A DNA stretch of 64,000 nucleotides. It comes from a virus. Its lineage: Duplodnaviria; Heunggongvirae; Uroviricota; Caudoviricetes. The stretch is from IMG/VR virus record IMGVR_UViG_3300001282_000006; one strand, 5' to 3'. The position numbers were made by a program, and so were the translations under genes. Under the pieces are notes generated by a model. It had not been told where the DNA came from, searched no databases, and was given only the letters and a program-made list of their open reading frames with translations. Below are positions 1 through 64,000 of this stretch, one piece after another; the first letter of the stretch is position 1; every line of letters starts with the position of its first letter.

Positions 1-1
1 A

Positions 2-994
2 TTATCTGAGGGAACAGAACATTATTCATTTGTTCAAACTACATTAGGTATTTTAAGCTCATCGTCTGGTACAAGTGGTGTTTCTGGTTCAAGTGGATCA
101 ACAGGATCATCTGGTACATCCGGATCAAGTGGTTCTTCCGGTGTTAATGGTATATCATCAAATGGTCCTCAAAATTATATTCAAGTTTTAGGTAGTCAAA
201 TTGGTAGTATTTCTACTATTGGTTCTACTATTATTAGTGGAACTATATCTACTACTGGCGGGCCGGTTAAGATAATGGCTACTGGAGATGCAAACCCACA
301 ATCTGTGACGGGTTGGGTGAGACTTCAAATTTATAGAGATAATACTCCAATAGGAAATATAATTCAAGCAGAAACTTCGGGAAATAATGTTAATGTTCCA
401 TATTGTTTAGATTATATAGATAATCCATCTACAGGAACATATGTTTACAGTATGAGAACTGTTAGTGGTATATCAGGAACCTTCCAATTTGGAGAGGTTA
501 ATGGACCAACTTTAACAATTGTTGAATTAACTGGGTCGGGTACTTCCGGTACATCAGGTATAGCTCCTACAAGTTTATCTTTATCAGAAACACTTACTGT
601 TTCTGGCACATCTTCATTTAGTGGATTAACAGTTTTACAAGAAGTGACTGAAGTTATTAACTCAACACCGGGTGCTACGGCATCAACTGTTGTTTATGAT
701 TTTACAACGGGTTCTAATTGGTATCATTCATCTATTAATACTAATTATACTGCTAATTTCACAAATATTCCAACAACAAATAATAGAGCTATAACAGCTA
801 CAATTGTTATGAGTCAAAGTTCAACGGCTTATATGCCAACTGCTGTTCAAATAAATGGATCTGGTCAACAAATTAGATGGGCTGGTGGTACTGCTTCTGG
901 AACACCAAATCAAGTTGATATAGTTGGATTTACATTTATTAGAAGTGGTAATGTCTGGGCTCAAGTCTTAGGACAAATAAACACTTTTGATTAA
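2..994 (+). CDS. Collagen-like (G-S/T-S)n repeat structural protein, 5' partial. The frame is open from the window edge, and the annotated Met at 275 is internal.
   Basis: Frame 2 has no stop from nt 2 to 994. It contains GTSGVSGSSGSTGSSGTSGSSGSSG and later GSGTSGTSG runs. Confidence 0.65.
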   Translation, partial: LSEGTEHYSFVQTTLGILSSSSGTSGVSGSSGSTGSSGTSGSSGSSGVNGISSNGPQNYIQVLGSQIGSISTIGSTIISGTISTTGGPVKIMATGDANPQSVTGWVRLQIYRDNTPIGNIIQAETSGNNVNVPYCLDYIDNPSTGTYVYSMRTVSGISGTFQFGEVNGPTLTIVELTGSGTSGTSGIAPTSLSLSETLTVSGTSSFSGLTVLQEVTEVINSTPGATASTVVYDFTTGSNWYHSSINTNYTANFTNIPTTNNRAITATIVMSQSSTAYMPTAVQINGSGQQIRWAGGTASGTPNQVDIVGFTFIRSGNVWAQVLGQINTFD

Positions 995-3074
995 TATGCT
1001 AAGTAGATTATCATCATTCTCAGGGCCTTTATCACCATTATTTAGAATACCAGTTGGTGGATTTACAGCAGATGGTTTAATTTTAAGATATGAAATATCT
1101 GATAGAGATTCATATTCAGGCACATCTTCAGTTATTGACTTAGTATCTAATAGTAATTCTACATTATATAATGGACCAACATATTCTATAAATGGTTACA
1201 TAAATTTTGATGGTATTAATGACTATCTATCAACAAATACATCACTTAATTCTAAATTATCACCAGTTAATACATCAACTATTATTTCACATTTTACTTG
1301 GGCGTATCCAACAGATAATGGTGTTATTGTTTCTGAGATTGGTCAGACTACACCAAATATATTGTGGCATGACTCACAGATTGAAATAGTTAGTGGAAAT
1401 TTAAAATTTGGTTTATGGACTGGAATTGGTGGTGTATCAAGTTTAAATTCTTCAATTTCAACACCTTTTTATAATTGGTACTATGTTGGTCTTACTTATG
1501 ATGGTACTACAATGAGAGGTTATGTTAATGGTCAATTAGCAGGTACTAAAAATCTTATAAGAGATACTCCTTATAATCTAGGTAGCACCGGATTACACTA
1601 TGCTATAGGAGCGTCTGATTCAACAAGTTTAGGTGATGGTAGTCCAGCTAAAATGAAGTTAGGTGCTTTTCATGTTTATAATACAGCTCTTAGTCAACAA
1701 CAAATATTAAATAATTATGATTTTACTAAATCTGATTATATTTATACGGGTAGTATGTCTATTTGGATTGATGCTAATGATCCAGCAAGTTTCTCAGGTG
1801 GTTCAGTTAATGATTTAAGTGGTAATAATTATACACATACTTTAACAGCAGGTGCTACTTCATCTACTATATTTGGTTTTAAATCTTTTGATTGTTCGAC
1901 TGGTAATGAAAGAGTTGAAGTTAATGGTACAGGTCCTACATTACCAACAACTGGATATACATATGTTTCTTGGGCAAGACTTATCAGTGCTACCTCATCA
2001 TATAGAACTTTACTTTATACAAATATATCAGGTGATAAATATACACCAATTACTATTCCCAATGGAACAAATACATTAGGATGGTGGGATAGAAATCCTC
2101 CTGCTCAGTTCAGAACTTCTGGCTATGGTCTAACATCTTCTGTTGATGTTTGGGTTCAATATGCTGTTGTTGGAGATAATTCATCACATACATACTATAT
2201 AAATGATGCTCAAGTAGGAAACTCAGTTCCTTACGGTATTAGTGGAACAACTACACATTGGGGATTGGGTAATAATGCTCTAGCTGGTCAACCTTTTGGT
2301 TATGTTGGGAATATGATGTTCTATAATAAAAAATTAACACTAGCTGAAATTAAACAAAACTATGATGCTCTAAAACATGTATATGCTAATGGAAATTTTG
2401 TAATTGATAATATAAAAACATCTTTACTGCCTTATAATGCTAATAATAATACTACTTGGTCTACATCAACCGGTACTTTTAGTGCTACAATGACAGGTTC
2501 ACCATCATACAATTCTCTTGGATATACATTTAACGGTACTAGTCAATATGGTAGAATTCCTAGTTCTGCTGGTATTACAGATTTTACAAACGCTGATACT
2601 TATACAATAGAAGTTTGGTTCAATCCATCTTCAAGTCAGCCAACTCCAGTAACAACTGTTTTAGAAAAATGGAATCTGGGTAATATATCAAGATATCCTT
2701 ATACATTAAGATTTAATGAGGGTATAAGTAATGCTTATTTTGCTTGTTATGATGGAACTAATTTCCCTTCAGCTAGCTTAACAGGAATTTCAGTAGGTAA
2801 CTGGTGTCAAGTGGTTGGCGTTTTTAATTTTACAACAGATGTTTTAAGTGTTTATAAGAATGGTGTAATTAGTGGTAGCGCAAGTTTAGTTGGAGTCGGA
2901 CAAGTAAGTAACACAAGTCCTGTGGGAATTGCTCATAGAATTAGTGTTGATGGACTATCCGCTGAATTTATGTTCAAGGGTTCAATAGGTATAATAAGAA
3001 TGTATAGTTCTGCTTTAAGTGCTTCTGATGTTTCTAAAAACTTTGAAGCTAACAGAGGTATTTATGAAATTTAA
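987..3074 (+). CDS. Fibre or structural protein with about three concanavalin-A-like lectin / LamG-type domains.
   Basis: Repeated LamG-like signature blocks such as YNWYYVGLTYDGTTMRGYVNGQLAG, WVQYAVVGDNSSHTYYINDAQVG and NWCQVVGVFNFTTDVLSVYKNGV. Confidence 0.55.
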   Translation: MINMLSRLSSFSGPLSPLFRIPVGGFTADGLILRYEISDRDSYSGTSSVIDLVSNSNSTLYNGPTYSINGYINFDGINDYLSTNTSLNSKLSPVNTSTIISHFTWAYPTDNGVIVSEIGQTTPNILWHDSQIEIVSGNLKFGLWTGIGGVSSLNSSISTPFYNWYYVGLTYDGTTMRGYVNGQLAGTKNLIRDTPYNLGSTGLHYAIGASDSTSLGDGSPAKMKLGAFHVYNTALSQQQILNNYDFTKSDYIYTGSMSIWIDANDPASFSGGSVNDLSGNNYTHTLTAGATSSTIFGFKSFDCSTGNERVEVNGTGPTLPTTGYTYVSWARLISATSSYRTLLYTNISGDKYTPITIPNGTNTLGWWDRNPPAQFRTSGYGLTSSVDVWVQYAVVGDNSSHTYYINDAQVGNSVPYGISGTTTHWGLGNNALAGQPFGYVGNMMFYNKKLTLAEIKQNYDALKHVYANGNFVIDNIKTSLLPYNANNNTTWSTSTGTFSATMTGSPSYNSLGYTFNGTSQYGRIPSSAGITDFTNADTYTIEVWFNPSSSQPTPVTTVLEKWNLGNISRYPYTLRFNEGISNAYFACYDGTNFPSASLTGISVGNWCQVVGVFNFTTDVLSVYKNGVISGSASLVGVGQVSNTSPVGIAHRISVDGLSAEFMFKGSIGIIRMYSSALSASDVSKNFEANRGIYEI

Positions 3075-3092
3075 TAATTTAATATATAACAT

Positions 3093-4052
3093 ATGATTAA
3101 AAGATATTTAGAGTTTATAAAAGAAAGTCAAATTAATGGATTCAATTCACTAGGTGAGTGGGTTGAATCTTTAATATCTGATGATTATGTTAGAAACATA
3201 GTAGCTCGTTATACAAAAGATTCTGATGCTTCTATTGATTTATCAAATGCTATTAATATCTTAGATGATAATACTAAAGATGAAATTAAATATCAAATTG
3301 ATAATTATTTACAAAATGGTATTGAAGAAAAAGAACCTGAGTTCTTAGTTTCAACTGATTTAGAAGAATTAACTGAATCTGAGATTACAGTTGCTGGTAA
3401 AGGTATATTTATTTCTTTCTTAAAATCTTTAACCAGTTTAGGTCAAAAAGAAGTGGGTCCAAATTGGTCTAAATCTTCAGATGACTTTTTATTATACTAT
3501 TACTATCCTAATTTACAATCAGAACATGTAAAACAAGTATTTTCAAGATTCAAATCTTTAAGTAGATACTTAGACCATGTTGATTATCAAAAAAATGAAG
3601 TTGATTTATACTTTGGTATCAAATGTGATGGTAATTTTGAATATGGTTTACATTATGATGTACCAACACCAATTGGTCAATTTAAGTTGAATCAATCTGT
3701 TATTAAATGGATTTGTCAAATTGAATCTAAGTCTGCTCATTCATTAAAGAAAGAATTAGTTAATTTAACTTTAGCAGATGTAATTACATTAGGTAAAATT
3801 AAATTAGATATGAAAGAATTCAATCCGGGATATCACGAATCAAAAGATGTTGTGAAAATTCAAGATAAGATTATTTCATTTGGATATAAAGGTTTAGGTA
3901 AATGGGACAACGGTAAATTTGATGAAGGTGAGTTTATGAATATTAAAAATAACTTCACTACTTGGGTAATGACTAAGAGATGGGGTGGTAAAGTTTTAAT
4001 AAGTGTTAAACCAACATCATATTATGTTTACATACATATAAAATTAAAGTAA
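3093..4052 (+). CDS. Hypothetical protein with a T4-CTS-like N-terminal leader (MIKRYLEFIKE|S).
   Basis: 319-aa ORF. TTTAATATATAAC motif lies immediately upstream of the ATG. Confidence 0.7.
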   Translation: MIKRYLEFIKESQINGFNSLGEWVESLISDDYVRNIVARYTKDSDASIDLSNAINILDDNTKDEIKYQIDNYLQNGIEEKEPEFLVSTDLEELTESEITVAGKGIFISFLKSLTSLGQKEVGPNWSKSSDDFLLYYYYPNLQSEHVKQVFSRFKSLSRYLDHVDYQKNEVDLYFGIKCDGNFEYGLHYDVPTPIGQFKLNQSVIKWICQIESKSAHSLKKELVNLTLADVITLGKIKLDMKEFNPGYHESKDVVKIQDKIISFGYKGLGKWDNGKFDEGEFMNIKNNFTTWVMTKRWGGKVLISVKPTSYYVYIHIKLK

Positions 4053-4054
4053 TC

Positions 4055-4798
4055 ATGAAAATTAAAAACTATAAACTATTTTTAGAGTCAAATAATTTTG
4101 ACTTTGATTTTTTAGCAAACATTGGTAAAATGAAACAAGCTATTATTAAAATAGTTCAACTTCATGAGAAAAAGTGTTATGGTGATATTAAACTATCATC
4201 TTATGAAAGATTTAAAGCTTCATTAAATGATTTAATTGATAGTGCTGTTAAAGGTGAATATACAATTACTGAAGATTACTTATCTGTAATTAATTTATTT
4301 GAAAAAGAAGTTTATGGAAAAGATTTACTTTCTTCTTATGAAGAATCTATTTTTAGTCATTTAGATGATTTGATATCTTGTTTTAATAGTTTATTAGATA
4401 ATGAGGAAAAAGACGAAGAAGATATTATGAGATTAGGAAAAGATGCTGACCATATCTTAAATAAGATGGATGAGACTTGGATTTATACTTCTGATGAATC
4501 TAATGTTAGTATTTCTGATATTGATATAAGTGATATTGATGATGCTATTGCTGGTTTAGACGATAGATTGTCAAAAGAAACAGATGACATGTGGACTTCT
4601 GAAGAAGAATTTGAAAAGGATATTGAATCATATATTGGAAAGAAAATGGATGATTTTGATTACTCGGATAAACTACAAGCTTATCAATATATTGAGAACA
4701 AAGAATGGGTGAAAAATATACTTGAAGGTGGTTCAGAAAAAGATAAAGACTTTGTTACTAACTTTCTTTCTCAAATGAAAGATATGTTTGGCATATAA
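4055..4798 (+). CDS. Hypothetical acidic protein with a CTS-like leader (MKIKNYKLFLE|S).
   Basis: 247-aa ORF rich in D/E. Confidence 0.7.
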   Translation: MKIKNYKLFLESNNFDFDFLANIGKMKQAIIKIVQLHEKKCYGDIKLSSYERFKASLNDLIDSAVKGEYTITEDYLSVINLFEKEVYGKDLLSSYEESIFSHLDDLISCFNSLLDNEEKDEEDIMRLGKDADHILNKMDETWIYTSDESNVSISDIDISDIDDAIAGLDDRLSKETDDMWTSEEEFEKDIESYIGKKMDDFDYSDKLQAYQYIENKEWVKNILEGGSEKDKDFVTNFLSQMKDMFGI

Positions 4799-4813
4799 AT
4801 TAATATATACATT

Positions 4814-5125
4814 ATGAAATACTTAAAGAAATATAACGAAAATCAAGAACAACAAGATCCTGAGTTTGCTATTGCTAAAATTAAGGGAAGATATCCTGAG
4901 GATATGGTTCAAGATATGTTAAATGATGAGATTAATCAGTGGAAGCCAGATGAAGAAGATCCAGAATTCTATTCAAGAACTGGAAACGGAGAAGCAGAAG
5001 ATGTTATCATCAATCAAATGATTGGTTGGTTTGATAAAAAGTATTATGCTTTATCTGATGAAAACTTTGAGAAAGTTAAACAATTAATACTAAAAGAGTA
5101 TGAGTTCTTAAACTTTAACTACTAA
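4814..5125 (+). CDS. Hypothetical protein (MKYLKKYNE..., weak CTS-like start).
   Basis: 103-aa ORF. TATAAATTAATATATACATT sits directly upstream of the ATG. Confidence 0.6.
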   Translation: MKYLKKYNENQEQQDPEFAIAKIKGRYPEDMVQDMLNDEINQWKPDEEDPEFYSRTGNGEAEDVIINQMIGWFDKKYYALSDENFEKVKQLILKEYEFLNFNY

Positions 5126-5130
5126 ACAAA

Positions 5131-5170
5131 AAATGAAAACTTTTCTATAACAAGAAAAGTTTTTTGTTTT
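5131..5170 (+). terminator. Rho-independent terminator-like hairpin.
   Basis: gaaaacttttct-ataaca-agaaaagtttt followed by a T-run. Confidence 0.5.
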
Positions 5171-5503
5171 ATGAAAACACCAAATTTATTTCCCGTAGCT
5201 ATGAAAATTGCTGCTCAAACTATTGGACAAGATTTAGTCAGTGTTCAACCAATGGCTGGACCAGGTGGAATGACTAAAGAAGAAAGAGAAAGAATTGAAG
5301 CCGAGATTAAACAAAAGAATCGTGATGGTAAAATCGATTCATTAATTGAAGGATCAGAATATAAAGAAGAAAAATTAGAAGAACATCCTGATTATAAACC
5401 AGGTAGTGGTTGTCAATTATTTTATATGGATTATACTTACAATTCTCCAACTCACAAAAAAACAAGAAGAAGTAAAAAGAAAAAGAAAGATGGGAGTATT
5501 TAA
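5171..5503 (+). CDS. Hypothetical protein.
   Basis: 110-aa ORF with a Lys-rich C-terminus. Confidence 0.5.
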   Translation: MKTPNLFPVAMKIAAQTIGQDLVSVQPMAGPGGMTKEERERIEAEIKQKNRDGKIDSLIEGSEYKEEKLEEHPDYKPGSGCQLFYMDYTYNSPTHKKTRRSKKKKKDGSI

Positions 5504-5675
5504 GAGTCCAGGAGTTTTTGTTAAAGAAGTAGATATATCTATTGTTAGACCAACTTTTTCCAAAAGATATTCAAGAAGAATAAAAATAGGTAAAATATTT
5601 GATATAGATGTTCCTAATATTATTATAACTTCTACTCCAAAAGGAGGACCCTCAAACTTTCCACAAATCTGGTGA
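5490..5675 (+). CDS. Small hypothetical protein. It overlaps the end of the previous ORF.
   Basis: ATG at 5490 inside the ORF 5406..5675 on the six-frame track. Confidence 0.3.
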   Translation: MGVFKSPGVFVKEVDISIVRPTFSKRYSRRIKIGKIFDIDVPNIIITSTPKGGPSNFPQIW

Positions 5676-5705
5676 TGAAAACATGTTAGAGTAATATATA
5701 CTCTA

Positions 5706-6041
5706 ATGATAAATGTTTATTTGATATGTGCCGAATTTGAAGGAAGAAGATTGTATAAGATTGGTTATACAAGAAGAGATGTCTCTAAAAGAATTAAAGA
5801 GTTGAAGACTGGTAACGGTTCTGAAATGTATGTTATAGATTCTTTTAAGTCAAAATGGGGAACTAAAATTGAATCACAGTTACACAGAACATTTAAAAGT
5901 AAAAAGATAAATGGTGAGTGGTTTGATTTAACTGATGAAGAAGTAAAATCATTTATGGAAAAATGTAAATCTTCACATGATGTGATGGAACTAATTACCA
6001 CCAACAATACTTACTACTTAGAAACTGGTAAACTATATTAA
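5706..6041 (+). CDS. GIY-YIG-like T5orf172 / MUG113-domain protein.
   Basis: YKIGYTRRDVSKRIKELKTGNGSEMYV...INGEWFDL matches the T5orf172 pattern (KIGxT..R..EL...EWF). GTAATATATACTCTA lies just upstream of the ATG. Confidence 0.55.
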   Translation: MINVYLICAEFEGRRLYKIGYTRRDVSKRIKELKTGNGSEMYVIDSFKSKWGTKIESQLHRTFKSKKINGEWFDLTDEEVKSFMEKCKSSHDVMELITTNNTYYLETGKLY

Positions 6042-6050
6042 TAAATATAA

Positions 6051-6058
6051 TATAAATA
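6051..6058 (+). promoter_or_regulatory. TATAAATA box (T4-late-promoter-like) 19 nt upstream of the ATG at 6077.
   Basis: Exact TATAAATA. Confidence 0.35.
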
Positions 6059-6076
6059 AAAAATAAACTTTCGAAT

Positions 6077-6343
6077 ATGAGCTCAATGAAAGAAATAGCA
6101 ATTAGAGATTATGTCTCTAAGATTGATTTTAAAAATGATGATTGGAAACTACCAAAAATCAAAGAAGACATGCGTAAATTTTTAGGTGAAGAACCTGGAA
6201 TTGAAGTTGTTTACAAAAAAGATGTAATGGTAAATGAATTTACTGGTGAGTCTAAAGAATTTGTAGATGTTGATAAAATTCAAATCATTTTTACTGATAC
6301 AGATGATAGATTTAAAAAATTAGAATTCACTTTAGGTGTTTAA
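6077..6343 (+). CDS. Hypothetical protein.
   Basis: 88-aa ORF. Confidence 0.55.
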   Translation: MSSMKEIAIRDYVSKIDFKNDDWKLPKIKEDMRKFLGEEPGIEVVYKKDVMVNEFTGESKEFVDVDKIQIIFTDTDDRFKKLEFTLGV

Positions 6344-6345
6344 TA

Positions 6346-6705
6346 ATGGATAATGAAATTAAAATAACAGCAGATATAGTAGACTATCTTGGTAAATACG
6401 AAGATGGTGTGATAGTTCTGTTGTCTATTGGATATAAAGAAGAGTACACAGAAGGCACTCTTTATTATTCTGATAAAATGTTAGCTTTAACAGTTGACGA
6501 ATCTATAGAAAATGACTTAGGTAGTCCTATAGAACTTTGGTCTGGTTATAAAGACCTTCTTATTTCAATTCTTAAAAGAGTTGTTCCTTATACTGAGATT
6601 ATCAATAGATTAGATGATGTCAATTTTACACAATATTTTGGCGATGTTAAAATAGAATCAACAGAAGCTGAAGATATAGATGAAGATGATATAACAACTG
6701 AGTAA
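6346..6705 (+). CDS. Hypothetical acidic protein.
   Basis: 119-aa ORF. Confidence 0.55.
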   Translation: MDNEIKITADIVDYLGKYEDGVIVLLSIGYKEEYTEGTLYYSDKMLALTVDESIENDLGSPIELWSGYKDLLISILKRVVPYTEIINRLDDVNFTQYFGDVKIESTEAEDIDEDDITTE

Positions 6706-6725
6706 ACTAATTTTGATTATTTTGA

Positions 6726-6733
6726 TATAAATA
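6726..6733 (+). promoter_or_regulatory. TATAAATA box 21 nt upstream of the SbcC-like gene.
   Basis: Exact TATAAATA. Confidence 0.35.
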
Positions 6734-6753
6734 AAAAATAGTCAAAAGTATTA

Positions 6754-8502
6754 ATGCTTATTAGTGAATTAGGAATTAGAGGATTCAAAAGTTATGGTAA
6801 TAACGAACAAGTCTTAAAATTAAATACGGAAAAAGGAGAATTGATTCTTCTTGTTGGAAATAACGGAGCAGGTAAATCATCTTTGTTAGATTCCTTCGAT
6901 TACACACTTTATGGTAAAGTTAGAGGTCGTAAAAAGAAATGGGCCACTTTATCCACACTCCCAAACAGAATTAACGGTGAACTACTTAATAGAATTAAAT
7001 TTAATTCTTTAGGTACTGACGTTGAAATAAAACGAGGTATATCACCTGGTGTGTTAGAACTTACAGAAAACGGTGTTGTCAATGAAAGAGCCGGTAAAGG
7101 TAATGTTGATGAAAAGATTGAAAAGTATATCGGTATGGATATTGAAACTTTCAAATCATTTATCTCAATGTCTATTAATGATTTCAAAAACTTTATCTCT
7201 TTATCAAATGAAGAAAAACAACTTCTTTTAGATAAGTTGTTCAACTTAGAAGTTATCAATATCTTAAATGGTATCTTAAAAGATATCGCTAAGAATAATA
7301 AAGTCAGAGCCGCTTCTTTTGATGGTGAAATTAGAACTTTAGATGACTCAATTTCATCTATTCAAAAGTCTATTGATAAAGCTATTGAAAGGCAAAAAGA
7401 AGAAGCTAGACTAGCTTTAGAAAGAGAGAAAGAAGATATTCAAGCCGAGATTGATAGAATCACAGGTGAGATGAATTCTAGAAAAGATGATTATAAATCT
7501 TTGAAAGAAAAGATGGATAAAATCAAAGAAAAGGATTCAGAATTATCTGATGAGATGGACAAAGAAAAAAGACAACTTATCAATTGTCAAAATGATATTA
7601 AGAATGTTCAAAGAGAATTAGACTTATATGATTCTGGTAAATGTCCTACTTGTAAAACAGATTTTGATTCGGTTCACTTTGCTAATTTAAGAACGGCTTT
7701 AGAAGAAAAGAAATTAGGTTTTGAAAATATCAAATCTGAAATTGAAGCTAATGTTACTAAGATAAGAGAAAGACAAGTTAAGTTAAAAGGTTTATCTGAA
7801 ACAACTACAACAACTTTTAATGATTTAAGTTATCTATTGAAAAACTATAAATCAGAGATTGATAAATTAGTTCAAAAGAAAGCTTCTCAAACTGTTCCGG
7901 TTAATACTACTCCTTCTATTAATATTCAAGAGTTTCAAAATACAATTGAAGAACTTGAAGAAAAGAAAGTAGTTAGTTCTGATAACATCACAGTTTGTAA
8001 AGAGAAAGACCTTTATTATAAAGAGTTGAATCGTATCTTTGGTGAAGATGGTGTTAAGAAGTCTATAATCTCTGGCATTATTAAACCAATCAATCACTTT
8101 ATTGCTGAGAATATTAAAAAGATGAGTTTGCCATTTGAAGTAAGATTAGATGAAACTTTTACAGCTGAGATTAAACAATTAGGTTCTCAAATTGAACACG
8201 ATTCTTTATCAACTGGTGAAACTAAAAAAGTTAATATTAGTATCTTAATTGCTTACTTGAAGTTAATTAGAACTAAGCGTCATATCAATATACTCTTCTT
8301 GGATGAGGTCTTCTCTTCTATTGATATCGAAGGTATAGATTCTATTTTGGCTCTCTTAAAATCGTTCGCAAACGATTATAACATCAATATCTTTGTTGTC
8401 CATCATGCTATTTTGAACCAAGAGATGTTTGATAGAATACTGAAGATTAATAAAGAAGTGTTTTCTTCGATAGAAGAGGTTGATCTGAGTTATGGAAGTT
8501 GA
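6754..8502 (+). CDS. sbcC: SbcC / Rad50-like recombination ATPase (T4 gp46-like).
   Basis: Walker A motif LLVGNNGAGKSS. Long central coiled coil with a CPTCKTDF zinc hook. C-terminal LFLDEVFSSID. Confidence 0.8.
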   Translation: MLISELGIRGFKSYGNNEQVLKLNTEKGELILLVGNNGAGKSSLLDSFDYTLYGKVRGRKKKWATLSTLPNRINGELLNRIKFNSLGTDVEIKRGISPGVLELTENGVVNERAGKGNVDEKIEKYIGMDIETFKSFISMSINDFKNFISLSNEEKQLLLDKLFNLEVINILNGILKDIAKNNKVRAASFDGEIRTLDDSISSIQKSIDKAIERQKEEARLALEREKEDIQAEIDRITGEMNSRKDDYKSLKEKMDKIKEKDSELSDEMDKEKRQLINCQNDIKNVQRELDLYDSGKCPTCKTDFDSVHFANLRTALEEKKLGFENIKSEIEANVTKIRERQVKLKGLSETTTTTFNDLSYLLKNYKSEIDKLVQKKASQTVPVNTTPSINIQEFQNTIEELEEKKVVSSDNITVCKEKDLYYKELNRIFGEDGVKKSIISGIIKPINHFIAENIKKMSLPFEVRLDETFTAEIKQLGSQIEHDSLSTGETKKVNISILIAYLKLIRTKRHINILFLDEVFSSIDIEGIDSILALLKSFANDYNINIFVVHHAILNQEMFDRILKINKEVFSSIEEVDLSYGS

Positions 8503-8782
8503 TAATTTGTTAGAATTATATCTTAACGCTAAGAAAGATAAGAAAGAAGCTATTAGTCTTCAAAAATATGAGAAAGCGGCTATGGCTAGAGATACAGAAC
8601 GCAAACATTCAGTTGATTTGTATGAGTTATTGAGTGGTGATAAAGTTGAAGCTTTTGATTATAATAAATTTGATAAACTTATTGATGATTACTGTATGAG
8701 TAAGTATGAAGTAAGTATTTATGATACACACTCATTAAAACAAATTATTAGACAGAAAAGACTAAAAGATTTAGGAATATAA
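8492..8782 (+). CDS. Hypothetical protein.
   Basis: 96-aa ORF. Confidence 0.5.
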   Translation: MEVDNLLELYLNAKKDKKEAISLQKYEKAAMARDTERKHSVDLYELLSGDKVEAFDYNKFDKLIDDYCMSKYEVSIYDTHSLKQIIRQKRLKDLGI

Positions 8783-8816
8783 AAAAAGCCTCTGATTTCT
8801 CAGAGGCTTTTTTTTA
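8781..8816. terminator. Bidirectional rho-independent terminator between convergent genes.
   Basis: aaaaaaagcctctga-tttc-tcagaggctttttttt. Confidence 0.75.
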
Positions 8817-8825
8817 AATATATTT

Positions 8826-10370
8826 TTAACAATCGTAACAATCTACTTGTCCTCGACCATAACAATTACCACATTCTACTGTTTCATCTCCATCACATTC
8901 ACGACATGTTCTTTTACCATCTCCATCACAATCTGAACAATTCACTTTACCAGATCCATCACAATCTGAACATTCTTCCTCTTCGCCATCAGAGCCTTCA
9001 ACATTACCAGATCCATCACAATTTGAACAATCTTCTTTACCATCACCATCACAACTATTACACTCAATAGTTCCTTCACCATCACAATTACCACAAGAAA
9101 CTGTACCTTCACCGTCACAGTCATAACATTCAGTTCTACCAGAACCATTACAAGTATCACAAGGTCTAACATAGTCACCACCTGTATCTTCTAAGAAGTA
9201 ACAACCACCAGTATCCTCATTTGAAATAGTTTTTGTTCTTGAGTTAAAATATTTAAGTGTATCTAAATAAGGAAAATTATCCATACTAGCATCAGTTAAA
9301 TTAACAGTTAAATCTAAATTAACTCTACTTCCATCTGGAGCTATAGCTTGACCACTATCTGAACTATTATTATGTTCTTTATAGTACCAACCATTTTCTT
9401 TAGCATAATCTCTGAATAGTTCAACATCAGAAGGATTTACTGTATAGATTCTATCTAAATATTCTTTACCATCTTTTAATTTCCAAAGTAATGCTCTACC
9501 GATAATTTTTTCAGTATCATCCATTGATTTGTAAATAACTAAACCAACTTCTGGATTAGCAGTATAAACTTCTAACCAACTATCTGGAGCACCAGCCATA
9601 CAAGACGAACCTAAAGTACCATTTCTTTCAAAGTAGTTTTCATTATGATACCAATGAGCAATATCGGAACCTCTAGCAACTTCAATATAAGAGAATTTAT
9701 CATTCATCTTATCAATAGTAGCTTTATATAAATTCACAAATTGTTCAAAATCTTTATCAGTAAATTCAGCACCAGCCGCTTTTAAAAGCGCTCTCATTGC
9801 TCTACCTACTTTAATCTCTTGTCTACTTGATGACCAAACTTTTTTAAGTTTTTCATCAACAGATCTTAATTTCTCAACATTATAAACGCCTTGACCAGCA
9901 TCATTTCCAGATAAATCTTTAAATTTAACCCAAGCATAAGATTTACCACTTGTTTCAGATGTTACTTTAGCAACAACTTCACCTAAATCTCTTGAATTAG
10001 GTTTATAAGGTTCAGAACCTTCTTCAAATGTATAACCTAGTTTTTCAAATAAGCCATTATTAGACTCTTTGTGTTTTAACCAACCTCCACCAGAACCTGT
10101 AAATCTAACCACTTCTTTAGTATCACCTAAAATCTCTTGTGCTTTTCTATCAGGAGTAAAAGAAATTGTATCATTTTTAGAAAATTCTATATCAAGATAA
10201 TTAGCTTGAACAGTTAAGTCATTATTTTCAACACCTAAAATGGCTTTAGCCATTGGATGGTCAATTTTAGCCATTGCCTTTCTGAAGTTATCAGAGAAAA
10301 CGACATTTGATTCTAGTATAAACTCTAGATTTTCTTTTATAAAGTCTGAATATTTTTTAATCATTTTCAA
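8826..10370 (-). CDS. CTS-like-leader protein with about ten C-terminal DnaJ-type CxxCxGxG zinc-finger repeats.
   Basis: N-terminus MKMIKKYSDFIKENLEFILES. C-terminus CDTCNGSGRTECYDCDGEGTVSCGNCDGEGT...CSDCDGSGKVNCSDCDGDGKRTCRECDGDETVECGNCYGRG. Confidence 0.8.
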   Translation of the reverse strand: MKMIKKYSDFIKENLEFILESNVVFSDNFRKAMAKIDHPMAKAILGVENNDLTVQANYLDIEFSKNDTISFTPDRKAQEILGDTKEVVRFTGSGGGWLKHKESNNGLFEKLGYTFEEGSEPYKPNSRDLGEVVAKVTSETSGKSYAWVKFKDLSGNDAGQGVYNVEKLRSVDEKLKKVWSSSRQEIKVGRAMRALLKAAGAEFTDKDFEQFVNLYKATIDKMNDKFSYIEVARGSDIAHWYHNENYFERNGTLGSSCMAGAPDSWLEVYTANPEVGLVIYKSMDDTEKIIGRALLWKLKDGKEYLDRIYTVNPSDVELFRDYAKENGWYYKEHNNSSDSGQAIAPDGSRVNLDLTVNLTDASMDNFPYLDTLKYFNSRTKTISNEDTGGCYFLEDTGGDYVRPCDTCNGSGRTECYDCDGEGTVSCGNCDGEGTIECNSCDGDGKEDCSNCDGSGNVEGSDGEEEECSDCDGSGKVNCSDCDGDGKRTCRECDGDETVECGNCYGRGQVDCYDC

Positions 10371-10394
10371 CTATGTTATGTTTTATAGATATAA

Positions 10395-10406
10395 GTATAT
10401 ATTAAA
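10395..10406 (-). promoter_or_regulatory. TTTAATATATAC motif upstream of the minus-strand gene 8826..10370.
   Basis: Plus-strand gtatatattaaa. The same motif recurs upstream of many genes. Confidence 0.35.
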
Positions 10407-10437
10407 TATATAATGTACAAAAATTAATTTATTACAT

Positions 10438-10629
10438 ATGTTGATCGTAGAGGTTGAAGGAAAACTAACAATTGAAAAAGCTCTTAAAATTCTTAAAAGA
10501 AAATGGGACAAAACTAAAGCTATGAAAGAGCTTAGAGGAAGAAAAGAATTTACTAAAAAGTCTGTAAAAAGAAGAGCTGAAGTAACAAGAGCCGCTTATA
10601 TTCAGAAGAAATACAGAAGTAATGATTAA
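10438..10629 (+). CDS. rpsU: Ribosomal protein bS21 homologue.
   Basis: 63 aa. IEKALKILKRKWDKTKAMKELRGRKEFTKKSVKRRAEVTRAAYIQKKY follows the bS21 pattern, Flavobacteria-like. Confidence 0.75.
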   Translation: MLIVEVEGKLTIEKALKILKRKWDKTKAMKELRGRKEFTKKSVKRRAEVTRAAYIQKKYRSND

Positions 10630-10921
10630 GAAGTTACTTAGTTTATTTCCCAATCAAAATAATAAAACTTATGATTTAGGAAAATTACAAAAGTCTGGAT
10701 TTATATCATCTTTACCTGATATGTCTGGTTGTCCTAATTGTAAAAGTAAAAATATATCTTGGAAGTTCTTTATACCAACAGATGGTTCTAAACCAACTAT
10801 TCCATCACAAAGTGTTTGTAATGATTGTGGATATAAAGATGAAAAAGGTCAGTTTGAAATGACAAATAAATCGTTACTTAGAGAGAAAAAAATTAATCAA
10901 ATATTAGATGAGTTTCAATAA
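10622..10921 (+). CDS. Zinc-ribbon protein.
   Basis: CPNCKSKN...CNDCGYKDE motifs. Confidence 0.5.
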   Translation: MIKKLLSLFPNQNNKTYDLGKLQKSGFISSLPDMSGCPNCKSKNISWKFFIPTDGSKPTIPSQSVCNDCGYKDEKGQFEMTNKSLLREKKINQILDEFQ

Positions 10922-11123
10922 AAGATTTATCAGTAAAAATAGTTTATTATCAGCCGCTTCTAATGGCTTAGATTACTTAATAGGTTATGTAACAAAACCA
11001 GATGCTCTTATTATAGAGTCGGATGGTATATCTCACCAAGTTTGTGATATTGTTGGCTTAACAAAAGATAAACAAGAGATGAAACAAAAATTAAAAGAAA
11101 TAGGATTCTATGAATTTGAATAA
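10908..11123 (+). CDS. Hypothetical protein.
   Basis: 71-aa ORF. Confidence 0.45.
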   Translation: MSFNKRFISKNSLLSAASNGLDYLIGYVTKPDALIIESDGISHQVCDIVGLTKDKQEMKQKLKEIGFYEFE

Positions 11124-11817
11124 AAACTATTACTCAATTCTTGGAGTTGATAATAACTCTGATGAAAAGGTAATAAAAAAAACTTATTATAAATTATCAT
11201 TTACGCATCACCCTGATAAAGGCGGTAATCCTATTATCTTTGGTGAAATGACTGAGGCATATGATGTTCTTTGTAGTGAACAAAGAAAAGATTATGATGT
11301 TAAAAGTAAATTTGGTAATAATTATAATGAGTATTTTGAGCTATTTGATATTAATTTAGAATTTGATTATAATAAAGAAAAATCAAATTATGAAAAATTC
11401 AAAAAGAATGAAGTTTTAGATATCTATATGAATATAGATGAAACATTTAATGGTACGTTAGAATATGAAAGATGGGTTAAGTGTAAAACTTGTGATGGTA
11501 CAGGTAAAGACCTTTCAGCTAAAATTGTTATTAAAGACAATGATGGTAATATTTTAAGAACATTTGATGCTGATGATGGATGCGATTTCTGTGAAGGATC
11601 TGGTAAAGACTACAAAGGAGATGCTTGTAACTTTTGTAATGGTAAAGGTAAAGTAGGTTTAACACCTTGTAAAAAGTGTAATGGTGAAAAACGAATTTTA
11701 GGAAAACAAAAACTATCAGGTATTAAATTAACCGGTGATGAAACTAAAATTGAATCAATGGGTAATTGCTCTAAAGATGTTGCTGGAATGGTTGGTTATC
11801 TTTTATTAAAAAAATAA
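11110..11817 (+). CDS. dnaJ: DnaJ-like chaperone (J domain plus Cys-rich zinc finger).
   Basis: YYSILGVDNNSDEKVIKKTYYKLSFTHHPDKGG with an HPD tripeptide, then four CxxCxGxG repeats. Confidence 0.8.
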   Translation: MNLNKNYYSILGVDNNSDEKVIKKTYYKLSFTHHPDKGGNPIIFGEMTEAYDVLCSEQRKDYDVKSKFGNNYNEYFELFDINLEFDYNKEKSNYEKFKKNEVLDIYMNIDETFNGTLEYERWVKCKTCDGTGKDLSAKIVIKDNDGNILRTFDADDGCDFCEGSGKDYKGDACNFCNGKGKVGLTPCKKCNGEKRILGKQKLSGIKLTGDETKIESMGNCSKDVAGMVGYLLLKK

Positions 11818-11818
11818 A

Positions 11819-14800
11819 TTATCCTAAAGCAGTACCAACTTTACCAGCTGTTGCCATTTCAACAAATATAACACCACCCGAAGATTGACCAACACCAGCA
11901 CCAACACCACTAACAACTGTATTAGAGTTTTGAGTTTGAATACTATCTAAACCAACTGATATATTATCTATAAAGCTAAAGTTAGAATTAGTATAATCAA
12001 TAAAAGGTGATATTCCTTGATATGGAATTTGAATACCTTTATTAATATTATCTTCTGTAAAATATTGAAAGAATGGAATCATATCCACTTCATAAAAATG
12101 TAAATTATCAATTAAATATTCTACAGTTGTTAAAAATAAAGGACTATATCCATAAAAATGCATGGCTAGATTTCTTTTATTATAAAAATATTCTGATTTT
12201 TTAGTTTTTGATGTTAGTAAATGATTTACATTATCATATACAGGTAAATATGTTGCGGTTGTTAATATTGATGATTCAATTCCACCACTAATAGTAAGTT
12301 TTCTATTAACAAAATTTAAGTTATTAAAGTGTATAGGTGGAACCTGTACATTATTATTAGGTCCAAAATATTTATATGTATAAGGTGCGTGAGTAACTTT
12401 AGAACTTCCTTTCCAACTAAATTCGGTATAATCTGATATAATATTAGAAAATGTTACTAAATCAAACTCAACTTTTGTATATCTGAATCTTTGAATCTCC
12501 TCATATGTTTTGTTTAAAATATCGTTTTCACTAAATGACGTTACATCTAATATACCACCACTAGCAATTGCTTTTACTAACAATTCTTCTCCTGTTATTG
12601 AGTCAATACCTGTATATGTTGGTCTAGAAAATGTTAAAGATGAAACATCCCATCTAGAAAATGTCCAACCATCTTTTATAAATTCATTTTCTCCAGGTAT
12701 ATTGATATATACTTCAGCACTTGCTGCTTGTGATGCCGTAGATGAAAGAAAAGATCCGCCAAATTCTGTTTCAAATTTACCAGCATCTCCTATAAAATCA
12801 CTAAATATTTTATATTTTGTTCCTAGTTTATAACTTCTTATTGTTGTTGAAAAACTATCTCTAAAAGTTGAATCACTTTCTAATATATCATTTGTTGTAT
12901 AACCATATAAGTTATTTTCTGAATAAGTTTTTCTTGATAAGGAATTTAATAAAGCTTGAGGTTTTCCTATGTTACTAGCATATGAATTATCAAATAATAC
13001 ATCCATCCATGAGTTATAAACAAATACCGCATCAGATTCTAATGAGTTATTTGATGTTATTTTAGATATATTGTTTGACTTGAATTTAACTTTTTGTAAA
13101 ACACCTCTAGACATTTCAATTGTTACTGAACCACCTTCTAAAACAGAATCAGATCCCCAATCAATGTCGGTTTTTATTTGGTAATTATTTACAACTTCCG
13201 TAACATAATGTTCACCATCATATTGAGGATTTATTGTTTTATCTGTTTTATCTATTGTTATTAAATCACCAACAGTAAGACCGTGTGGTTGTGAGAAAGT
13301 TAATCCAACACTACCAGCCTGAAATATCGTATCAACAAAATTAGGTATAGTGTATTCAGATGAACTAAAATGACCACCATCAAAAACACCATCAATCCAG
13401 TTTGTATCATACATTTCAGTAATCAATGGATATCCTTTAAATAAACCATAATTCCAAATTCCCTTAAAATATCCATTTAAGAAACCACCAGATAACCAAA
13501 CATTTTTTGTTACATAAATTCTGTGATGATCTGAGTCTTTTTTAACTCTTCTTATTGGGAAGTTATTATCAAATTCAACAATTATACTATTATCAGTTTT
13601 ATTTATGATTGTATAATAACTTTTAAGTACTTTTCTATCCTCATTTATATCAATTGCGATGATATTTCCAATTGAAACATTATCACCAATATTAAAATTA
13701 GAAACTGATGAAGTTGGACCTGTAATCTGTACTCTCCATCTTTTATTTCTATTATATCCAAAGAACTGATTAACATTATGAAACTCATACATTCCTTCAT
13801 CAACTCTCCAACCACTATTCCAAACTCCATTTTCCCAAATACCTGCTTTGAATTTACCATTACCAATTTTTGAATAAATTTGACTAATTCCGGGATTTAT
13901 AAGAGATGCCGTTGCGTTTACACTATTACCATTTCCAACAAGGGCCGTATATGTTGCTCCTGTTAAACCAATAATAGGTGATGAGTATGTTAGACCAGTA
14001 CTCATTATATATTGTCTATTGTTACCAGAGTAGTAACCACCATCAACTGTTATATTTGATAAATATATAGATGAGTATGTTGTACCTGATGCTGATGCTC
14101 CAGCAAATCCACCAACAAAAATCAAATATTGATTTCCTCTAACTCCATAAAATTGTTGAGAAATAGAAGATGTCAGTGATGTTGATCCAGATGGAGAAAC
14201 ACTTTGAGTTAATGTTGCTAGTAATACAGATCCACTCGGTGGTGTATAACTATTAGACACTAAATTGGTCCAATCAGCAGGAGATTGAGATGGTGGAGAA
14301 TATGATGTATATATCTTTAATGGAAAATCACTTTGATTTTGATAAGAAAATGAAAAGTTAAAATATGAATAAGGTACAAATTTAACTAAAGCATTATTTA
14401 ATCTAAATCCAATATTTGATGTCTTACTGCCATTTGGACCACCAACTGGAAAATATCCAGTATTTAACTGTGTTGCGTTAGATGCGGAACCTGTTACTCT
14501 ATCATACCAATGATATTGATCAGAACTTTTATTATAATACCAACCAAGTGAATTTGATACAATTGGTTGATTCTCACTAGCTGTTAGTCTATAATAAGAA
14601 AATCCTTGAATTTTAAAATCTATCTCATTTACGACAAAATCAGTTATGCCCTCATTTGCCACACCTTGACTACTAAATGTACCATTTGCTTTATAAACAA
14701 CATGACTGGTTGATGTTATAGTTGATGTTGGTGTTGAGTAGTGAAAAAAACTTTGAGTAGCATTAAGTGTTGGTGCTACATTTGAAGCACTCATTCCACT

Positions 14801-15121
14801 ATAGTATTTTAACTCATCTGATTGATTTGTCGGCCAAGGTGGAGATACTGAAAAAGATCCGTGTACCGCATATAAATTAACAGTGTGTGTTATAAATTGA
14901 TAAGTTTTTTTAGATTCAAAAGTATATGGTGTTCCAACATGATTAAGTGTATAAATATTATTAACAGCAGAAGATCCAATACCCACCACATTAATTTGTA
15001 GTCTACCAGGTGATGGTGCCGCATTATATATCCAATGTACAGTTGTACTAGGAGCAGTTGCTAGTGATACTGCGAGTGACATACCACTTGTCATTGATGA
15101 ACCAAATTTACCTGATGGCAT
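11819..15121 (-). CDS. Large virion structural or fibre protein (1100 aa) with W-x2-G-x-F repeats.
   Basis: 1100-aa ORF. IWENGVWNSGW and WLSGGFLNGYFKGIWNYGLFKG repeats. C-terminal ...MATAGKVGTALG. Confidence 0.8.
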   Translation of the reverse strand: MPSGKFGSSMTSGMSLAVSLATAPSTTVHWIYNAAPSPGRLQINVVGIGSSAVNNIYTLNHVGTPYTFESKKTYQFITHTVNLYAVHGSFSVSPPWPTNQSDELKYYSGMSASNVAPTLNATQSFFHYSTPTSTITSTSHVVYKANGTFSSQGVANEGITDFVVNEIDFKIQGFSYYRLTASENQPIVSNSLGWYYNKSSDQYHWYDRVTGSASNATQLNTGYFPVGGPNGSKTSNIGFRLNNALVKFVPYSYFNFSFSYQNQSDFPLKIYTSYSPPSQSPADWTNLVSNSYTPPSGSVLLATLTQSVSPSGSTSLTSSISQQFYGVRGNQYLIFVGGFAGASASGTTYSSIYLSNITVDGGYYSGNNRQYIMSTGLTYSSPIIGLTGATYTALVGNGNSVNATASLINPGISQIYSKIGNGKFKAGIWENGVWNSGWRVDEGMYEFHNVNQFFGYNRNKRWRVQITGPTSSVSNFNIGDNVSIGNIIAIDINEDRKVLKSYYTIINKTDNSIIVEFDNNFPIRRVKKDSDHHRIYVTKNVWLSGGFLNGYFKGIWNYGLFKGYPLITEMYDTNWIDGVFDGGHFSSSEYTIPNFVDTIFQAGSVGLTFSQPHGLTVGDLITIDKTDKTINPQYDGEHYVTEVVNNYQIKTDIDWGSDSVLEGGSVTIEMSRGVLQKVKFKSNNISKITSNNSLESDAVFVYNSWMDVLFDNSYASNIGKPQALLNSLSRKTYSENNLYGYTTNDILESDSTFRDSFSTTIRSYKLGTKYKIFSDFIGDAGKFETEFGGSFLSSTASQAASAEVYINIPGENEFIKDGWTFSRWDVSSLTFSRPTYTGIDSITGEELLVKAIASGGILDVTSFSENDILNKTYEEIQRFRYTKVEFDLVTFSNIISDYTEFSWKGSSKVTHAPYTYKYFGPNNNVQVPPIHFNNLNFVNRKLTISGGIESSILTTATYLPVYDNVNHLLTSKTKKSEYFYNKRNLAMHFYGYSPLFLTTVEYLIDNLHFYEVDMIPFFQYFTEDNINKGIQIPYQGISPFIDYTNSNFSFIDNISVGLDSIQTQNSNTVVSGVGAGVGQSSGGVIFVEMATAGKVGTALG

Positions 15122-15170
15122 TTTTTATTTTATTTTATTTTTATATATTTATTTTAATCATTTATGTATA

Positions 15171-18100
15171 TTATGGTGTAAGAACAATCCCGACCTTGCC
15201 AGCAACAGCAAATGGATCAGTTACACTTGAATACCAACCGTTTGTTGATATTGTAGATGCTGTTGCTGACACAATAGTTCTTTCTTGGTCGGTATTTTGT
15301 AAAAATATATTCCATATGTGACAAGAAGATGTTCCGCTCCAAGACATACCTCTGTTTAATATTTGTAAAGTATAATCATCTGTCACATAACCATTAAATT
15401 CAAATGATGAACCATACCAGTTACCATTTCTCCAAAGACCATTTTCCCAGAAAACATTAAAAGCATTCATATATTGAGATGTTCCATTTTCCCATATCAT
15501 ACCAGTAGCTGTTCCTATAATAAAGTTTCCATTTTTCCAGTGTGAGATATAAAAATCACTTCCATCTAAATCACCATTTTCCCAATAACAAGTATTATCA
15601 TTAAAATTAAAAGATGCTGTTGCTGATCCATTTCTTTTTACATAAGGATTGAATGAACTATTTTTAAATTTACCTCTCTCAAATACTCCGTTTAACCAAA
15701 CAGAACTACTCATCTCGCCGCTAGAATGACTAAAAGTTCCGGATACCCAAAGACCATTTTTAAATTTAGCACTTCTAGGTGGTTTATTTACACCTTCTAA
15801 ACTCATAGCCATTACTTGTTTTGTGAAAAACTTTTGGTCTTTAACAAATTTATCTTTAATATTTGTAAAAATACCATCTCTCCATTTACCCCAATATGAT
15901 TGACTATAAGAATCAACAAATATATTAGCGTTTCCACTTGTTAATCCTGAAACTGGATTTCCACCACTTCCTTGAAACTCACCATATAAAAATACACCAT
16001 TATTCCATACTCTACCTTTAAATACACCACCATTAAATTCACCTGTGTACCAAGTTGAATTCGTTAAACCATTAGCATTTCCAAATTCACCACCATTAAA
16101 TGTTCCTTTTTCCCAACCATAATCTAATTGTGATGTACTTTCACTTTGTGTCCAGCCATAAGCTGATGTAAACTTACCACCATTAAATGTTCCGTTTTTC
16201 CATTTACCATTAGTTATGAATTGACCACCATTAAATATACCTTTTTGCCATGTTGCTGAGTGTGTAGCGTTTTGTAATATATCAGAGCCAAAAACACCAT
16301 TAACAAAAATACCATTTAACCAGTTTAAGTTTTGATTTAAATTTTGATAATAACTTGTATCAATAGAATATAATGTAGCATTTTCAACAATAGCATAACT
16401 CACAGTACCATTATATAAATGTGTATCTAAAGTAGAAACTTGATTACTACCGATAATACCTTTGTTAAAGACACCATCATACCATTTTGAGTAGTTAAAA
16501 TTACCATTAGAGAATGTACCAGACTCCCAATCACTCTTATAAAAATCACCATCAATGAAATTACCACTTTGCCAAGAGTTTCTATTATTTGGCAAAGTTC
16601 CTTTTCTATAATAGGAATTTATATTTTCAGAATAATAATAAGGACTCACAACACTTGATGTTCCATTAAATGTTCTTGAGTTATAAAACCAACCATTTAA
16701 GAAATCTCCTTCAATCCATCTTGAGTCTCTGACAACACCATTACTAAATGTACCACCATTCCATATTGAGTTTTGTATAATTCCTGAATTCCATACATCA
16801 TCACCTTGAACAAAGAATGAGTTAATATATGTAGCATTTGATAAAATATTTGAGTTGTTAGAAAATATAGCGTCGGAAATAACTAAATTTCTAGCTTTTG
16901 CTAAATTTGTAAGATCTTTATCTAAATAGTTATATTCTAAATTTTGAATTAATGAACCAGATAAATAAGTTCTTCTCATTAATCCTGATTTAATATTTGA
17001 TTTACTTATTTTAAGTTTTTTTAAATGACCATATCTATTCTCCGCCTTATTAGTGTAGTAATAACCATTTGATGCTGATAAACTAATTATTTGACTAGCA
17101 GTTCCAATTTCTCGTAGTTTATAAACACCATTTGTATTTGAAATAACTTTATAAGCATCAGGAATTCTAGAAACAGTTCCCCAGTTAAAATCCACAGAGT
17201 CTAAAAATACAACATCTCCAACATTTATTAATTTAGATTCGGGGTAATTAGAATCATAAGATGTAGTTGCTGTAATATAATTTGAAGAATCAATTGATAA
17301 GTTATAATTTTCACCTAATAATGTTTGTACAGTTATATTATTATCATTATTTGATTCAATATGAGAGCCACTATTCCAATCAGAGTTTTCAATTAAACCA
17401 CTATCAAAATCAGCATCTACTATATAAGCACTTGATACATCTATAATATTATTTAATGGAGTAAGACTTGAAGAGTTATAGTTAAAATCTAAATTTTCTG
17501 TTGTTAAAGATCCTGTTTTATCATATCTACTTGACCATATATCAATAGAATAATATTTACTATTAGGATTTGTACCAGCAATCTCGGTATAATATTTTGG
17601 TCCAGTGTATGGAGGAAATATAGCAGTAGATGTGTAATACTTATAAGAGTTATCAGCAGGTGTTGATAAGAAAGCAGAATATTCATATCCTTTTTTACCA
17701 ACTGTTGTTACTCCAAAGTTTTCTTCTGTGTATTCTGTCCAAGAACCTATCTTGAATTTTTTATCAAAAAAGTTTATAATATCTTTAGATAGATTATTAA
17801 TACCTAAACCTTTAATATAAAATTTATCACCTGTTCTTAATCTATCATATCCACTTTTATCAATATAAAACTTATAAACTTTCTGAACAACGTCATTAAT
17901 AGAACTGAATGTAACAGAAGTTATAGCAGAAAACTCAGATGCTGCTAATTCATCATAGGCATATATTTTAATAATATTATCACTATTATAAAATGAATCT
18001 TTCAATACTGAATTATTAAAATATGAGTTTATAGATTTACTTTTTTCAAACTTTGAATTATTTGCCTTTGTGTTTTTTAATTCAGAATTTTCTAAATATG

Positions 18101-19481
18101 AATTATTGAACTCACAATCATTAAAAAATGCTTGTTTAATTTCATTTGTATAAGGTGATTCAATTCCTAATATCTCATCTTCGACTATTGAATAAGTAGC
18201 ACTTGATTGAGTACCAAATGTAGTTGTATAAAATGAACCATTTGTTATAGTTGATGTTTCTATTATAGAGTTAGCAACAAAATTATAACCTCTACCTGCG
18301 TTATTAGGTGAGTTAATTTTTTGATAAGGCAATCCATAATTATCAAATGAAGAAAAATAACTTTCACTTGAAGTGTATAATGAATTCATTGTTCCTTTTT
18401 TCCAAATAGTATTAATTAAGGTTCCAACATTCCAAACTGACTTATCACCATGCCATTTAATTCTTTTATCATATTGACCATATAGACCACAGTTCCATTC
18501 ACCTCTGAAGTTACCATCTCTAAAGTTATTTTTAGTTAAATATGGTTTAAAGTAAGTAACATCAACTTCCCAAGAAGATTGTGTTGGACCAACTACCCAT
18601 TTATAAACATATCCTTCTTTGAATTCTCTTCCATTATAAGTGAAATCAGCATTCATTATTTTTACTCTATTTACATTTGAATATGTAGGAGAAAGAGCAT
18701 ATGAATAAGAACCACTATTAATAAAGTTTGTTGTTATATTAGTCCAACTAGCTGTAGAACTTCTTACATAAAATCCAGGCGCACCTGAAACACCATTATT
18801 CAATCCCCAGTTTTGAGTAGTTGAATAATTACTATCAATAAATGCTATATTATTTTGATACCATTCAAATTTATGATTTATTTTACCTTCTCTTGTAGTA
18901 ATCGCTCTATTGGCATGTAAAAATTCAGACGTATCTCTAATGTAATAAACTTTTATTAATTGGTCATCTGTAGCTGTTGAATATGGTGTAACTCCTGTAT
19001 AGTCTATATCTAAAACAACTTGGCATTTATCTATGTGTAGAATTTTATAACCGTCTCTACCTTTTTTATATTTATTTTTTTCAATTAATAAATCACTATC
19101 ATAAGCACCATTTATTATAAATACTCTATCTCCAGCTTTTAATTCAGAATTAACTTCAGTATAAAAAAGAGTTTTTATAGAACCTTTTATTTCATATGGC
19201 TCTACCCAATTTAATAACTTAGAACTAAATGTTTTATTTGAATTTGAAACAAGACCTATTAGTGGATCATATCCAACTAGTTTTATATCCTTTCCTAAGT
19301 TTTGTAACTCAGCTCTTGTTATAAGTTGAGGTTTTGTTGATATCGTATTAGCAACCGCCGAAATACTTGCGTTTGTTAAATTTGGCACACTACTAACCGG
19401 TTCTTTGTATTGAACCTCCATAATACTAGGAATCTTAAAGATTTTTTTTCTAATATTTATATCAACTGAAAATGTCGCCAT
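15171..19481 (-). CDS. Large virion structural or fibre protein (1436 aa) with many W-x2-G-x-F-x2-G repeats.
   Basis: WQSGNFIDGDFYKSDWESGTFSNGNFNYSKWYDGVFNKG, WEKGTFNGGEFG...WYTGEFNGGVFKGRVWNNGVFLYGEF and similar. C-terminal ...FAVAGKVGIVLTP. Confidence 0.8.
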   Translation of the reverse strand: MATFSVDINIRKKIFKIPSIMEVQYKEPVSSVPNLTNASISAVANTISTKPQLITRAELQNLGKDIKLVGYDPLIGLVSNSNKTFSSKLLNWVEPYEIKGSIKTLFYTEVNSELKAGDRVFIINGAYDSDLLIEKNKYKKGRDGYKILHIDKCQVVLDIDYTGVTPYSTATDDQLIKVYYIRDTSEFLHANRAITTREGKINHKFEWYQNNIAFIDSNYSTTQNWGLNNGVSGAPGFYVRSSTASWTNITTNFINSGSYSYALSPTYSNVNRVKIMNADFTYNGREFKEGYVYKWVVGPTQSSWEVDVTYFKPYLTKNNFRDGNFRGEWNCGLYGQYDKRIKWHGDKSVWNVGTLINTIWKKGTMNSLYTSSESYFSSFDNYGLPYQKINSPNNAGRGYNFVANSIIETSTITNGSFYTTTFGTQSSATYSIVEDEILGIESPYTNEIKQAFFNDCEFNNSYLENSELKNTKANNSKFEKSKSINSYFNNSVLKDSFYNSDNIIKIYAYDELAASEFSAITSVTFSSINDVVQKVYKFYIDKSGYDRLRTGDKFYIKGLGINNLSKDIINFFDKKFKIGSWTEYTEENFGVTTVGKKGYEYSAFLSTPADNSYKYYTSTAIFPPYTGPKYYTEIAGTNPNSKYYSIDIWSSRYDKTGSLTTENLDFNYNSSSLTPLNNIIDVSSAYIVDADFDSGLIENSDWNSGSHIESNNDNNITVQTLLGENYNLSIDSSNYITATTSYDSNYPESKLINVGDVVFLDSVDFNWGTVSRIPDAYKVISNTNGVYKLREIGTASQIISLSASNGYYYTNKAENRYGHLKKLKISKSNIKSGLMRRTYLSGSLIQNLEYNYLDKDLTNLAKARNLVISDAIFSNNSNILSNATYINSFFVQGDDVWNSGIIQNSIWNGGTFSNGVVRDSRWIEGDFLNGWFYNSRTFNGTSSVVSPYYYSENINSYYRKGTLPNNRNSWQSGNFIDGDFYKSDWESGTFSNGNFNYSKWYDGVFNKGIIGSNQVSTLDTHLYNGTVSYAIVENATLYSIDTSYYQNLNQNLNWLNGIFVNGVFGSDILQNATHSATWQKGIFNGGQFITNGKWKNGTFNGGKFTSAYGWTQSESTSQLDYGWEKGTFNGGEFGNANGLTNSTWYTGEFNGGVFKGRVWNNGVFLYGEFQGSGGNPVSGLTSGNANIFVDSYSQSYWGKWRDGIFTNIKDKFVKDQKFFTKQVMAMSLEGVNKPPRSAKFKNGLWVSGTFSHSSGEMSSSVWLNGVFERGKFKNSSFNPYVKRNGSATASFNFNDNTCYWENGDLDGSDFYISHWKNGNFIIGTATGMIWENGTSQYMNAFNVFWENGLWRNGNWYGSSFEFNGYVTDDYTLQILNRGMSWSGTSSCHIWNIFLQNTDQERTIVSATASTISTNGWYSSVTDPFAVAGKVGIVLTP

Positions 19482-19502
19482 CTATTACCAAAAGGATTTT
19501 AT

Positions 19503-19514
19503 GTATATATTATT
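19503..19514 (-). promoter_or_regulatory. TATATATTA-type motif upstream of the minus-strand gene 15171..19481.
   Basis: Plus-strand gtatatattatt, 22 nt beyond the start codon. Confidence 0.3.
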
Positions 19515-19567
19515 TATTAAGACTTTCTTTGTAATTAAACTTTATTTAATTAACTTTGTAAAATAGT

Positions 19568-20302
19568 ATGAATAAGAAAAAAGTATTGATTTTTACTGGA
19601 GCAGGAGTTTCAGCTGAAAGTGGCGTTGCTACTTTTAGAACTGGTGATGATGGGCTTTGGTATAATCATAAAGTAGAAGATGTTGCCACACCTAGTGGGT
19701 GGCGTAGAGATAGAGAAAAAGTTCTTAATTTCTACAATATGCGTCGTGCTCAAATGAAAGATGTTGAGCCAAATTTGGCGCATAAAATAATTGCTGAATT
19801 AGAAAATGATTATGATGTTACTGTTGTAACTCAAAATGTTGATGATTTACACGAAAGAGCAGGCTCAACTAATATTATTCATCTACATGGTGAGTTAACA
19901 AAAGCTAGAGGCTGTATGTATGATCATAAAACATCACCATTAGACACAGTTGTTGATGTGGGATATAATCCAATTAATATTGGAGATAAATGTCCAACAA
20001 CTGGCTCTCAATTAAGACCTCATATTGTTTGGTTTGGTGAAGATTTAGATCCTGATTTTGTTGATATGGCTACTAAAGCGGCTAAAGAATGTGATGTATG
20101 TATTGTTGTTGGAACTTCAATGAAAGTTTCACCTGCTAATACAATTCCATTTTTGACTAGAGAAACTACTAAGATTTACTATGTAGATTTATCAGACCTT
20201 GATTTCTATGTACCAGAATACAGAAATGACTTATTTACTCATTACCAAGAATTGGCATCAACTGGTATGGAAAAAGTTAAAAACGATTTAAAAAATATTT
20301 AA
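19568..20302 (+). CDS. cobB: Sir2-family NAD-dependent protein deacylase.
   Basis: GAGVSAESGVATFR, TQNVDDLHERAG and a CxxC Zn module (CMYD...CPTTG). HIVWFGE motif. Confidence 0.85.
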   Translation: MNKKKVLIFTGAGVSAESGVATFRTGDDGLWYNHKVEDVATPSGWRRDREKVLNFYNMRRAQMKDVEPNLAHKIIAELENDYDVTVVTQNVDDLHERAGSTNIIHLHGELTKARGCMYDHKTSPLDTVVDVGYNPINIGDKCPTTGSQLRPHIVWFGEDLDPDFVDMATKAAKECDVCIVVGTSMKVSPANTIPFLTRETTKIYYVDLSDLDFYVPEYRNDLFTHYQELASTGMEKVKNDLKNI

Positions 20303-20303
20303 T

Positions 20304-20534
20304 ATGAAAGAAGAATATTACAAAGACATATTTGGTGGTAAAAAATATGGCGACTATATGGTTTATGGTTTAGATAAATCTAAAGAATCTACATATAGTG
20401 ATTACACTGATTTACTTGACCAAATGAACGCAACATCCTTCACTGAAGAATCTGAAGAACAAAAAGCTATTCGTGAAGCAAAAGAAAAGGCTGAGAAAAG
20501 AAATAATAAGATTGACCAACTTTTAGGAGAATAA
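20304..20534 (+). CDS. Hypothetical protein.
   Basis: 76-aa ORF. Confidence 0.5.
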   Translation: MKEEYYKDIFGGKKYGDYMVYGLDKSKESTYSDYTDLLDQMNATSFTEESEEQKAIREAKEKAEKRNNKIDQLLGE

Positions 20535-20535
20535 T

Positions 20536-21099
20536 ATGTCACAAATATCAATTGTTGATTGGATTACGGCTTTATTAATAGTCGTGCCTTTATTTGCTTT
20601 ACTTATATCAATTCCAAGTTTTATCTCTATGTATAAACTTGGATTCAAAGCTTATGTAGAACAATTGATACTTTTGAAAACAATGTTGAAAAAGATATCA
20701 TCTGGATATAAAATTACTCAAAATCAAGTTTATAATTACAGCGGTGTTAGTTATAATGGACCAAAATCAGTAACACAAGTTGAAACTAATCATTTCTTTC
20801 CAATAGTTATTAATAAAGATAATCTCTTAGTTCTTAATAAGAAAGAAGGTCCATTTAATACTTTACATATTCAGTATTGTAAACATGAAAATGATAACTG
20901 GGATAATAATATGGTTGAGATAAAAACCAGCAATTGTTTATTTACTCAAATTCTAAATGACAGATTTCAAAAAAAAGTTGATAATCTTATGAAAGAGTCT
21001 GTTCAACTTGATGGAGTTGAAAATCTAAATGAACTATTAAATAGTGAAATAACTTCTATTAAAAGAGAAGATAAACTTAATGCTTTATTAAATGATTAA
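20536..21099 (+). CDS. Membrane protein (N-terminal transmembrane segment).
   Basis: Hydrophobic WITALLIVVPLFALLISIPSFI. Confidence 0.55.
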   Translation: MSQISIVDWITALLIVVPLFALLISIPSFISMYKLGFKAYVEQLILLKTMLKKISSGYKITQNQVYNYSGVSYNGPKSVTQVETNHFFPIVINKDNLLVLNKKEGPFNTLHIQYCKHENDNWDNNMVEIKTSNCLFTQILNDRFQKKVDNLMKESVQLDGVENLNELLNSEITSIKREDKLNALLND

Positions 21100-21248
21100 A
21101 AGAGACATTGTAATAGTTGACCATATCAGTATGATAAGTGCTACTACGGTAGACCCATCCATATTGGAAAAACTTAATATTCGTGTTAAGAATATTCGTA
21201 AGTATAGAGGTCGTATTGAAAAACGAAAAGAAAAAATAAAAAGAATTT

Positions 21249-21437
21249 ATGAATAAAGAAACTCTTGATATATTTGGTCAATATCTAAATGGTAATAAAC
21301 AAATTATGATGTTGAAGGCTAGGCAAACTGGTAAGTCAAGTGCCACCGCTTCTTTAATGGCTTGGAAACATCTTCATAGTAAATATGAAAGAGCAAGAAC
21401 GAGAAAAGAAACCATAAAACGGCTTTTTAATATATAA
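21249..21437 (+). CDS. Hypothetical small protein.
   Basis: 62-aa ORF. Confidence 0.4.
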   Translation: MNKETLDIFGQYLNGNKQIMMLKARQTGKSSATASLMAWKHLHSKYERARTRKETIKRLFNI

Positions 21438-21461
21438 CTCAACAAAAAGAAATAAAATTTT

Positions 21462-22019
21462 ATGAATTTACAAGAATTACTTAATAAATGGAATATCAAA
21501 TGTGATGTTAATACATTACTTTCAATGTGGAATGAATCTCATAGATCTTATCATACCTTAAATCACTTAAATGATGTGATTGACCAAATCAACGAAAGTA
21601 AGTCAAAATACTCTGATAAAGAATATGAGAAGTTGATGTTAACAGCTCTTTTTCACGATTGTGTTTATGACCCAATGAAAAGTGATAATGAAGAAAAGTC
21701 AGCTGACTTCTTTATGGAATGCTGTTCAGATAAATCTAATTCAGACGTTTTAGAAGTAAAACAAATGATTTTAGATACAAAGACTCACCAAGCTACAACA
21801 AACCTTTCAGAGTCTTTTAATTACTATGATATGAGTATTGTAGAAAGAGATTTCGATCAATTATTAGAATGGGAAAACGGAATTCACGAAGAGTTCAAAG
21901 CTTATGGTGAAGCTTACAAAGAAGGTAGATTGAAATTCTTAGAATCAATCTTAGATAAATATCCTCATAACACAGAAAACTTACTTAAACTAGTTGAGTG
22001 GGTTAAAACTAACTACTAA
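21462..22019 (+). CDS. HD-domain phosphohydrolase-like protein.
   Basis: H..NH...LTALFHDCVYD resembles the H...HD metal-binding motif. Confidence 0.45.
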   Translation: MNLQELLNKWNIKCDVNTLLSMWNESHRSYHTLNHLNDVIDQINESKSKYSDKEYEKLMLTALFHDCVYDPMKSDNEEKSADFFMECCSDKSNSDVLEVKQMILDTKTHQATTNLSESFNYYDMSIVERDFDQLLEWENGIHEEFKAYGEAYKEGRLKFLESILDKYPHNTENLLKLVEWVKTNY

Positions 22020-22020
22020 A

Positions 22021-22470
22021 ATGAATATAAAAGTAAAGGACTGGGGTAATTTTATAAAAGAATCTAAAATGGAGAAGAAAGTCATAATGAACATGTTTAT
22101 TTGTAGACATGAGTCTCCTATAGGCTCATCAAATACAAACCCAAATTGGTCAAAATGTGTTGAAGTTTTACATTCTATAAAATTTCCAACAACTGTTGAA
22201 ATATCAGGTGCTCATCATAGAGGGTTAGCAGTTCAGGTACTCTTAGATACAAATCTTGAAGAGTCAATTTCTTTTTGTAGAGGTTTATTAGATAAATTTC
22301 TACCTGAGGTTCCATTAATAGTAATATCAGAAGTCAATGTTGAGATTAGAAACACCCCAATAGGTCACTGGTTTGATGATGATTTAGTTCAACCAGGTAG
22401 ATATTTTGATAAGTTAGTAAGTGAGGGAAAAACTGGTTTAGTAATTCATGATGAAAACACACCTAAATAA
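22021..22470 (+). CDS. Hypothetical protein.
   Basis: ATG at 22021. The track ORF 21994 uses an alternative start. Confidence 0.55.
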   Translation: MNIKVKDWGNFIKESKMEKKVIMNMFICRHESPIGSSNTNPNWSKCVEVLHSIKFPTTVEISGAHHRGLAVQVLLDTNLEESISFCRGLLDKFLPEVPLIVISEVNVEIRNTPIGHWFDDDLVQPGRYFDKLVSEGKTGLVIHDENTPK

Positions 22471-22500
22471 TTAAAAAACAGACAGGAATTTATAAGATAT

Positions 22501-22530
22501 AAAAAAACCCACTCTAGAGTGGGTTTTTAA
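22501..22530. terminator. Bidirectional rho-independent terminator.
   Basis: aaaaaaacccactc-taga-gtgggttttt. Confidence 0.75.
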
Positions 22531-22534
22531 TTTA

Positions 22535-23203
22535 TTAAATATTTGGATTAGGTTTGTTAGGTCTTTGATTAGGATTTACTACAGCACCTTTATTTGTCTT
22601 AGGTTCAGCAAAATATAAAGCAAAATTTGTTTCTTTATCTTCAGTACTTAATAACATATTAGGATATTTTGATTTGATAGTATCAATTAATTTATTTCCT
22701 AACTTATTTACAAATTTTACTACTTCTGGGTTTTTCTGCATATCGTATAAGTTAGCAATTTTACCAGATTCTCCAAAAATAGCATCTTTTATATGTGACC
22801 AATTTTTAGAAATATCCTGTTGATAAGTTCCAGGGTATTTTTCATAATCACCAGGTTTCTTTTCATCCATCATCTTTTTAATTATCTCTTTATTTTCAGG
22901 TGCTGTTATAAATTGATAAGCAACAGCATAAACAGGCAGAAACAAGCCAATTTGTTCAACATCTGAAAATTGATGAATTTCTACAGTACCACCTTTACCA
23001 TTCAAATATTTTGAATCTTTTGTACCAACTAAAGAATCACCACCTCTATATTTTGATTTTTCGCTATTTTCTTTTATTTCAACTTCATACCCTTCACTTT
23101 TTACAAGAGAGTATAATTGTTTAGCTATAGATTTTAATTCCAGAAAATCTTCATTAATAGATTCTGAGTCTGAGAAGTTTTCAAATAATTTAAGATGTTT
23201 CAT
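22535..23203 (-). CDS. Hypothetical protein with a CTS-like leader (MKHLKLFE|NF).
   Basis: 222-aa ORF. TTTAATATATAC motif 21 nt upstream. Confidence 0.7.
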   Translation of the reverse strand: MKHLKLFENFSDSESINEDFLELKSIAKQLYSLVKSEGYEVEIKENSEKSKYRGGDSLVGTKDSKYLNGKGGTVEIHQFSDVEQIGLFLPVYAVAYQFITAPENKEIIKKMMDEKKPGDYEKYPGTYQQDISKNWSHIKDAIFGESGKIANLYDMQKNPEVVKFVNKLGNKLIDTIKSKYPNMLLSTEDKETNFALYFAEPKTNKGAVVNPNQRPNKPNPNI

Positions 23204-23252
23204 AATTATGATTTTTTATTAATGTATATATTAAATTTAATATTCGATTTTT

Positions 23253-23915
23253 TCATTTTATATACATTGAGTTACAGAAGTCATTCCAATCCAATCTATA
23301 TCCTAACTGTGATGTGAGTTCTTTACAAACATCTAAACCAATATGTTCATGCTCAATAAATAAATGAGTAGGTAAGACATCACAGTCTTTCATACTTTCT
23401 AATATCAATGCTTCAACACCTTCAACATCTAATATAAACAAATCAACATGTTTAATATCATATTCTTCTATAAGTTGTTTAAATGTAATTACTTCAACTA
23501 TAAATTCTTGTAGTTGAACTCCCATCTTATGGAGTTGATAAAGGTGTTTTTCTACATGTTGAAATGAACCATTACTCCATCCTGGCGCTTTTGCTATATC
23601 TTCAACATTGTCGTCTCTGAATACAAATGAACCGGTTTTATTAAGTAAACCTTTATTTAGGTTAAGGAATGAATTAGGTCTGTTTTCTACTAATTTCTTA
23701 AATTTAACCGGACTCGCTTCTATATTAACGCCTTACCAACCCATAGTTTCTTCAAAAAATTTACAACATGATAAGTTAAGACCATCAGCTGCTCCGCACT
23801 CGATAAAAAAACCATCTCTTTTGTCTTTAAAGTAATTGTCGTGTAAGAACTTATCTACCGGTACTCCTCTATAGAGATAACCAGCATTTGGAACCTGTCC
23901 GTAATATTTATTCAT
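23253..23915 (-). pseudogene. FkbM-family methyltransferase interrupted by a single in-frame TAA. The stop lies at plus-strand 23733-23735, complement.
   Basis: The N-terminal fragment ...GFFIECGAADGLNLSCCKFFEETMGW* continues in frame as GVNIEASPVKFKKLVENRPNS...VDLFILDVEGVEALILE...FIEHEH. Together this matches the FkbM pattern (G.F.E.GA.DG / GW.G..IEP.P / IDLLKIDVEGAE). Confidence 0.6.
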
Positions 23916-23925
23916 GTATTATATA

Positions 23926-24648
23926 TTAATAATTCATAATTATCAACTCTGTACCCATTATAGTTATCTTAGAATCAAATTTACAAGTAGGATAAAGTTC
24001 TTCTATACCGTCGAAATAGTAGTAACTTAATAAGAACTTTCCTTTAATATTATTAAGAGTTTCCGCCAGCTCTTTATGAGTATCTTTATTAAAATCGTGA
24101 TTGATATAGTACTCTTCTTTACCCATATAAGGCGGATCTACATAAAAGAATGTTGATTCTGAATCATACATTTCAATTACTTTTTTATAATCGTAGTTGT
24201 GTATATTATTTATTTTACTTAAATGATGTTCATAAGCACGGTGCTTCATTTTAAGTATATTGAATTCACTATTATCTCTCCAAGAATCTTTACCAATTTC
24301 ATAAGGAGATGAGCAAGTTAAAACAACTAACCAATAAAGAGAAAGTAACATCTCATCTTTTTCAGTTATTATTTTTTTCAAACAACTTCGATAGTAATCT
24401 TCATCTATCTCTGTGTTCTTAAATAATTCAACAAAATTAGAATTTCGTAAATTTTTGAATAATAAATAATTTAGATTATTCTTATCATTATAGATAAAAT
24501 TAACATCCTTAAACTTAGTGAAGTCTAAGGCAAAAAAAATACCAAACATTCCGGCAAATGGTTCTACATAAGTAGAAATATTATTGGGAATATTTGGTAC
24601 TATAAAGTTCGCAAATTTAGATTTCTCGCCTAAATAAGGTATCAGCAT
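23926..24648 (-). CDS. dam: Dam-like N6-adenine DNA methyltransferase (D12 class).
   Basis: YVEPFAGMFGIFFAL (FxGxG-like) and YVDPPY catalytic motif. Confidence 0.8.
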   Translation of the reverse strand: MLIPYLGEKSKFANFIVPNIPNNISTYVEPFAGMFGIFFALDFTKFKDVNFIYNDKNNLNYLLFKNLRNSNFVELFKNTEIDEDYYRSCLKKIITEKDEMLLSLYWLVVLTCSSPYEIGKDSWRDNSEFNILKMKHRAYEHHLSKINNIHNYDYKKVIEMYDSESTFFYVDPPYMGKEEYYINHDFNKDTHKELAETLNNIKGKFLLSYYYFDGIEELYPTCKFDSKITIMGTELIIMNY

Positions 24649-24656
24649 CCAAAAAA

Positions 24657-24914
24657 TTAATTTTTTGACTTCGCAGATTTCTTAATCTCTTTGTGAAGTT
24701 GTTTGAAGATAGATTTAACTTCTCCAAATTTCATTTCGCCGCTAATTGCCGCCATATAGGCAGTTTCTAATTTGCTCATTTTTTCACTAACTGGAGAAAC
24801 AGTTGTAATAGCAGTAGCTACTGTATCAGTAGTTGCTGTAACTTTTGTTTTCCTAGTCGCACCTGTAGAAGCCTTAGATTTCATAGTAGGTGCTTTTGTT
24901 GCTTTTGTTTTCAT
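24657..24914 (-). CDS. Small Lys/Thr-rich basic protein.
   Basis: 85-aa ORF. MKTKATKAPTMKSKASTGATRKTK... Confidence 0.45.
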   Translation of the reverse strand: MKTKATKAPTMKSKASTGATRKTKVTATTDTVATAITTVSPVSEKMSKLETAYMAAISGEMKFGEVKSIFKQLHKEIKKSAKSKN

Positions 24915-24966
24915 ATTTTTGTGTTATGTTTCTTAAATATTATAGTATAATAATTTAAAAAGTTTA

Positions 24967-24986
24967 AGTCCAGATTATCTGGACTT
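24967..24986. terminator. Hairpin overlapping the stop of 24975..26090, probably a terminator.
   Basis: gtccagattatctggac flanked by T/A runs. Confidence 0.4.
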
Positions 24987-26090
24987 TTTAAATTCTTTTT
25001 TATCATTAGAAATATAGAATTTATCAAAATTATAGTATTTCTTATACACTTCTTTGATTTTCTTCATATTAACTTTATCTAAAATATCATAAACTGACCA
25101 ACCCTCTGGATTGATATATTGATTAACATTCTTATATCTAAGAATCTCATCTTTAGCCATTCTTACTTTGTAGTAATCTTTAACTAAGTCAAATCTTTCT
25201 TTTGTTAAATATTTATCAGGGTTTGTAATCACCTCTTTAACAGCGTCAACTACACCATTGTAATTTTTATTAGATGTTTGAGTTGAGATAGTATTAATAC
25301 CTTGATTGTTAACTCTTGACTGATAACAATGTACATAATAAACTAATCCTTTTTTCTCTCTAATTTCTTGATAAAGTGGAGATTTTAATCCTAATGACAA
25401 CATAGCATTGATAAAGTGAACATAAGCAAAATCTTCCTCAATTATTGGAGAAAGAATAGCAATAGATGTTTTGTCTTTGAACTCATTACTTAATTCTAAA
25501 TCAACATCATTTTCACCAAACTCAATAGTTTTTGTAATATCTCTCTTAGCAAAATCAATAGTATTGTTTTTGTAAGGTTTGTTTTTAGATACGTTAATAA
25601 TCTTAGTAGGCTTAGCATATTGAAGTTCAAAGAAATTCAAACAATCCATATACTTTAGTTTTTCTAAATCTTCTTTTAATCCAATTGGATCATAATCACC
25701 AAATAATTTACGAGAAAGATTTAACATATGTGTTTGAGTTTGGTCATTGAAACAATCCATGTATTCTTCAAGTACAATGTTTCTTTCATTTTCAAATTGT
25801 TCTTTAGTAACATTGAATTCACCAAGTAAGTCCATAAACTCACCTTTCCACTTATTTACTTTTTCATCTAAGCCAGTTAGATAAAAAACAATTTCATTTG
25901 AACTTGTGTAAGCATTCCAATCAATGCCGTCTTTGTCAAAATCTTCTTGAAGATGATCAAAGTTTTTACACATTAAATGTTCCATTAAGTGAGAGATACC
26001 AAACCAACCTTTTTTCTCAAGATTAGTTGAACCTTCATATACAACGTAGAAACCAGATAATTCAGTTTCAGATTTAAGATTTATTATCAT
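24975..26090 (-). CDS. M16 (pitrilysin / insulinase) family metallopeptidase-like protein.
   Basis: Inverted zinc motif HxxEH (GISHLMEHLMCK) near the N-terminus. Confidence 0.55.
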   Translation of the reverse strand: MIINLKSETELSGFYVVYEGSTNLEKKGWFGISHLMEHLMCKNFDHLQEDFDKDGIDWNAYTSSNEIVFYLTGLDEKVNKWKGEFMDLLGEFNVTKEQFENERNIVLEEYMDCFNDQTQTHMLNLSRKLFGDYDPIGLKEDLEKLKYMDCLNFFELQYAKPTKIINVSKNKPYKNNTIDFAKRDITKTIEFGENDVDLELSNEFKDKTSIAILSPIIEEDFAYVHFINAMLSLGLKSPLYQEIREKKGLVYYVHCYQSRVNNQGINTISTQTSNKNYNGVVDAVKEVITNPDKYLTKERFDLVKDYYKVRMAKDEILRYKNVNQYINPEGWSVYDILDKVNMKKIKEVYKKYYNFDKFYISNDKKEFKKSR

Positions 26091-26108
26091 TTAAATTAAT
26101 TTAATTTG

Positions 26109-26116
26109 TATTTATA
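26109..26116 (-). promoter_or_regulatory. TATAAATA box on the minus strand, 19 nt upstream of the M16 peptidase start.
   Basis: Plus-strand tatttata. Confidence 0.35.
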
Positions 26117-26136
26117 CAGTTTATTGAAAGATAAGT

Positions 26137-27102
26137 TTATAAGTCAACTTTGAATTTGCCCCAAATGACAACATCACCATCAATAACTTCAATATCAGTT
26201 CCAGCCCATTCTAAATATTTAACTATACCAGATGATACATCTTCTGATGTTGTTGTATCTGGAAAAGCTTTATTAATAGTATCAGCCATTTCATTTGTGT
26301 ATATAATCATTCTATCATCTTCAACTAAAGTAAAATCTTCAATTTGAATTGATGATCTTAAAAAAGAAGTTAAATTTTTTATCAGATTATCACCTAAATC
26401 GGATCTTCTAACTGGAACTTTATTAATTACACCATTACGCATAACACTTGATGATATCATCTCACTCCAGTTATCTTTAATATCTTGTTGTAAATAAACT
26501 AAAGCTTCTTCTCTAAATTGTTCAACTGTATAACCTATTTGATCTAACATTAATTGACCATATTTAGTTTGATGATAACCATATTTATATCTGATGTACA
26601 TCTCATCACCTTCAGCATAAGAGGCCCATCCATCTCCACCTAATGAAATAATATCATTAGCATTTAATCCTAATTTTTTAGCAGTAAAATAAAGATAAAC
26701 ATCACAGTGACCATTTTGACTTCCTATTTGTCCATAACTATTAAACCAACCATCAAAATCTTTATCAACTAATTTATTAGCTTCTTCGCTGAATAAGTTT
26801 TTAATTGATTCAAAGTCCCAACCTTTTTTATTAAGCAAATTTTGCATTTCTTGATAATCAGCTTCAGGGTTAGCATCTTTCCTTTTACACATATCAGAAA
26901 ACCAACCAGGATAAAAATCAGACATAGCAATTACTGACTCTTCAAAATCATCTCTTAACTCTTGTATAGTTTCTTTACCAGTACCTGGTACTTTTAAAAT
27001 AACTCTACTTATAATAGTGTCTAATTCTTGCTTAGTTAATTTTGGCTTAGCAACTAGAGACTCATTAATAAAATCATTATACTTTTTTAAGTTCTTCTTC
27101 AT
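26137..27102 (-). CDS. Hypothetical protein with a CTS-like leader (MKKNLKKYNDFINE|S).
   Basis: 321-aa ORF. Confidence 0.7.
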   Translation of the reverse strand: MKKNLKKYNDFINESLVAKPKLTKQELDTIISRVILKVPGTGKETIQELRDDFEESVIAMSDFYPGWFSDMCKRKDANPEADYQEMQNLLNKKGWDFESIKNLFSEEANKLVDKDFDGWFNSYGQIGSQNGHCDVYLYFTAKKLGLNANDIISLGGDGWASYAEGDEMYIRYKYGYHQTKYGQLMLDQIGYTVEQFREEALVYLQQDIKDNWSEMISSSVMRNGVINKVPVRRSDLGDNLIKNLTSFLRSSIQIEDFTLVEDDRMIIYTNEMADTINKAFPDTTTSEDVSSGIVKYLEWAGTDIEVIDGDVVIWGKFKVDL

Positions 27103-27250
27103 CTTCTTCTTCTTCTTGTTCTTCTATTTCAACTTCATTAATTAACTCATCTGCGCACCATTCGTGGTCATATCCAACATCACTGTCGTTGTAAAAATGT
27201 AATTTAGTAGTCATAAAATATTAGAATTTTTTTTGTAAAGTATATATTAA

Positions 27251-28213
27251 TTAATACTTTCTATTTTTCATATGTCTGAGAAAATTAAAAACATCATCTT
27301 TATGTTCTTCAATCATATCAAGAGTTACATCAATTTCCATAAGATTGTCTAAATTTTGATTTTTTTGAAAATAATGTTCAGCAGGATCTTTAGCTATTTT
27401 ACTAATAACTATTCGTGTTGGAATATAATTCATTGTAAAGAATTCTTTCAAAATAGCAGATGTTCTTAAACCAACAGAATCATTATCAGCAAATACCACA
27501 ATTGAACTTGGTTCTTTTTCTAGAACTTGATAAAGCTGTAAACCAGACCACATACCAGATGAACAACTAACAGACTTTTTACCTAAATTAAAAAGAGCTA
27601 TTGTATCAAATATACCTTCAGCAATCCAAATTTCTTTACCTTTTTCAAACTTATCTAATCCCCAAACTGGAATATCAGGACAAGCCAATGAATATTTTAA
27701 TGATTTAGAAGAATTTATCTTTCTAATAGCACAATTAACTAAAATACCATCTTTAAAAAGTGGAATTAGTATACCACCATTTTCAATACCATCACTCATT
27801 ATTTTTTTAAGAACTGGGTGACAAGTTGAACCTAATATCTCATGGTGTTTTAAACTTGTAATATTAGATAATCCTAATATATCCCAGTCTAAGATTGTTT
27901 TCTCTCCAAATCCTCTTTTCTCTAAATATTCAAATTCATTAGTATTCAATAATCCTATATTTTCTGTAATTAAATCAGTAAGTGATGCCAATTCATCAGG
28001 TGTTACAATAATGTCATTAGCTTCAATATCTAATTCATCAATGTTGATTTCAACCATTCTGTTGTCATTATTAAACATTTCTTTACACTTATTGAATTGA
28101 TTTTCAATTTTCATAAGTTTCATAGGGTTTAATTTTGGTAAGAAATTAGAAACAACGCCTTTTACTGAGCGATTGTTGTAAAGGATAAAACCAAGTTCTT
28201 CGTTAGTGTACAT
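27251..28213 (-). CDS. Toprim-domain protein (primase-like C-terminal module).
   Basis: WIAEGIFDTIAL...VVFADNDSVG (E..D / DxD Toprim signatures). No N-terminal Zn ribbon seen. Confidence 0.55.
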   Translation of the reverse strand: MYTNEELGFILYNNRSVKGVVSNFLPKLNPMKLMKIENQFNKCKEMFNNDNRMVEINIDELDIEANDIIVTPDELASLTDLITENIGLLNTNEFEYLEKRGFGEKTILDWDILGLSNITSLKHHEILGSTCHPVLKKIMSDGIENGGILIPLFKDGILVNCAIRKINSSKSLKYSLACPDIPVWGLDKFEKGKEIWIAEGIFDTIALFNLGKKSVSCSSGMWSGLQLYQVLEKEPSSIVVFADNDSVGLRTSAILKEFFTMNYIPTRIVISKIAKDPAEHYFQKNQNLDNLMEIDVTLDMIEEHKDDVFNFLRHMKNRKY

Positions 28214-28279
28214 AAGATTACTTTTATATAATTTTGAAATAAAGTTGTTTTTTCTAAGAATGTTTTATATATTTGTAGT

Positions 28280-28287
28280 TATAAATA
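28280..28287 (+). promoter_or_regulatory. TATAAATA box 12 nt upstream of the ATG at 28299.
   Basis: Exact TATAAATA. Confidence 0.35.
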
Positions 28288-28298
28288 TATTTAATACA

Positions 28299-28907
28299 AT
28301 GATAAAAGTTGGACTTTCGGGTAATAGATATTCAGGTAAAAATGAAGTCTGTAATATTTTCAGAAAACTCACCATACCTGTTTTTGAAGCAGATACTGTT
28401 TTGAAATTTATTATAAATCATGACGCTTCTGTTAATAGCCAAATAATGGCAAAGTTAAAACCCTTACACGGTAAATCTGTTTATGTAGATCCACAATTTG
28501 TAAAAACTAAAACAGAATTTGATATAGTTGTAGATTGTGCTCAGCATGAACTAATGAGAGCTTATGAAGCTTTCTCTGAAAAACACAAATCTTCTATTTA
28601 CACAATATTTCATTCTTCAATTTTATTTGAAAGAAACTGGCATAAACTAATGAACCACAATATTGCTATTTTTTGTCCAAAAATTACACGAATGGAAAGA
28701 TGTAAAGAATTGACAAATATGAAAGTTTCTGATGTTGCTATGTCAATGAGAAATGAAATAGACGACTTAGATAAAAATAAAATGGCTAACTTTGTAGTTC
28801 ATAATTATAATGGTAGAAAAGTTTTAGACCAAGTTCATCAAATCGACCAGTTTGTTATTGACTCTTATTTAAGATTAGAACAAACTATCGTATCAAAACA
28901 CTATTAA
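28299..28907 (+). CDS. P-loop kinase-like protein (dephospho-CoA-kinase-like fold with a degenerate Walker A).
   Basis: MIKVGLSGNRYSGKNEV..FEAD resembles CoaE MxxIGLTGGIGSGKS...DAD. Start moved to the ATG at 28299. Confidence 0.35.
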   Translation: MIKVGLSGNRYSGKNEVCNIFRKLTIPVFEADTVLKFIINHDASVNSQIMAKLKPLHGKSVYVDPQFVKTKTEFDIVVDCAQHELMRAYEAFSEKHKSSIYTIFHSSILFERNWHKLMNHNIAIFCPKITRMERCKELTNMKVSDVAMSMRNEIDDLDKNKMANFVVHNYNGRKVLDQVHQIDQFVIDSYLRLEQTIVSKHY

Positions 28908-29371
28908 TGAAAACTATTAAAATAAAATTAATCGAACCAACAACTCAAAAATTGGCTTTTGTTAAGCTAATAAAAGAGTGTAGTGGACTTGGTCTAAAAG
29001 AAGCTAAAGATTTGTGTGATAATATACATAGTTATTCAGAAAGAGTTCATGAAATGCCTATTCGTGACTGGGAAACTTATGATTATAACACAGGAGTAAC
29101 TACACCAGCCACAACAGACTACCGTAGAAAATTTACTACTGAAATTAAAAATATTGAGGGTAAATTTGTTGTTAACGGTGGGGTTCAATGGGATAGAAAT
29201 GTAAAAATGTTACAACTTGGAATAGCTGATAAATCTGACTATACCGAATTTATGAAAGATTATATCTTAAATAAATTTGACAATTCAGAAGATTTACTTA
29301 CCTTTGTACTCAATAAGTTTTCTAAAGAAGATTTACAAGAAGCATTCAATAAAATTAATATAGAATTATAA
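28907..29371 (+). CDS. Protein whose N-terminal ~50 aa resemble the C-terminal domain of ribosomal protein bL12 (L7/L12), fused to an unknown domain.
   Basis: [25 protein letters not shown] compared with bL12 CTD [25 protein letters not shown]. Confidence 0.5.
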   Translation: [154 protein letters not shown]

Positions 29372-29767
29372 ATGGCTAACGCTTATATTCATTCAAAGTC
29401 CTCTGCTCGAAAATTTGGAGGTGAACCAGAAGATTATCTTCATATCCATATGAAAATGGATTGTTCTAAAGCATATGTATCTGATAATAGACACAGGGTA
29501 CTCACTCACACAAGTTTTTGGATTCATGAAGTAATGATACCTATTTTTGGTTACACTATGAAAAATTCGGCTGGTAAAGAATTCTCTGTTAAAGATGTTT
29601 GTGAGCAACACATCTTAGAAGACTTTGGAATGAGATTTATACCAACTCCTCAAGATTATCTTGAAAATATGGAGTTCATGGACTGGATGCAAAATGGCAT
29701 CAAAGGTCACCCATCATCTTTTGAAAAACTTTCACAAAAAGGAAATATTAAAGTAAATTTAGATTAA
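29372..29767 (+). CDS. Hypothetical protein.
   Basis: 131-aa ORF. Confidence 0.55.
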   Translation: MANAYIHSKSSARKFGGEPEDYLHIHMKMDCSKAYVSDNRHRVLTHTSFWIHEVMIPIFGYTMKNSAGKEFSVKDVCEQHILEDFGMRFIPTPQDYLENMEFMDWMQNGIKGHPSSFEKLSQKGNIKVNLD

Positions 29768-29769
29768 AT

Positions 29770-30495
29770 ATGATAGTAATTTGTAAAAGACCAACTAAGA
29801 GATTAGTTAAAGGTGTTAGATATGAAACTGGCAGTCTTTATAACAGTGGTAATAACCAACGTTGGCAAGAAGGTACTGTAGAAATTCTTGGTATTGGAAG
29901 ATTTGTTGTTGATAATTTTACTACAACAGATGGCAATCCACTACCTAAGACGGATATTATTGTACAACCAACTCCTTTAGAACAACCTACTTTTGAACAA
30001 CTTTCAAAAGGTGATATTCTTATTTGTACATCAGATAGTTACAAAACCCTTGGTAAGGGTTGTATGTATCAAATTGAAGAACTAAAATCAGTTTCTTCTC
30101 AAAAAGTAGGTTGGAATAAACAAACTTATACACACGTTGAAAAAAGTATTAAGTTTGTTGGTATTCCTCGAACATTAAAATTCTCTCCTTGGAGATTTAG
30201 AAAATTAACAGCTCAAGAAGCTCGTGAGATTTCTTTAAACTCTGTATTACATGGTGAAGAACCAGTAATTGTAAAATCAAAAGACATAAGAAAGATTGAA
30301 TTAGTGGCTAATAAAGAATTAGAACTAATGTCTATGTTATCTAAATCAATTATTGATACAAACAGACATCATCTTTCTATTATTGATTGGGCTTGTCAAA
30401 AGTCTGGAACTAATTTAGGAATAACATCAGATGATTACGCAACTATTTTGAATATGTCTTTGAAAGATATCCTTGAGAAAATTGAAACAAAATAA
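29770..30495 (+). CDS. Hypothetical protein.
   Basis: 241-aa ORF. Confidence 0.6.
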   Translation: MIVICKRPTKRLVKGVRYETGSLYNSGNNQRWQEGTVEILGIGRFVVDNFTTTDGNPLPKTDIIVQPTPLEQPTFEQLSKGDILICTSDSYKTLGKGCMYQIEELKSVSSQKVGWNKQTYTHVEKSIKFVGIPRTLKFSPWRFRKLTAQEAREISLNSVLHGEEPVIVKSKDIRKIELVANKELELMSMLSKSIIDTNRHHLSIIDWACQKSGTNLGITSDDYATILNMSLKDILEKIETK

Positions 30496-30517
30496 AAAAT
30501 CTTAGTAAAACACAAAT

Positions 30518-31006
30518 ATGAATAACGACAAGTTCGCAATTCTTCGCGAAAAACAAGAAGAAATTAAAAAATTGAAAGAAGAAATGTTAGAAGCTTCTAA
30601 CAAAATCTTTACAGATTTGACAAAAACAATTTTTGAAGACCATCCTAAGTTAGAGTCTTTTGGTTGGAGTCAGTACACACCTTACTTCAATGATGGTGAG
30701 ACTTGTACTTTTTCAGCTAATACCGATTACATCTACATCAACGGTCATCCAGCTGATGAAGCAGATTGGATTAACGAGACTAAGATTACAAATTATGGTA
30801 CTTGGAATCGTGAGAAAAGACAGTATGAAGGTCGTACTGAAGTAGCAAATTTAGATTATGATCCAGAATTAGCAAAAATAACTGATGAAGTTAAAGATTT
30901 TTTAAGTAACTTTGACGAGGATTTCTTCCTATCTCAATTTGGAGACCATGCTGAAATCACAATAACAGCTGAAGGTGTGAGTGTTGACGAATGCGAACAC
31001 GATTAA
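30518..31006 (+). CDS. Hypothetical protein.
   Basis: 162-aa ORF. Confidence 0.55.
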   Translation: MNNDKFAILREKQEEIKKLKEEMLEASNKIFTDLTKTIFEDHPKLESFGWSQYTPYFNDGETCTFSANTDYIYINGHPADEADWINETKITNYGTWNREKRQYEGRTEVANLDYDPELAKITDEVKDFLSNFDEDFFLSQFGDHAEITITAEGVSVDECEHD

Positions 31007-31049
31007 TAAGTAATTAAACAATTAATATAAACAAAAACAAAAAAAACAA

Positions 31050-32978
31050 ATGAGTAACATTTTAAATTTTATGTCAAACTATTGGTGGATTGGAGCAATT
31101 GTACTTTGCTTAGTAATGTACAAGTTCATCCTTCGAGTATTTTTCGGACTAGTTATTGTTCCTGAGGACAAGATTGGTTTAGTAACAAAAAAGTTCGTTC
31201 TTTTTGGAGAACACAAAGAACTTACAGGTGACCGTATTATTGCGGTAAATGGTGAAGCAGGTTATCAAGCAGAAATGCTTTCTCCGGGTCTTCATTGGTG
31301 GATGTGGCCTTGGCAGTATAACATCGATATGCATGGATTCGTTGTTATCCCAGAAGGTCATATTGGGTTAGTATCCTCTAAAGACGGTACTGTTCCACAA
31401 ACAGGTCGTATCTTAGGACGTAGAGTAGAATGTGAGAACTTCCAAGATGCTGTTACATTCTTATCGAATGGTGGTCAGAAAGGTCGTCAGTCTGCTTTTA
31501 TTCCAAATGGTGTTTATAAAATCAATACTTACTTATTTGAAGTATCTATTGTTAAACAAGCTACTATTCAAGAGAATATGGTGGGTGTTGTAACTACATT
31601 AGATGGTGAGCCATTAGAGAATGGTCAGATTGCGGGTAAAAATGTTGAAGGACATAATAACTTCCAAGATTTTGATAAATTTCTTGAGTTAGGTGGTAAT
31701 CGTGGTTTACAACAACAAACTATCTTAGCTGGTACTTACAACTTAAACCCTTGGGCTGTTCAAGTAGAAGAAGTACAAATGACTGAGATTCCAATTGGAC
31801 ACGTTGGTGTTGTTATCTCTTTCGTTGGAGAAGATGGTGTTGACGTAACTGGTGTTAACTTCAAACACGGTAACTTAGTTGGTAAAGGACAAAAAGGTGT
31901 TTGGGCTGAGCCATTCGGACCTGGTAAATATCCTATCAATAAGTACACTAATAAGATTGAGTTAGTGCCTACAACAAACTTAGTTCTTAACTGGGCCAAC
32001 GCTCGTACTGAGTCTCACAACTTAGATAAAGGACTTAACACAATTACTGTTCGTTCTAAAGATGGTTTCCCATTCAACTTAGATGTATCACAGATTATCC
32101 ACATTCCAATGACAGAAGCACCTAAAGTGATTGCTCGATTTGGTAACATGAATAACTTGGTATCTCAAGTTTTAGAGCCAACAATTGGTAACTACTTCCG
32201 TAACTCGGCTCAAGATTCTGATGTGATTGCTTTCTTAACTACTCGTAAAGAACGTCAAGATTCTGCGAAACAACACATTTCTAAAGTATTAGATGAATAT
32301 AATGTTCACGCTGTTGATACTTTGATTGGTGATATCGTTCCACCACAAGAGTTGATGAAAACGTTAACTGACCGTAAGATTGCTCAAGAGCAAGAAGTAA
32401 CTTTTGAAACTCAAAAGAAAGCCGCTATCTCTCGTCAAACTTATGAAAAAGAAACTGCGATTGCGGACATGCAAGGTGAAGTAGTAAAAGCCGACCAAGG
32501 TGTACAAATTGCTGAACGTCACGCTGATGCTTCTGTTAAGAAAGCTAAAGGTGATGCTGAATCTGTTAAAATTGCGGCTGAGGCAAGTGCTGAATCAACA
32601 AAGTTGAAAGCAGAAGCAGATGCTACAAGAACATCATTGATTGGTAATGCTGAGGCTGAGGCTATCCTTTCTAAGGGTAAATCTACAGCAGAAGCATACA
32701 AGCTAGCCGTTGAGGCGATGGGTAAAGAAAACTTTACAACATTTAAGGTTACCGAAGAGATTGGTAAAAACGGTGTGAAAATCATGCCAGACTTGTTAAT
32801 CAACGGAGGTGGACAAAGCGGGAACGGAGCAATAGACGGATTATTGGGAGTTCAAATCTTAAACATGATGGGTAACCAAATTGGTAAGAGTATGAACGAC
32901 ACGACAGTGAAATCAGAAGTACCTACTACTGATGTGCCTGTTGAAGATCTTTCTGTCCAAAGGAAAGGTAAGAAGTAA
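31050..32978 (+). CDS. Flotillin-like SPFH/band-7 domain protein (YqiK-like).
   Basis: N-terminal TM (WWIGAIVLCLVMY) and an SPFH core. C-terminal Ala/Glu/Lys-rich coiled coil AEASAESTKLKAEADATRTSLIGNAEAEAIL typical of bacterial flotillins. Confidence 0.75.
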   Translation: MSNILNFMSNYWWIGAIVLCLVMYKFILRVFFGLVIVPEDKIGLVTKKFVLFGEHKELTGDRIIAVNGEAGYQAEMLSPGLHWWMWPWQYNIDMHGFVVIPEGHIGLVSSKDGTVPQTGRILGRRVECENFQDAVTFLSNGGQKGRQSAFIPNGVYKINTYLFEVSIVKQATIQENMVGVVTTLDGEPLENGQIAGKNVEGHNNFQDFDKFLELGGNRGLQQQTILAGTYNLNPWAVQVEEVQMTEIPIGHVGVVISFVGEDGVDVTGVNFKHGNLVGKGQKGVWAEPFGPGKYPINKYTNKIELVPTTNLVLNWANARTESHNLDKGLNTITVRSKDGFPFNLDVSQIIHIPMTEAPKVIARFGNMNNLVSQVLEPTIGNYFRNSAQDSDVIAFLTTRKERQDSAKQHISKVLDEYNVHAVDTLIGDIVPPQELMKTLTDRKIAQEQEVTFETQKKAAISRQTYEKETAIADMQGEVVKADQGVQIAERHADASVKKAKGDAESVKIAAEASAESTKLKAEADATRTSLIGNAEAEAILSKGKSTAEAYKLAVEAMGKENFTTFKVTEEIGKNGVKIMPDLLINGGGQSGNGAIDGLLGVQILNMMGNQIGKSMNDTTVKSEVPTTDVPVEDLSVQRKGKK

Positions 32979-32991
32979 TCACTTCTATAAT

Positions 32992-33028
32992 AAAAAAACC
33001 CTTTGATTAATTTCAAAGGGTTTTTTTA
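32992..33028 (+). terminator. Rho-independent terminator.
   Basis: aaaaaaaccctttga-ttaatt-tcaaagggttttttt. Confidence 0.75.
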
Positions 33029-33041
33029 TTTTAAAATATTT

Positions 33042-33296
33042 ATGTATATTTGTATTATGTTGAGATACAAAAAGGGAGATATTGTAATTTGTGTAACTAA
33101 TAAGATGTATGGTATGAAATACCTATTAGAAGTTGGTGAACAATATCAAATTGATGATTGTATTGAAATGTCTGAAAAGAATTTAGTAAGTGTAAGTAAA
33201 GCTACAACTGGAGAACACGTTAGTATATTTGATGATAAACACTTCATGCCATTAGATGTTTGGCGTGAATTTCAACTAAGAAAGATATTAGAATAA
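33042..33296 (+). CDS. Hypothetical small protein.
   Basis: ATG at 33042 or 33057. The track ORF starts at a TTG inside the terminator. Confidence 0.4.
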   Translation: MYICIMLRYKKGDIVICVTNKMYGMKYLLEVGEQYQIDDCIEMSEKNLVSVSKATTGEHVSIFDDKHFMPLDVWREFQLRKILE

Positions 33297-33832
33297 TGTT
33301 AAAAGGCAAAGACATATTTACATTTGTAAGATTTGGTGGTTTAAATTTGAAAAATCAAAAAGGATTTTCAAAGACACCAGAGACTTATCATCAACCACCA
33401 GCTAGTCGTGGTTTTTATGCTATGCCTAAAATTGCTCAAGAACTTTTCTTAATTGGTTCTTTAGACTCTTATCAACCAAGTTCAGTTCCTAAAAAAAACT
33501 ATGAAAAACGTAAAGATTGGACAGAAGAACAATGGAACGCTTTTAATAAAAAATATGATAAAGCCGTTTCATTAATGCGTAAAGAGTTTAGAAAAGATAC
33601 TGGAGAAATCTGGCATCACTTAGATGAATATACTGACCATAAAGACGTTTTACAAAGAAATGGATCTTGGATTAAAACCGATATTAAAGTTTGGTCTAAA
33701 GCTTTTTCTAAAATGTCTACTATTATGAAATGGGGTAGAAGTAAAGATTTAGGTGGTGAAATTTACCCAAGAGGAATTACTGGTATTTATTCTAAAGACC
33801 ACTGTGAAGTATTTTTTGATGAAAAAGTTTAA
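33296..33832 (+). CDS. Hypothetical protein.
   Basis: 178-aa ORF. Confidence 0.55.
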   Translation: MLKGKDIFTFVRFGGLNLKNQKGFSKTPETYHQPPASRGFYAMPKIAQELFLIGSLDSYQPSSVPKKNYEKRKDWTEEQWNAFNKKYDKAVSLMRKEFRKDTGEIWHHLDEYTDHKDVLQRNGSWIKTDIKVWSKAFSKMSTIMKWGRSKDLGGEIYPRGITGIYSKDHCEVFFDEKV

Positions 33833-33834
33833 TT

Positions 33835-34578
33835 ATGTTGTATAATAAGATATATGATTTTTGTAAAGTAAGAAACTTTGGTAGTGTTTACTCAAATGGA
33901 GATAAACCTACACCAAGGGTACAATTTCTTATTGATCTTTTAAAATCTGAGAATATTGACTATGAGTTAGATACTTATCAGTCAAGAGGAACTACTTGTT
34001 ATAATCTTATCTTAAAAGGCGACTCTGATAGAATGGTGGTTGCTCACCACGATGTTAGTAATCCTAACATTGATAATGCTAACGACAACTCAGCATCTGT
34101 TATTAATGCTATATCAATTAAGAAGTTAATGCCTCATATAAACGTTGTTCTTTTAGATGGTGAAGAATGTGGTGGTTTAGGCTCTCAAAGAGCGTCAGAA
34201 CAGATTAATGAAGGTTATTTTGGCACTATTGACTGGGTTCTTAACTTAGAATTAACTGGTAAAGGTGGTAAGTATTTCTTTATTGGTAATTACCCTGGTA
34301 AACTATCTAACCATATTAAATCAATCTTTGATTGTCCTATTACAAATACCCCTTATAATGATTCTGTTACTTTTAGAAAGAATGGAATTGACTCTTGTGT
34401 TATTAATCCTATTCCACCTTTGAATGAAGGTAAATCTCAAGTTAAATGGGATGATAATACTTATTTAGACTTCTCGATGTTATACAACTGTCACTCTTCT
34501 AAAGACACTATTGATACAATTAGTGTTGATGATATGAGAGAGTTTACAGAAGATGTTGTTCTAAAAATACTGGCTTAA
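33835..34578 (+). CDS. M28-family zinc peptidase-like protein.
   Basis: VVAHHDV...DNSASV...LLDGEECGGLG resemble the M28 metal-ligand blocks (H.D / D / EE). Confidence 0.45.
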   Translation: MLYNKIYDFCKVRNFGSVYSNGDKPTPRVQFLIDLLKSENIDYELDTYQSRGTTCYNLILKGDSDRMVVAHHDVSNPNIDNANDNSASVINAISIKKLMPHINVVLLDGEECGGLGSQRASEQINEGYFGTIDWVLNLELTGKGGKYFFIGNYPGKLSNHIKSIFDCPITNTPYNDSVTFRKNGIDSCVINPIPPLNEGKSQVKWDDNTYLDFSMLYNCHSSKDTIDTISVDDMREFTEDVVLKILA

Positions 34579-34584
34579 AAAATT

Positions 34585-34598
34585 AATATATATACCAA
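34585..34598 (+). promoter_or_regulatory. TTAATATATATAC motif upstream of 34619.
   Basis: ttaatatatatacc. Confidence 0.3.
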
Positions 34599-34618
34599 TA
34601 CAAAAATTGGATATATTA

Positions 34619-35089
34619 ATGAAAAATCTAAAAACATTTGAAGCTTTTAACAATCCTTATATTGATAGAAGAGTTGTTGCTAGTAGACCTCCTAAAGAGA
34701 TTGCTTACTTAAAAGAACCTGTTGAAATCAGAATTGATGTTGAGAAAGTGAATCACGCTGGTGATAGACAATTTAGACATGGTGCTTTAGAAAATCAAAT
34801 TAAAGACGAAGATATTATTGATACAATTGAATTAGCAATTGAAGAATTGACTATTGCTCTCATGCAAGATAAATTTAATATCTATCAATTAGAAGATAAT
34901 TATCCAACTAAAGGTGTCAAAGAAGGTGAGCCTAATAGATTTGTAATTAAGAATAAAACAAATAACTTAAATGTTGTTTGTCAATTAGTACCAGGTGATA
35001 ATGAATTTAGATTAACTGTTATTACGGTGATGGTTAAACCAGATTTTAGAGCTTACTCTGGTCAATATGTAATTGAAGTAAAATCATAA
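34619..35089 (+). CDS. Hypothetical protein with a CTS-like leader (MKNLKTFEAF).
   Basis: ATG at 34619. The track start 34607 is a TTG. Confidence 0.6.
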   Translation: MKNLKTFEAFNNPYIDRRVVASRPPKEIAYLKEPVEIRIDVEKVNHAGDRQFRHGALENQIKDEDIIDTIELAIEELTIALMQDKFNIYQLEDNYPTKGVKEGEPNRFVIKNKTNNLNVVCQLVPGDNEFRLTVITVMVKPDFRAYSGQYVIEVKS

Positions 35090-35100
35090 ATTTATATAAA

Positions 35101-35140
35101 CAAAAAAAGCCTCAGATAAATCTGAGGCTTTTCTTTTTCT
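35101..35140. terminator. Bidirectional rho-independent terminator.
   Basis: aaaaaaagcctcaga-taaa-tctgaggcttttctttt. Confidence 0.75.
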
Positions 35141-35153
35141 GGTAGAATCAATC

Positions 35154-36251
35154 TTAACCTAAGGTCAAGAAGATTTTACGAGACATTCTATCCACTGAAA
35201 GAACTTTCACTTTGATATCTTGTCCTTGTGAGAACTTTTTACCAAGTTTCTCCATTTCTGAAGTGTGGATAAGACCCACTGTCTCATCATCAAGGTTTAC
35301 TAAAGTACCAAATGCTTTGGTGTCTTTAACAGTTCCTTCGATAACTTGACCGTTTTTAATGTTGTCCCAAAGAGTTTCACGAAGAATTTGAGTTAAGATA
35401 ATTTTATCTTTAATCACTTCTTTGATGTAAAAATCAATTTGAAATCCTGGTGTGATAGAAGTTAACTTCTCTGCCCATTCAGGATTAACGTTTGCTTTGT
35501 GGATCATTCCAGTTAAGCATTCGTTGAACTCCACGAACACACCAAATGGTGTAGTTCCTGTAACGTGACCGCTATAGATTTTGTTGTATTCCAATTCTTT
35601 AACAGCCTCAGGTATAAGAGTTTGAAGATACTTACGTCTTGAAACGATATAAGTTCCTTCGTTTTGAGCATAAGACTCAATCATAACGCTGAATGTTTTT
35701 CCAACGATTGCGTTAGGATCGTGTAATTTGTTGATTCCGGCTAAAGTGTTTGGCATAAATCCTGGAAGTGTAACACCACCGTGATTTAATTCAACATCAT
35801 AACCAGCTGGGTTAAGACTCTTAACTGTAACCATTACTGATTCGCCTTCAACAAGGGCTTTAAGCTTAGCGTGAGCTCTAGATTCATAAAGAGAAGCAAC
35901 ACTTCCTTTAATCATAAAAGCATCTTGATTTACTTCAGTGATTAATACGTCAATCATATCATTCAAGTTTAGGTTCTTGAAGTATTTAGACTCACCAACT
36001 TTATCATCAACTCTCACATCGTCTTTATAGCCAACCACACTAAACACAAATTGACCTGCTGACATGCCAACGTATTTAGCTGAAACAACTTGACCTTCTT
36101 CTGGGATAGCAATCTGGTCAAGATTGTAAAGTTTAAGCATTTCTTGGTATTCTTTCGTATTTTTGTTACGAGTACCTTTTGAGTTAAATTGAGTGTTTTC
36201 AAACACATCCATTAAATCCTCATTTCCGATTGTTTTGTTATTCATATTCAT
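35154..36251 (-). CDS. S1 RNA-binding-domain protein (ribosomal protein bS1-like, multiple S1 repeats).
   Basis: Several S1-like blocks, for example GQVVSAKYVGMSAGQFVFSV... and GQVIEGTVKDTKAFGTLVNLDDETVGLIHTSEM...GQDIKVKVLSVDRMSRKIFLTLG. Confidence 0.65.
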   Translation of the reverse strand: MNMNNKTIGNEDLMDVFENTQFNSKGTRNKNTKEYQEMLKLYNLDQIAIPEEGQVVSAKYVGMSAGQFVFSVVGYKDDVRVDDKVGESKYFKNLNLNDMIDVLITEVNQDAFMIKGSVASLYESRAHAKLKALVEGESVMVTVKSLNPAGYDVELNHGGVTLPGFMPNTLAGINKLHDPNAIVGKTFSVMIESYAQNEGTYIVSRRKYLQTLIPEAVKELEYNKIYSGHVTGTTPFGVFVEFNECLTGMIHKANVNPEWAEKLTSITPGFQIDFYIKEVIKDKIILTQILRETLWDNIKNGQVIEGTVKDTKAFGTLVNLDDETVGLIHTSEMEKLGKKFSQGQDIKVKVLSVDRMSRKIFLTLG

Positions 36252-36308
36252 ATTTTTTATAGAGTTACAATTTATTATATTCAGTTCGCTATCTTTAGTT
36301 TAGAAAAA

Positions 36309-36719
36309 TTAAAAAATTCTTTCAATGTTATTTCTCATCATATAGTCACGAACTCTTGCTGCTTCTTCATACTTTTCTTTTTTGATTAAGTCATCAAGTT
36401 TTTTATTTAAATCTTTAGTGATTTCTTCTATGCTCTTTTCTTTAGAAAGTTGTTTGATATCATCAATAAAAGAGTTGTAAAAGTTTTCCATTTGTGAAAT
36501 GTCCACAAAATACACAGGTACTGGAACAGGTAAAAGTTTTTGCTCAGAAGATTTTTCATCTTCATTCATTTCTTTTAGTTTATCACTGTTTTTTATTTTT
36601 TTAATAAAATCTTCAGTTAAAGCAGAATTCTCAACCAAATATTTGGCTAAGTGATAAGGTCTGTTTTTAAACATTTTTAGCATTATTACTAAACTGCGAT
36701 ATAGTTCCTCATTTTCCAT
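36309..36719 (-). CDS. Hypothetical protein.
   Basis: 136-aa ORF. Confidence 0.55.
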   Translation of the reverse strand: MENEELYRSLVIMLKMFKNRPYHLAKYLVENSALTEDFIKKIKNSDKLKEMNEDEKSSEQKLLPVPVPVYFVDISQMENFYNSFIDDIKQLSKEKSIEEITKDLNKKLDDLIKKEKYEEAARVRDYMMRNNIERIF

Positions 36720-36752
36720 AGTAGTAATTTTATGAAATAAAGAGTAACTTGT

Positions 36753-37442
36753 TTAGATTTTTTCAAATAAAATATTGAAACTATAGTCAAAATTATACTG
36801 AGAAGATGGTTTTTCCTGTGTAAATAAAACTTTTAATGTTGATTCATCAAATGCGACATCCATTTGTTTCTTTTTAAGTAAATTAGAATCTAAAGATATA
36901 GTAGATTTCCAAGTGTTTTTATATCTTAAAACATTTTGACTTCTTAAATCTGTATAAGAAACATAAAGATCCAATCTACTAAGTTTATATCTATTTGTGA
37001 CATTATTAGATATATATTCTCTAATAGCAGTATTAACGTCATTAGTTCTAGTTAATGGGTTACTTATACCTTCAAATGTTCTATATCTTTTCATAACGGC
37101 AAATAAATAATCTGATAGGATATTTCCTAAATCTATATTTAAAATCCATTTAGTATTACTTTCTTTTTGATAATCTAATTGAGCATCATCTAAAGTTAGT
37201 TTTTGATGTGATTTCATATTATCAGAAGCAGAATAAACTTGTGTGAGTAGTGATGATTCAATTGCTAAATCTATTTGCTCACCAGTTGATTTTTGATAGT
37301 AAATTATATTTTGATTAGAAACGTAAATACTATCTTCAACTTCTAACATTTTAGCAGCAAAGAAATTACTTTCTTCGACCATATTGAAAGTTCCATATAT
37401 TTGTGTATTACTATATTCAGGTGACATATAACTTCTTCTCAT
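36753..37442 (-). CDS. Hypothetical (possibly virion) protein.
   Basis: 229-aa ORF in the structural gene block. Confidence 0.55.
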   Translation of the reverse strand: MRRSYMSPEYSNTQIYGTFNMVEESNFFAAKMLEVEDSIYVSNQNIIYYQKSTGEQIDLAIESSLLTQVYSASDNMKSHQKLTLDDAQLDYQKESNTKWILNIDLGNILSDYLFAVMKRYRTFEGISNPLTRTNDVNTAIREYISNNVTNRYKLSRLDLYVSYTDLRSQNVLRYKNTWKSTISLDSNLLKKKQMDVAFDESTLKVLFTQEKPSSQYNFDYSFNILFEKI

Positions 37443-37443
37443 C

Positions 37444-40400
37444 TTATAAGTTTATATTTTTAATTGAGGTTTGAATACCTATCAATCCAGTGTTTTTAAT
37501 CATTGTTGCCTTTGCTTTTGTATTTGATATAATAATTGGATTATTTGATGTGATATAATGATAATTACTATCCCAAGAAGATTTAAATATAAATGTATCA
37601 ACAGTTGTATATCCAAATTCATCAATCATTGGATAAATAGATTTTTGGTCTTTTATATTGTTTAGTTTAAGAACAGATCCTTTATTATTTATCTTTCTAA
37701 TTTTTCTTTCTTTAACTAAACCAAAGTCTGATAGTGTTGTATCAAACTTATAGTTACCTGTAGATGCCGTAAATAAGTTTTTATCGAATAATTGTATATC
37801 ATAAAATAATGGCATATAAAATCCACTAAATCTATAAATAACTTCCTCGGTTATACTTTTACCACCGTGAAAATTAGATGTTGGTTTAGGTGTATTTCTA
37901 TTAGGGTTTATTTCAGCCGCAACAGCAACACCATTATAGTAATTTAAATTCGCCAAGTTAGGAGCAATTGATTTAAGAACCATAGTTGGTTTAAGTTGTT
38001 TAGGCAATTCTATTGCTTTATGTAACAATGAGTCATGTTTCATTACAACTTCATCTGGTGTTTCACAAGTTATATAGTATGGTAATCCTTCTATACTATT
38101 ATAGTTATATCTTTTAATACTACCATCTTCTTCTATTATTATGTAATTTACATAATCTGTAAATCCATATTTATTTGATAAATCATTAAGACATTGAATA
38201 AAGTTATATGCTGTTAATTTTGTATTTAAATCATTATATAATGTATCTCTATCCGCCTCAGATAAATTAGGTATTGTATTATCAGCAATATCAATATTAA
38301 TTAATATATTTTTCCATTTTTTATTAATATAAATATTAATACCATTTTGTAATGTTAAATTAGAAGAATTACTATTAATCATATAATAAGAATTATTCAT
38401 TTCAATTATAGGATTTGTAGTTGAGTTATAAACTAATGTAGTATCTGGTACTAAACTATATTCTCTAGTCCAGTCATTTGATATACCTGGTTCATTTCCT
38501 GTTTGAGAATAACCGGTTGAATAAACAATATCATTATGTACAACATATGTAGTTGTATTATATGGTGTGCTTGGATTCCAAACACCTACTGTTTTCCATT
38601 TAGGATCAGAAGATTGAGTTGCTGTCCAATAATATCTTCCAACATTTTCAAAAACGCTTACTCCATCTAATAAACTTCTATATGAATTATATTTTTTAGA
38701 AATGGCATAAGGTGCTACATAATCAGGTCTATAATGATTTGAAGATGTCATTGACATATAATATTGACCTTTGAATAAAACAACATCACTTTGTGTATAA
38801 CCTGTTGTATCAGATTTTGTTGAATCCCAAAAGTCCTCAGTAGCAGTTGGATTATAACAATAATAATAGTCAGTATGATTATACACTATATTATAACTAT
38901 TACCGGCACCATTTCCTGGGTATGTTCCAGTTGGTCTCCAGAATATAGATTTTGCTGAAGGTACTGTGTATAAAGACCAACCCAATTGATTATAAGGAGC
39001 AGACATAGCTTTTTTAGCCATCGCATACTCTCTTACAGGACTTGTTGTAACATTATCACCTAAGGTTGATATGTATAAAATGTCATCTTTTAAAACTATA
39101 TCACCTAAATTATATGTTTTATCCATTTTCCAATCATCAAAAATAGTCCAATTCATTAAATTTTGAGATTGTGTCAATGTACCAACATTATTACCAGTTG
39201 GTGAATCGATAACAGCCCAATCATTGTCTGATAATAAAATTGAAAATTTATAATCATCAAAAGTATTTGACGTTTTTAAATTTAATATGTCAATTCTACC
39301 AGTTTCATCTTTTTTAATATCTTCGACATCATAGATTAAAAATTTTAATCCTTTGAATAAAGTTATATTAGGAATAGATTTATTACCGGTATTAAATAAG
39401 GAATACTTTTTAACATTTTTACTTATCTTATAATTATCAAATTTAGCAACTCTTTCAAAAAAGTAAGAGAAATAATCAAAATTATAAATAGTTGAAGATG
39501 TTGAAGTTGAATAAGTGCCTAAGTTTAGATATTTATTCAATTCAAATCTAAATGAGCTATCTATTCCTAAAGAGCTTTGTTTTTCAACATGTAAAGTATG
39601 ATGTATATAAGAGGCAGTAGATGAATTTATTGTATAAAAATAATCTAAATTTCTTTCAATTCTTTTTGGGTTTGGATCAAAAGGATTTGTACTTCTATTA
39701 TAATCTTCAAATAATAAAGAGTTATTTAATAAATAAGGAACATCATTAGCTGATAAAGAATTTTGAAATGCCCATCTTGTATAAACAGCATTTTTTCTCC
39801 ATATTTCAGAAAGATCATTCCTATCTACTTTAAATGTCTCATAATTAGCTGTATATTCTGAAGAAACCGGAATATTTATTACTTCTTCATTGTAATTAAA
39901 GTCATCATAGCTTTTAGGAATCGTTGTACTTGATAAATTAATAAAATACATTTTAGTCTCATCTGTATCAGTTAATGTAAATTTATTCTCATACTCATAT
40001 TTAGAATATTCTGTATCAATAATTTTATCATCAAAATCTTTAATATCCGTAAATTTAAGTTTGTAAATTGTAAACTTTTTAGGTGGATTATCCTTATCAA
40101 CAACAAAACTTACTTTTTTAGTGTAAGTTGGGTCACTTTTATTAATCAAGTATGTATAATCATTTTCACCTATTGAAAATGAGTAATCACTGTTAATTCT
40201 AATTCTTGTAGTTTTAGTTTTAAGACCATTTACAGCTTCTGGACCAGTTTCTCTAACTAAATTATGAAACATACCATCAATTTCTATTAACCAAATATCA
40301 GCTGAGTCCCAATCACTTATTGAGTAGTTAGTATTATCGTAGTTTAATAATCTATTTGGATATGTAGTATCATCTCCAATAAGACCTGTATTTTTATTTA

Positions 40401-41544
40401 ATAAAGATTGCTTACCTGATAAATCAATATCTGAAATAATTCTATACTTATTAACTAATTTTGTAATATATTGTTGAGTTACTACATTTCCTGTTTGAAC
40501 TGACTGTAAAGTATTTGGTTGTGATTCAACATATTTTTCAACTTTATAGTATTCATCATTGTATTCTACATAATAAACTTTATGATCCATAAATCCTTCA
40601 ACAAATGGATCACCACTTGGTGAATATAATAAATTACCTGTTTGTATAACAGCATCTGATTTAATAAATGGTGTTATATAAGGTGATATAGTTTTTACTT
40701 TTACCATATCATCTAAATAAAATCCAAAATATCTATTAATAGACCATTTTCTTATTGAATCAGCATTTGCTGGTGTATCATCAAATAAAAATGACATATT
40801 AAGAATATTAGGAAATACTACTTTATTATTTTTATAACCATCAAAAACAAATTTTTCAAACTCAAATATTTCTTTTTCTTCTTCATAAACTGATTCTAAA
40901 AATTGAGACTTACTTGTATAGCCACCACTTTCAAAATCGATTCCATTCCATTTTGTAAATTCCAAGTTTTGAAAACTCATTTCAAATGGTGTTAATGGAA
41001 AGAATGAATTATTATTAAAGTTAATATCCAACCACTCACCTAATGGTGTAGTTTTAGTTAGGTCAAATAATTTTACTACTTTAAATTTACTAAGAATATT
41101 AGATTTAAAGTTTTCTTTATTAACAGATTCTATACCTGGACCATCTACTCTAAAAATAATAAACTTTTTAGGTAAATTATTAGATGAAATATAAAGAGGA
41201 GCAAAGTATTCAAACTCTTCAGTGTAATCTTTATTGTTTATTATATTTCTAGCACCATATTGATATAACTCATCATATTGAACAGAGTAATCTTTACTCA
41301 TTGTATCAACATCATTTTCATATTTAATATAAAATGCTGTGTCAAGTGGTAAACCATCATAAAAATAACTAACTAACTCATCATAATAGTTCTTTTTTAT
41401 AAAAGAAACTTTTTTGAATTTGCTATTAGCTAATTCTTCTTTTGATTCAATACTACTAAGTGATAGATTATAGTTACTATCCACCATTATTTTGATGTTA
41501 GTTGTTAATCCGACATTAGTTCTTAATATAGCAAAGCTCTTCAC
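37444..41544 (-). CDS. Large virion structural protein (1366 aa).
   Basis: Long ORF rich in N/S/T/Y. Confidence 0.8.
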   Translation of the reverse strand: MKSFAILRTNVGLTTNIKIMVDSNYNLSLSSIESKEELANSKFKKVSFIKKNYYDELVSYFYDGLPLDTAFYIKYENDVDTMSKDYSVQYDELYQYGARNIINNKDYTEEFEYFAPLYISSNNLPKKFIIFRVDGPGIESVNKENFKSNILSKFKVVKLFDLTKTTPLGEWLDINFNNNSFFPLTPFEMSFQNLEFTKWNGIDFESGGYTSKSQFLESVYEEEKEIFEFEKFVFDGYKNNKVVFPNILNMSFLFDDTPANADSIRKWSINRYFGFYLDDMVKVKTISPYITPFIKSDAVIQTGNLLYSPSGDPFVEGFMDHKVYYVEYNDEYYKVEKYVESQPNTLQSVQTGNVVTQQYITKLVNKYRIISDIDLSGKQSLLNKNTGLIGDDTTYPNRLLNYDNTNYSISDWDSADIWLIEIDGMFHNLVRETGPEAVNGLKTKTTRIRINSDYSFSIGENDYTYLINKSDPTYTKKVSFVVDKDNPPKKFTIYKLKFTDIKDFDDKIIDTEYSKYEYENKFTLTDTDETKMYFINLSSTTIPKSYDDFNYNEEVINIPVSSEYTANYETFKVDRNDLSEIWRKNAVYTRWAFQNSLSANDVPYLLNNSLLFEDYNRSTNPFDPNPKRIERNLDYFYTINSSTASYIHHTLHVEKQSSLGIDSSFRFELNKYLNLGTYSTSTSSTIYNFDYFSYFFERVAKFDNYKISKNVKKYSLFNTGNKSIPNITLFKGLKFLIYDVEDIKKDETGRIDILNLKTSNTFDDYKFSILLSDNDWAVIDSPTGNNVGTLTQSQNLMNWTIFDDWKMDKTYNLGDIVLKDDILYISTLGDNVTTSPVREYAMAKKAMSAPYNQLGWSLYTVPSAKSIFWRPTGTYPGNGAGNSYNIVYNHTDYYYCYNPTATEDFWDSTKSDTTGYTQSDVVLFKGQYYMSMTSSNHYRPDYVAPYAISKKYNSYRSLLDGVSVFENVGRYYWTATQSSDPKWKTVGVWNPSTPYNTTTYVVHNDIVYSTGYSQTGNEPGISNDWTREYSLVPDTTLVYNSTTNPIIEMNNSYYMINSNSSNLTLQNGINIYINKKWKNILINIDIADNTIPNLSEADRDTLYNDLNTKLTAYNFIQCLNDLSNKYGFTDYVNYIIIEEDGSIKRYNYNSIEGLPYYITCETPDEVVMKHDSLLHKAIELPKQLKPTMVLKSIAPNLANLNYYNGVAVAAEINPNRNTPKPTSNFHGGKSITEEVIYRFSGFYMPLFYDIQLFDKNLFTASTGNYKFDTTLSDFGLVKERKIRKINNKGSVLKLNNIKDQKSIYPMIDEFGYTTVDTFIFKSSWDSNYHYITSNNPIIISNTKAKATMIKNTGLIGIQTSIKNINL

Positions 41545-41558
41545 TCTTAAAAATTATT

Positions 41559-44500
41559 TTATCTGATAGAAGTGTTAATTGCTTGAGTTGCCTTCTTAAC
41601 AATTACTTTGCTTCTATTTATGTTAAATTTAATACTAAATGTAAATGGTCTATTTTCAGATTCATTTTCTAAGAAGAATTTAATTTTCTTAATATGTTTA
41701 ACTGTTTGTCTAGATGTATTTAGATTTATGTATTTATAGTTTAATCCTGGTTGATTATTATCTAATGAGTTCATTTTAAAGTAGATATTTAATGGAATAA
41801 CTGTTGAATTAACATCTCCTGTATCTATAGTTTTAACTTTTTCTGAATTGGTCTCCACAATTGTTTCTAAATTATTTACAACTGGATGAATAGTTGTTAG
41901 TAATTTAGCTGTTGATGAAACTGAAACATTAGTGTCTAACCATTTAGATGGATCTAATAATGACTTATTATTACCAACAAATGAGAGTATAGATGTTTCA
42001 TTATACCCTATATTATACTCATTTGATGATAAAACATTAGTAATAGAGTTTGATGCGTTTGTAGTAAATATATTACCAATATTTTCAGTTAATTTAGTAA
42101 CTGATGTTTCTAATACTGAATCATAATTAACTGTCCAGATATATTGATTGTCTAATTGTGTTCTTGTTTGACCTGATGAATCTGATGTAATCAATTCATC
42201 TTGATCATTAACCCAGAATGTTTGAGGAGCTCCGGTATTATAGAAATTAGGATTTTGTAAATAAGTTCTTCCAGAAAGTAAACCTAATGGTGAACTTGTT
42301 GATTTATTTCTAATTTTAACAACAAAGTCTTTAACAACATAAACGTTATTAGCATAAACTCTACCAGATGGAATACCTGCTCCTGTATAAGAGTCAAGAT
42401 AATCTTCACATTCAATATTAAATGTAGTTTCACTTCCATTAGCAACGACAAACTCTTGGTTGTTTCTAAGAATAACAACTTCAAGTTCACCTTTAACTCT
42501 TTTAATTTTCTCTTCTAAACTTAAAATTCTTTCTTGTAAAGATTTTAAGTAGGTATATAAGTCCAAAGCAACACCATTCTCATCTTTGAATCCTGATAAA
42601 ATTTTATTACTATCGTGATGGAATGTAAGATTATTAACAACTATAGTATCTGATAAGTGATCATCTAAACCTTTAGACGATAACTCTTGATTCATTTTGA
42701 TTTTTAAATCTTCTGAAGTTGCCGATTTTAATATAAAATCACTTTCATTCAATACATTATTTAAATCATCTGGAAACTCAACAGTTAAAATTTCAGACCA
42801 ATCTGATTCTGTTGGAGATTCGGGCCAACCTACTTCTGAAATAGATTTAATTCTCATTTCAATTTTTTCATTAGCTTGAATATCTACATCAATTTGATTA
42901 ATATTTGGCGTGTCCGCACTTTCAACATCTTCAATTTCCCAAGTGTATTCACTAGTTCCTGGATTATATGTTCTTTTTCGAGCATCAGTCTTAAACTCTT
43001 TCCAGTTTGAGAAAGCCGCTTTAGATTGAGTATTATCAACATTAAATGTTTCAATAGGAGATTCAGTACCATCTTTAGAAACATATCTATATTGAACTCT
43101 AAATTGAACAATTTCTTGTGGTCTTGTACCTCTTGTTACAACAGCTGATGGTACTGTCCAGAATCCTCTAACTCTAAATTTAGGTTGAACTTTAGTTTTA
43201 GGATTATTTGATAATTGAATAATTTCTTGAGTTGTTGTAGAAAGTAATTTAGATTTACTATCTTTTTTTCTAGTCAAATCTTCTATCTCAAGCATAACTT
43301 GTTTTTTATCAGATTCTGATTTAAACTTAACAAATTTAGATTTAGCGTTTTTATCAACTATAGCATCTTGAATTTGTTGAACTTCAGATTTTAATGTTAA
43401 ATGATAATTATGTTTTTGCTTAATTAAATTAGAATCTGGTGTATCTGTTAAGTGTTTATTAATTTGAACAACTTTGAAGTTACCAGCATTTAATGTAGGA
43501 GCCAATGGTGTACCAGCTAAAGCATTAGGTGTCTTTTTAGCAACTAAGTCTTTCAATACAGTTCCATAATCATATACATAATCTGTATAGAATTGTTCCA
43601 TAGTAAGACCATTCTCAGGCGCGTTTGAATCCAAAGTTAAATCATTTGTCCAGTATCCTGTACCTAAACTCCAATTTCTTGCCAATAAGTGATTATCAGC
43701 ATTTAGAGGTTTAATAAAAATAACATTTCTTTCATTATAACCAACACTTATTTTAACTATTTTACTATAAACAACTGGTGAATATATTTTAATTGTGCTA
43801 ATTCCAACAGCAATTGGTTCAACACCTTCAACTCTTTCAAATCTAACTCTTGGACTTGACTCTGATGTTGAAACTTCGGTTACTTTATATCTTGTTGATG
43901 TTTGTTCTGAATTTATAATAATTTCACTACCAATAGATAATTGAGCTGTTTCATTAGTACTTCTAACTAAATAAGTTAATGTATCTAAAACATACCAAAG
44001 TTTTCTGTTAATTCTATCTTCTTGTATTTTAAGAACTGAAAATTGACCATCATATAATAAATCGTGTGGATCTAAATCAAATACTTGTTCATCAAATTGA
44101 GGATTAGTAGGATAAAGAACACCAGATGTTGTATTGTGCCAGTTTTCAAAATCAGAAATATTAATTGATGCGTTACCTCTAAATAAAGTATTAAAACTAT
44201 TAAGAGCTGATTGACCAAGTGTTGTTAAAGTACCTGTAGCATCTTTTGCGAAATCAACGATATATCTTCTAGATTGAACTTTTCTTACATTATTTTCTAC
44301 TTTACCGGTTAAATCTAATTCAATAGAAATAATAGGACTCATAAGTCCATCAAAAAACCAGTTATTCAAAGCTTTAAATTTAGTAAGTGACCCAAGTGTT
44401 CCGACAGCATTTGGTTCTCTATTTAAATCTACTGTAATTATTTTTTTGTATTTATTTTGATTAGATGTTGAAATCATCGCACCACCAGCATCAATACTAT

Positions 44501-44726
44501 AAAGAGAGTTGATATTATTATTTAATCTATCAATTTCACCTTTTAGTGAAGCAAATGATGGAACGGCATAAGTTCTTAGAACTCCATTTTCATCATAAAT
44601 TTTAATATTTACAGATTGGTCTGTTGTGGTAGCTAAACTATTAATTTGACCTAGTATTTCTATAATATTCTTATTAGAAGAGATAACCTGGTCAGCTACG
44701 GTCGGAAATGAGCTTTGAATTGGCAT
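41559..44726 (-). CDS. Large virion structural protein (1055 aa) with a central coiled coil.
   Basis: Long ORF. LKSLQERILSLEEKIKRVKGELEVV coiled-coil segment. Confidence 0.8.
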   Translation of the reverse strand: MPIQSSFPTVADQVISSNKNIIEILGQINSLATTTDQSVNIKIYDENGVLRTYAVPSFASLKGEIDRLNNNINSLYSIDAGGAMISTSNQNKYKKIITVDLNREPNAVGTLGSLTKFKALNNWFFDGLMSPIISIELDLTGKVENNVRKVQSRRYIVDFAKDATGTLTTLGQSALNSFNTLFRGNASINISDFENWHNTTSGVLYPTNPQFDEQVFDLDPHDLLYDGQFSVLKIQEDRINRKLWYVLDTLTYLVRSTNETAQLSIGSEIIINSEQTSTRYKVTEVSTSESSPRVRFERVEGVEPIAVGISTIKIYSPVVYSKIVKISVGYNERNVIFIKPLNADNHLLARNWSLGTGYWTNDLTLDSNAPENGLTMEQFYTDYVYDYGTVLKDLVAKKTPNALAGTPLAPTLNAGNFKVVQINKHLTDTPDSNLIKQKHNYHLTLKSEVQQIQDAIVDKNAKSKFVKFKSESDKKQVMLEIEDLTRKKDSKSKLLSTTTQEIIQLSNNPKTKVQPKFRVRGFWTVPSAVVTRGTRPQEIVQFRVQYRYVSKDGTESPIETFNVDNTQSKAAFSNWKEFKTDARKRTYNPGTSEYTWEIEDVESADTPNINQIDVDIQANEKIEMRIKSISEVGWPESPTESDWSEILTVEFPDDLNNVLNESDFILKSATSEDLKIKMNQELSSKGLDDHLSDTIVVNNLTFHHDSNKILSGFKDENGVALDLYTYLKSLQERILSLEEKIKRVKGELEVVILRNNQEFVVANGSETTFNIECEDYLDSYTGAGIPSGRVYANNVYVVKDFVVKIRNKSTSSPLGLLSGRTYLQNPNFYNTGAPQTFWVNDQDELITSDSSGQTRTQLDNQYIWTVNYDSVLETSVTKLTENIGNIFTTNASNSITNVLSSNEYNIGYNETSILSFVGNNKSLLDPSKWLDTNVSVSSTAKLLTTIHPVVNNLETIVETNSEKVKTIDTGDVNSTVIPLNIYFKMNSLDNNQPGLNYKYINLNTSRQTVKHIKKIKFFLENESENRPFTFSIKFNINRSKVIVKKATQAINTSIR

Positions 44727-44746
44727 TTTTAATCTATTGATTTTTC

Positions 44747-44758
44747 TTATATATTAAA
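44747..44758 (-). promoter_or_regulatory. TATATATTAAA-type motif upstream of 41559..44726.
   Basis: Plus-strand ttatatattaaa, 21 nt beyond the start. Confidence 0.3.
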
Positions 44759-44807
44759 TTTTACTCATTTCTTTAATATTTGTTTTTAATAAATTATTTC
44801 CTTACAT

Positions 44808-45053
44808 TTGCTTATGATGAAGATTTACACAGTTACATTCAATGATGGTGGTTGGCATAGCGGACCTCTGCCAAATTTCATTGTAGTAGCCGAATCAAAA
44901 GATGAAGCTATTGAAAAAGTTTTAGAAAAAAATCCTAGATACAAAAGTGGATATGACAAATGGGCCTCAGAATTCACGATTGAAGGCTACATAATTGAGG
45001 TTTATGATGAAAAAACATATAACCGTGATAAAATTATTGATAAAATTCTTTAA
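44808..45053 (+). CDS. Hypothetical protein.
   Basis: 81-aa ORF. Confidence 0.5.
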   Translation: MLMMKIYTVTFNDGGWHSGPLPNFIVVAESKDEAIEKVLEKNPRYKSGYDKWASEFTIEGYIIEVYDEKTYNRDKIIDKIL

Positions 45054-45081
45054 TTAATAAAAAATTAACTATCTTTGTAAA

Positions 45082-46911
45082 ATGATTGAACAACTAAAAG
45101 AACAAATTATTAAGGCAAATGATGCCTATAGATTGGGACAACCAATTATATCTGATGCTAAGTATGACCAACTAGTTGAAGAATTATCTTTATTATCTCC
45201 AGATGATGAATTACTTACTAAAGTAGGTATTGAAATCGCTGATGAAACTCGTAAATCACGCCTTCCAATTGAAATGGCTTCGATGAATAAAATCAAGTCG
45301 ATGAATGATGTTGATGATTGGTCTCGTCTGAAAGGCATTTCAAAATCTGAATATGTTATTATCACACCAAAGTTTGATGGCTTATCATTATGTGTTAATG
45401 AGGCTACATCTGAAGCTTGGACTCGTGGTGATGGTGAATTCGGTCAAAAATCGAGCGAACATTACGCTTTAATTCAAAATCACTTAAACTTAGAAGAAGA
45501 TCCATTTAGTTTTACTTATGGTGAAGTAATGATACCTAAACAAGTATTCATTGAAAAATTCTCTGCTGATTTCGCCAACCCTCGTAACTTAGTTGCTGGT
45601 TTGTTAAACTCTAAAACTGTAAGTGATTCTCTAAAAGACTGTCAGTATATTAAATATGGTGCTGTTTGTAAAAGAAACTTCACAACTAAACAAGAAGTTA
45701 TTAACGAACTTAATAAAGGACAAGCATCAAAAGTACAATACTATATTTGTCAACTATCTGATTTATCAGAAGACCTGCTTATTGATTTATTTCATAAGTT
45801 CTCTACTGAATATGAAATCGATGGTTTGATTATCGAATTAAATGACTTAAAACTACAAGATAGATTAGGTCGTGAAACTTCTTCAAACAATCCAGTTTGG
45901 GCTCGTGCCTTCAAACATCCAAGTTTTGAGCAATCTGCTGAAACTGATGTTATTGGAATCTCTTGGAATATCTCTAAACAAGGTTTATTAAAACCAATCC
46001 TACACATTACTCCTGTTAAATTAGATGGTGTTACAGTGTCTAACGTGACTGGTAACAACGCCAGATTCGTAAAAGACTTAGGACTTGGTGTAGGTGCTAA
46101 AGTAGTCGTAAAACGCTCTGGAATGGTTATTCCAATCATTGCTGATGTTATCACTCCAGTTGAATTTGTTCAACCTACAATCGAAGGTGTTGAAGTAGAT
46201 TGGAATGAAGCAGGTATCGAGTTAATTACTTTGACCGAAACTGACGACCAAAAGTTAAAAAAGATTGTTGCTTTCTTTGAAATCTTAGAAGCAGACAATG
46301 TGTCAGAAGGAGTTATCACTCAATTATGGGATGCTGGTTATAAAACAATCAAAGATGTTCTTACTCTTACAACTTCTGACTTAGAGAAGATTGACCGTTT
46401 TGGTAAGAGAAAAGCTGACATCGTTTATAAGTCTATTCAAAAATCTGTTAGTAATGTTCAGTTGTCTAAACTACAACATGCTACAGGTATCTTCAAAGGA
46501 TTAGGTTCTAAGAAATTAGTTCTTTTAGAAGATTTCAAAACTAAACCAACTGTTGACCAAGTAATGTCAATTGAAGGATTTGCTGAAGTATCAGCTAAAT
46601 CATATATCGACTCATATGACATTTTCTTTGACTTTATTAAAGATCTACCTGTCACTATTACTGAAAAAGTTGAGGCTGTTAAAGTTGGCACAGACCTTGA
46701 GGGTAAATCATTTGTCTTTACCGGAGTTCGTAGACCAGATTTAGAATCTGATATTGAATCCCGTGGTGGAAAGATTGGTTCTGGTGTATCAAAAACAACA
46801 ACTCACCTTGTTATGAAAGCTATCGGTAGTGGCTCTTCTAAAGAAAAGAAGGCTATTGACTTGGGTGTTGAAGTGATTACCGTTGAACAATTAGAAAAAT
46901 TATTAAACTAA
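45082..46911 (+). CDS. ligA: NAD-dependent DNA ligase LigA.
   Basis: KFDGLS adenylation (KxDG) motif and a C-terminal BRCT domain (GKSFVFTGVRRPDLESDIESRGGKIGSGVSKTTTHLV). Confidence 0.9.
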   Translation: MIEQLKEQIIKANDAYRLGQPIISDAKYDQLVEELSLLSPDDELLTKVGIEIADETRKSRLPIEMASMNKIKSMNDVDDWSRLKGISKSEYVIITPKFDGLSLCVNEATSEAWTRGDGEFGQKSSEHYALIQNHLNLEEDPFSFTYGEVMIPKQVFIEKFSADFANPRNLVAGLLNSKTVSDSLKDCQYIKYGAVCKRNFTTKQEVINELNKGQASKVQYYICQLSDLSEDLLIDLFHKFSTEYEIDGLIIELNDLKLQDRLGRETSSNNPVWARAFKHPSFEQSAETDVIGISWNISKQGLLKPILHITPVKLDGVTVSNVTGNNARFVKDLGLGVGAKVVVKRSGMVIPIIADVITPVEFVQPTIEGVEVDWNEAGIELITLTETDDQKLKKIVAFFEILEADNVSEGVITQLWDAGYKTIKDVLTLTTSDLEKIDRFGKRKADIVYKSIQKSVSNVQLSKLQHATGIFKGLGSKKLVLLEDFKTKPTVDQVMSIEGFAEVSAKSYIDSYDIFFDFIKDLPVTITEKVEAVKVGTDLEGKSFVFTGVRRPDLESDIESRGGKIGSGVSKTTTHLVMKAIGSGSSKEKKAIDLGVEVITVEQLEKLLN

Positions 46912-46915
46912 AAAT

Positions 46916-47245
46916 ATGAAAAAATCCGATCCAATTTTATTTCTTATTGCCTTAACGGTAGGTGTATTTGCTATCTTTGCTTCTTGTGACGGTAAATCCA
47001 AACCCGACCCAGATATCCACTACATTAATATAGATTGTATAATAGTTGAAAAGATATCATCTGTTGGATCTGGTAGACTTACATCAAAAGCATTTTTAAT
47101 CAGAGGTACAAAAGACACAACATTGTATAGTGAGTATGTTGATTTATATCGATATGATATGTCAGACTCTTTATATTACAGTAGTAAAGTTGGTGACACA
47201 TTACACTTTGATTATATTAGAAAAAATAGATTTTTCAAAAAATAA
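46916..47245 (+). CDS. Putative lipoprotein.
   Basis: Signal peptide with a lipobox, LFLIALTVGVFAIFASC. Confidence 0.55.
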   Translation: MKKSDPILFLIALTVGVFAIFASCDGKSKPDPDIHYINIDCIIVEKISSVGSGRLTSKAFLIRGTKDTTLYSEYVDLYRYDMSDSLYYSSKVGDTLHFDYIRKNRFFKK

Positions 47246-47249
47246 CATT

Positions 47250-47633
47250 ATGATTTTAATAGGCATACTTATAGGATTTATTTTAGGTCTTCCAATTGGT
47301 TTTATTAAGTGGAAGAAAAAAACAGTACCACTTGTTGAAAAGTATTCAAGGCGCGGGTTACTTCATAAGAATTTTTCTGTTACTGGTGAACTTACAACTA
47401 GAACAAAAAGTGTTGATGTTCAATATGAGATTGGTGAATTAGAATCAACCGATAAATTATCAAAGATTGAAGTCATTGTACTTAAAGCAGACCAGTCTGA
47501 ATATAATAGTGAATATAATAAAAAGAGATTATTAGAAATGGTTGATAAGACTTGGATTAGTTCTGATGATATTACTTGGATTACAACTGCTGCTGATAAG
47601 AGAAATAAAAAAATTGACGAGATATTGAATTAA
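47250..47633 (+). CDS. Small membrane protein.
   Basis: ATG at 47250, MILIGILIGFILGLPIGFI. Confidence 0.5.
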   Translation: MILIGILIGFILGLPIGFIKWKKKTVPLVEKYSRRGLLHKNFSVTGELTTRTKSVDVQYEIGELESTDKLSKIEVIVLKADQSEYNSEYNKKRLLEMVDKTWISSDDITWITTAADKRNKKIDEILN

Positions 47634-47634
47634 T

Positions 47635-47943
47635 ATGAACTTTGATAAACTAAAATTTCCACACATAAAGTATATCTCTGAAATACAATCAAAAAGTAAA
47701 GAAGAAAGAACACTTTATTATTTAGGCGGTGAGCCTGAAGAAAATGACAGTAGACTAACTATTTATAAAGAATATGAGTTAAGAACTGCTTCTTATTCGC
47801 CATCAAGTGATGTTTATAGAGTAAGTGTTTGGATATGCTCTGATGATGAAGATAAAGGTAAAGTTTGTCAAATAAATCCAAATAATTTTGGTACCTTTGC
47901 TGACTTGCGTGATAAAAAAATTAATCAAATAATAAACCTGTAA
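47635..47943 (+). CDS. Hypothetical protein.
   Basis: 102-aa ORF. Confidence 0.5.
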   Translation: MNFDKLKFPHIKYISEIQSKSKEERTLYYLGGEPEENDSRLTIYKEYELRTASYSPSSDVYRVSVWICSDDEDKGKVCQINPNNFGTFADLRDKKINQIINL

Positions 47944-47952
47944 ATAAAACAT

Positions 47953-48729
47953 ATGAATGATCTAAAAAATGAACAACAATCTACTGAAGAAATTATTGAA
48001 ACAGACACAACTTTTGCTGATATATATGATATAAATTATTCGGGTGAGCAATCACCATTAACGGCAAAAGAAGGCAATATTGAGGATGAATTAATGACTC
48101 CTCAACAAAAAAAGAAACGGCAAAATATGGAACCTAAAAAGGCAATTCTATTCAGTGAACAAGAAAAAGTATTTAGAGAAAGAACGGGTAAAGATTTCTC
48201 ATCATTGTACACAAAGTATTACCCAAAACTAGTATATTTTACAGCTAAAATTACTAATGACCCTCAAAAAGCAGAAGATATCTCAACAGATTCATTCATG
48301 GCGGCTTTTGAGAAGATTGAGAAGTATGAAAAAGAAAAATCTCAATTCTCTACCTGGCTATTTACAATAGCAAAAAATCTAGCATTACAAGACCTTAAAA
48401 ACGAAAAGAAAACAATGTCGTTAGATATTGAGTTCGATGATGAAGGAACAACAATGAAAGACTTCATTCAAGAAGACGAAGGTGACAATTTCATGCATGA
48501 GATTCATGCTAAGAAAGCTGACATTATGAAGAAGCACATTGAGAACTTGAAGAATCCTTATCGTGATGTAATCGAAATGCGTGAGTTAAAAAGAATGTCT
48601 TATAAAGATATCTCCGATAAACTTAACCTAAACCTATCAACAGTTAAATCACAAATTCGTAACGGAAGAGCTATCTTAGTTCGTGAGACTAAGAAAGAGT
48701 TTGACGCTATCGATGAAATGTTAATGTAA
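47953..48729 (+). CDS. Sigma-70-family RNA polymerase sigma factor (regions 2 and 4).
   Basis: Region-2-like FMAAFEKIEKYEKEKSQFSTWLFTIAKNLALQ. Region-4 HTH YRDVIEMRELKRMSYKDISDKLNLNLSTVKSQIRNGR. Confidence 0.75.
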   Translation: MNDLKNEQQSTEEIIETDTTFADIYDINYSGEQSPLTAKEGNIEDELMTPQQKKKRQNMEPKKAILFSEQEKVFRERTGKDFSSLYTKYYPKLVYFTAKITNDPQKAEDISTDSFMAAFEKIEKYEKEKSQFSTWLFTIAKNLALQDLKNEKKTMSLDIEFDDEGTTMKDFIQEDEGDNFMHEIHAKKADIMKKHIENLKNPYRDVIEMRELKRMSYKDISDKLNLNLSTVKSQIRNGRAILVRETKKEFDAIDEMLM

Positions 48730-48735
48730 TTATTT

Positions 48736-50046
48736 ATGAATATAGAATCTCTAGGAAGACAGGCTATAGATAGAATCAAGTCTGAATGGGGCTTGCCCCT
48801 ACATGGATTTGTAGCTGGAGGTGCCATCGCAAACATTGTTTGGGAATTGGTATCAGGTAACAAAGCCGTGGTCAATGATATTGACATCTTTGTTTTTGAT
48901 GGTATTGAAAAGGAATTAGACAATGATAAAAAGTCCCTTTTTAATTATCAAGAAAAAGAAACAAAGTATTATGAAGACTACAATGGTATGAATTTTAATA
49001 ATTATACCAAGGATTTCTATTCTATAGTCGAGTCTGAGAGAGACGATATGTTTAATACGATTAAGTATAAATCAAACACATCAGACCCTTCTTTAATTAT
49101 TAAGTCATTTGATATCAATGCCACTCGAATTGGCTACGATATTGATAATGATAAATTATACTGGACTTCAGAATTTGAAGACTTCTTAAAAACTGGTGAG
49201 TTAAAGATTTCAAATATAATGACACCTTCACATACAGCTGTTAGAATTGCCAAAAAGAGTAAAGAGTTAAATGCTAAGTTGTATGATTTTGAATTTAAGT
49301 TACTTCAATATGCTCTTTCTTATAGATTCATTGATAGAATAAAACTAAGATTTAGAGAAAGGTATTTAGAAATGTGTAAAGATAATAAAGACTTATTATC
49401 ACCATATTTTCAAATGTCAAGAGATTTAGAAGCAGAAGAATATGTATTCACAAAAGTTGGTGAAAAAGTAGAACTTTATTACTTGGTTGCTAGAGATATT
49501 AAAAAAGAAGTAACAGAAGTTCCATTGACTGATAATTTTGAAAAAATAGTTTATAGCAATCTTCCTCAAATATTTGAAGATGATAACATTAATAAGATAT
49601 TTAAATCAACTGACTTCTTATTCTATATGAGAAATATCTATGGCAAGGATCAAAACTTGAAAGATATGTGGTCTAAATTATATTACTTCTTTAATGATGT
49701 TCATTATATTGATAGAGAAGTGAGCCAAGAAGACTTAGACTTATTACAAAGATTTGGTAAATATGCTCCTGGTTCTATTGAGAACTTAAAAGGATTAAAG
49801 ATGTCTGAGCAAATTGAAGTTATTAAAAAGTTCTTAGATAAGTTCAAAGAAGATCCTATTATAGCAATTTCTATTTTAGAAAGTGTTAAGGTAGATAAAG
49901 ATATTATTTTGGATGAACAAACAATGTTATTATTAGAACTTTCTGTTAGAAAAAAGATTGTTAATGATACAAGAGGAAAGGTTAATAAAATACTAAATAT
50001 AGAAGAAGTTATTGACAAGAATAATAATGACATCTGGATGTTTTAA
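48736..50046 (+). CDS. Nucleotidyltransferase-fold protein, possibly a tRNA CCA-adding enzyme.
   Basis: N-terminal GFVAGGAIANIVWELVSGNKAVVNDIDIFVF resembles the CCA-enzyme GGxVRD..LG....DxDxxT motif. Confidence 0.35.
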   Translation: MNIESLGRQAIDRIKSEWGLPLHGFVAGGAIANIVWELVSGNKAVVNDIDIFVFDGIEKELDNDKKSLFNYQEKETKYYEDYNGMNFNNYTKDFYSIVESERDDMFNTIKYKSNTSDPSLIIKSFDINATRIGYDIDNDKLYWTSEFEDFLKTGELKISNIMTPSHTAVRIAKKSKELNAKLYDFEFKLLQYALSYRFIDRIKLRFRERYLEMCKDNKDLLSPYFQMSRDLEAEEYVFTKVGEKVELYYLVARDIKKEVTEVPLTDNFEKIVYSNLPQIFEDDNINKIFKSTDFLFYMRNIYGKDQNLKDMWSKLYYFFNDVHYIDREVSQEDLDLLQRFGKYAPGSIENLKGLKMSEQIEVIKKFLDKFKEDPIIAISILESVKVDKDIILDEQTMLLLELSVRKKIVNDTRGKVNKILNIEEVIDKNNNDIWMF

Positions 50047-50090
50047 ACTTTCTCAATATATTCAATATAAAATAAAAATAAATTATTACG

Positions 50091-50459
50091 ATGATAGCAT
50101 ATATAACAGAATTAAACGGTGAGAACTATGATGATTTCGTTAAAGAAGGTATAGTACTTGTTGATATTTGGGCACCTTGGTGTGGTCCTTGTAAAATGAT
50201 TTCTCCAATTATAGACCAAATTTCTTCAGACTACTTTGAAAAAATCACAGTTGGTAAATGTGATGCTGACGCAAATAGAGATAAAGTTATGGAACTTGGT
50301 GTTAGAAATATTCCAACAATCTTCTTTTATAAAGATGGTCAAATTGTTGAATCTACACACGGGGCGGTAACTAAGAAAAAATTAACTGAAATTATTGATG
50401 GTTTATTAGCACCTGCCGAATCAGTTGATTCTATTGACAACACTGACACTGACTTTTAA
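50091..50459 (+). CDS. trxA: Thioredoxin.
   Basis: WAPWCGPCKMISP active site. Confidence 0.9.
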   Translation: MIAYITELNGENYDDFVKEGIVLVDIWAPWCGPCKMISPIIDQISSDYFEKITVGKCDADANRDKVMELGVRNIPTIFFYKDGQIVESTHGAVTKKKLTEIIDGLLAPAESVDSIDNTDTDF

Positions 50460-50470
50460 AATAAAGTCAA

Positions 50471-51064
50471 ATGAAAAACATTGAATATTTTTTTGAATTA
50501 ATACAAAAATCTGATATATCTCTTTTGGGGTATAGATTCAAGCAGGAAAGACTCAAAGACGAGATTATTTCTAAACTACCTCACTTGGTGGTTCCTGAAA
50601 TAGACTCGTCTTTTTCTTTTAAATCTTTTTTAAGAGATTTGAAACTTCAATCAATTTTAGAAACTGGTAATACTGTAAACAATCCAGAGTATCTTGTTTT
50701 AGATTTAAATGAGATTATATTTAAGTCAGATGATTTAGGAGGTAGACAAAATCAAATAGGAAATATTATTAATAAAATCAGAGAAGATTTATACTCAAAT
50801 TATTCTGATGTTTACCCTCAAACACCACCTTATAAACTTTTAATGTTAACATCACTATATAGTAGTGTAAAGAATGTTGATGATGCTAGTATTACAAATT
50901 TCAAAGGTGGTAGTAAACCAATTTATGTAAGTGATGTGGCTATTGTGATGGAAGAGGAGTCAATGAAAGTAATAAAGAATAGATTTGATGATAACAACAT
51001 TGATATTTCTTACAACAAATTAAAAGATTATAACTATATTTGTAACTATGAAAATAACAACTAA
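50471..51064 (+). CDS. Hypothetical protein.
   Basis: 197-aa ORF. Confidence 0.55.
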   Translation: MKNIEYFFELIQKSDISLLGYRFKQERLKDEIISKLPHLVVPEIDSSFSFKSFLRDLKLQSILETGNTVNNPEYLVLDLNEIIFKSDDLGGRQNQIGNIINKIREDLYSNYSDVYPQTPPYKLLMLTSLYSSVKNVDDASITNFKGGSKPIYVSDVAIVMEEESMKVIKNRFDDNNIDISYNKLKDYNYICNYENNN

Positions 51065-51482
51065 TAGAAAAGCTTATTATGAATACTTTGTGTTGGAAGA
51101 CTTCGACGCAGGTGTAATGCTATTGGGAGCTGAAGTTAAATCAGTTAGAGAAGGCAATGTTTCTATAGTTGATTGTTTTGCTTATATCACTAATGGTGAA
51201 GTTTGGTTAAAGAATATGAAAGTAGCCAGATATAAACAAACACATGTGGCTGAAAAACATGATGAAAGTCGAGATAAGAAATTACTTCTTAATCGAAAAG
51301 AGATTAATAGAATTGAAAAGTTACTTCAAGATAAAGGAACAACTATGGTTCCACTTGAAATATTTACAGCACATAACCGTGTAAAGGTTAAGATTGGTGT
51401 TGTTAAAGGAAAAAAGTTGTACGATAAAAGAGAAACAATCAAAAAAAGAGATATGGATCGAGAGATCCGTCGAACGGTATAA
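51048..51482 (+). CDS. smpB: SsrA-binding protein SmpB.
   Basis: NRKAYYEYFVLEDFDAGVMLLGAEVKSVREG...KKLLLNRKEI...KVKIGVVKGKKLYDKRETIKKRDMDRE aligns along its whole length with bacterial SmpB. Confidence 0.85.
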   Translation: MKITTNRKAYYEYFVLEDFDAGVMLLGAEVKSVREGNVSIVDCFAYITNGEVWLKNMKVARYKQTHVAEKHDESRDKKLLLNRKEINRIEKLLQDKGTTMVPLEIFTAHNRVKVKIGVVKGKKLYDKRETIKKRDMDREIRRTV

Positions 51483-51483
51483 A

Positions 51484-51846
51484 ATGGCTCGTAAATTAAA
51501 AGATATTAAACCTATATTAGAAGATTTAAATAAATCTTTGACAGAAGAAGAAATACTCAAACATCTTATTCTGTTAGTTAAAGGTTTTGATCCAAATCAA
51601 TATAGAGAAGTTATATACAGTAATCCATATTACAAGGCTTTAATACCAGATATTCAAAAAGATATAATTGAAGAGTTGGAAAAAATTAGTAAATCTATAC
51701 AAAATGAGATAGATACAATTGAATCTGATTTAAAAAAAGCCACTATAACATCAGCTAAAGAATTAAAAAAATTGAAAAGTGATTGTTTATCTTTGATATA
51801 TGAAATTGATGAGCGTAAAAAAGAAATTGATTCCTTATCTAAGTAA
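51484..51846 (+). CDS. Hypothetical protein.
   Basis: ATG at 51484 (MARKLKD...). Confidence 0.5.
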   Translation: MARKLKDIKPILEDLNKSLTEEEILKHLILLVKGFDPNQYREVIYSNPYYKALIPDIQKDIIEELEKISKSIQNEIDTIESDLKKATITSAKELKKLKSDCLSLIYEIDERKKEIDSLSK

Positions 51847-53532
51847 AGAATCAATATATCTTTCAATTTGTTTAGCCTTTTTAATATCTTCTAAAACTTC
51901 ATTTCTTCTTCTATCATTATCACATTCATTAATATAATATCTGACATCATTGGTATAATGAAATTCGTTTAGAATATTTCTAGTATAACCAAATGAAAAT
52001 CCTCTTTCACTAGCTAAATTTCTAATAGACCTTAATTTAACCATAATCATTCCCAAATCTTCAATAGTTTGAATGTTTTGTGAAAGTAAATAATTTTTAA
52101 TTTTCTTACCAATTTCTATAAATATTTTAAATATTTCTTTAAGTGGTTCTATATCACTATTATTAACTTCTTTAAGAGACTCATTATATTGTTTTGTATA
52201 ATCTTCAGAATATGAATTCAAACTTTTAAAAGAACTAATTATACTTGAGAGATAGTAATCTCTATCATTTCCATCAGTAGACTTCATCATATCATAAATA
52301 TAACCAGACATACTATCTAAACTATCAAATCCTGGTCTGCCTTTATAAATAGAAATAAAAGCTAAATCACCACAAACAGATTTTATTACCAACTTTTGAA
52401 GATTTTTAAGTTCTTTGATATCTTTATCAATACCCATTTTACCAACAATCGCAGTTAAATATCTTTCAATGTTTGCTCTTTTAATCTGAGAATCGGTCAT
52501 TAATTTAGTAGCACCTTCTCTTGATTCTTCTCTATTTGTTTTAATTTGATTAACTGGAACTTTAACTGATTTAAGTATATCATCAAGCATTAAAACAATT
52601 GAAAAGTCGGATTTTTCAACTAATGTATAATCATCTATTGACCAAGATGTATCACCCCATTCTCTTAAACCATAACTACTATTTAATGGTAAATTGAAGT
52701 CAAGAGGGCTTTCTTTTTCTTCTTCTTTTACTTCTTCTCTTTTAACACCTTCTATATGTAAAGGTTCTTCTGATGGTGTATAAATGTGTAATTTATTATG
52801 GTCAGAACCTGGAGAACTAACTGAACCCATATGCCAAGATCTTGAAAATGGTAAATAACCATCTTCATTTTCTTCACCATCTTCATCTCTCCAATTTCTC
52901 CAACTTTCACCATCTATTTGACCATCTGGTTCACCGCCTCCAGCAACACTTTGAATTCCATGAAGATCACCATATCCATCTCTCCAAATTTTAGCTAAAC
53001 CCATTCTTGACATATCATCTTCATCATCAGAGAATATACCAATTACTAACTGTTTGTGTGTCAAGTCTTCATAATTTTTAAGTGGTGTGAGTTTACCGGT
53101 TTTAATATTTAATCGATTTTTTATATAATCTAATTCATTATTGCTAAAATGTGAATTTCTATTACGACTTCTATTTCTGTTATTATTATATTTGATATAT
53201 GATTTAAAATCCATACTAGTATTACCAGTGCCGGTAAATCCTAAATATCCTTCATCCATTGAAAACCAAAACTTTAAACAATAAATTTCTTTATAATTTT
53301 CAACTCTGTCTACATTTCTAAGTTTAAGAGCTTGATTTCTATTAAGATATTTAACATCTTTATCACTTATCTTATCAATAGGAATATCAAATTGGGTAAT
53401 CAATCTTTTTAATTTATCCTTAAATCTTTCTTTAGAATTAGTATCTACTTTTTTAGCTAAGAACTTCATCATTTTTGATAAAGCATTAGATTCAAAAGCT
53501 TCAAATAACATTAAGTGTTTCATGTTTGACAT
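51835..53532 (-). CDS. Hypothetical protein with a CTS-like leader (MSNMKHLMLFE|AFE|S).
   Basis: 565-aa ORF. AATATATACATT sits directly upstream of the ATG. Confidence 0.7.
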   Translation of the reverse strand: MSNMKHLMLFEAFESNALSKMMKFLAKKVDTNSKERFKDKLKRLITQFDIPIDKISDKDVKYLNRNQALKLRNVDRVENYKEIYCLKFWFSMDEGYLGFTGTGNTSMDFKSYIKYNNNRNRSRNRNSHFSNNELDYIKNRLNIKTGKLTPLKNYEDLTHKQLVIGIFSDDEDDMSRMGLAKIWRDGYGDLHGIQSVAGGGEPDGQIDGESWRNWRDEDGEENEDGYLPFSRSWHMGSVSSPGSDHNKLHIYTPSEEPLHIEGVKREEVKEEEKESPLDFNLPLNSSYGLREWGDTSWSIDDYTLVEKSDFSIVLMLDDILKSVKVPVNQIKTNREESREGATKLMTDSQIKRANIERYLTAIVGKMGIDKDIKELKNLQKLVIKSVCGDLAFISIYKGRPGFDSLDSMSGYIYDMMKSTDGNDRDYYLSSIISSFKSLNSYSEDYTKQYNESLKEVNNSDIEPLKEIFKIFIEIGKKIKNYLLSQNIQTIEDLGMIMVKLRSIRNLASERGFSFGYTRNILNEFHYTNDVRYYINECDNDRRRNEVLEDIKKAKQIERYIDSLLR

Positions 53533-53539
53533 AATGTAT

Positions 53540-54018
53540 ATATTAAAATTTATTTGGTAAATTGAAACTTTCTTTCTACATTTGTATAAGAATTAACCAA
53601 GAGTCGTTAAGACAAGAGCTAAGAAATTAGCGTGTCGAAAGATTTCACATTAATATATGATAAAACCGTGTGAGTCTTAACGAAATTATGGTAGTAAGTA
53701 GCTGTTAAATAAGTTAACACCCTTGTTAAAGCCAGTGAACTACCTTGTAAATATAACTATATAATAATAGTAAGGGTGTAGATATCGAAGTCGTGTTGGT
53801 GATAGATGTCTCAAATAACTAATGATTAAACCCAACTCAAAGAAGATTTTAAACGAGCAGAATGGTAACACTGCTCAACCGAGGCGAAAGCATATTAAAA
53901 GGTAATCCTAAGTGATGAGGTCACTAAAAGTCAAGGTAAGGTTCTCGGATTTCGACCATACTTGACAGACGTTCCACCAATCTTCTTTTTTAATTGTAAA
54001 TAAGTAAATAAAAATAAA
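53540..54018. other. 480-bp ORF-free region that is GC-richer than its surroundings. It is a candidate structured non-coding RNA or regulatory region (tmRNA partner of SmpB, or an origin).
   Basis: No ORF longer than 28 aa in a genome otherwise packed end to end. Local GC is clearly above background. Confidence 0.25.
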
Positions 54019-54423
54019 ATGACACTGAAAGAAAAAATCAACGCAGACTTTATGACAGCATTTAAGTCTAAGAACATGGTAGCAAAAAGCATACTATCTG
54101 TTGTTAAAGGAGAAATTCAAACTGTAGAAAAGAATATTGGTTCTGATAATCTTTCAGATGTTGAGGTAACTAAAATTCTTACAAAAACTGTAAAGTCTCT
54201 TAAAGAAACTATTACATTAAGCAATGACGAAAAATCTAAAGTAGAATTGTCAGTAATTGAAGTTTATCTTCCAACACAAATGTCTAAAGAAGAAGTTACA
54301 GCTAAAGTAACAGAACTTGTTAATTCTGGAATCACACAAATCGGTGCTATTATGAAAGAATTCGCAACTCTTCCAGCTGATAAGAAAATGGTTTCTGAAT
54401 CAATCAAAGAAGTTATTAAGTAG
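54019..54423 (+). CDS. GatB/YqeY-domain protein.
   Basis: MTLKEKINADFMTAFKSKNMVAKSILSVVKGEIQ fits the YqeY family pattern. Confidence 0.7.
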   Translation: MTLKEKINADFMTAFKSKNMVAKSILSVVKGEIQTVEKNIGSDNLSDVEVTKILTKTVKSLKETITLSNDEKSKVELSVIEVYLPTQMSKEEVTAKVTELVNSGITQIGAIMKEFATLPADKKMVSESIKEVIK

Positions 54424-54922
54424 TAATAGTAACTGTTGATGCTGATGAACCAGCAACATTAACTGCGGTTAATGTAACTGTATAAGTTAATCCACTAGAA
54501 GCATAGTTATATTTATAACTTCCACCATTTATTACTTCTTTTGTAATTTGAGTAGCGTTATTATTATAGTAAATTTGCCCACCACCATCAGAATATATTT
54601 TACCAGATTCTGATACAACTACTTGATATCTATTGGCACCTGATAATTGATTCCAAGATATGTTTAAAACAGGACTAGAAAAACTACAAGTAAGACCTAA
54701 TGAACCTGCCGGTGTTGAGAATGTGTTAACTCTGTCATTCCATTTTGCGTATGGTTTTGCTGGATCACCATTTGACCAAGTAACTGTTTCAACATTTGCG
54801 GCTGTTGTAACTTTTCTAATAGACCAATTGAAATCTGTAGAAGCAGCATTTGGATCAATTGAATATCCATAATATATGGATGGAGTGGCATAGTCTTTTC
54901 TTAAATAATTTGTTAAATCCAT
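54416..54922 (-). CDS. Fibronectin-type-III-like domain protein (probably virion-associated).
   Basis: NISWNQLSGANRYQVVVSE...YTVTLTAVNVAGSS. Confidence 0.45.
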   Translation of the reverse strand: MDLTNYLRKDYATPSIYYGYSIDPNAASTDFNWSIRKVTTAANVETVTWSNGDPAKPYAKWNDRVNTFSTPAGSLGLTCSFSSPVLNISWNQLSGANRYQVVVSESGKIYSDGGGQIYYNNNATQITKEVINGGSYKYNYASSGLTYTVTLTAVNVAGSSASTVTITT

Positions 54923-55016
54923 TTTGTAGTTTTATAGTTTAACTTATATATTAAAAACAATTTCTCACATTTTGATGTACGATTAAATTTTTACTATATA
55001 AAAGAAAAAATTAATT

Positions 55017-55229
55017 ATGAGTTATTTAAGAGATAATGGAATTATTACCGAAAAACAATATGTTGGTAAAACTTTAGATGAAGCAACAAAATATGCCGAA
55101 AATGGTGGATTTGTAGTTAGAGTAGTAGAAGTAGATGGTCATTCTAAAATGCTTACTATGGAAGTTAAATCTAATAGAATTAACTTTAGAGTTAAGGGTG
55201 GTTATATAACTGCTGCTTATGGTGGGTAA
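55017..55229 (+). CDS. Small protein resembling peptidase inhibitor I78.
   Basis: VGKTLDEATKYAENGGFVVRVVEVDG..MLTMEV.SNRINFRVKGGYI follows the I78 pattern. Confidence 0.3.
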   Translation: MSYLRDNGIITEKQYVGKTLDEATKYAENGGFVVRVVEVDGHSKMLTMEVKSNRINFRVKGGYITAAYGG

Positions 55230-55278
55230 ATTTTAATAATAGTTTGGTAAATTATTATTTTTTCCATATCTTTGTGTT

Positions 55279-55527
55279 ATGGAAAACAAATTTAGAAACG
55301 CACTAATTATTATAGCTATTGCTTTTTCAGCATTTGCTTTTTATAACTTATACTCTTCAAGAGATTATAAACTTACAGTTTGTAATGGGTCAGGTTTTAC
55401 ATATATGGAAACATTTATTTACTGTGACTCATTTGAAATGGTTTCTATTAACGAAGTTAAGTTCTGGGTAGATGGTAAAGAACAAACAGTTTTGGCAACA
55501 GATTGTATCAGAGTTGAAACAAATTAA
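55279..55527 (+). CDS. Small membrane protein.
   Basis: N-terminal TM segment ALIIIAIAFSAFAFYNLY. Confidence 0.45.
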   Translation: MENKFRNALIIIAIAFSAFAFYNLYSSRDYKLTVCNGSGFTYMETFIYCDSFEMVSINEVKFWVDGKEQTVLATDCIRVETN

Positions 55528-55767
55528 TAAAAAAATAAAAAATATTAGGTGGAATTAAAACTTTTATCTATATTTGTATAAAATAAGAACAAAATAACCA
55601 AAAGGAAGAAATCCTTTTTAATATATAAAGAAATGACAACAAATCGCACACATAAACATTTTAGTAAATCGAGCAAGTGGTTTAGCACCCAGTTCGGTAC
55701 TGAAAGAGTATTGCGTGATTTGAAGGATGTCATTTAAGATTATCTAGAAAATTAAAATCAATATATC

Positions 55768-55799
55768 AGTCCGAACTTCAAAAGAGTTCGGATTTTTTG
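55768..55799 (+). terminator. Rho-independent terminator immediately preceding the tRNA cluster.
   Basis: gtccgaact-tcaaaag-agttcggattttttg. Confidence 0.7.
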
Positions 55800-55808
55800 T
55801 TTTTATAT

Positions 55809-55894
55809 GGTGTCGTTATTGTTAATGGAGAATCGAAAGATGAGCATTTAACTCTGTGAAAGTTAAGGTACGGGTTCGAATCCCGTACGACACC
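55809..55894 (+). ncRNA. tRNA-like element with canonical acceptor and T arms. The D and anticodon region is atypical or carries an insertion.
   Basis: GGTGTCG...GTACGGGTTCGAATCCCGTAC-GACACC. The internal region does not fold as a standard D or anticodon arm. Confidence 0.3.
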
Positions 55895-55900
55895 CAAATT

Positions 55901-55973
55901 GGAACCTAAGCTAATCAGGTGAAAGCACTGGACTGAAAATCCAGGGAGCCCGGATCGTTACCGGGAGGTTCCA
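55901..55973 (+). tRNA. tRNA with a GAA anticodon (Phe-like) and an atypical T-loop ATCGTTA.
   Basis: GGAACCT..CTGGA-CTGAAAA-TCCAG..CCCGG-ATCGTTA-CCGGG-AGGTTCC-A. Confidence 0.45.
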
Positions 55974-56050
55974 CGGAGTCCTGAGATAAACAGGAGACCC
56001 CCACTCCCATATGGCAGTCAGTCCGGTAATCTGATGAAGTGGGGTATTAT

Positions 56051-56124
56051 GGTGAATGTAGCTCAATCGGTAGAGCGCTGGTTTGTGGTACCAGAGGTAG
56101 CGGGATCGTAACCCGTCATTTACC
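56051..56124 (+). tRNA. tRNA-His(GUG) with the extra G-1:C73 pair.
   Basis: G-GTGAATG-TA-GCTCAATCGGTAGAGC..CTGGT-TTGTGGT-ACCAG..GCGGG-ATCGTAA-CCCGT-CATTTAC-C. Confidence 0.65.
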
Positions 56125-56129
56125 CAAAA

Positions 56130-56201
56130 GGAGACTTAGCTAAGTAGGTTTAGCGTCCGGTTGAAGCCCGGAAGAGATCGGTTCGATTCCGGTAGTCTCC
56201 A
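56130..56201 (+). tRNA. tRNA-Phe(GAA).
   Basis: GGAGACT-TA-GCTAAGTAGGTTTAGC-G-TCCGG-TTGAAGC-CCGGA..ATCGG-TTCGATT-CCGGT-AGTCTCC-A. Confidence 0.65.
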
Positions 56202-56207
56202 CAACAT

Positions 56208-56278
56208 ACGTCATACAGACAAGGTGTCGGTCAGGTCTCCAAAACCTCGACGGTGGGGTTCGATTCCTCAATGGCGTG
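56208..56278 (+). tRNA. tRNA-Trp(CCA).
   Basis: ACGTCAT..AGGT-CTCCAAA-ACCT..TGGGG-TTCGATT-CCTCA-ATGGCGT-G. The acceptor stem pairs along its full length. Confidence 0.55.
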
Positions 56279-56337
56279 CTAATATTATAAAAGAAAAATT
56301 AAAAGAAATGAAAACAAAATTGAAATATAAACGCTAG

Positions 56338-56363
56338 GCAACGATTCATACGGATCGTTGCCC
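56338..56363 (+). other. Perfect 9-bp hairpin inside the tRNA cluster (processing or terminator element).
   Basis: GGCAACGAT-tcatacgg-ATCGTTGCC. Confidence 0.4.
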
Positions 56364-56376
56364 TCAATAAGACAAT

Positions 56377-56449
56377 GATTCCGTAGCTCAATCGGTGGAG
56401 CTTCCGACTTTTAATCGGAAGGTTGTGGGTTCGAACCCCACCGGGATCA
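56377..56449 (+). tRNA. tRNA-Lys(UUU).
   Basis: GATTCCG-TA-GCTCAATCGGTGGAGC-T-TCCGA-CTTTTAA-TCGGA-AGGTT-GTGGG-TTCGAAC-CCCAC-CGGGATC-A. Confidence 0.75.
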
Positions 56450-56463
56450 CTAAAAACACAAAT

Positions 56464-56546
56464 GATCCTGTCGCTTAGCGGCTATAGCAACTGGCTTTTA
56501 ACCAGTAGATTAATTTCAACCGTGGGTTCGAGTCCCACCAGGATCA
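56464..56546 (+). tRNA. tRNA-Lys-like paralogue (UUU anticodon as read) with a 15-nt variable region.
   Basis: GATCCTG..ACTGG-CTTTTAA-CCAGT-AGATTAATTTCAACC-GTGGG-TTCGAGT-CCCAC-CAGGATC-A. Confidence 0.45.
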
Positions 56547-56555
56547 CTAAGTAAT

Positions 56556-56638
56556 GCGTCTGTCGCTTAGTGGCTATAGCAACTGGCTTTTAACCAGTAG
56601 ATTAATTTCAACCGTGGGTTCGAGTCCCACCAGACGCA
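56556..56638 (+). tRNA. Tandem near-identical copy of the previous tRNA with a different acceptor stem (GCGTCTG/CAGACGC).
   Basis: The body is identical to 56464..56546 except for one D-loop base. All seven acceptor-stem base pairs are replaced. Confidence 0.45.
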
Positions 56639-56645
56639 CAAAATT

Positions 56646-56729
56646 GATTCCGTCGCATAGCGGCGATTGCGCCAGACTCTTAATCTGATGATGAAAAGTC
56701 CACCGTGGGTTCGAGTCCCACCGGAATCA
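56646..56729 (+). tRNA. tRNA-Lys-like paralogue (CUU anticodon as read) with an expanded variable region.
   Basis: GATTCCG..CAGA-CTCTTAA-TCTG..GATGATGAAAAGTCCACC-GTGGG-TTCGAGT-CCCAC-CGGAATC-A. Confidence 0.4.
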
Positions 56730-56738
56730 CAAAAAATG

Positions 56739-56879
56739 GAGAGAGTAGCTCAGTTGGTAGAGCACGTTATTATACTCTGATAAGTATTCTCTGATTACGG
56801 TTAACGTAATTAGTAGTGATGTTAAGAGTTACTTCGGCTGTTAACCGCGTGGTCGTAGGTTCGAGTCCTGCCTCTCTCC
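56739..56879 (+). tRNA. tRNA gene interrupted by a ~65-nt insertion (putative small intron). A possible anticodon arm CGG-CTGTTAA-CCG gives GUU/Asn.
   Basis: Canonical GAGAGAG-TA-GCTCAGTTGGTAGAGC 5' part and GTAGG-TTCGAGT-CCTGC-CTCTCTC-C 3' part, separated by extra sequence containing AGAGTTACTTCG. Confidence 0.4.
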
Positions 56880-56945
56880 CTAGTTATGAGACTGTTTAGA
56901 ATTTTATCGACTTGGCACTTTTCAAGTAACGTAATAAATTCATTT

Positions 56946-57073
56946 GGGGATGTAGCTCAGTGGTAGAGAAAACTATCTCTTTTGAAATTTTACCTCGTAA
57001 GAGTGTTGATTGAGAGAGTTACTTCGTATATTTTGAAATTATAAGGTCGTTGGTTCGAATCCAACCATCCCCA
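56946..57073 (+). tRNA. tRNA gene interrupted by a ~55-nt insertion related to the one in 56739..56879.
   Basis: GGGGATG-TA-GCTCAGTGGTAGAG...GTTGG-TTCGAAT-CCAAC-CATCCCC-A. The insert contains GAGAGTTACTTCG and a duplicated TTTTGAAATT. Confidence 0.4.
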
Positions 57074-57116
57074 CAAAAAAAGAAGAATAAAAAATTAATA
57101 TATAACAAATAAGATT

Positions 57117-57194
57117 ATGAAAACAATTATTAACACATCGTCAAAATCGTCAAGTCGCTCGTCAAAAATGAGTGAGGTTCGATCGTGTTCATAA
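57117..57194 (+). CDS. Possible 25-aa Ser-rich micro-ORF inside the tRNA cluster.
   Basis: ATG preceded by TTAATATATAAC and followed by a terminator. MKTIINTSSKSSSRSSKMSEVRSCS. Confidence 0.15.
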   Translation: MKTIINTSSKSSSRSSKMSEVRSCS

Positions 57195-57214
57195 TATTCA
57201 AATAAGATATTAAA

Positions 57215-57251
57215 GAAACCCTTCGAACATCAGTTTGAAGGGTTTTTTGTT
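57215..57251 (+). terminator. Rho-independent terminator between tRNA sub-clusters.
   Basis: aaacccttc-gaacatcagttt-gaagggttttttg. Confidence 0.7.
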
Positions 57252-57258
57252 TTTATAT

Positions 57259-57333
57259 GGTTCTATAGTTTAACTGGATAAAACACTCGGCTACGAACCG
57301 AGAGACGTGAAGGTTCGAATCCTTCTAGAATCA
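57259..57333 (+). tRNA. tRNA-Arg(ACG).
   Basis: GGTTCTA-TA-GTTTAACTGGATAAAAC-A-CTCGG-CTACGAA-CCGAG..GAAGG-TTCGAAT-CCTTC-TAGAATC-A. Confidence 0.7.
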
Positions 57334-57338
57334 CAAAT

Positions 57339-57422
57339 GGAGAGGTAATTTAGCTGGCGCTAAAGCTAGTCTTGAAAACTAGTCGTACCTACGGGTATGG
57401 GGATCGATACCTCACCTCTCCG
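57339..57422 (+). tRNA. tRNA-Ser(UGA), class II.
   Basis: GGAGAGG..CTAGT-CTTGAAA-ACTAG, long variable arm CGTACCTACGG, TGGGG-ATCGATA-CCTCA-CCTCTCC-G. Confidence 0.65.
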
Positions 57423-57427
57423 CAACC

Positions 57428-57513
57428 GGAAGGAGTCCGAATGGACGAGGACACCGCCTTGAAAGCGGCTGGGTCGAAAGGCTTTGGGGGTTCGATTCCC
57501 TCTTCTTCCGCCA
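57428..57513 (+). tRNA. Second class-II tRNA with a UGA anticodon (Ser) and an encoded 3' CCA.
   Basis: GGAAGGA..CCGC-CTTGAAA-GCGG, long variable arm, GGGGG-TTCGATT-CCCTC-TTCTTCC-G-CCA. Confidence 0.55.
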
Positions 57514-57515
57514 AT

Positions 57516-57601
57516 GGAGAGTAAACTAGTCAGGGTACTAGCACCGCCTGCTAAGCGAGTGGCACAATAAAATGTGTGAGTTTCGAATACTCTGCTCTCC
57601 G
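57516..57601 (+). tRNA. Class-II tRNA, probably Ser(GCU). The anticodon stem is weak.
   Basis: GGAGAGT..CTGCTAA loop, variable hairpin CACAATAAAATGTG, TTCGAAT T-loop, GCTCTCC-G. Confidence 0.45.
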
Positions 57602-57613
57602 CAAAAGATAACT

Positions 57614-57700
57614 GGAGAGTTGTCCGAGTGGTTTATGGAGCACGCTTGGAAAGCGTGTGTACTTGAAAGAGTACCGAGGGTTCGAATCCCTCACTCTCCG
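57614..57700 (+). tRNA. tRNA-Ser(GGA), class II.
   Basis: GGAGAGT-T-GTCCGAGTGGTTTATGGAGCA-CACGC-TTGGAAA-GCGTG-TGTACTTGAAAGAGTACC-GAGGG-TTCGAAT-CCCTC-ACTCTCC-G. Confidence 0.7.
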
Positions 57701-57717
57701 CATAAAAATTAAGAATT

Positions 57718-58026
57718 ATGGAAGCAATTTATTCATATTACACAAGAAGAGAAACATCAATTGAAACAACTTTGATGTTACTACAAGATTTATTGATGGA
57801 AAGATTAACACCGGAATGGAGAAAAATTTGGGTAAACGCTTCTAACTCAGGTAGAACAAGATTTTGTTTTACCATATTTAATCATCATAATTATACTATG
57901 AGATTTTTAGATGCTGGTTCATTTAGACAATTCAGAACTGATGGAAACTTAGAAGAAGAAATGGAATTAATAGAAAGATTTATTGATTCTTTATCAGAAG
58001 GTATTCTAAATGATGTAATTATTTAA
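57718..58026 (+). CDS. Hypothetical protein.
   Basis: 102-aa ORF. Confidence 0.55.
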   Translation: MEAIYSYYTRRETSIETTLMLLQDLLMERLTPEWRKIWVNASNSGRTRFCFTIFNHHNYTMRFLDAGSFRQFRTDGNLEEEMELIERFIDSLSEGILNDVII

Positions 58027-58127
58027 AAGAGAAAAGGCTTTATTATATATAGACTTATGAAATTTTTGTCTATTATAATAAAGCCTTTAAAAATGTATGT
58101 TAATTGGAGAATTAATTCTCGATTAAA

Positions 58128-59852
58128 TTAACTAATTTTAGATATTATAAACCAAGGGCCGTTATTAGGTGTTGTACCACTTTTTACAATAGTAATTGAT
58201 CCATAATTTGTAGATATTACATAAGAAAAAATACCATCTATTTTATCACCACCAATCGCATTTATTTGAATTTGATTAGCGGTAGCATTACCACCTTCAT
58301 CTTTTATGTGAATAACTTTACCATCTGCTATACCAGCGCTAGCAGGTAAACTTAAACTAATTCCTGATTCGGAAGCTAGTGAATCCACTGGTATATATTC
58401 AATATCAGTAGATGGTGAAGGCGATATTGTTATAGAACCACTCATAGTCATTGAGGGTGTAGACATTAAAAGTGAACCACTTAATCCTGATGTACCACTC
58501 GATCCACTTGTTCCTGATGTTCCACTTGTTCCTGAAGTTCCACTTGTTCCTGATGTTCCACTTGTTCCTGATGTTCCACTTGTTCCACTTGTTCCTGATG
58601 TTCCACTTGTTCCTGATGTTCCACTTGTTCCTGATGTTCCACTTGTTCCTGATGTTCCACTTGTTCCTGATGTTCCACTTGTTCCTGATGTTCCACTTGT
58701 TCCTGATGATCCTGAAGTTCCAGATGATCCTGAAGTTCCAGATGATCCTGAAGTTCCAGATGATCCATTTGCTCCTGGACTGCCAATACTTTGTAAAATA
58801 AAACTTATAGAATAATCTCTATATTCTAATAAAGTTCCATTTGATGCTATAACTCCAGTAAGAGAAATGGTAAATGTATAATGTGTTCCATTATCAGTTG
58901 ATGTGTTTATTGAATAAATACCAAATATAGTAGCATCATCAGATTTAGTTATCTGTAAATAAACACTATCAGCGCTTGCGGTTACCATTGTGTCAATTGT
59001 ACCCAACCAACTAGTAACATCACCATTTAAACTTGTTTTATTTATACTAATTAAATTAATTAATGATGTATCAGTCTCGGAATTAGTGTCAAACTTTTCA
59101 AATGTAGTCGCAGTTGATGTGTTATCTAATGTCCATTTTAAAGTATTGGCAGCATCAGCACCCGAATTTCCGGATGTTCCAGCAGTTCCAGATAATCCAC
59201 TTGTTCCAGATGATCCTCTTGTTCCAGATGATCCTGAACTACCTGATGATCCACTATTACCACCCATTATAACCCAACTAATTGAATATTCTAAGCTGTT
59301 AGTAGGAGTACCATTTGATGAAACCTTAGTAACTTCATATCTCCAGTGTGTTGTTTGGTCAGAACCAGCAGTAACTTGGTAAATACCATATATGTTAGGA
59401 TCAACTAACTCTGATATTTTCATATAAACAGCGCCTGAAAATAAAGTAGCATAATCTCCCAAAGCTGTTAACCAAGATGATACGTCACCAATTTGACTAG
59501 AGTAATTAATTAAAACATAATTATTTGTTTGTGTAAAATCAGCAGTGGTTAATTCAAACTCACCGGTTGTATCTTTATCACCATATATCCATTTTAATGA
59601 GTTACCACCATCTGCTCCACTTGGTCCAGTTGCTCCAATATTTCCGCTTGTACCCGAAGATCCAGATGTACCAGCAGATCCAGATGTACCAGCAGAACCT
59701 GTACCAGCACCTGATCCAATTTCTGTTATAACTCCTGTAGAATCTTTTTGTTTAAATTTTCCATCTAGTGTATCTAAACCCATTATAATACCTGATGAAG
59801 GAGTTGCTGCTCCTGACATATCTGTGTAAGTGGAAAGTGAAATTATACTCAT
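58128..59852 (-). CDS. Collagen-like triple-helix-repeat protein with three (G-T/S-S)n blocks separated by non-collagenous domains.
   Basis: GSAGTSGSAGTSGSSGTSG..., GSSGSSGSSGTRGSSGTSGLSGTAGTSG..., and a long (GTS)n run of ~35 triplets. Confidence 0.8.
   Translation of the reverse strand: MSIISLSTYTDMSGAATPSSGIIMGLDTLDGKFKQKDSTGVITEIGSGAGTGSAGTSGSAGTSGSSGTSGNIGATGPSGADGGNSLKWIYGDKDTTGEFELTTADFTQTNNYVLINYSSQIGDVSSWLTALGDYATLFSGAVYMKISELVDPNIYGIYQVTAGSDQTTHWRYEVTKVSSNGTPTNSLEYSISWVIMGGNSGSSGSSGSSGTRGSSGTSGLSGTAGTSGNSGADAANTLKWTLDNTSTATTFEKFDTNSETDTSLINLISINKTSLNGDVTSWLGTIDTMVTASADSVYLQITKSDDATIFGIYSINTSTDNGTHYTFTISLTGVIASNGTLLEYRDYSISFILQSIGSPGANGSSGTSGSSGTSGSSGTSGSSGTSGTSGTSGTSGTSGTSGTSGTSGTSGTSGTSGTSGTSGTSGTSGTSGTSGTSGTSGTSGTSGTSGSSGTSGLSGSLLMSTPSMTMSGSITISPSPSTDIEYIPVDSLASESGISLSLPASAGIADGKVIHIKDEGGNATANQIQINAIGGDKIDGIFSYVISTNYGSITIVKSGTTPNNGPWFIISKIS
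58500..58770. repeat. Perfect tandem nucleotide repeat (18-nt unit ccacttgttcctgatgtt for ~11 copies, then ccagatgatcctgaagtt for 3 copies) encoding the (GTS)n run.
   Basis: Seen directly in the sequence. It generates spurious repeat ORFs on other frames. Confidence 0.85.
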
Positions 59853-59926
59853 TTGTAGTAATTTTTTTTATTACTCTATATATTATTTTGTCAAATGGCT
59901 TTTATTATTTATCTTTGTTCCGAATT

Positions 59927-60322
59927 ATGGGACACTGTATAAGCGTATATTTAATGAATAAGTCGGAGTTAAGAAATGAAAAGATTAACTCTGTGTTAGA
60001 AAATAAAGAATCTAAAGAAATAAAGTGGATCGAATTACCTCATGATATTTTAGCCACTACTTATATTCACAATGTAAGAGAATTTGGGAAAGATAAAACT
60101 ATTGCTAAAATATCAACAAACTATTTTGGAGGTACCGGTCACCAAGAAGCCAAACTTTTTGTGAATAATAAAAAAGAATATGATAAATCAAGTGAGTTTG
60201 ATTGGACTGAAAGACCTATTAATACAGTTTTAAAAATGATGGATGTTTCTAAAAAAGATCAAAAAGATGAATTTGATACAATTAATTTAAGTAACTATAG
60301 AAGTAACGAAGATTTCAAATGA
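59927..60322 (+). CDS. Hypothetical protein.
   Basis: ATG at 59927. The upstream part of the track ORF overlaps the collagen gene on the opposite strand. Confidence 0.45.
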   Translation: MGHCISVYLMNKSELRNEKINSVLENKESKEIKWIELPHDILATTYIHNVREFGKDKTIAKISTNYFGGTGHQEAKLFVNNKKEYDKSSEFDWTERPINTVLKMMDVSKKDQKDEFDTINLSNYRSNEDFK

Positions 60323-60495
60323 GTCCAATTAAAATGAAATTGATTTTAACAATACCGATGTTTGCTTTAGCCGGTATGATATTTAATCTAGTTATAAACA
60401 ATGACTGTAATATTGAGTATAAAATAATATACACAATACTTGGTTTATTTTTTATTTATGAACCAATTAGAATTTTAAGAATTAAAACAAAGTAA
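60319..60495 (+). CDS. Possible 58-aa membrane protein.
   Basis: MSPIKMKLILTIPMFALAGMIFNLVINND...ILGLFFIYEPIRILRIKTK. Below the ORF-track size cut-off. Confidence 0.3.
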   Translation: MSPIKMKLILTIPMFALAGMIFNLVINNDCNIEYKIIYTILGLFFIYEPIRILRIKTK

Positions 60496-60500
60496 ATTAT

Positions 60501-61571
60501 ATGAAGATAAACGAAAAATTCCTTGAAAGCTATTTGAATAGCAACTCACCGACCGGATTCGAATACGAATTAGGTGGTCAGAAACTTTGGATGGAAAACA
60601 TTGCTAAGTTTGCTGATAAAGTAGAAATTGATAACTATGGTACCGCTTACGGTATTATGGGTAATATGGACTCTGAGTTCAAAGTAGTAATTGAGGCACA
60701 CGCTGACGAAATCAGTTGGTTTGTGAATTATATCGATTCAAAAGGTTACATAAAAGTAATCAAAAATGGTGGCTCTGATGCTACTATTGCGCCTTCAATG
60801 AGGGTTACTCTTTGGGGTGAAAATGGACCAGTAGATGGTATCTTTGGTCACCCAGCAATTCACATTCACTATCGTAAAAAAGAATCTGATTTAGATTCAA
60901 TCTTTATTGATATTGGTGCTTCTTCAAAAGAAGATGTTGAGAATATGGGTATTAAAGTTGGTACAGTTGTTACTTTCAAAGACCAATTCATGAAGTTAGG
61001 AAAAGATTACTACACAGGTCGTGCTTTAGATAATCGCATTGGTGGATTTATGATTGCTGAGGTAGCAAGACGATTAAAAGAAAAAGGTAAAGAGTTACCA
61101 TACAAATTGTATGTTGTCAATTCTGTACAAGAAGAAATTGGTTTAAGAGGTGCTCAAATGATTACTCAAAGTATCAAACCAAATGTAGCAATCATCACTG
61201 ATGTTTGTCACGAAACTTCTTCTCCTTGTTACACTGCTTCTAAAGAAGGTGAACACGTTGCTGGTCAAGGTGGTGTTATCACAAGAGCACCTGCTGTTCA
61301 TAACAAATTGAGAAAGTTAGTAATTGATACTGCTAATAAAAAGAAAATTCCTTTTCAATTGGCGGCTTCATCAACTTCAACTGGAACTGATACAGATGCT
61401 TTTGCTTATTCAAATGGTGGTGTTCCTTCTGTTTTGATTTCACTTCCATTGAAATACATGCACACTACAGTGGAAACCGCACATCGTTCAGATATTGAGA
61501 ATATTATTAAATTGATTTACAATACTCTTCTAAACATTGAAGAAAATCACAATTTTAAATACAATATTTAG
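60501..61571 (+). CDS. M42-family aminopeptidase (FrvX / glutamyl-aminopeptidase-like).
   Basis: SPTGFEYELGGQKLWMENIAKFADKVEIDNYGTAYGIMG...VIEAHADEISWFVNYIDSKGYIKV matches M42 along its length. Confidence 0.75.
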   Translation: MKINEKFLESYLNSNSPTGFEYELGGQKLWMENIAKFADKVEIDNYGTAYGIMGNMDSEFKVVIEAHADEISWFVNYIDSKGYIKVIKNGGSDATIAPSMRVTLWGENGPVDGIFGHPAIHIHYRKKESDLDSIFIDIGASSKEDVENMGIKVGTVVTFKDQFMKLGKDYYTGRALDNRIGGFMIAEVARRLKEKGKELPYKLYVVNSVQEEIGLRGAQMITQSIKPNVAIITDVCHETSSPCYTASKEGEHVAGQGGVITRAPAVHNKLRKLVIDTANKKKIPFQLAASSTSTGTDTDAFAYSNGGVPSVLISLPLKYMHTTVETAHRSDIENIIKLIYNTLLNIEENHNFKYNI

Positions 61572-61669
61572 AAAAAAATTCAGATATTTTTTCTAGTGTG
61601 TTATCATAATAGGATATTCTTAATTTCATTAAGAAACTTATTCCAATCTTCATTAGTCCAAGCAGTACT

Positions 61670-61700
61670 AAAAAAACCTCATCTTAATTGATGAGGTTTT
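61670..61700. terminator. Bidirectional rho-independent terminator.
   Basis: aaaaaaacctcatc-ttaattg-atgaggtttt. Confidence 0.7.
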
Positions 61701-61705
61701 ATAGA

Positions 61706-62215
61706 TTATATTTCTACTTTAGTTATTTCAAAGTAACCACGATGGTCTTTCATACCTACTTCAAATCCTTTCTCAAATTTACAATAGTATCCACCAATCC
61801 AAACTAATCCTACATCTTTATAATCTTCAGTAGCGTATCTTCTATCAGTGCTGGTTATTTCATTATCATCTAATTTTAATTCAGTACCAAATATTCTTGA
61901 AGTATGAACATATATCTCTGAATTTTTAGGATCGTATGATAACCAATGGTCATCTTGTTTACCAGTAAATGATTTACCATTAAATTCGTTTCTAGTTACT
62001 TCAAATGGAGTTGTAGCAACTTTAACAAGATTAAATCTATTATCATTTCTTTTTAAAGTAAATTCACTACCCATAGCCAAAAATGATGGTTTTCCTTCAG
62101 AATTTTTTATATCTTTTAATCTTCTCTCAAATTCAGCTGTTGGTTTTACCGTTATAGAAAACGGATGCTTATTATCTTTATCTGTAAAGTTTTCAAATAG
62201 TTTTAAGTATTTCAT
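61706..62215 (-). CDS. CTS-like-leader protein (MKYLKLFE|NF), paralogue of 62243..62707.
   Basis: ATG at 62215. Shared C-terminal YCKFEKGFEVGMKDHRGYFEITKV compared with CKFDEGVTPGTRDHRGYFEIVSV. Confidence 0.7.
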   Translation of the reverse strand: MKYLKLFENFTDKDNKHPFSITVKPTAEFERRLKDIKNSEGKPSFLAMGSEFTLKRNDNRFNLVKVATTPFEVTRNEFNGKSFTGKQDDHWLSYDPKNSEIYVHTSRIFGTELKLDDNEITSTDRRYATEDYKDVGLVWIGGYYCKFEKGFEVGMKDHRGYFEITKVEI

Positions 62216-62242
62216 AGTCAAGTTTTTTTTTATTATTATTAT

Positions 62243-62707
62243 TTATCTAACTGATACAATTTCAAAATATCCTCTGTGATCTCTTGTACCTGGAGTCACA
62301 CCTTCGTCAAATTTACAATACCAGTTATTAGTTATATTTTTCAAAGAATTAAAACTATTTGGTATATCAATACCTTGGTCCGAGTGTTCGCTAGACTGAA
62401 TTATATTTATTTCATCACCACTATATACAATATAATACCATATGGTATTTTTTCTGTCTTCTTTAGAAAACACTTTAAATAATGGGTAATAATAACCTTT
62501 TCTCATTTCAAGTCCGCCATCACCATAATTATGGTGACCTTCTCCTTCAAGATTTTTTAAGTTAGAAGCGAATCCATGTGCTTGATAAACTTTATCACCT
62601 TCAGTTCCTTTCCAATATTGGTTAATAAAACCATCACCATTAAATTTAACAGTTATTATTTCAGGTTTTTCTTGAGTGAAGTTTTCAAATAGTTTTAAGT
62701 ATTTCAT
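62243..62707 (-). CDS. CTS-like-leader protein (MKYLKLFE|NF), paralogue of 61706..62215.
   Basis: ATG at 62707. The 36 nt spanning the 5' UTR and the first codons are identical to the paralogue. Confidence 0.65.
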   Translation of the reverse strand: MKYLKLFENFTQEKPEIITVKFNGDGFINQYWKGTEGDKVYQAHGFASNLKNLEGEGHHNYGDGGLEMRKGYYYPLFKVFSKEDRKNTIWYYIVYSGDEINIIQSSEHSDQGIDIPNSFNSLKNITNNWYCKFDEGVTPGTRDHRGYFEIVSVR

Positions 62708-62837
62708 AGTCAAGCTTTTTTTATTATTGTATATATTATTTTTTTTAACCAATTTTTCACACAATTTAAGAATTATATCACCATGTATCAATCTTGATTT
62801 TTGTATAAATTCTTCTTGTGTTAATTTTTTAGGCATT

Positions 62838-63200
62838 TTAATATTTAGGTAGTTTCATATCTGTTGTGATTTCAATCTTGAAACCAAATCCAGTATCATC
62901 ATCTGAACTATATTTAACTTCTGAGTCATAACCTCTATTACCATCAAATGTTGTTGGTTTAGGACCATTCATTCTGGCTCTTCTTCTCATTTCTTCTTCT
63001 TTTCTTTTAGATTCTTCTTGGGCAACCATTTGTTCAAATGTTAAACCATTATCAACTTGTTTTGGTTCTTCTCTAGTTGAGAATTGTTGAGGTTGATGTC
63101 CATATTTACGAAGTAACTGTTCTGCCTCCCAACTATCAATATTAGCTGGTTGAGTTTGTTCTTCTTGATTTTGTATAATTCTTACTTCTGGTCTATTCAT
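62838..63200 (-). CDS. Hypothetical protein.
   Basis: 120-aa ORF. Confidence 0.55.
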   Translation of the reverse strand: MNRPEVRIIQNQEEQTQPANIDSWEAEQLLRKYGHQPQQFSTREEPKQVDNGLTFEQMVAQEESKRKEEEMRRRARMNGPKPTTFDGNRGYDSEVKYSSDDDTGFGFKIEITTDMKLPKY

Positions 63201-63204
63201 AATA

Positions 63205-63636
63205 TTAAATTATTTTATCTAAGTATATTTCGTTACCATATCTATCTAATTCCCAACCCTCTATTGGATTATTCTGTAAATATCTATAGTAAACTTTTGT
63301 TCTTTGAGTGATAGCGTCACTTTCATTTCCTTTACCTAAACCTTTTATAGTGATTTCAGAACACCAATCATTTTTACTAATAAAGTCTGATATAATTCCG
63401 TTAAATATAGTTTTCAAAAGACTGAATATGTTTGTTGGAACTAATTCAAATGTCCAGTTATCACCAGTTTTAACTCTATAAACAACTTCAGCTTCACCTT
63501 GTGGTTTTCTATCTATTTCAACTCTAAAATCATTTTGACCATCTGAGAAATAATAATAGTAGGTAGCACCATCTAAACCACCATCTTCAAACGGATAAAA
63601 TTCAATAGATTCAAGTATAGATTTAAGATGTTTCAT
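63205..63636 (-). CDS. Hypothetical protein with a CTS-like leader (MKHLKSILE|SIE|F).
   Basis: 143-aa ORF. TTAATATATACCTTA sits directly upstream of the ATG. Confidence 0.7.
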   Translation of the reverse strand: MKHLKSILESIEFYPFEDGGLDGATYYYYFSDGQNDFRVEIDRKPQGEAEVVYRVKTGDNWTFELVPTNIFSLLKTIFNGIISDFISKNDWCSEITIKGLGKGNESDAITQRTKVYYRYLQNNPIEGWELDRYGNEIYLDKII

Positions 63637-63697
63637 TAAGGTATATATTAAAACTTTTGATATTATTAAAGTATAAATTAATAAAATAATCTATTAT

Positions 63698-64000
63698 ATG
63701 AATATATCTGTTCTTGTAGTAAACTTAAACAATTTACAATTTACAAAAGATTGTGTAAGTGATTTAATGGCACAAGATTGTAATTTTAATTTAACTATTA
63801 TAGACCAAAATAGTTCTGAAGAAGGAACTAAAGAGTATTTTTCAACACTACCTAATGATATAGAGTTTATACAAAATAATATAAACAAACCACTTAATCA
63901 GCTTTGGAATTGGTTCGTATTAAAATCAAATACACCCTACATATGTTTATTAAATAATGATGTTAGAATAGCTTCTAATTTTTTATCATCTGCTATTCAA
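63698..64000 (+). CDS. Family-2 glycosyltransferase, 3' partial. It runs off the window edge.
   Basis: MNISVLVVNLNNLQFTKDCVSDL...LTIIDQNSSEGTKEY...YICLLNNDV is a typical GT2 N-terminus. There is no stop before nt 64000. The ORF track omits it. Confidence 0.6.
   Translation, partial: MNISVLVVNLNNLQFTKDCVSDLMAQDCNFNLTIIDQNSSEEGTKEYFSTLPNDIEFIQNNINKPLNQLWNWFVLKSNTPYICLLNNDVRIASNFLSSAIQ

Follow-up and report, generated by a model that had tools for sequence, protein, structure and literature searches.

The late promoters of phage T4 consist of an 8-bp TATA box starting at position -13, have no -35 element, lie on either strand and number about 50 in a genome of 169 kb (PMC2988020). In Bacteroidetes, the sigma-A box TAnnTTTG occupies positions -12 to -5 (PMC9723704). 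The jumbo-phage group to which the clade studied here belongs reportedly encodes no RNA polymerase and depends on sigma factors (PMC7824862). The phage DNA analysed here (64,000 nucleotides, 30% G+C, hereafter called the window) contains a recurrent box, T-TAATATATA-(C/A), which probably serves a clade of T4-related Bacteroidetes megaphages as the promoter of their late genes. In all likelihood, TTAATATATA(C/A) represents the classic T4 late box with two bases changed. The genome of LR745206, a related phage of 635 kb, was used for comparison.

The exact word TAATATATA occurs 18 times in the window, each time sense-oriented and upstream of an ORF (18/18). This is a modest excess over the approximately 10 copies that we estimate from base composition, and it is the placement of the copies, not their whole-window count, that is far from chance. 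With gene starts called mechanically as the first ATG, 14 genes have a sense copy at most 40 nt from the called start and none has an antisense copy. The shuffle test proposed in the sequence-only reading of this DNA was run on the upstream regions (1000 dinucleotide shuffles) and gave 0.74 copies on average and never more than 5, so that the recurrent start-proximal motif described in that reading is real and beyond chance. The intergenic DNA of the window holds 14 copies against 1.3 expected; tandem gaps contain eight sense and no antisense copies, seven of the nine divergent gaps have a copy, and none of the nine convergent gaps does. Similarity between the flanks of the 18 sites is confined to positions -2 to +9 and +13, and the motif itself varies very little, less than most -10 elements do. 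All 12 sites of the TAATATATA type listed in the sequence-only reading are present; six exact copies absent from it lie at 21428-21437(+), 23919-23928(-), 27240-27249(-), 55619-55628(+), 57096-57105(+) and 62729-62738(-).

The spacing between the box and the start codon is bimodal. Counted from the first T of the box, the A of the ATG lies in LR745206 at +13 (45 sites), at +14 (22 sites) or in a broad peak from about +26 to +38, with almost none between, and the same distribution was found among 198 distinct motif contexts, drawn from 80 IMG/VR loci too closely related to count as independent. Position +13 is an A in 86% of the leadered sites of LR745206 and at 17 of the 18 window sites (p = 2e-6), the exception being 10395..10404(-). 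This points to the conserved A, 5 nt after the box, as the putative transcription start. Since the ATG of class I sites is at +13 or +14 and the predicted start at +13, the class I mRNAs would be leaderless. Transcription is predicted to begin on the A of the ATG itself at 7 of the 18 window sites and at about half of the sites in the relative, and approximately 40-50% of the messages from the box should begin exactly at AUG.

The class I boxes on the plus strand of the window are TAATATATAA at 3080..3089 (ATG 3093 of a 319-aa gene at +13, its A being the predicted start of a leaderless message), TAATATATAC at 4801..4810 (ATG 4814 at +13, predicted leaderless, 103-aa gene), TAATATATAC at 5692..5701 (ATG 5706 at +14, an arrangement kept at the LR745206 orthologue 292161) and TAATATATAA at 55619..55628 (ATG 55633 at +14). 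The latter stands at the head of a tRNA array, before a 34-aa ORF (MTTNRTHK...) that is conserved in LR745206. Those on the minus strand are TAATATATAA at 23919..23928 (ATG 23915 at +13, 60-aa ORF), TAATATATAC at 53536..53545 (ATG 53532 at +13; the LR745206 orthologue has TAATATATAA, 5 nt, ATG) and TAATATATAC at 63641..63650 (ATG 63636 at +14, conserved at the LR745206 orthologue). Both leaderless arrangements and N-termini are conserved between the window and LR745206.

Two class II boxes are on the plus strand: TAATATATAA at 21428..21437, which shares bases with the stop codon of the gene before it (predicted start 21441, ATG 21462) and is kept in LR745206, and TAATATATAT at 34584..34593 (predicted start 34597, ATG 34619, protein N-terminus MKNLKTFEAF). 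The others, on the minus strand, are TAATATATAC at 10395..10404, in a divergent gap (ATG 10364 at +40; a box is also present at the LR745206 orthologue), TAATATATAC at 19503..19512 (predicted start 19499, ATG 19481 of a 1436-aa gene), TAATATATAC at 23224..23233 (predicted start 23220, ATG 23203, protein N-terminus MKHLKLFENF), TAATATATAC at 27240..27249 (predicted start 27236, ATG 27214 of a 45-aa ORF), TAATATATAA at 44747..44756 (predicted start 44743, ATG 44726 of a 1055-aa gene), TAATATATAA at 54944..54953 (predicted start 54940, ATG 54922), TAATATATAG at 59876..59885 (predicted start 59872, ATG 59852 of a 574-aa collagen-repeat protein) and TAATATATAC at 62729..62738 (predicted start 62725, ATG 62707, MKYLKLFENF...). 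The mechanically called ORF 62243-62836, which encloses this last box, probably has a mis-called start. A further plus-strand box, TAATATATAA at 57096..57105, lies inside the tRNA array (predicted start 57109) before a 25-aa ORF at ATG 57117 (MKTIINTSS...), which is conserved in LR745206 and followed by tRNA-Arg. The reading frame changes within a (GAA)n run downstream of ATG 27214, and the 45-aa ORF goes on from there as ORF 26137-27102. For most of the window genes that follow the motif, no function is known.

No -35 or -33 element accompanies the box, as no upstream position in 132 sites rises above about 0.5 bit. E. coli-type -35/-10 matches near the motif are at chance level (124 versus 126.9), and TTTG at -33 is found at 4-5% of the motif sites of LR745206, compared to 25-28% for the sigma-A box class. 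That class served as an internal control: in LR745206 its box peaks 4 nt before ATGs and has a -33 TTG signal. In the window, a host-type sigma-A -7 box, TATCTTTG, lies at 45070..45077(+), 4 nt before the ligase ATG 45082 in a predicted leaderless arrangement (TATATTTG in LR745206), and similar boxes are found at 44803-44810, 51035-42, 55267-74 and 19551-58. These constitute another promoter class, in contrast to the motif. Shine-Dalgarno cores, described as absent in the sequence-only reading, were found in 4% of genes, which equals the shuffle value.

The motif is distributed similarly in LR745206, where 160 of 191 copies fall within the intergenic 7.6% of the genome, tandem gaps carry 67 sense versus 6 antisense copies (p = 4e-14) and 125 convergent gaps contain a single copy. 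Gene interiors are depleted on both strands (20 copies versus 54.2 +/- 7.5 in codon shuffles). Among orthologues shared by the window and LR745206, six have the motif in both, four in one only and 31 in neither (Fisher p = 1.6e-4). Orthologues of gene 41559-44726 (50-87% protein identity) were compared at 15 IMG/VR loci. T(T/A)ATATATA lies 18-22 nt ahead of the ATG at 14 of them, while the flanks diverge; at the fifteenth, L015, the box is about 57 nt upstream of the start of the mapped match.

In LR745206 the box lies directly upstream of all the homologues of T4 gp23, gp20, gp18, gp19 and gp25, and thus precedes capsid, portal, sheath, tube and baseplate genes. Of the replisome genes, gp43, gp41, gp44, gp47 and gp39 have no box within the 45-nt test span, gp61 has only a one-mismatch copy, TAATATATC, and the box of gp46 is approximately 48 nt upstream, beyond that span. 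The contrast between these hallmark genes, which are few, has a Fisher p of 0.035. The box also precedes non-structural genes, namely uvsX, uvsW, a phosphohydrolase gene and small ORFs in the tRNA array, so that 'middle plus late' may describe the class better than strictly late.

We thus propose a single A/T-only box at about -13 to -5, without upstream -35/-33 element, from which transcription would start at the conserved A five nucleotides past the box. It would yield leaderless mRNAs at 7 of 18 window sites and about half of those in the relative, and mRNAs with an A-rich leader of 13-25 nt at the remaining sites. The virion genes behind it in the relative suggest late expression. By analogy with T4, the box may be recognised by the host RNA polymerase core together with a phage gp55-like late sigma, whose gene would be placed elsewhere in the genome, outside the window. 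Such a gene is present in LR745206 at 189151-189516 (gp55 profile, E = 2e-5; PHROG 234 'late sigma transcription factor', 1.9e-7). Homologues occur in the other uncultured megaphages of 636-735 kb of the phage collection and also in the two contigs nearest to the window (476 kb and 483 kb), which suggests that this phage has one too. Homologues of gp33 and gp45 were not detected, and only the gp44 clamp-loader homologue was found.

The same promoter might instead be read by the sigma factor encoded in the window at 47953..48729(+), as the sequence-only reading had proposed. This gene was confirmed (Pfam Sigma70_r2, 1.3e-15, and r4_2, 7e-11; PHROG 1740); its product is ECF-like, with regions 2 and 4.2, and is conserved across the clade. 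It lies downstream of the ligase gene and of the leaderless host-type promoter TATCTTTG at 45070-45077, from which it would be made early, in keeping with an early-to-late cascade, and a homology search of LR745206 with this sigma found no other sigma-70-family protein. However, sigmas of the ECF type, which have region 4.2, normally depend on a -35 element, and the 132 sites show no conserved one. In addition, Lak phages have a homologue of this sigma, yet the motif is missing from a 40-kb sample of Lak-C1. In T4 (PMC2988020), and apparently also in Tenacibaculum phage pT24, the structural-gene promoters are gp55-type -10-only boxes. The ECF-like sigma is therefore a candidate that we do not favour and consider unlikely; a gp55-like sigma fits a -10-only box better.

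It is very unlikely that the motif is bound by a phage regulator, whether activator or repressor, and that other signals mark the promoters on which this regulator acts. Its core is nearly palindromic (TATATA) and its invariance exceeds that of most -10 elements, but its orientation is strictly one-sided (67 versus 6 in the tandem gaps of LR745206), it keeps a fixed distance to the conserved A and to the leaderless ATGs, and it occupies the position of the required -10/-7 element, with no other promoter-like element nearby (neither E. coli-type matches above chance nor TTTG at -33).

A signal acting at the RNA level, either an RNase processing site or an enhancer of translation initiation that stands in for Shine-Dalgarno pairing, is highly improbable. 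The lack of Shine-Dalgarno cores and the sense orientation of the motif near start codons are consistent with it, and the sequence-only reading had considered a translation-initiation context. This does not agree with an ATG spacing that is bimodal (+13/14 or about +26-38) and not fixed, with the conservation of the A at +13 even where no ATG is found there, or with the LR745206 copy located 18 nt before a tRNA-Met gene with no intervening ORF. Depletion within genes on both strands is as expected for a DNA signal, and the known sigma-A box likewise abuts ATGs. Leaderless transcripts account better for the proximity of the motif to start codons. Finally, recurrence by chance in TA-rich low-complexity intergenic DNA or by duplication of gene heads is effectively refuted: despite the 30% G+C, the 18 copies against about 10 by composition and the similar N-termini of several downstream genes, shuffles of upstream and intergenic regions never reach the observed counts, the equally AT-rich convergent gaps are empty, the flanks of the 18 sites show no similarity beyond -2 to +9 and +13, and the motif is kept at orthologues whose flanks diverge.

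The last 8 nt of the box, AATATATA, differ from the T4 late word TATAAATA at two of eight positions. The four exact TATAAATA boxes reported in the sequence-only reading are present (6051, 6726 and 28280 on the plus strand; 26109 on the minus strand), but a separate T4-late-like class is not borne out, as the word is enriched neither in the window (19 copies versus 18.0 expected) nor in its upstream regions (3 versus 2.3). In the tandem gaps of LR745206 it shows a modest bias (28 sense versus 8 antisense). The copy at 6051..6058(+) is embedded in a 15-mer, TATAAATAAAAAATA, that is found again at 6726 and ahead of the gp46/SbcC orthologue of LR745206, and it may represent a variant or minor promoter class. 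The one-mismatch variant TAATAAATA occurs within 45 nt upstream of the starts of 20 genes in sense and 3 in antisense orientation (11 versus 2 in tandem gaps).

Among known systems, the late promoters of poxviruses, eukaryotic viruses with their own polymerase, have a TAAATG initiator overlapping the start codon and give transcripts with poly(A) heads. They resemble the present box in that the late core abuts or overlaps the ATG and the coding region begins at or beside the transcript 5' end, but this is a resemblance of layout without homology. The early promoters of AR9/phiKZ-like phages, read by the virion RNA polymerase (e.g. AAATATATATTAT-N6-G), resemble the motif in having a long A/T-rich box of the TATATA type that hardly varies, a start fixed a few nucleotides downstream and no -35 element (PMC5312081). 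However, the genes under their control are early, and they depend on a multisubunit RNA polymerase of the phage, whereas the motif precedes virion genes, and the window clade is T4-like, with T4-type capsid, portal, sheath and terminase genes. Bacteroidetes sigma-A promoters (-7 TAnnTTTG, -33 TTTG) have in common with the motif the position from -12 to -5 and the 5-nt distance to the start (PMC9723704, PMC7366714), and their boxes in the window, before ligase, Sir2 and other genes, also abut ATGs. The motif differs in having neither the TTTG core nor the -33 signal, and in its gene set, virion genes as opposed to ligase, Sir2 and similar genes.

Compared to the T4 late promoters (TATAAATA; gp55, gp33 and the gp45 clamp), the consensus T-TAATATATA-(C/A) has AATATATA in place of TATAAATA, with the exact T4 word unenriched; the box spans 9-10 bp and varies less than that of T4, transcription would begin on the AUG at about half of the sites, no gp33 or gp45 homologue was detected, and the host is a Bacteroidetes bacterium. 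The promoter -10/-7 element suggested by the sequence-only reading is retained as a phage-specific box of that type with a late (virion) association in the relative, but its tie to T4 does not run through exact TATAAATA. That tie appears to be the main motif itself, a T4-type box with two substitutions at about the same position and no -35. The two systems share a single A/T-only box from about -13 without -35, sites on both strands and directly before virion genes, a density of about 0.3 per kb (here 18 in 64 kb and 191 in 635 kb) and a gp55-family sigma, here present in relatives of the window phage. The uvsW gene, a late-promoter gene in T4, is also behind the box in LR745206.

The recurrent A/T-only element found just upstream of start codons (consensus TAATATATA) is placed far from chance in the window. 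All the sites listed in the sequence-only reading were present, and six more exact copies that had been missed were added to them. After correction of four mechanical gene calls (small conserved ORFs at 55633 and 57117, starts at 62707 and 27214), the 18 exact copies, which occur on both strands, were all directed toward the downstream ORF. Fourteen sense and no antisense copies lay within 40 nt of starts, compared to a mean of 0.74 and a highest count of 5 in 1000 shuffles of the upstream regions, and 14 copies were intergenic versus 1.3 expected. The tandem gaps contained eight sense and no antisense copies, and a copy was found in seven of the nine divergent gaps and in none of the nine convergent gaps. 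These data confirm and extend the initial observation. Most of the genes behind the window copies are of unknown function, sequence searches against PHROGs, Pfam and PDB having yielded no assignment for the majority. The single-mismatch variant TAATAAATA was also sense-biased, both in the 45 nt upstream of starts (20 versus 3 genes) and in tandem gaps (11 sense versus 2 antisense). A position weight matrix for degenerate sites was dropped, as background matches were too frequent in AT-rich DNA.

The window has a G+C content of 30%, is 92% coding and shows a patchy match (~77% nucleotide identity) to LR745206 and LR756501-3, uncultured phages of 635-735 kb. The source study of these genomes defined the Mahaphage clade and predicted Bacteroidetes hosts for every genome >634 kb (PMC7162821). 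A Bacteroidetes host fits the window, since Shine-Dalgarno cores precede 4% of its genes, no more commonly than in shuffles, E. coli-type -35/-10 matches occur at chance (124 versus 126.9), and the regions before genes are enriched in TAnnTTTG, the -7 box of Bacteroidetes sigma-A (7 sense versus 1.5 expected).

All 634,780 bp of LR745206 were examined, with ORFs called mechanically. This genome is T4-like, as it contains PHROG-confirmed homologues of T4 gp17, gp18, gp19/54, gp20, gp23 and gp25, as well as of gp39, gp41, gp43, gp44, gp46, gp47, UvsX and UvsW. It carries 191 exact copies of the motif, 160 of which are located in intergenic DNA (7.6% of the genome). Tandem gaps contained 67 sense and 6 antisense copies (p = 4e-14), and the 125 convergent gaps a single copy. 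Gene interiors contained 20 copies versus 54.2 +/- 7.5 after codon shuffling, so that the word is avoided inside genes. Besides terminator tails, an unbiased k-mer ranking of the upstream intergenic DNA returned nothing but the host-type TATATTTG box and TTAATATATA(A/C). The motif was limited to a sub-clade: LR745206, LR756501 and the IMG/VR relatives have it, and in 40-kb samples from the gp55-bearing phages Lak-C1, LR756500, pT24 and MA9V-1 it was weak at most or absent.

The motif is also conserved at orthologous genes. The 1055-aa gene at 41559-44726 has orthologues in 15 IMG/VR loci (50-87% identity), and 14 of them retain T(T/A)ATATATA(A/C/G) at 18-22 nt upstream of the ATG despite divergence of the flanks; in the fifteenth, L015, a box lies ~57 nt upstream of the start of the mapped match. 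Among the 41 window genes with an orthologue in LR745206, the motif was found in both genomes for 6, in one only for 4 and in neither for 31 (Fisher p = 1.6e-4). For genes 5706, 53532 and 63636, the leaderless arrangement and the aligned N-termini are conserved in LR745206, as is the host-type box arrangement of the ligase gene. Strand logic, geometry and conservation thus support the earlier proposal that the element is a promoter.

The geometry was measured from the first T of the box to the A of the first ORF-opening ATG. In LR745206 this A was at +13 in 45 sites and at +14 in 22 (67 together), almost no ATGs followed past +14, and a broad peak then appeared at ~+26 to +38. The same bimodal spacing was seen in 198 distinct motif contexts, drawn from 80 IMG/VR loci whose close relationship makes them non-independent. 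In the leadered class of LR745206, column +13 was an A in 86% of the sites, though no ATG is present there, and in the window an A was found at +13 in 17 of 18 sites (p = 2e-6). Relative to this conserved A, the box spans -13 to -5. The simplest reading of the spacing and of the conserved A would be a transcription start fixed 5 nt past the box. With such a start, an ATG at +13 or +14 would yield a leaderless mRNA, and the other sites would carry an A-rich leader of 13-25 nt. Leaders of a few nucleotides may be missing because they suit neither way of starting translation.

The sigma-A box served as an internal control for this geometry. It has been reported at -12 to -5 in Bacteroidetes (PMC9723704), and its most common location in LR745206 is 4 nt ahead of ATGs, a spacing that places +1 on the A of the ATG; a TTG signal is present ~21 nt upstream. 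Five TAnnTTTG boxes were located on the plus strand of the window (19551-19558, 44803-44810, 45070-45077, 51035-51042 and 55267-55274), several of them with TTTG near -33. Four of the five, including that of the DNA ligase gene, lie 3-5 nt before an ATG, and leaderless mRNAs are therefore expected from those genes. In both promoter types, +1 would coincide with the A of the start codon. That about half of the late genes of the clade and ~40% of the genes with host-type promoters give perfectly leaderless mRNAs is a possibility to which we give slightly less than an even chance. Leaderless mRNAs are rare in the host phylum, a 5' UTR of <10 nt being found in 3.7% of B. thetaiotaomicron mRNAs (PMC7366714) and 5.5% of F. 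psychrophilum mRNAs being leaderless (PMC9723704). The upstream regions of LR745206 also contain, genome-wide, extended host-type subclasses, CGTATATTTG(T) and TTCCTTATATTTG, with ~10-14 copies each, which may be distinct early promoter grades.

Many motif-driven proteins share an N-terminal motif resembling MKTYQEFIAE, the 10-residue capsid targeting sequence of T4 IPIII and IPII; the concept of such a sequence has been described (PMC9026906). In the window, it occurs at the starts 3093(+), 4814(+), 10364(-), 23203(-), 34619(+), 53532(-), 62215(-), 62707(-) and 63636(-), examples being MIKRYLEFIKES, MIKKYSDFIKEN, MK(H/Y)LKLFENF, MKNLKTFEAF and MSNMKHLMLFEAF, and 21 LR745206 proteins have such N-termini. 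These proteins may be prohead-targeted internal or injected proteins. Two adjacent paralogues on the minus strand (61706-62836), starting at 62215 and 62707, both begin with MKYLKLFENF and have the upstream string AAAAAAA(G)CTTGACTATGAAATACTTAAAA in common; the mechanical start of ORF 62243-62836 is probably wrong. The 574-aa product of 58128-59852 (-), also encoded behind a copy of the motif, contains collagen triple-helix repeats (Pfam 6e-22) and is probably part of the virion, such as a fibre. On the minus strand, a 45-aa ORF from 27214 (~27077-27214) crosses a (GAA)n repeat, beyond which ORF 26137-27102 carries it on in a different frame; the repeat could contain an assembly error or be a site of frameshift or of programmed slippage.

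Several features were observed around the tRNA genes. The plus-strand segments 56739-56879 and 56946-57073 are full-length Rfam tRNA matches that were missed by ARAGORN, and their lengths of 141 and 128 nt indicate inserts or introns of ~55-70 nt. At 83-85 nt, the three tRNA-Lys genes (56464-56547, 56556-56639 and 56646-56730, +) have an unusual length for their class. The array also contains two small ORFs, 55633-55737 (+; 34 aa, MTTNRTHKHFSK...) and 57117-57194 (+; 25 aa, MKTIINTSSKSS...). Both are conserved in LR745206 and have a copy of the motif ahead of them; the ORF called at 55545-55733 on the minus strand is probably spurious. The tRNA clusters of LR745206 (e.g. 342554, 366228, 387898 and 406869; loci L023-L025) are directly preceded by a G+C hairpin with a T-run, a terminator-like element, and no recognisable promoter was found there.

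Two sigma factors are candidates for recognition of the motif. LR745206 encodes at 189151-189516 a 121-aa gp55-like protein, detected with a profile of gp55 relatives (E = 2e-5) and matching PHROG 234, late sigma transcription factor (1.9e-7), in which the conserved YxNNK(E/D)L and NF(D/N)E.K..N..AY.T motifs align. The profile, built from 19 relatives, was needed because a single-sequence search with T4 gp55 gave nothing significant. In T4, the co-activator gp33 and the sliding clamp gp45 link late transcription to replication; LR745206 has a homologue of the clamp loader gp44, and T4 gp45 gave no significant match by single-sequence search. Homologues of the gp55-like protein were found in the other uncultured megaphage genomes of 636-735 kb in the phage collection, in Lak phages, in Xanthomonas phages XacN1 and Xoo-sp13, where they are annotated as late sigma, in Tenacibaculum phage pT24, and in two IMG/VR contigs of 476 kb and 483 kb, the closest relatives of the window. 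The 64-kb window itself contains no gp55-family sigma gene. It does encode a sigma factor at 47953-48729, as first read, which proved to be ECF-like and might itself read the motif. The sigma gene shares a gene array with the ligase gene, which precedes it and has a TATCTTTG box directly adjoining its ATG. Homologues of this sigma factor occur in the other uncultured megaphage genomes as well as in Lak and crAss-like phages. The motif, however, lacks any -35 element, no upstream column exceeding ~0.5 bit in 132 aligned sites, and this speaks against the ECF-like sigma factor as its reader. GAAA(T)-like strings upstream of several window sites were rejected as a fixed -35 element, their spacing varying from 6 to 19 nt; the one upstream of gene 44726 is conserved in close relatives, but none survives in the 132 aligned sites. 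Phyletic distribution gave no basis for a choice between the two sigma factors, as Lak phages carry both and yet had no motif in a 40-kb sample. We infer the identity of the sigma factor, as well as the start site and the late timing, from these genomic comparisons.

A separate class of promoters made of the T4 late word TATAAATA, also proposed from the sequence, was not supported, since the exact word occurs at the compositional rate, with 19 copies in the window versus 18.0 expected and 3 in upstream regions versus 2.3. In LR745206 it has only a modest sense bias (28 versus 8), partly explained by A-rich leaders. A 15-mer, TATAAATAAAAAATA, recurs 10-13 nt before ATGs, at 6051-6065 and 6726-6740 (+) in the window and at 294371, 88547(-), 225937(-) and 480088 in LR745206; in each of the two genomes, one copy precedes the gp46/SbcC orthologue. 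With only six sites in all, this 15-mer may represent a minor class of promoters that contains the T4 word. The Bacteroidetes sigma-A promoter combines TAnnTTTG with TTTG at -33; both the TTTG core and the -33 signal are missing from the motif, and an upstream TTTG was found at 4-5% of the motif sites versus 25-28% of the host-type box sites. The alternative first offered, a translation-initiation signal, conflicts with the bimodal spacing and with one copy located directly before a tRNA gene. An early promoter of a phiKZ/AR9-type virion RNA polymerase is not supported, as the motif precedes virion genes in a genome with T4-type hallmark genes; the group containing Lak phages has been reported to be without RNA polymerase (PMC7824862).

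A literature search found no paper describing a promoter for phages of the Mahaphage clade. To our knowledge, this clade (>600 kb, the largest known phage genomes) has no cultured member. With a fixed start, a box of 9-10 nt would divide their hundreds of genes of unknown function between a host-type class, probably early, and a phage-type, late class. It would also point out virion and injected proteins and settle the choice of start codon in a genome that lacks Shine-Dalgarno sites. Leaderless placement, if true, would allow start codons to be annotated exactly from sequence alone and would represent a phage-wide translational strategy, which might be linked to the translation genes of huge phages (ribosomal proteins S1 and S21, initiation factors). 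The motif thus yields a testable prediction, mass leaderless translation in a phylum where such mRNAs are rare.

The late promoters of T4, ~50 in 169 kb and located on either strand, consist of an 8-bp TATA box from -13 and have no -35 element (PMC2988020). The motif has the same density and is likewise a single A/T-only box near -13, with a putative start 5 nt downstream, compared to 5-6 nt for the T4 type. Its consensus matches TATAAATA at six of eight positions in the best register, AATATATA departing from it at two, and this partial match, together with the chance frequency of the T4 word, indicates a variant rather than a copy. In LR745206, a box lies directly upstream of each of the capsid, portal, sheath, tube and gp25 genes, and a near-variant precedes the terminase gene. 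Among the replisome genes, no box was present within 45 nt of the start of gp43, gp41, gp44, gp47 or gp39; the only copy at gp61 contains one mismatch, and the only box of gp46 is ~48 nt upstream. Both uvsW and uvsX have the box. In phage pT24 (locus L037, 128444-168722), which has a gp55-like gene, ATAAATA boxes are found before genes of the structural region and TAnnTTTG boxes before replication genes (polymerase, helicase region). Based on the box layout, the density, the virion genes downstream, the gp55-like protein and the pT24 boxes, we read the motif as this megaphage clade's version of the T4 late promoter. It bears on the evolution of T4-type late transcription, two bases of the late box having apparently drifted together with a gp55-like sigma factor, and pT24, a cultured Bacteroidetes phage, is a possible laboratory model for such late transcription.

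Follow-up and report, generated by a model that had tools for sequence, protein, structure and literature searches.

An N-terminal leader shared by unrelated proteins of a megaphage clade is probably an expanded T4-type capsid-targeting propeptide system

The window, a 64,000-nucleotide stretch of a Caudoviricetes genome of 29% GC, was studied through the N-termini of its 79 ORFs. The original prediction held that at least ten unrelated window proteins share a leader like the capsid-targeting sequence (CTS) of phage T4 internal proteins, and all eleven of the N-termini it quoted were confirmed by reading the sequence. LR745206, a 635-kb uncultured megaphage, is syntenic with the window (44 of the 79 ORFs). 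The leader genes and a neighbouring peptidase gene are given below; a slash marks a candidate cleavage position and bits refer to a matrix trained on LR745206 leaders unless stated otherwise.

3093..4052, forward strand: leader protein, 319 aa, type A, MIKRYLEFIKE/S; 11.9 bits leave-one-out, 14.8 bits LR745206-trained
4055..4798, forward strand: borderline leader protein, 247 aa, very acidic, MKIKNYKLFLE/S; 9.7 bits, about the internal background maximum
4814..5125, forward strand: probable leader protein, 103 aa, MKYLKKYNE/N, subclass MK[YH]LK[KR][FY]NE[SN]
8826..10364, reverse strand: leader protein, 512 aa, MIKKYSDFIKE/NLEFILE/S, with ten C-terminal CxxCxGxG zinc-finger repeats
22021..22470, forward strand: possible extra member, 149 aa, MNIKVKDWGNFIKE/S (N-terminus MNIKVKDWGNFIKES)
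22535..23203, reverse strand: leader protein, 222 aa, type B, MKHLKLFE/NF...SINE/D; 19.5 bits
24975..26090, reverse strand: M16 (pitrilysin/MPP-type) metallopeptidase with intact HxxEH (HLMEH), candidate alternative leader peptidase
26137..27102, reverse strand: leader protein, 321 aa, MKKNLKKYNDFINE/S; 21.5 bits
34619..35089, forward strand: leader protein, 156 aa, MKNLKTFEAF; 21.5 bits
51835..53532, reverse strand: leader protein, 562-565 aa, M(SNM)KHLMLFE/AFE/S; 16.7 bits
61706..62215, reverse strand: leader protein, 169 aa, MKYLKLFE/NF, start 62215; 17.4 bits
62243..62707, reverse strand: leader protein, 154 aa, MKYLKLFE/NF; 19.1 bits
63205..63636, reverse strand: weak or doubtful member, 143 aa, MKHLKSILE/S

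Most gene starts stood as predicted, but that of 8826 was corrected to the ATG at 10364 (MIKKYSDF), agreeing with all 120 homologs listed, and small corrections gave starts at 62707 for 62243 and 62215 for 61706. A promoter-like motif at 62729-62738, inside the upstream in-frame extension of 62243, supports the start at 62707. The preceding gene stops at 22019, ahead of the 22021 start, and public contigs also call the 149-aa product; the protein scores poorly with the LR745206-trained matrix, so its membership is uncertain. The 60501 protein (MKINEKFLES) was rejected as a resemblance only: it is an M42 aminopeptidase, and this is its own N-terminus.

As a consensus, M-(0-3 residues)-[LI]-K-x-[YF]-x-[DEN]-F-[I..]-x-E describes an amphipathic helix, 10-16 residues long, at the N-terminus. 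Its core, [LI]-K-x-[YF]-x-[DEN]-F-x, was turned into a position matrix and scored leave-one-out. Of the eleven proteins listed, eight carried the motif at high significance (3093, 8826, 22535, 26137, 34619, 51835, 61706 and 62243; 9.9-16.5 bits, per-8-mer p <=3e-4), and none of the 68 other window N-termini matched these scores. The remaining three, 4814, 63205 and 4055, scored 6.6, 1.9 and 0.65 bits. With a second matrix, retrained on LR745206 leaders and then applied to the window, the same eight reached 14.8-21.5 bits against 9.9 for the best of 13,656 internal 12-mers, whilst 4055, 63205 and 4814 scored 9.7, 3.2 and 1.6. Ten of the 79 window N-termini scored at least 9 bits, compared with a mean of 0.28 and a maximum of 3 after residue shuffling (500 shuffles); 2 of 224 internal Met contexts did so. 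Beyond these eight members, 4055 and 4814 are plausible and 63205 is weak.

Homologs retain the leader to differing degrees. The LR745206 ortholog of 3093 (65% identity) keeps it as MIIKKYIKFIKEN, both LR745206 homologs of 51835 carry it (MRYISLYEAFES and MKDLKHIKLFEAFES), and the ortholog of 4814 begins MKYLRKYNES, its MK[YH]LK[KR][FY]NE[SN] subclass being frequent in that genome. The ortholog of 63205 begins MKYLNSVYNLIFEG, with the motif absent, and no ortholog of 4055 was found in LR745206. All 56 homologs of 8826 share Y5, F8 and S19, and nearly all share E11 and E18; Cellulophaga phage records match its central domain only, from about residue 181 onward. The 26137 leader, LK[KR]Y[NS]DF[IL]NE, is kept in homologs down to 56% overall identity. 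In AF2 models the leader is a detached low-confidence segment before a confident body: in 8826 a helix at residues 2-12 has pLDDT <50 and the body begins at about residue 20, and in 22535 residues 1-16 have pLDDT <50 with a whole-protein pTM of 0.75.

In LR745206, about 70 of 942 ORFs open with the same leader where about 3 are expected by chance. Its first-start N-termini scored in 62 of 942 cases against 2.8 expected by residue shuffling (maximum 8), whereas internal Met contexts did so in only 2 of 2362 cases; a scan of 192,460 positions gave 110 matches, 71 of them N-terminal. The 70 proteins form 65 unrelated, BLAST-distinct families, with paralogs in four small clusters. They are mostly acidic (median pI 4.9). 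Among them are an Rnl1-type RNA ligase, a NUDIX protein and a 2H-phosphoesterase/Acb1-like plus DEDD exonuclease fusion, its domain starting at about residue 30, just past the leader. Their genes are dispersed over the whole 635 kb, and many form tandem clusters a long way from the head module. The window proteins are likewise unrelated, as claimed, with the exception of 61706 and 62243, which are paralogs (blastp 3e-8) and the sole such pair among those listed. The ten zinc-finger repeats reported for one protein were found in 8826 and are of DnaJ/BSD2 type; they gave the only significant match in a Pfam/PHROG search of the leader candidates.

Comparison of homologs shows that the putative cargo bodies carry different, lineage-specific leaders across huge-phage lineages. 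Homologs of 22535 join the same body either to an MKYLKLFENF-type leader or to ...RMQxLAGI[IL]xE/S. The leader of 34619 itself is without a canonical site; distant members of its family (108 representatives) have different short leaders that end in [LI]-x-E, a site present in 49 of 69 members, its Glu mostly at positions 8-14, over a baseline of 21%. In the huge phage LR756508 the 34619 homolog lies between the portal and a gp21-like prohead protease, and together with at least 13 genes bearing a third leader (KLRxxIRxEI) it flanks these two genes. Syntenic slots may also hold unrelated bodies: 34619 stands opposite a 63-aa MKYLKLYENF gene in LR745206, and 61706/62243 opposite an MKHLKLFEELN gene.

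A promoter-like motif, TAATATATA(C/A), lies upstream of portal, protease, sheath, tube, tail-fibre and large virion-type genes, and not upstream of ligase, primase, DnaJ, M16 or M42 genes. In the window it stands ahead of 7 of 10 leader genes versus 8 of 69 other genes (p=2e-4), and in LR745206 ahead of 22 of 70 versus 120 of 872 (p=3e-4); at many genes it is only 4-6 nt from the ATG. The occurrences at window leader genes are as follows.

3080..3089, forward strand: TAATATATAA, ending 3 nt upstream of the 3093 ATG
4801..4810, forward strand: TAATATATAC, exact, upstream of 4814
10395..10404, reverse strand: TAATATATAC, upstream of the 8826-10364 gene
23224..23233, reverse strand: TAATATATAC, upstream of 22535-23203
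27240..27249, reverse strand: TAATATATAC, upstream of a small ORF (27214) and the 26137-27102 leader gene
34584..34593, forward strand: TAATATATAT, upstream of 34619
53536..53545, reverse strand: TAATATATAC, upstream of 51835-53532
62729..62738, reverse strand: TAATATATAC, upstream of 62243-62707
63641..63650, reverse strand: TAATATATAC, exact, upstream of 63205-63636

Judged by the identity of the downstream genes, the motif may be a late promoter; a phmmer search detected no gp55 homolog.

The head module of LR745206 includes a portal (phmmer 5e-23), a gp23-type capsid protein (Pfam 1.8e-26) and a gp21-type protease (PHROG_207 'head maturation protease' 4e-30; T4 gp21 BLASTP 3e-4; H85 and S140 aligned). 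The protease is fused to a scaffold carrying 11 YSEY(L/I)AEN repeats and 30 [LI]-x-E sites, or 4.2 per 100 aa versus 1.35 in the LR745206 proteome. YSEY[LI]AEN, the repeat unit, is similar to the core YSDFIKEN of the leader. The search proposed for a T4 gp21-like protease succeeded in the relative LR745206 and in the huge phage LR756508, the gene lying outside the window; the synteny of 44 of 79 ORFs implies that the window's genome probably encodes both protease and scaffold. The (L/I)-x-E site said to end the leader is present in its strict form in only 8 of 11 window leaders, read from the sequences, and in 48% of LR745206 leaders. Allowing any hydrophobic residue at P3 raises this to 84%, a value partly built into the motif itself. 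Two successive candidate sites, FIKE/N and FILE/S, occur in 8826.

Taken together, a greatly expanded system of T4-type capsid-targeting propeptides is the best reading of the leader set, and we consider it probable. By binding the scaffold core while the prohead assembles, the leader would carry a downstream protein of any kind into the head. A gp21-family serine prohead protease would then remove the leader after its hydrophobic-x-Glu site, and the mature cargo would stay beside the DNA in the capsid, from where it could enter the host at infection. The leader genes would be expressed late and the cargo injected to act as effectors; an anti-defence role for these is suggested by a few LR745206 domain matches. 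With about 70 leader genes in one complete relative, phages of this clade may package dozens of distinct proteins along with the genome. Counting against this reading, about 70 cargo proteins (7% of all genes) is to our knowledge far above any characterised phage, and we know of no packaging in T4 of enzymes such as RNA ligase, which some leader proteins are. The CTS interpretation is partly supported: no refuting computational test succeeded, but the strict site is missing from some leaders, the protease was seen only in relatives, two to three members are weak and the cargo is mostly acidic.

It is possible, though rather unlikely, that the leader serves one lineage as an N-terminal address or interaction helix whose partner is not the prohead but, for example, a chaperone or assembly factor of the phage, an adaptor for degradation (N-degron), a membrane surface or a compartment within the cell, and that it resembles the T4 CTS by convergence. 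Such a role would suit a short amphipathic helix that is detachable and sits on many unrelated, mostly acidic small proteins, as would a canonical gp21-type site in only about half of the leaders, the tandem clusters of many LR745206 leader genes distant from the head module, and a number of proteins that is large for capsid cargo. However, such an address leaves unexplained the residue-for-residue match with functionally mapped T4 CTS positions, the leader-like scaffold repeats, the promoter-like motif common to leader and structural genes, and the persistence of [LI]-x-E at the leader-body junction under differing leaders and beside the LR756508 protease gene.

The M16 gene offers an improbable variant, in which the leader is a presequence cut, like mitochondrial presequences, by this MPP/pitrilysin-type metallopeptidase and not by the prohead protease. 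The gene is directly downstream of the 26137-27102 leader gene on the same strand, behind the motif at 27240, and its product is among the most conserved in the window (83% identity to the LR745206 ortholog). Yet this is a single adjacency, the LR745206 M16 gene having no equivalent neighbouring leader gene; no M16-specific cleavage determinant was identified, and the conserved Glu that ends it is a gp21-family hallmark (PMC9026906).

Descent of all leader proteins from one old, highly diverged paralogous family, with only the N-terminal helix still recognisable, is very improbable: the few true paralogs (61706/62243 and the four small LR745206 clusters) and the many tandem arrays would fit it, but 65 BLAST-distinct families, distinct folds after the leader (RNA ligase, 2H phosphoesterase with DEDD exonuclease, NUDIX, zinc-finger) and non-homologous leaders on homologous bodies in other lineages would not. 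A nucleotide-level signal (translation initiation or operator) or AT-rich codon composition at gene starts, favoured by the 29% GC genome with its AT-rich K, L, F, Y, N and I codons and by motifs 4-6 nt from many ATGs, was refuted, since the leader uses the synonymous codons of L, K, F, Y, E, N, I, S and D at the frequencies seen across the genome, indicating selection on the peptide and not the DNA, and shuffling residues within N-termini abolished the signal (62 observed versus 2.8).

The T4-type propeptide reading thus returns us to T4 itself, whose resemblance had been called close. Under the window-only matrix, T4 IPII and IPIII (MKTYQEFIAE) score 9.7 bits and IPI (MKTFKEFT) 9.0 bits, as motif members, and in a T4 scan (60 kb) these three were the only matches whose 8-mer begins at the start Met. 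In the T4 CTS, residues 4 and 7 set targeting and residues 8 and 10 set processing (PMC9026906); their counterparts include the invariant Y5 and F8 and the near-invariant E11 of the 8826 family. Both leaders occupy the extreme N-terminus, span about 10 residues as M-K-x-[YF]-x-E-F-[I]-x-E with aromatics three apart followed by I/L-x-E, and are joined to otherwise unrelated proteins in phages with a gp20/gp21/gp23-type head module. The clade differs in tagging about 70 proteins per genome versus three, in a leader usually 1-3 residues longer at the N-terminus, in having two sub-types (MIKKYxDFIKE/S and MK[YH]LKxFExF) and in the residue following Glu, mostly S or N versus A in T4. T4 internal proteins are basic and DNA-associated, whereas the putative clade cargo is mostly acidic.

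In phiKZ, 201phi2-1 and SPN3US a gp21-related protease also cuts after Glu, and propeptides may hold redundant sites (PMC9026906). These are likewise large phages packaging many different proteins, and their redundant sites recall the two of 8826. They differ in an S/A/G-x-E cleavage motif, in long propeptides with no common short leader on unrelated proteins, and in lacking recognisably T4-like capsid-protein and portal sequences, whereas the clade has one short recurring consensus tag. The internal proteins of T-even phages form a diverse defence set in which only the CTS is conserved (PMC3012670); at their hyperplastic loci the leader is kept and the body replaced, as in the syntenic slots of the window and LR745206, but these loci number one or two whilst the clade's leader genes form many clusters genome-wide. 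Mitochondrial and chloroplast presequences, like the leader, are short amphipathic helices at the N-termini of unrelated proteins, and one leader gene has an M16 peptidase gene beside it; the presequences, however, are arginine-rich with few acidic residues, whereas the clade leader has conserved Glu, Asp or Asn and ends in Glu.

Eleven window proteins, with genes starting at 3093, 4055, 4814, 8826, 22535, 26137, 34619, 51835, 61706, 62243 and 63205, were examined as carriers of a shared N-terminal leader, and their N-termini read as the original prediction gave them. With a leave-one-out matrix of the core [LI]-K-x-[YF]-x-[DEN]-F-x, eight of these proteins scored 9.9-16.5 bits, a level reached by none of the 68 other N-termini and at a per-position frequency in the proteome of at most 3e-4; 4814 was intermediate and 4055 and 63205 were weak. 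A matrix retrained on leaders of LR745206, a 635-kb uncultured megaphage syntenic with the window, gave eight window proteins 14.8-21.5 bits, against a maximum of 9.9 among 13,656 internal 12-mers. Ten of the 79 window N-termini passed 9 bits, compared with 0.28 expected when each N-terminus was shuffled. The leader starts 1-4 residues after Met in all window members. Direct reading places a strict L/I-x-E, a predicted cleavage site, within the first 14 residues of 8 of the 11 leaders; 34619 has no canonical L/I-x-E site.

The nearest records to the window (29% GC) are uncultured megaphages of 635-735 kb (LR745206, LR756502, LR756504 and LR756501/LR756503), and freshwater-lake metagenome contigs encode proteins identical to those of the window. 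LR745206 has homologs for 44 of the 79 window ORFs, their order being conserved over ~290-362 kb of that genome. Recognised window genes encode a virion structural protein with a Laminin_G_3 domain, a collagen-like tail fibre, SbcC, an NAD-dependent ligase, SPFH, SIR2 and DnaJ-like proteins, and M16 and M42 peptidases, the last two being the window's most conserved proteins relative to LR745206. Nine tRNAs are also present.

Peptidase genes and tRNA cluster of the window
24975-26090, minus strand: M16 metallopeptidase, HLMEH intact, 83% identity to LR745206
55901-57701: tRNA cluster, nine tRNAs, four called tRNA-Lys
60501-61571, plus strand: M42 glutamyl aminopeptidase, 86% identity to LR745206

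Three of the four tRNA-Lys calls (56464-56730, plus strand) are 84-85 nt long, more than is usual for tRNA-Lys; an extra arm, an intron or a wrong identity call might account for this. Two further N-termini were rejected as leaders. That of 60501 (MKINEKFLES) belongs to the full-length M42 aminopeptidase, whose conservation includes the N-terminus, and 23253-23525 (MGVQLQEFIVE) is a fragment of an FkbM-type methyltransferase.

The whole LR745206 genome was then taken and 942 ORFs were called. The window-trained matrix matched 110 of 192,460 positions, and 71 of these matches lay within 7 residues of the start Met. Scoring first-start N-termini numbered 62 against 2.8 expected (maximum 8 in 300 shuffles), with only 2 of 2362 internal Met contexts scoring. 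The resulting 70 leader proteins, 156 aa long at the median, form 65 BLAST-distinct families, the clusters being dominated by singletons. An aromatic residue, F or Y, occupies position 3 of the consensus in 67 of the 69 leaders, and 46 of them have F at position 6.

The leader resembles the capsid targeting sequence (CTS) of phage T4 (NC_000866), in which IPII and IPIII begin with MKTYQEFIAE and IPI with MKTFKEFT. A matrix trained only on the window scored IPII and IPIII at 9.7 bits each and IPI at 9.0 bits, and in a six-frame scan of 60 kb of T4 these three were the only matches with an 8-mer beginning at the start Met. Residues 4 and 7 of the T4 CTS serve targeting and residues 8 and 10 processing, and gp21 cleaves after L/I-x-E (PMC9026906). 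Like the T4 CTS (Y4 and F7), the leader consensus has a pair of aromatic or hydrophobic residues spaced three apart.

LR745206 encodes T4-type head and tail genes: TerL, sheath, tube, portal (5e-23) and a gp23-type capsid protein (Pfam 1.8e-26). The gp21-like prohead protease for which the original prediction proposed a search was found there and in LR756508, a different huge phage; the 64-kb window itself contains neither a gp21-family protease nor a scaffold. Judging by synteny with LR745206, the window genome presumably encodes its own gp21-type protease.

Protease gene of LR745206
LR745206 198546-200669: protease-scaffold protein, 707 aa, just upstream of the capsid gene

Identification of this protein needed PHROG and BLASTP. 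It matched PHROG_207 'head maturation protease' at 4e-30 and Pfam Peptidase_S77 weakly, below threshold. BLASTP against T4 gp21 gave 28% identity (E=3e-4) with GELNHP facing GEFDHP and VSSRGLG facing VSSRAAG, thus aligning T4 H85 and S140. Searches of LR745206 by phmmer with T4 gp21, gp22, gp24, gp67, gp68 and gp55 found nothing, and a phmmer search of PDB sequences with the protease domain of the megaphage returned spurious matches only. The C-terminal part is scaffold-like, with 11 tandem 14-residue repeats (YSEY[LI]AEN[LV]DKNI) followed by a poly-acidic stretch, and the whole protein contains 30 [LI]-x-E sites, a density of 4.2 per 100 aa where the proteome has 1.35. A common pattern links the repeat core Y-S-E-Y-[LI]-A-E-N, the type A leader (MIKKYxDFIKE|S) as Y-S-D-F-I-K-E-N, and T4 Y-Q-E-F-I-A-E-A. 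From this common pattern we infer that leaders might join the scaffold helices during assembly and expose the same site for cleavage. The resemblance is confined to the Y-S-[DE]-[FY]-[IL]-x-E-N core, as the repeats do not score in the full 12-column leader matrix.

A small window ORF also touches on capsid proteins. The 110-aa product of 5171-5503 (plus strand) resembles the N-terminal part of gp23-type major capsid proteins (PVAMKIAAQTIG...; Pfam Gp23 3e-4), and its LR745206 ortholog (157 aa, 291407-291880) likewise mimics a capsid-protein propeptide (KKWAPIIESMGV). The ORF is a small paralog of the capsid-protein N-arm or propeptide with three leader genes as neighbours, and could act as a protease substrate or decoy, or as an assembly factor.

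We consider it probable that the leader acts by a T4-type capsid-targeting and propeptide mechanism. A tag with a destination other than the prohead is unlikely, though three observations lend it some weight. Strict [LI]-x-E occurs in only about half of the leaders (48% in LR745206, compared with 21% of other N-termini there), these being predicted cleavage sites; if P3 may be any hydrophobic residue, the shares rise to 84% and 36%. The leader proteins of LR745206 are mostly acidic (median pI 4.9 vs 5.7 for other proteins), unlike T4 internal proteins. A load of seventy cargo species would also be unprecedented. A minor alternative is that the leader is processed by the M16 peptidase, whose gene directly adjoins leader gene 26137-27102 downstream and is well conserved with an intact active-site motif. 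Descent from a single diverged paralogous family is contradicted by distinct domains and by leader swapping. The bodies behind the leaders, originally predicted to be unrelated, are so for the most part; 61706 and 62243 are the exception, as the only homologous pair outside the leader in the window. Synonymous codon frequencies in the leader equal those genome-wide for nine amino acids. Selection therefore acts on the peptide, and a nucleotide-level initiation or operator signal, which the original prediction had named as the finding that would overturn it, is refuted. Shuffling in both LR745206 and the window refutes composition as an explanation. A Sec, Tat or lipoprotein signal peptide was rejected on direct reading: charged or polar residues (K, E, N, D) recur every 1-3 positions, alternating with hydrophobic ones, and no h-region is present, such a signal requiring a basic n-region followed by 8-10 or more uncharged residues as its hydrophobic core.

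The preferred capsid-targeting reading treats the leader as a portable module, and the same leader is found on unrelated proteins. The 8826 family is very large, with 923 homologs of which 56 were aligned, and looks like part of the clade's core gene set. Its Y5 and F8, corresponding to T4 CTS residues 4 and 7, never vary in the alignment, E11, E18 and S19 vary little or not at all, and two candidate sites follow one another (FIKE|N and FILE|S). In the 26137 family, LK[KR]Y[NS]DF[IL]NE is kept down to 56% overall identity whilst the few residues before Leu vary. AlphaFold2 models put the leader in a low-confidence segment detached from a confident body: helix 2-12 of 8826 has pLDDT <50 with the body from about residue 20, and residues 1-16 of 22535 have pLDDT <50 in a protein of pTM 0.75.

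The bodies of 22535 and 34619 also occur with alternative leaders. The 22535 body (NEDFLELKSIAKQLYS...) carries MKYLKLFENF in this clade and elsewhere ...E[IE]xRMQxLAGI[IL]xE|S, which has a canonical [IL]-x-E at its end; a tblastn search of the phage collection with 22535 gave no match. A ...RMxxLAG[IL]xxE leader precedes homologs of both bodies (P0159-P0181, P0370) and lies on two adjacent different genes (1969-3590) of an 8147-bp contig of 46% GC (Logan ERR10034898); none was found in the window or LR745206. A full HMMER search with 34619 gave 108 family representatives, the distant members (~125 aa) having diverse T4-like leaders of 8-13 residues such as MIKLKNLLTE, MKKLKQILIE, MLKFKEFIIE, MKRFEDFIVE and MLTEAERMQQLAGLVE. 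Of 69 family members, 49 have [LI]-x-E (baseline 21%), the Glu falling mostly at positions 8-14.

A further leader marks the genes around a 34619 homolog in LR756508 (484 kb, 39% GC). This homolog has the portal on one side and an intein-containing gp21-like protease (GELDHPD...GISSRGLGS; PHROG_207 1.8e-49) on the other, and sits among at least 13 small genes with the leader MK..E.KLRxxIRxEI within 40 kb.

Leader genes of LR756508
LR756508.1 132012-172344 (parts 8201-9880, 19944-24372, 28451-30772): leader-gene stretch, leaders flanking TerL, portal and protease

The protease is interrupted right after the catalytic His motif, and the portal has HNH and intein-like inserts. KLRxxIRxEI-like motifs are also found within putative core proteins encoded nearby, or at their C-terminus.

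The original view that the cargo has no recognisable function was borne out: none of the eleven window proteins received a Pfam or PHROG assignment beyond the DnaJ/BSD2-type zinc-finger repeats of 8826. Foldseek against the PDB found no significant fold for the models of 8826 (BSD2-type zinc finger and weak GNAT-like matches only) or 22535 (E >0.3). The central domain of 8826-10364 (minus strand; residues ~181-414) has homologs in Cellulophaga phages phi38:1, phi40:1 and Calle_1-3 and in Thermus phage TSP4. Pfam domains occur in about 6 of 69 LR745206 leader proteins, where an Rnl1-type RNA ligase, NUDIX, DUF6576, Toprim-like and weak MazE-like domains were recognised. Another is a fusion of a 2H-phosphoesterase (2'-5' RNA ligase/Acb1-like) with a DEDD exonuclease, its first domain beginning at about residue 30, right after MKLKKYKQFIKE|S. 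These predicted domains are compatible with counter-defence or RNA-repair roles and prove nothing for the window proteins.

The sequence TTTAATATATAC stands before most leader genes. In the window, TAATATATA lies no more than 60 nt from the start at 7 of 10 leader genes and at 8 of the 69 other genes (p=2e-4); for LR745206 the counts are 22 of 70 and 120 of 872 (p=3e-4).

The TAATATATA(C/A) motif in the window
3080-3089
4801-4810
5692-5701
10395-10404
19503-19512
23224-23233
27240-27249
44747-44756
53536-53545
54944-54953
59876-59885
62729-62738
63641-63650

In LR745206 the motif lies upstream of the portal, protease-scaffold, sheath, tube and large virion-type genes, and variants of it precede the genes for TerL and the capsid protein; it is missing before the ligase, SbcD, DnaJ, M16 and M42 genes. 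We read it as a candidate late or structural-gene promoter. Motif-to-ATG spacing in LR745206 is bimodal (4-6 or 17-29 nt), the short class suggesting leaderless or near-leaderless late transcripts. TAATATATA(C/A) resembles the T4 late promoter TATAAATA; a gp55 homolog was not detected by phmmer. In the window the motif also precedes ORFs of 1436, 1055 and 168 aa and the collagen tail fibre, which are structural-type genes. It further lies inside 62708-62836 (minus strand), an in-frame extension upstream of the 62707 start (MPKKLTQEEFIQKSRLIHGD...) that looks like a putative remnant of a homing-endonuclease-type N-terminus.

At least three leader codes were seen: MK[YH]LKxFExF / MIKKYxDFIKE, ...RMxxLAG[IL]xxE and MK..E.KLRxxIRxEI. 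Homologous cargo appears re-tagged with different leaders in different huge-phage lineages, making co-evolution of tag, scaffold and protease directly testable. We tentatively propose, as a possibility somewhat short of even, that huge phages load many dozens of proteins into the capsid by means of short N-terminal address codes, which are exchangeable, specific to each lineage and co-evolve with its scaffold and protease. The load would be some 70 proteins in a 635-kb phage (7% of its genes), including counter-defence enzymes such as the Acb1-like phosphodiesterase-exonuclease. Were this so, a large ready-made proteome would arrive with the virion, and injected effectors in uncultured phages could be predicted from the leader sequence alone. 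If the leader is a working tag, the motif marks the packaged and probably injected proteome of never-cultured megaphages, about ten proteins in the window and 70 per genome, nearly all of unknown function and a rich source of candidate host-takeover or anti-defence factors. In engineering, the tags could also be put to use as orthogonal packaging signals.

The CTS principle is known from T4. Full-text literature searches turned up no paper that connects capsid targeting sequences with phages described as huge, jumbo or metagenomic, and what appears new is a consensus leader on ~7% of genes in 600-kb megaphages, with parallel lineage-specific leaders on homologous cargo. T4 encodes its protease (gp21) and scaffold (gp22) on separate genes, whereas in LR745206 they are fused; the arrangement around the LR756508 portal and protease recalls T4 gene order 20-67-68-21-22. 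As at the T-even internal-protein loci (PMC3012670), leader genes occupying syntenic positions in the window and in LR745206 have bodies unrelated to one another. If the leader is a working tag, the three-protein CTS system of T4 can scale more than twenty-fold with capsid size.

Follow-up and report, generated by a model that had tools for sequence, protein, structure and literature searches.

A Bacteroidota-type homologue of ribosomal protein bS21 in a predicted operon of a Mahaphage-related huge phage

A homologue of the small-subunit ribosomal protein bS21 was identified from its sequence, with matches far beyond chance, as the 63-aa product of positions 10438..10629 in a 64,000-nt stretch of viral DNA (the whole stretch is called the window here). 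The gene is real, conserved and under purifying selection. It probably provides a functional bS21 of the Bacteroidota type to a huge phage of the Mahaphage lineage, whose host would belong to the Bacteroidota. Phage-encoded bS21, its prevalence in aquatic Bacteroidota phages, the argument from Tyr54 and the hypothesis that the protein redirects or hijacks the host ribosome have all been published (PMC6375957, PMC7162821, PMC9723584), and the window gene is of this known kind. The additions made here are modest, namely a predicted operon with a DnaJ-like gene, a divergent promoter-like element built on the motif TAATATATA[AC], and a discordance between bS21 alleles and their genomic background. 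The features of the locus are given below.

8826..10364, minus strand: divergent Cys-rich protein of 512 aa, N-terminus MIKKYSDFIKENLEF, with eight CxxCxGxG (10 CxxC) in its C-terminal part
10365..10437, no strand: AT-rich spacer, 73 nt long, that separates bS21 from the divergent Cys-rich gene
10395-10403, minus strand: motif copy AATATATAC in the 73-nt intergenic region
10405-10413, plus strand: motif copy AATATATAA, back to back with the opposite-strand copy at 10395-10403
10438..10629, plus strand: bS21 (rpsU-like) CDS, 63 aa, ATG start, based on the ORF list, profiles, homologues and dN/dS
10622..10921, plus strand: zinc-ribbon protein (CPNC...CNDC) of 99 aa, gene 2 of the predicted operon, ATG start, with 8 nt shared with the end of bS21
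10908..11123, plus strand: 71-aa protein with function unassigned, gene 3 of the predicted operon, overlapping the zinc-ribbon gene by 14 nt
11110..11817, plus strand: DnaJ-like protein of 235 aa, last gene of the predicted operon, overlapping the 71-aa gene by 14 nt

The initial annotation had assigned the 63-aa frame to bS21 by its signature, and the residues it quoted were exactly those encoded at 10438..10629 on the plus strand. It had proposed a search with S21 profiles and an alignment with Flavobacteriia, and both agreed with the assignment. Pfam Ribosomal_S21 (PF01165) was matched at 38.5 bits (cut-off 27, E 9.3e-10) over profile positions 2-52 of 55, and the NCBIfam equivalog TIGR00030 'S21p' at 29.7 bits, a narrow pass with less than 1 bit over its cut-off of 28.95; PHROG 21469, 'ribosomal protein S21', was also matched (E 0.0018). 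When the sequences of the PDB were searched at E<=10, all 11 distinct sequences recovered were bS21 chains. The top match was bS21 of the F. johnsoniae 70S ribosome (7JIL, chain 7jil_z, E 5e-11), which could be aligned with the window protein without gaps from residue 1 to residue 57. A second bS21 chain (9i5v_9, E 3.3e-9) aligned as well as 7jil_z, and the bS21 chains of all remaining solved ribosomes gave E>=0.05. The window protein began where cellular bS21 begins, at residue 1, and had no N-terminal extension. Like bS21 in general, which is small (about 55-75 aa), basic and made of two helices, the protein carried a net charge of +13 and a KKS turn at residues 40-42, and its AlphaFold model (mean pLDDT 78) consisted of helices 12-34 and 41-60; structure searches with this model found nothing significant.

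Among 5.8 billion proteins, 305 homologues were recovered, which were 62-63 aa long apart from a few longer ones of 81-85 aa (three among the best 120 of the 305). These best 120 were 73-97% identical to the window protein, and many of them already bore the JGI name 'small subunit ribosomal protein S21'. The identical protein was present in 324 blocks indexed in a public assembly collection, on contigs of up to 196 kb, and the gene order around it was unchanged in all six places shown. The dN/dS of bS21 was 0.06-0.22 (Nei-Gojobori, against relatives at 63-73% protein identity), and six strain-level loci (L001-L006) held no non-synonymous and up to four synonymous changes in this gene. Across 28 aligned relatives W23, K40, S42, Y54, K58, Y59 and D63 were among the invariant residues.

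To judge from its residues and its closest cellular relatives, which were Bacteroidota, the window protein is of the Bacteroidota type and retains the positions that hold the anti-Shine-Dalgarno (anti-SD) sequence. In F. johnsoniae the anti-SD is sequestered with the help of two bS21 residues, Ile55, which packs against the 16S 3' tail, and Tyr54, a signature of the phylum, which stacks on A1534 (Jha et al. 2020, PMC7797042). Both residues, Y54 and I55, were found in the window protein in the ungapped alignment with 7jil_z, and Y54 was invariant not only in the 28 relatives but also in all 14 phage and bacterial sequences compared. A scan of 185,579 species genomes (one per species, GTDB contigs) gave two confirmed bS21 matches, both from Bacteroidota, namely Reichenbachiella versicolor and a Crocinitomicaceae MAG, with 54-55% identity to the window protein; its identity to three cellular Bacteroidota copies was 47-51%. 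The C-terminal domain had a net charge of +5 in the window protein and in two cellular Bacteroidota copies alike, and the KKS variant of the KPS/T turn was shared with the cellular Reichenbachiella bS21.

Chen et al. 2022 (PMC9723584) located the divergence of phage bS21 from the bacterial protein in the N-terminal helix. Here the window protein had I18-L19 in place of [R/K]-[Y/F] and W23 in place of F when compared with all four cellular Bacteroidota sequences, and K27 in place of G in three of the four. W23 was invariant in the phage clade of the window. A syntenic relative, the IMG/VR contig L012, carried the host-like F23, so W23 is not required.

The window had 30% GC and was 91% coding in a simple ORF call. 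Its gene content marks it as phage DNA, related to the huge phages of 630-740 kb. Virion genes were present, for a structural protein (phrog_8510, E 2e-38) and for a tail fibre, and a 1055-aa protein was 72.5% identical to its counterpart in LR745206 (635 kb) and 70.4% in LR756502 (642 kb), over 100% of its length; more distant relatives of this protein were found in Lak (Prevotella), Chryseobacterium, Tenacibaculum and Flavobacterium phages. LR756502 was syntenic with the window through the SbcC-like ATPase, a small ORF, a 510-aa Cys-rich protein on the opposite strand, bS21, the DnaJ-like protein and a large opposite-strand protein. The same arrangement was observed on L012 (476 kb) and on a second IMG/VR contig, L013 (436 kb), the Cys-rich gene being replaced in the latter. 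Megablast of positions 9000-13000 against 50,697 phage records gave no match, and relatives were found at the protein level only, so the phage corresponds to no deposited genome.

Genomes over 634 kb were grouped as the 'Mahaphage' clade, with predicted Bacteroidetes hosts, by Al-Shayeb et al. 2020 (PMC7162821). Synteny and protein similarity place the window in this lineage, as a probable assignment, while the formal basis of the clade is a terminase and capsid phylogeny, neither gene having been identified in the window. No terminase, portal or capsid family was present in the precomputed Pfam annotation of about 10 kb on each side in L001-L006, where most genes had no family at all. Other translation genes of the window were SmpB (179.6 bits), a YqeY-domain protein, a protein with the L7/L12 C-terminal domain and 11 tRNAs; no tmRNA partner for SmpB was detected in the window by ARAGORN or Rfam (gathering threshold). 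This gene set had been described as an unusually broad translation toolkit. The genes are real, but their breadth is typical and the description was overstated, because Al-Shayeb et al. reported the same set (S21, tRNAs, SmpB and L7/L12) for huge phages as a group, and proposed that S21 redirects initiation (PMC7162821).

With overlaps of 8, 14 and 14 nt between successive genes, bS21 probably heads a four-gene operon which ends in the DnaJ-like gene. The DnaJ-like protein had a J domain (PF00226, 53.9 bits) with HPD at residue 34, three CxxCxGxG and one CxxC. Linkage of bS21 to this gene was present in the window, L001-L006, L009, L012 and L013, and absent in LR756501, where bS21 adjoined a 361-aa ORF in a different neighbourhood. 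The gene for the 99-aa zinc-ribbon protein was kept in L001-L006 and L012. The 512-aa Cys-rich protein had an uncharacterised N-terminal region, Pfam matches below threshold only, and no J domain; orthologues of its gene existed in LR756502 (510 aa) and L012, while in L013 it was missing and another gene stood in its place. The locus had been portrayed as bS21 between two DnaJ-type zinc-finger proteins, which is roughly correct in that genes with CxxCxGxG lie on either side, but the upstream one lacks a J domain and two small ORFs intervene downstream.

An SD core (GGAG, GAGG or AGGA at -20..-4) was present in 3 of 74 window genes, against 5.6% at random positions. There was thus no enrichment, and the proposal that the phage messages lack Shine-Dalgarno sequences held. 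The leader of bS21 (...aaaaattaatttattacatATG) contained none of the three cores, so an SD of the kind found in the rpsU of many Flavobacteriia was absent. No obvious SD was seen either at the two nearest cellular rpsU loci, those of Reichenbachiella and the Crocinitomicaceae MAG; since both cellular controls are without one, its absence does not set the phage gene apart from the likely host class.

A start context at fixed positions was considered and rejected, with at most 0.19 bits per position upstream of the ATG, all of it A-richness. The motif TAATATATA[AC] occurred in 21 copies in the window against 7.6 expected, a number reached in none of 100 shuffles; 16 copies were intergenic and oriented towards the downstream gene. 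The spacing from motif to ATG was bimodal, with 3-4 nt in six genes and 19-30 nt in eight genes, bS21 included. What remains of the 'conserved start contexts' of the initial annotation is therefore this motif, which recurs upstream of many starts, whereas no fixed position was informative beyond A-richness. With its two back-to-back copies, the region 10365..10437 is inferred to be a putative divergent promoter common to bS21 and the Cys-rich gene. Its core GATATAAGTATATATTAAATATATAA was kept in L011 and L012, despite the saturated synonymous divergence of their bS21 genes. The 1100-, 1436- and 1347-aa proteins had no match in PHROG, so the genes which share the motif give no indication of when bS21 is expressed.

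The bS21 gene did not follow its neighbours when the window was compared with L012. The flanking proteins were close, with 94% protein identity at the C-terminus of the SbcC-like protein and 91% for DnaJ, whereas bS21 had 63%; nucleotide identity was 85-88% in the flanks and 66.7% in bS21, and the trough reached into the beginning of the following ORF. Five of the six neighbours had a dS of 0.46-0.69, while bS21 had pS 0.70 and a dS of about 2, calculated from only ~36 synonymous sites; dS was also raised, to 0.94, in a 96-aa ORF near bS21. L013 displayed the reverse, its flanks being more distant from the window (64-71%) and its bS21 closer (73%). Two allele types could be distinguished, W23/...KKYRSND in the window and F23/...EKFGNND in L012. 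Because excess synonymous divergence cannot arise from selection on the protein, these data suggest that divergent bS21 alleles have been exchanged among related phages. Within the population of the window, bS21 was 97.9% identical to that of L005 at the nucleotide level, compared with 92-96% for the neighbouring genes. This high conservation echoes an observation of Chen et al., who found identical bS21 in otherwise diverged genomes.

During infection, phage bS21 would be expressed, first in the four-gene operon, from the promoter-like element, and would bind the platform of the host 30S subunit at the bS21 site. There it may replace the host bS21, or keep ribosomes stocked with bS21 as host gene expression declines. 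bS21 is a dynamic and easily exchangeable ribosomal protein (Mizuno et al. 2019, PMC6375957), and is among the last proteins to join the 30S subunit in assembly (Jha et al. 2020, PMC7797042). Since Tyr54/Ile55 are kept, the phage copy would hold the anti-SD like the host protein and would not alter SD usage; ribosomes carrying it would be expected to stay SD-blind, which would suit SD-less phage messages with A-rich leaders. A-rich leaders are described for host Bacteroidota mRNAs also (PMC13000457). In F. johnsoniae, bS21 is essential and its gene is autoregulated through its SD (McNutt et al. 2023, PMC9976891). With no SD in front of it, the phage gene might escape the SD-dependent feedback on rpsU translation of many Flavobacteriia, an escape which would apply only in an SD-bearing host of the Flavobacteriia type. 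The changes in the N-terminal helix (I18-L19, W23) would be the sole candidates for a preference for phage mRNA, which is speculative. In freshwater Bacteroidetes phages, bS21 was strongly transcribed alongside structural genes (PMC9723584). The bS21 of a pelagiphage enters E. coli ribosomes, and in this heterologous system, the sole published functional test, those ribosomes were nearly inactive, with ~5% of the control activity (PMC6375957); a boost of translation by simple replacement is therefore not established.

That the DNA is not viral and the gene is the rpsU of the host itself is hardly credible. The curated S21 models are indeed passed, and the GC content and SD-less starts resemble those of Bacteroidota, but this reading conflicts with the virion structural and tail-fibre genes, the synteny with LR756502, the 70-72% protein identity to deposited phages, and the viral contigs of IMG/VR (436-476 kb) on which relatives lie. 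Moreover the nearest cellular bS21 was just 54-55% identical, and rpsU of Reichenbachiella was followed by 291-aa and 100-aa ORFs, unlike the neighbours in the window. A role away from the ribosome is very unlikely too. In that case bS21 would serve as a small basic RNA-binding protein, for example regulating its own operon or titrating some factor of the host as a decoy, or would be packaged in the virion, a possibility raised by Chen et al. (PMC9723584); its place in one operon with non-ribosomal proteins would fit this reading. The protein aligned over its full length and without gaps to ribosome-bound bS21, however, and Tyr54/Ile55 were conserved across all phage copies, the pattern expected from the constraint of a ribosomal binding site. 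It also had neither an N-terminal extension nor the MK-x-L-K-x-F-E-type N-terminus of other window proteins.

Two readings on the ribosome are left to compare. In the first, a bias of the kind put forward by the initial annotation and by Chen et al., the phage copy might replace that of the host and, through its diverged N-terminal helix over the mRNA/anti-SD region, make the ribosomes prefer phage mRNAs, among which could be leaderless or near-leaderless ones with starts 3-4 nt after TAATATATA[AC]. Positions 18-19 and 23 differed from all four cellular sequences, W23 was invariant in the clade, the N-terminal helix was flagged by Chen et al. (PMC9723584) as the site of phage/bacterial divergence, and the motif preceded the start codon by 3-4 nt in six genes and by 19-30 nt in eight. 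This selectivity is nevertheless doubtful, as no mRNA feature specific to the phage was found at a set spacing from the start codon, A-richness was common to host mRNAs, and L012 carried the host-like F23. Alternatively, specificity would be unchanged, and the phage would supply a loosely bound, essential protein when the supply from the host fails, so that the ribosome pool is kept complete for a long and protein-hungry infection; the syntenic relatives span 436-642 kb. The charge of the C-terminal domain (+5), indistinguishable from that of cellular Bacteroidota copies, the retention of Tyr54/Ile55 under strong purifying selection, the essential and autoregulated bS21 of F. johnsoniae (PMC9976891), and the maintenance-type translation genes of the window (SmpB, tRNAs and the YqeY-domain protein) would favour such replenishment. 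It would leave unexplained the consistent divergence of the N-terminal helix from cellular copies and the exchange of divergent alleles between close phages. Replenishment is a tentative possibility, and it is judged somewhat more likely than selective translation because the rRNA-contacting half is host-like, no phage-specific leader feature was found and F23 occurs in a syntenic relative.

A further idea, regarded as unlikely, is that the bS21 locus acts as an exchangeable 'ribosome-compatibility cassette'. Recombination would swap alleles so that they fit, or retune, ribosomes in different Bacteroidota hosts; the allele would help to set the host range or would favour the SD-less messages of the phage, some of them perhaps leaderless and starting 3-4 nt after TAATATATA[AC]. 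No ribosomal protein is carried by viruses more commonly than bS21, and the phage copy offers one of the few handles on a possible viral reprogramming of bacterial ribosomes; it would matter more in Bacteroidota because bS21 there helps to hide the anti-Shine-Dalgarno sequence. The present locus is an abundant and conserved example with a predicted operon and a candidate promoter, and its divergent alleles on near-identical backbones could provide ready-made allele-swap comparisons in a cultivable host.

Among known systems, bS21 of the pelagiphage HTVC008M (PMC6375957) is the only phage bS21 placed in ribosomes by experiment. Like the window gene it is phage-encoded and under purifying selection, but it is of alphaproteobacterial (Pelagibacter) origin and was not among the tblastn matches (E<=1e-3) to the window copy when the phage collection was searched; a parallel role is only inferred, because the host lineage is different. 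Cellular Bacteroidota bS21 (7JIL; PMC7797042, PMC9976891) shares with the window copy its length, Tyr54/Ile55 and a moderately basic C-terminal domain, while the window copy differs in being phage-borne, in lying in an operon with a DnaJ-like gene, and in lacking the SD of many Flavobacteriia rpsU. The Mahaphage-clade huge phages (LR756502, LR745206, LR756501/3/4; PMC7162821) appear to be of the same lineage, and LR756502 has the same bS21 locus. The bS21 of these records was 48-59% identical to the window copy, compared with 70-72% for the structural-type 1055-aa protein. Many phage S21 proteins have N-terminal extensions (PMC7162821), and the window copy has none.

The jumbo myoviruses of Chen et al. 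2022 (clades a-e; PMC9723584) resemble the window in low GC, predicted Bacteroidetes hosts, an aromatic residue 54, the divergence of the N-terminal helix, a divergent partner gene beside bS21 and identical bS21 in distant samples. They came from freshwater lakes, and their divergent partner gene is fam498; in the window this position is taken by the Cys-rich gene. Their genomes are 293-331 kb, with bS21 on the reverse strand inside a block of terminase, portal, protease and capsid genes, an arrangement which the window does not share. The window instead has the bS21/Zn-ribbon/71-aa/DnaJ operon beside an SbcC-like gene, and the contigs of its lineage are 436-642 kb long.

The bS21 gene (10438-10629) and its flanks gave discordant divergences when the window was compared with L012, a syntenic locus on a 476-kb IMG/VR contig. 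The pS of bS21 against its counterpart in L012 (3001-3189) was 0.70 (dS about 2), against a dS of 0.46-0.69 in five of the six neighbouring genes, so the bS21 allele was discordant with its own flanks. For L013, a related locus on a 436-kb IMG/VR contig, the flanks were more distant from the window and bS21 was closer. Because bS21 and flank divergence disagree in both L012 and L013, the sequences suggest that bS21 alleles have been exchanged by recombination.

The divergent neighbour of bS21 encodes a Cys-rich protein.

8826-10364, (-), Cys-rich protein of 512 aa

Its C-terminal array was composed of eight CxxCxGxG repeats (10 CxxC) spaced by 11 residues, save one 19-residue gap, and the N-terminal region of about 400 aa had no match to any family. 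The protein was kept in LR756502, a syntenic 642-kb huge-phage record of Al-Shayeb et al. (45% identity), and in L012 (76%), and its place in L013 was taken by another gene. It might be the co-transcribed 'bS21_CN' partner described by Chen et al. (2022, PMC9723584).

A similar N-terminal peptide was carried by this protein and eight others of the 74 in the window, for example MKHLKLFENFSD, MKYLKLFENFTD, MKNLKTFEAFNN and MIKKYSDFIKENLEF, and it was also found in two related loci. The same pattern, which was defined post hoc, fits 1.2% of internal Met positions.

Window genes with the peptide, start positions: 3093, 4055, 4814, 34619
Window genes with the peptide, all (-): 8826-10364, 22535-23203, 26137-27102, 51835-53532, 61706-62215
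Outside the window: L009 2261-3793 (-); L010 2246-2584 (-)

The T4 capsid targeting sequence is cleaved after L/I-x-E. The window peptides are similar to this sequence, MKTYQEFIAE, a string found in one paper in which the term 'capsid targeting sequence' is used as well. The proteins with the peptide, including the Cys-rich neighbour of bS21, may be packaged in the head or ejected.

The motif TAATATATA[AC] was over-represented in the window, with 21 copies against 7.6 expected, 16 of which were intergenic and oriented toward the gene downstream.

Example sites: 3081-3089, 4802-4810, 5693-5701, 10405-10413
Example sites, all (-): 10395-10403, 15141-15149, 19503-19511, 44747-44755, 53536-53544, 63641-63649

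The distance from motif to ATG was bimodal, either 3-4 nt or 19-30 nt. The motif is probably a phage promoter, and mRNAs from the 3-4 nt class would be leaderless or nearly so.

Only one of the 74 genes (20536-21099, (+)), whose 187-aa product is predicted to be a membrane protein, had a canonical-looking SD, AGGAG located 8 nt ahead of the ATG (upstream TTTTAGGAGAATAATATG), which is chance level. Its message could be translated by bS21-free ribosomes.

Other translation genes were identified as well.

55901-57701, tRNA cluster (9 tRNAs by ARAGORN, 11 by Rfam)
51048-51482, SmpB (179.6 bits)
54019-54423, YqeY-domain protein
28907-29371, 154-aa protein, residues 1-40 matching the L7/L12 C-terminal domain (29.7 bits vs 25.9)

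Two Rfam tRNA matches, 56739-56879 with 141 nt and 56946-57073 with 128 nt, were longer than is usual for a tRNA, which introns within them may explain, and three tRNAs called Lys were 84-85 nt, an atypical length for tRNA-Lys. No tmRNA to go with SmpB was detected in the window by ARAGORN or Rfam.

Five accessory genes were also present.

19568-20302, 24975-26090, 31050-32978, 45082-46911, 60501-61571, accessory genes

Three had Pfam matches, namely an M16-family peptidase, a 642-aa SPFH/Band-7 protein and an M42 aminopeptidase. A Sir2-family protein is named in the precomputed annotation of orthologues in L001-L006, six loci with an identical bS21 protein. Judging by its N-terminus, another protein, of 609 aa, may be an NAD-dependent DNA ligase.

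Follow-up and report, generated by a model that had tools for sequence, protein, structure and literature searches.

Does a lone in-frame stop codon in an environmental phage genome mark a broken gene, a mistake of assembly, or a stop that the phage reads through? The question is raised by a minus-strand locus at positions 23253–23915 of a 64,000-nucleotide stretch of phage DNA (the window, by which we mean throughout the whole stretch that was analysed), where a TAA triplet directly follows the residues FFEETMGW in the translation. The earlier note on this DNA had taken two short minus-strand ORFs at this place for the halves of a single FkbM-type SAM methyltransferase, and had listed a fresh nonsense mutation, a sequencing error and programmed or leaky readthrough as candidate explanations. 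The window has a G+C content of 30% and encodes virion structural and tail-fibre proteins, an SbcC-like nuclease, a NAD-dependent ligase and a tRNA cluster. Contigs carrying exactly both FkbM fragments of the window reach up to 170,228 bp, and the source is a large (at least 170 kb) uncultured freshwater phage. When searched by megablast and tblastn against 50,697 GenBank phage records, neither the phage DNA nor the protein of the gene returned a match. The features referred to below are the following.

23253–23915, minus strand: very probably inactivated FkbM-family SAM methyltransferase gene (pseudogene allele), with 220 sense codons, one internal TAA and a terminal TGA; recognized by its translation, by PF05050 and TIGR01444 and by its identity to intact proteins.
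23733–23735, minus strand: premature TAA stop, in place of the CAA (Gln) found in intact alleles of this lineage; the change is a C-to-T transition at window position 23735.
23736–23915, minus strand: N-terminal 60 residues, the sole part expected to be translated, running from the leader through strand beta-1 (FFIEC) and the glycine-rich loop that binds SAM (GAADG) to helix A.
23256–23732, minus strand: open stretch of 159 codons after the stop, from beta-2 to the C-terminus, with the same sequence in all TAA-bearing contigs.
23574–23576, minus strand: AGT (Ser) in the GWGNGSF motif, at a position that is Gly in almost every homologue; a polymorphism linked to the stop and older than it.
23892–23893, minus strand: place where 9 bp present in most alleles (codons Phe-Arg-Asp) are deleted in frame; the deletion is seen with and without the stop.
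23372–23745, minus strand: 374-nt segment that is present in the window and missing from the second loss-of-function allele of other contigs (L036–L041, P0088, P0102), with AC microhomology at the junction.
23926–24648, minus strand: intact D12-class N6-adenine DNA methyltransferase (Dam-like; PF02086), 10 nt upstream of the FkbM start.
22535–23203, minus strand: gene for a 222-aa protein, downstream of FkbM, which exchanges place with FkbM in a sister lineage.
22503–22528, minus strand: terminator-like hairpin and T-run, closing the Dam–FkbM–unk222 gene string.

Translation of the minus strand from 23915 to 23253 contains one internal stop, and the single TAA at 23733–23735 thus breaks an otherwise continuous family sequence, as had been described. 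The ORF list divides this sequence into 23733–23915 (60 aa) and 23253–23525 (90 aa). The latter had been regarded as the C-terminal half of the enzyme; it does belong to the C-terminal piece, but the open frame is larger, extending over 159 codons from 23732 to 23256, and the 90-aa ORF is only the portion that begins at the first ATG, 69 codons past the stop. No ATG, GTG or TTG is found in the first 69 codons after the stop within the frame of 23256–23732.

Joined across the stop, the product matches the Pfam FkbM domain (PF05050, Methyltransf_21) with residues 39–207 over positions 1–172 of the 173 in the profile, at 59.2 bits against a cut-off of 22.7 (E 7e-16), and the NCBIfam model TIGR01444 at 42.1 bits against a cut-off of 37.7. 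The PF05050 match is collinear across the stop, which agrees with the reading of the two ORFs as parts of one FkbM methyltransferase. The C-terminal part alone also matches PF05050, and a Pfam profile search with the 60-residue part alone gave no match to this domain. Judged by profile comparison, the assignment of the joined product to the FkbM family is far above chance. Over its full length it is 96–98% identical to intact proteins of 220–223 aa. In the source annotation the intact alleles are called 'FkbM family methyltransferase' and the 60-aa and 90-aa fragments 'hypothetical protein'.

We found 86 homologues among 5.8 billion proteins (30–96% identity), nearly all of them uninterrupted and 213–223 aa in length, or longer where extensions are present. 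The IECGAADG motif is invariant or near-invariant across 82 homologues, and the alignment column of the stop is occupied by Q, E, K, T, R, S or H. The stop had been placed within a conserved GW-x-G block, and this is correct: the variable column is preceded by an invariant Trp and followed by a Gly that is nearly invariant. All 23 of the 23 related viral loci match over the stop site as one segment, and a stop at this codon was found neither in these loci nor in the other homologues, only one haplotype group having TAA. The earlier suggestion that a naturally two-part protein should be considered if orthologues also end here is refuted by more than 80 uninterrupted orthologues. As far as titles and abstracts tell, FkbM and bacteriophages are brought together in the literature merely in passing mentions.

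What would the truncated product lack? The intact allele P0001, modelled with AlphaFold on an 82-sequence alignment, reached a pLDDT of 94.4 and a pTM of 0.91. In this model, strand beta-1 (residues 39–43, FFIEC) is followed by the GAADG loop, a helix at residues 55–61 and strand beta-2 at residues 64–68, and the stop corresponds to residue 64, the first residue of the modelled beta-2. The top PDB matches to the model in a Foldseek search were all class I SAM-dependent methyltransferases, with TM scores of 0.42–0.45, and included fibrillarin-type 2'-O-methyltransferases, tRNA and rRNA methyltransferases, PrmA and COMT; a profile search of PDB sequences gave no match at E <= 0.01. The predicted fold is clearly that of a class I (Rossmann-like) methyltransferase, although the TM scores are modest and a specific solved relative is missing. 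The 60-residue product is without beta-2, the near-invariant acidic residue (Glu) after it, all later strands and the NRP, GNGSF and LDVEG motifs. Because beta-2 and the rest of the Rossmann fold are absent, the fragment should be unable to act as an enzyme, and we infer from how class I methyltransferases are generally built that it would be inactive.

The origin of the stop can be followed in related contigs. CAA is present at this codon in L042, L047, L048, L050–L055, L001–L006 and L043–L046. Among these, L047 differs from the window at six bases over 3,330 bp (99.82% identity), three of them inside the gene (a synonymous ACG/ACT difference, CAA/TAA and GGT/AGT). In L048 the in-gene differences are reduced to CAA/TAA and GGT/AGT, and in the partial contig L042 the sole in-gene difference is the stop base itself, C in place of T. 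Since the nearest intact alleles have CAA, the stop is one C-to-T transition in a Gln codon, in line with the earlier remark that a single point change can produce it. The same 90% cluster contains intact proteins of 223 aa and 220 aa with Gln at the stop position. The gene order of the window (Dam-like, FkbM, 222-aa gene) is shared by intact 223-aa alleles on at least nine contigs, L050–L055 among them, and by intact 220-aa alleles with the 9-bp deletion in L047 and L048.

The 90-aa ORF created by the stop is present on 19 contigs in a public assembly index. Six TAA contigs, L007–L012, were compared in detail; they come from six samples that were assembled separately, with different assemblers, at JGI and in ENA. 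Five of them, L007–L011, of which four stem from JGI samples and one from an ENA sample, have 0 mismatches to the window and are 100% identical to it over at least 778 of 783 bp at the gene. L012 also carries TAA and has no mismatch to the window, differing by two indels. The 9-bp deletion accompanies TAA in the window and in L007–L011, and TAA occurs without it in L012. As all four of the four combinations of the 9-bp indel with the C/T site were observed, recombination among co-circulating genomes is indicated. TAA is fully linked with the AGT variant (7/7 TAA sequences, namely the window and L007–L012), and AGT is also found together with CAA in L042/P0100. The Gly-to-Ser variant therefore predates the stop, and for the same reason we rejected the idea that Ser in the GWGNGSF motif reflects decay after the stop. 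With no difference between one TAA contig and another, and only one to three from the nearest intact alleles, dN/dS past the stop is uninformative. The TAA contigs being identical past the stop, the allele is young and free of further decay.

The nonsense mutation is not the only lesion of this gene. A frameshifting deletion of 374 nt occurs on at least 12 contigs (including L036–L041) and on both 9-bp backgrounds (P0088, P0102), and one contig of the sister lineage, L049, has an in-frame deletion of 276 nt. In the sister lineage the gene is otherwise mostly intact (L001–L006, L043–L046), with the protein P0087 indexed in 64 blocks. Three independent knock-out lesions (nonsense, 374-nt and 276-nt deletions) hence coexist with intact alleles, two of them each on two backgrounds. 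Overall, knock-out alleles make up about a third of the contigs with this gene, a rough figure derived from 15 of 27 cluster members that counts contigs, not genomes; with the gene order of the window, loss-of-function contigs are about as many as intact ones. All allele counts are contig counts from the protein index. Exact-pattern scans of the metagenome_contigs and viral_contigs collections, with a pattern around the stop that left the codon free and with a 39-nt stretch common to all alleles, gave no match, and these collections evidently do not contain the lineage. One further candidate was examined and rejected, an insertion (mobile element or intron) lying three codons ahead of the stop, as might be read from sequences ending '...FFEETYSFIY*' and beginning 'MGWQG...' (163 aa). 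The former fragment stems from the 374-nt deletion, and in the 163-aa proteins the gene call is truncated at the end of the contig.

We conclude that the FkbM methyltransferase gene of the window, a dispensable accessory gene, is very probably present as a loss-of-function allele that is young and still segregating. On this account, a gene for a class I SAM-dependent FkbM methyltransferase gained a C-to-T change that turned a Gln codon, CAA, into TAA, and translation would end after 60 residues, leaving beta-1, the SAM loop and helix A only, an inactive fragment. The TAA allele is established in the natural phage population, where it recombines with co-circulating genomes and coexists with intact copies of the gene and with two or more deletion alleles of independent origin, and the undiverged state of the dead part past the stop makes it evolutionarily young. 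Among the explanations first listed, it is thus the nonsense mutation (pseudogene) that is borne out by CAA in the intact alleles, by TAA in at least six samples and by searches in which signals of recoding were not found. The adjective 'fresh' holds in part: the mutation is young and undecayed, but far from being private to one genome, it is established in a natural population.

The main rival to this conclusion is low-level readthrough, which we regard as improbable. Leaky or programmed reading of TAA, likeliest as Gln by a near-cognate tRNA-Gln or a suppressor tRNA, would lower the dose of the enzyme and leave a tuned-down functional gene. Several observations fit this scenario. The 159 codons past the stop are intact, as continued function would predict; the ancestral codon is Gln (CAA), and Gln is the near-cognate amino acid for UAA; the TAA allele is fairly frequent and, by recombination, occurs on two backgrounds; and the phage has a large tRNA cluster, in which one atypical tRNA has an anticodon that can be read as UUG or UGA. 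The intact codons are, however, explained equally well by youth, the TAA allele being one step away from a living CAA allele. Moreover, the stop is found in no orthologue beyond the one haplotype group. The base after the stop is G, and to our knowledge TAA-G is not a known leaky context. RNA folding of 145 nt around and after the stop gave a z-score of +0.82, with 159 of 200 shuffled sequences folding at least equally well, so that no downstream structure exceeds chance. No UUA anticodon was found among the approximately 15–17 tRNA genes in the 64-kb window of the genome of at least 170 kb; the anticodons identified are for Phe, His, Trp, Lys, Arg and Ser, possibly also for Leu and Asn, and two of the genes are atypical. 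TAA terminates 51 of the 55 long ORFs in the 64-kb window (non-overlapping, at least 100 aa), and as it ends 93% of genes, efficient ochre suppression would lengthen nearly every protein. Finally, the deletions in sister genomes speak against a retained, tuned-down enzyme. Because two deletions destroy the gene there, FkbM function is not required, and we infer that the gene is dispensable. Overall, no defining feature of programmed readthrough or of a code change was found, and the suggestion of readthrough in the earlier note finds no support in the unconserved stop, the tRNA set of the 64-kb window, the TAA-G context or the predicted RNA structure.

A second rival holds that the protein is naturally split or restarted, its parts assembling with each other, or that the 90-aa ORF yields a small functional product. 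Two ORFs are indeed called on all TAA contigs. Yet since there is no start for 69 codons, neither piece would contain residues 62–130, which span beta-2 to beta-4 and include the NRP and GNGSF motifs, and no orthologue is organised in this way, making such an arrangement very improbable.

The chance that the true genome reads CAA and that the stop is a sequencing or assembly error is close to nil. A single-base difference is the kind of change that an error could produce, but here the same base recurs in at least six contigs from six samples processed by different pipelines, and the complete linkage of TAA with AGT is not expected from errors. With the same TAA allele recurring in separate assemblies and the CAA allele assembling normally in many other samples, an artefact is excluded for practical purposes, and the earlier candidate of a sequencing error falls with it.

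Equally negligible is an alternative genetic code with TAA as a sense codon, which has in its favour the single in-frame TAA and nothing further and is in effect refuted by the 51 of 55 long ORFs that end in TAA, as the earlier note had itself judged in calling genome-wide recoding unlikely, by the lack of a suppressor tRNA in the window and by the uninterrupted state of its other genes: a scan for paired open segments of at least 50 codons split by one stop revealed no other window gene with an in-frame stop, the remaining same-strand cases being neighbouring genes (with starts 0–41 codons past the stop) or antisense noise.

The neighbour upstream of FkbM had been described as an intact Dam methylase. 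Its product scores 66.5 bits against PF02086 (cut-off 22) and 52.9 against the Dam subfamily model TIGR00571 (cut-off 114.85); the gene is therefore confirmed as an intact D12-class methyltransferase and not as a member of the Dam subfamily, and with the TIGR00571 score below cut-off 'Dam-like' is the safer name. That FkbM adjoins this gene is true in the window but not conserved across relatives: in the sister lineage a gene intervenes between the two, and in distant phages no Dam gene is present within 6 kb. As the adjacency is not conserved, no functional coupling between FkbM and the Dam-like gene is to be assumed.

The order of FkbM and the 222-aa gene is reversed in the sister lineage, as seen when L001 (9309–10672) is compared with the window (22535–23915, minus strand). 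Neighbouring proteins there are 90–99% identical, except for a small 85-aa protein at 66%. Each of the two genes travels with its own short upstream sequence, and the junctions share the motif TTAATATATA(A/C)A and an A-run before the terminator hairpin. From these sequence features, the change in gene order looks like a cassette swap by short-homology recombination. Upstream of FkbM, at 23926–23946 on the minus strand, the sequence TTGATA-17-TATAAT matches the sigma-70 consensus at 11 of 12 positions and ends 3 nt ahead of the start codon (ATG at 23915), for which a Shine-Dalgarno sequence is not apparent. Promoter-like matches in this AT-rich region numbered 15 against 17.4 +/- 4.0 in shuffled sequences, that is, without excess, and the sigma-70-like match is for this reason not used as evidence. 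Other accessory genes in the neighbourhood encode a SIR2-family protein (19568–20302, plus strand), an M16-family (insulinase-like) peptidase (24975–26090, minus strand) and a 185-aa protein (21462–22019, plus strand) that appears HD-domain-like by the look of its sequence. These three genes are kept in all related contigs.

The tRNA cluster contains several unusual genes. Three tandem tRNA-Lys genes on the plus strand (56464–56547, 56556–56639 and 56646–56730; anticodons UUU, UUU and CUU) are 84–85 nt long and have an extra arm of 14–15 nt, which is unusual for tRNA-Lys. They lie right behind a normal 74-nt tRNA-Lys(UUU) at 56377–56450, bringing Lys to four of about 16 tRNAs. The trio is 99.3–100% identical in seven other contigs that span it (an eighth starts downstream), and because of this near-identity it is not assembly noise. 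Speculatively, the extra-arm tRNAs might serve as spares or decoys against host anticodon nucleases that target tRNA-Lys. Further downstream on the plus strand, two Rfam tRNA matches at 56739–56879 and 56946–57073 score 42 and 45 bits, above the gathering score, and have internal insertions of about 68 and 56 nt, located after the D-arm or in the anticodon arm. Neither of the two was called by ARAGORN at default settings. Both insertions end with a common motif, GAGTTACTTCG, and the anticodon loops are probably CTGTTAA (GUU, Asn) and TTTGAAA or TTTTGAA (UGA or UUG). At this length the insertions are too short to be group I introns.

Is the loss of FkbM more than merely tolerated? Selection for loss, or a balanced polymorphism, appears unlikely to us, though somewhat less so than any of the rival explanations of the stop. 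If true, it could reflect a trade-off, for example between a host defence that senses the enzyme or its methylated product and a benefit of the enzyme on other hosts. In practical terms, the locus illustrates that true variation within a population, as opposed to an assembly error or recoding, can lie behind a lone in-frame stop in an environmental phage genome, and that public assemblies alone suffice to separate the three. For annotation, 23253–23915 should be entered as one FkbM-family pseudogene instead of two hypothetical proteins. The allele series (intact, nonsense, two deletions, 9-bp indel and gene-order swap) forms a small and clean set of markers which, given time-series read-level mapping, could be used to track recombination and gene loss in a phage population. 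The mechanistic importance of the nonsense allele is little.

Compared with known systems, the joined product shares with FkbM methyltransferases a SAM loop of the E-x-G-x-x-x-G type (IECGAADG) and the matches to both family profiles. The window copy differs from them by its interruption, with no uninterrupted ORF for the whole domain, and since TAA stops translation after 60 residues it would be a pseudogene of the family and not a functional member. With stop-codon recoding in phages (reassignment of TAG or TGA, phage-encoded suppressor tRNAs) and with programmed readthrough the likeness is superficial, consisting of an in-frame stop in a conserved domain of a tRNA-rich phage; here, in contrast, the codon is TAA, the main terminator, one gene is hit, no suppressor tRNA was found, the stop is unconserved and there is no stimulatory structure. 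The closest parallel lies with unitary pseudogenes, or segregating loss-of-function alleles, of 'moron'-like phage genes, which show the same one-step nonsense change beside intact alleles and likewise independent deletions and variable position and neighbours. There is no essential difference from these. Nonsense alleles of accessory phage genes are ordinary and already known, and the present locus offers a textbook case at population resolution.
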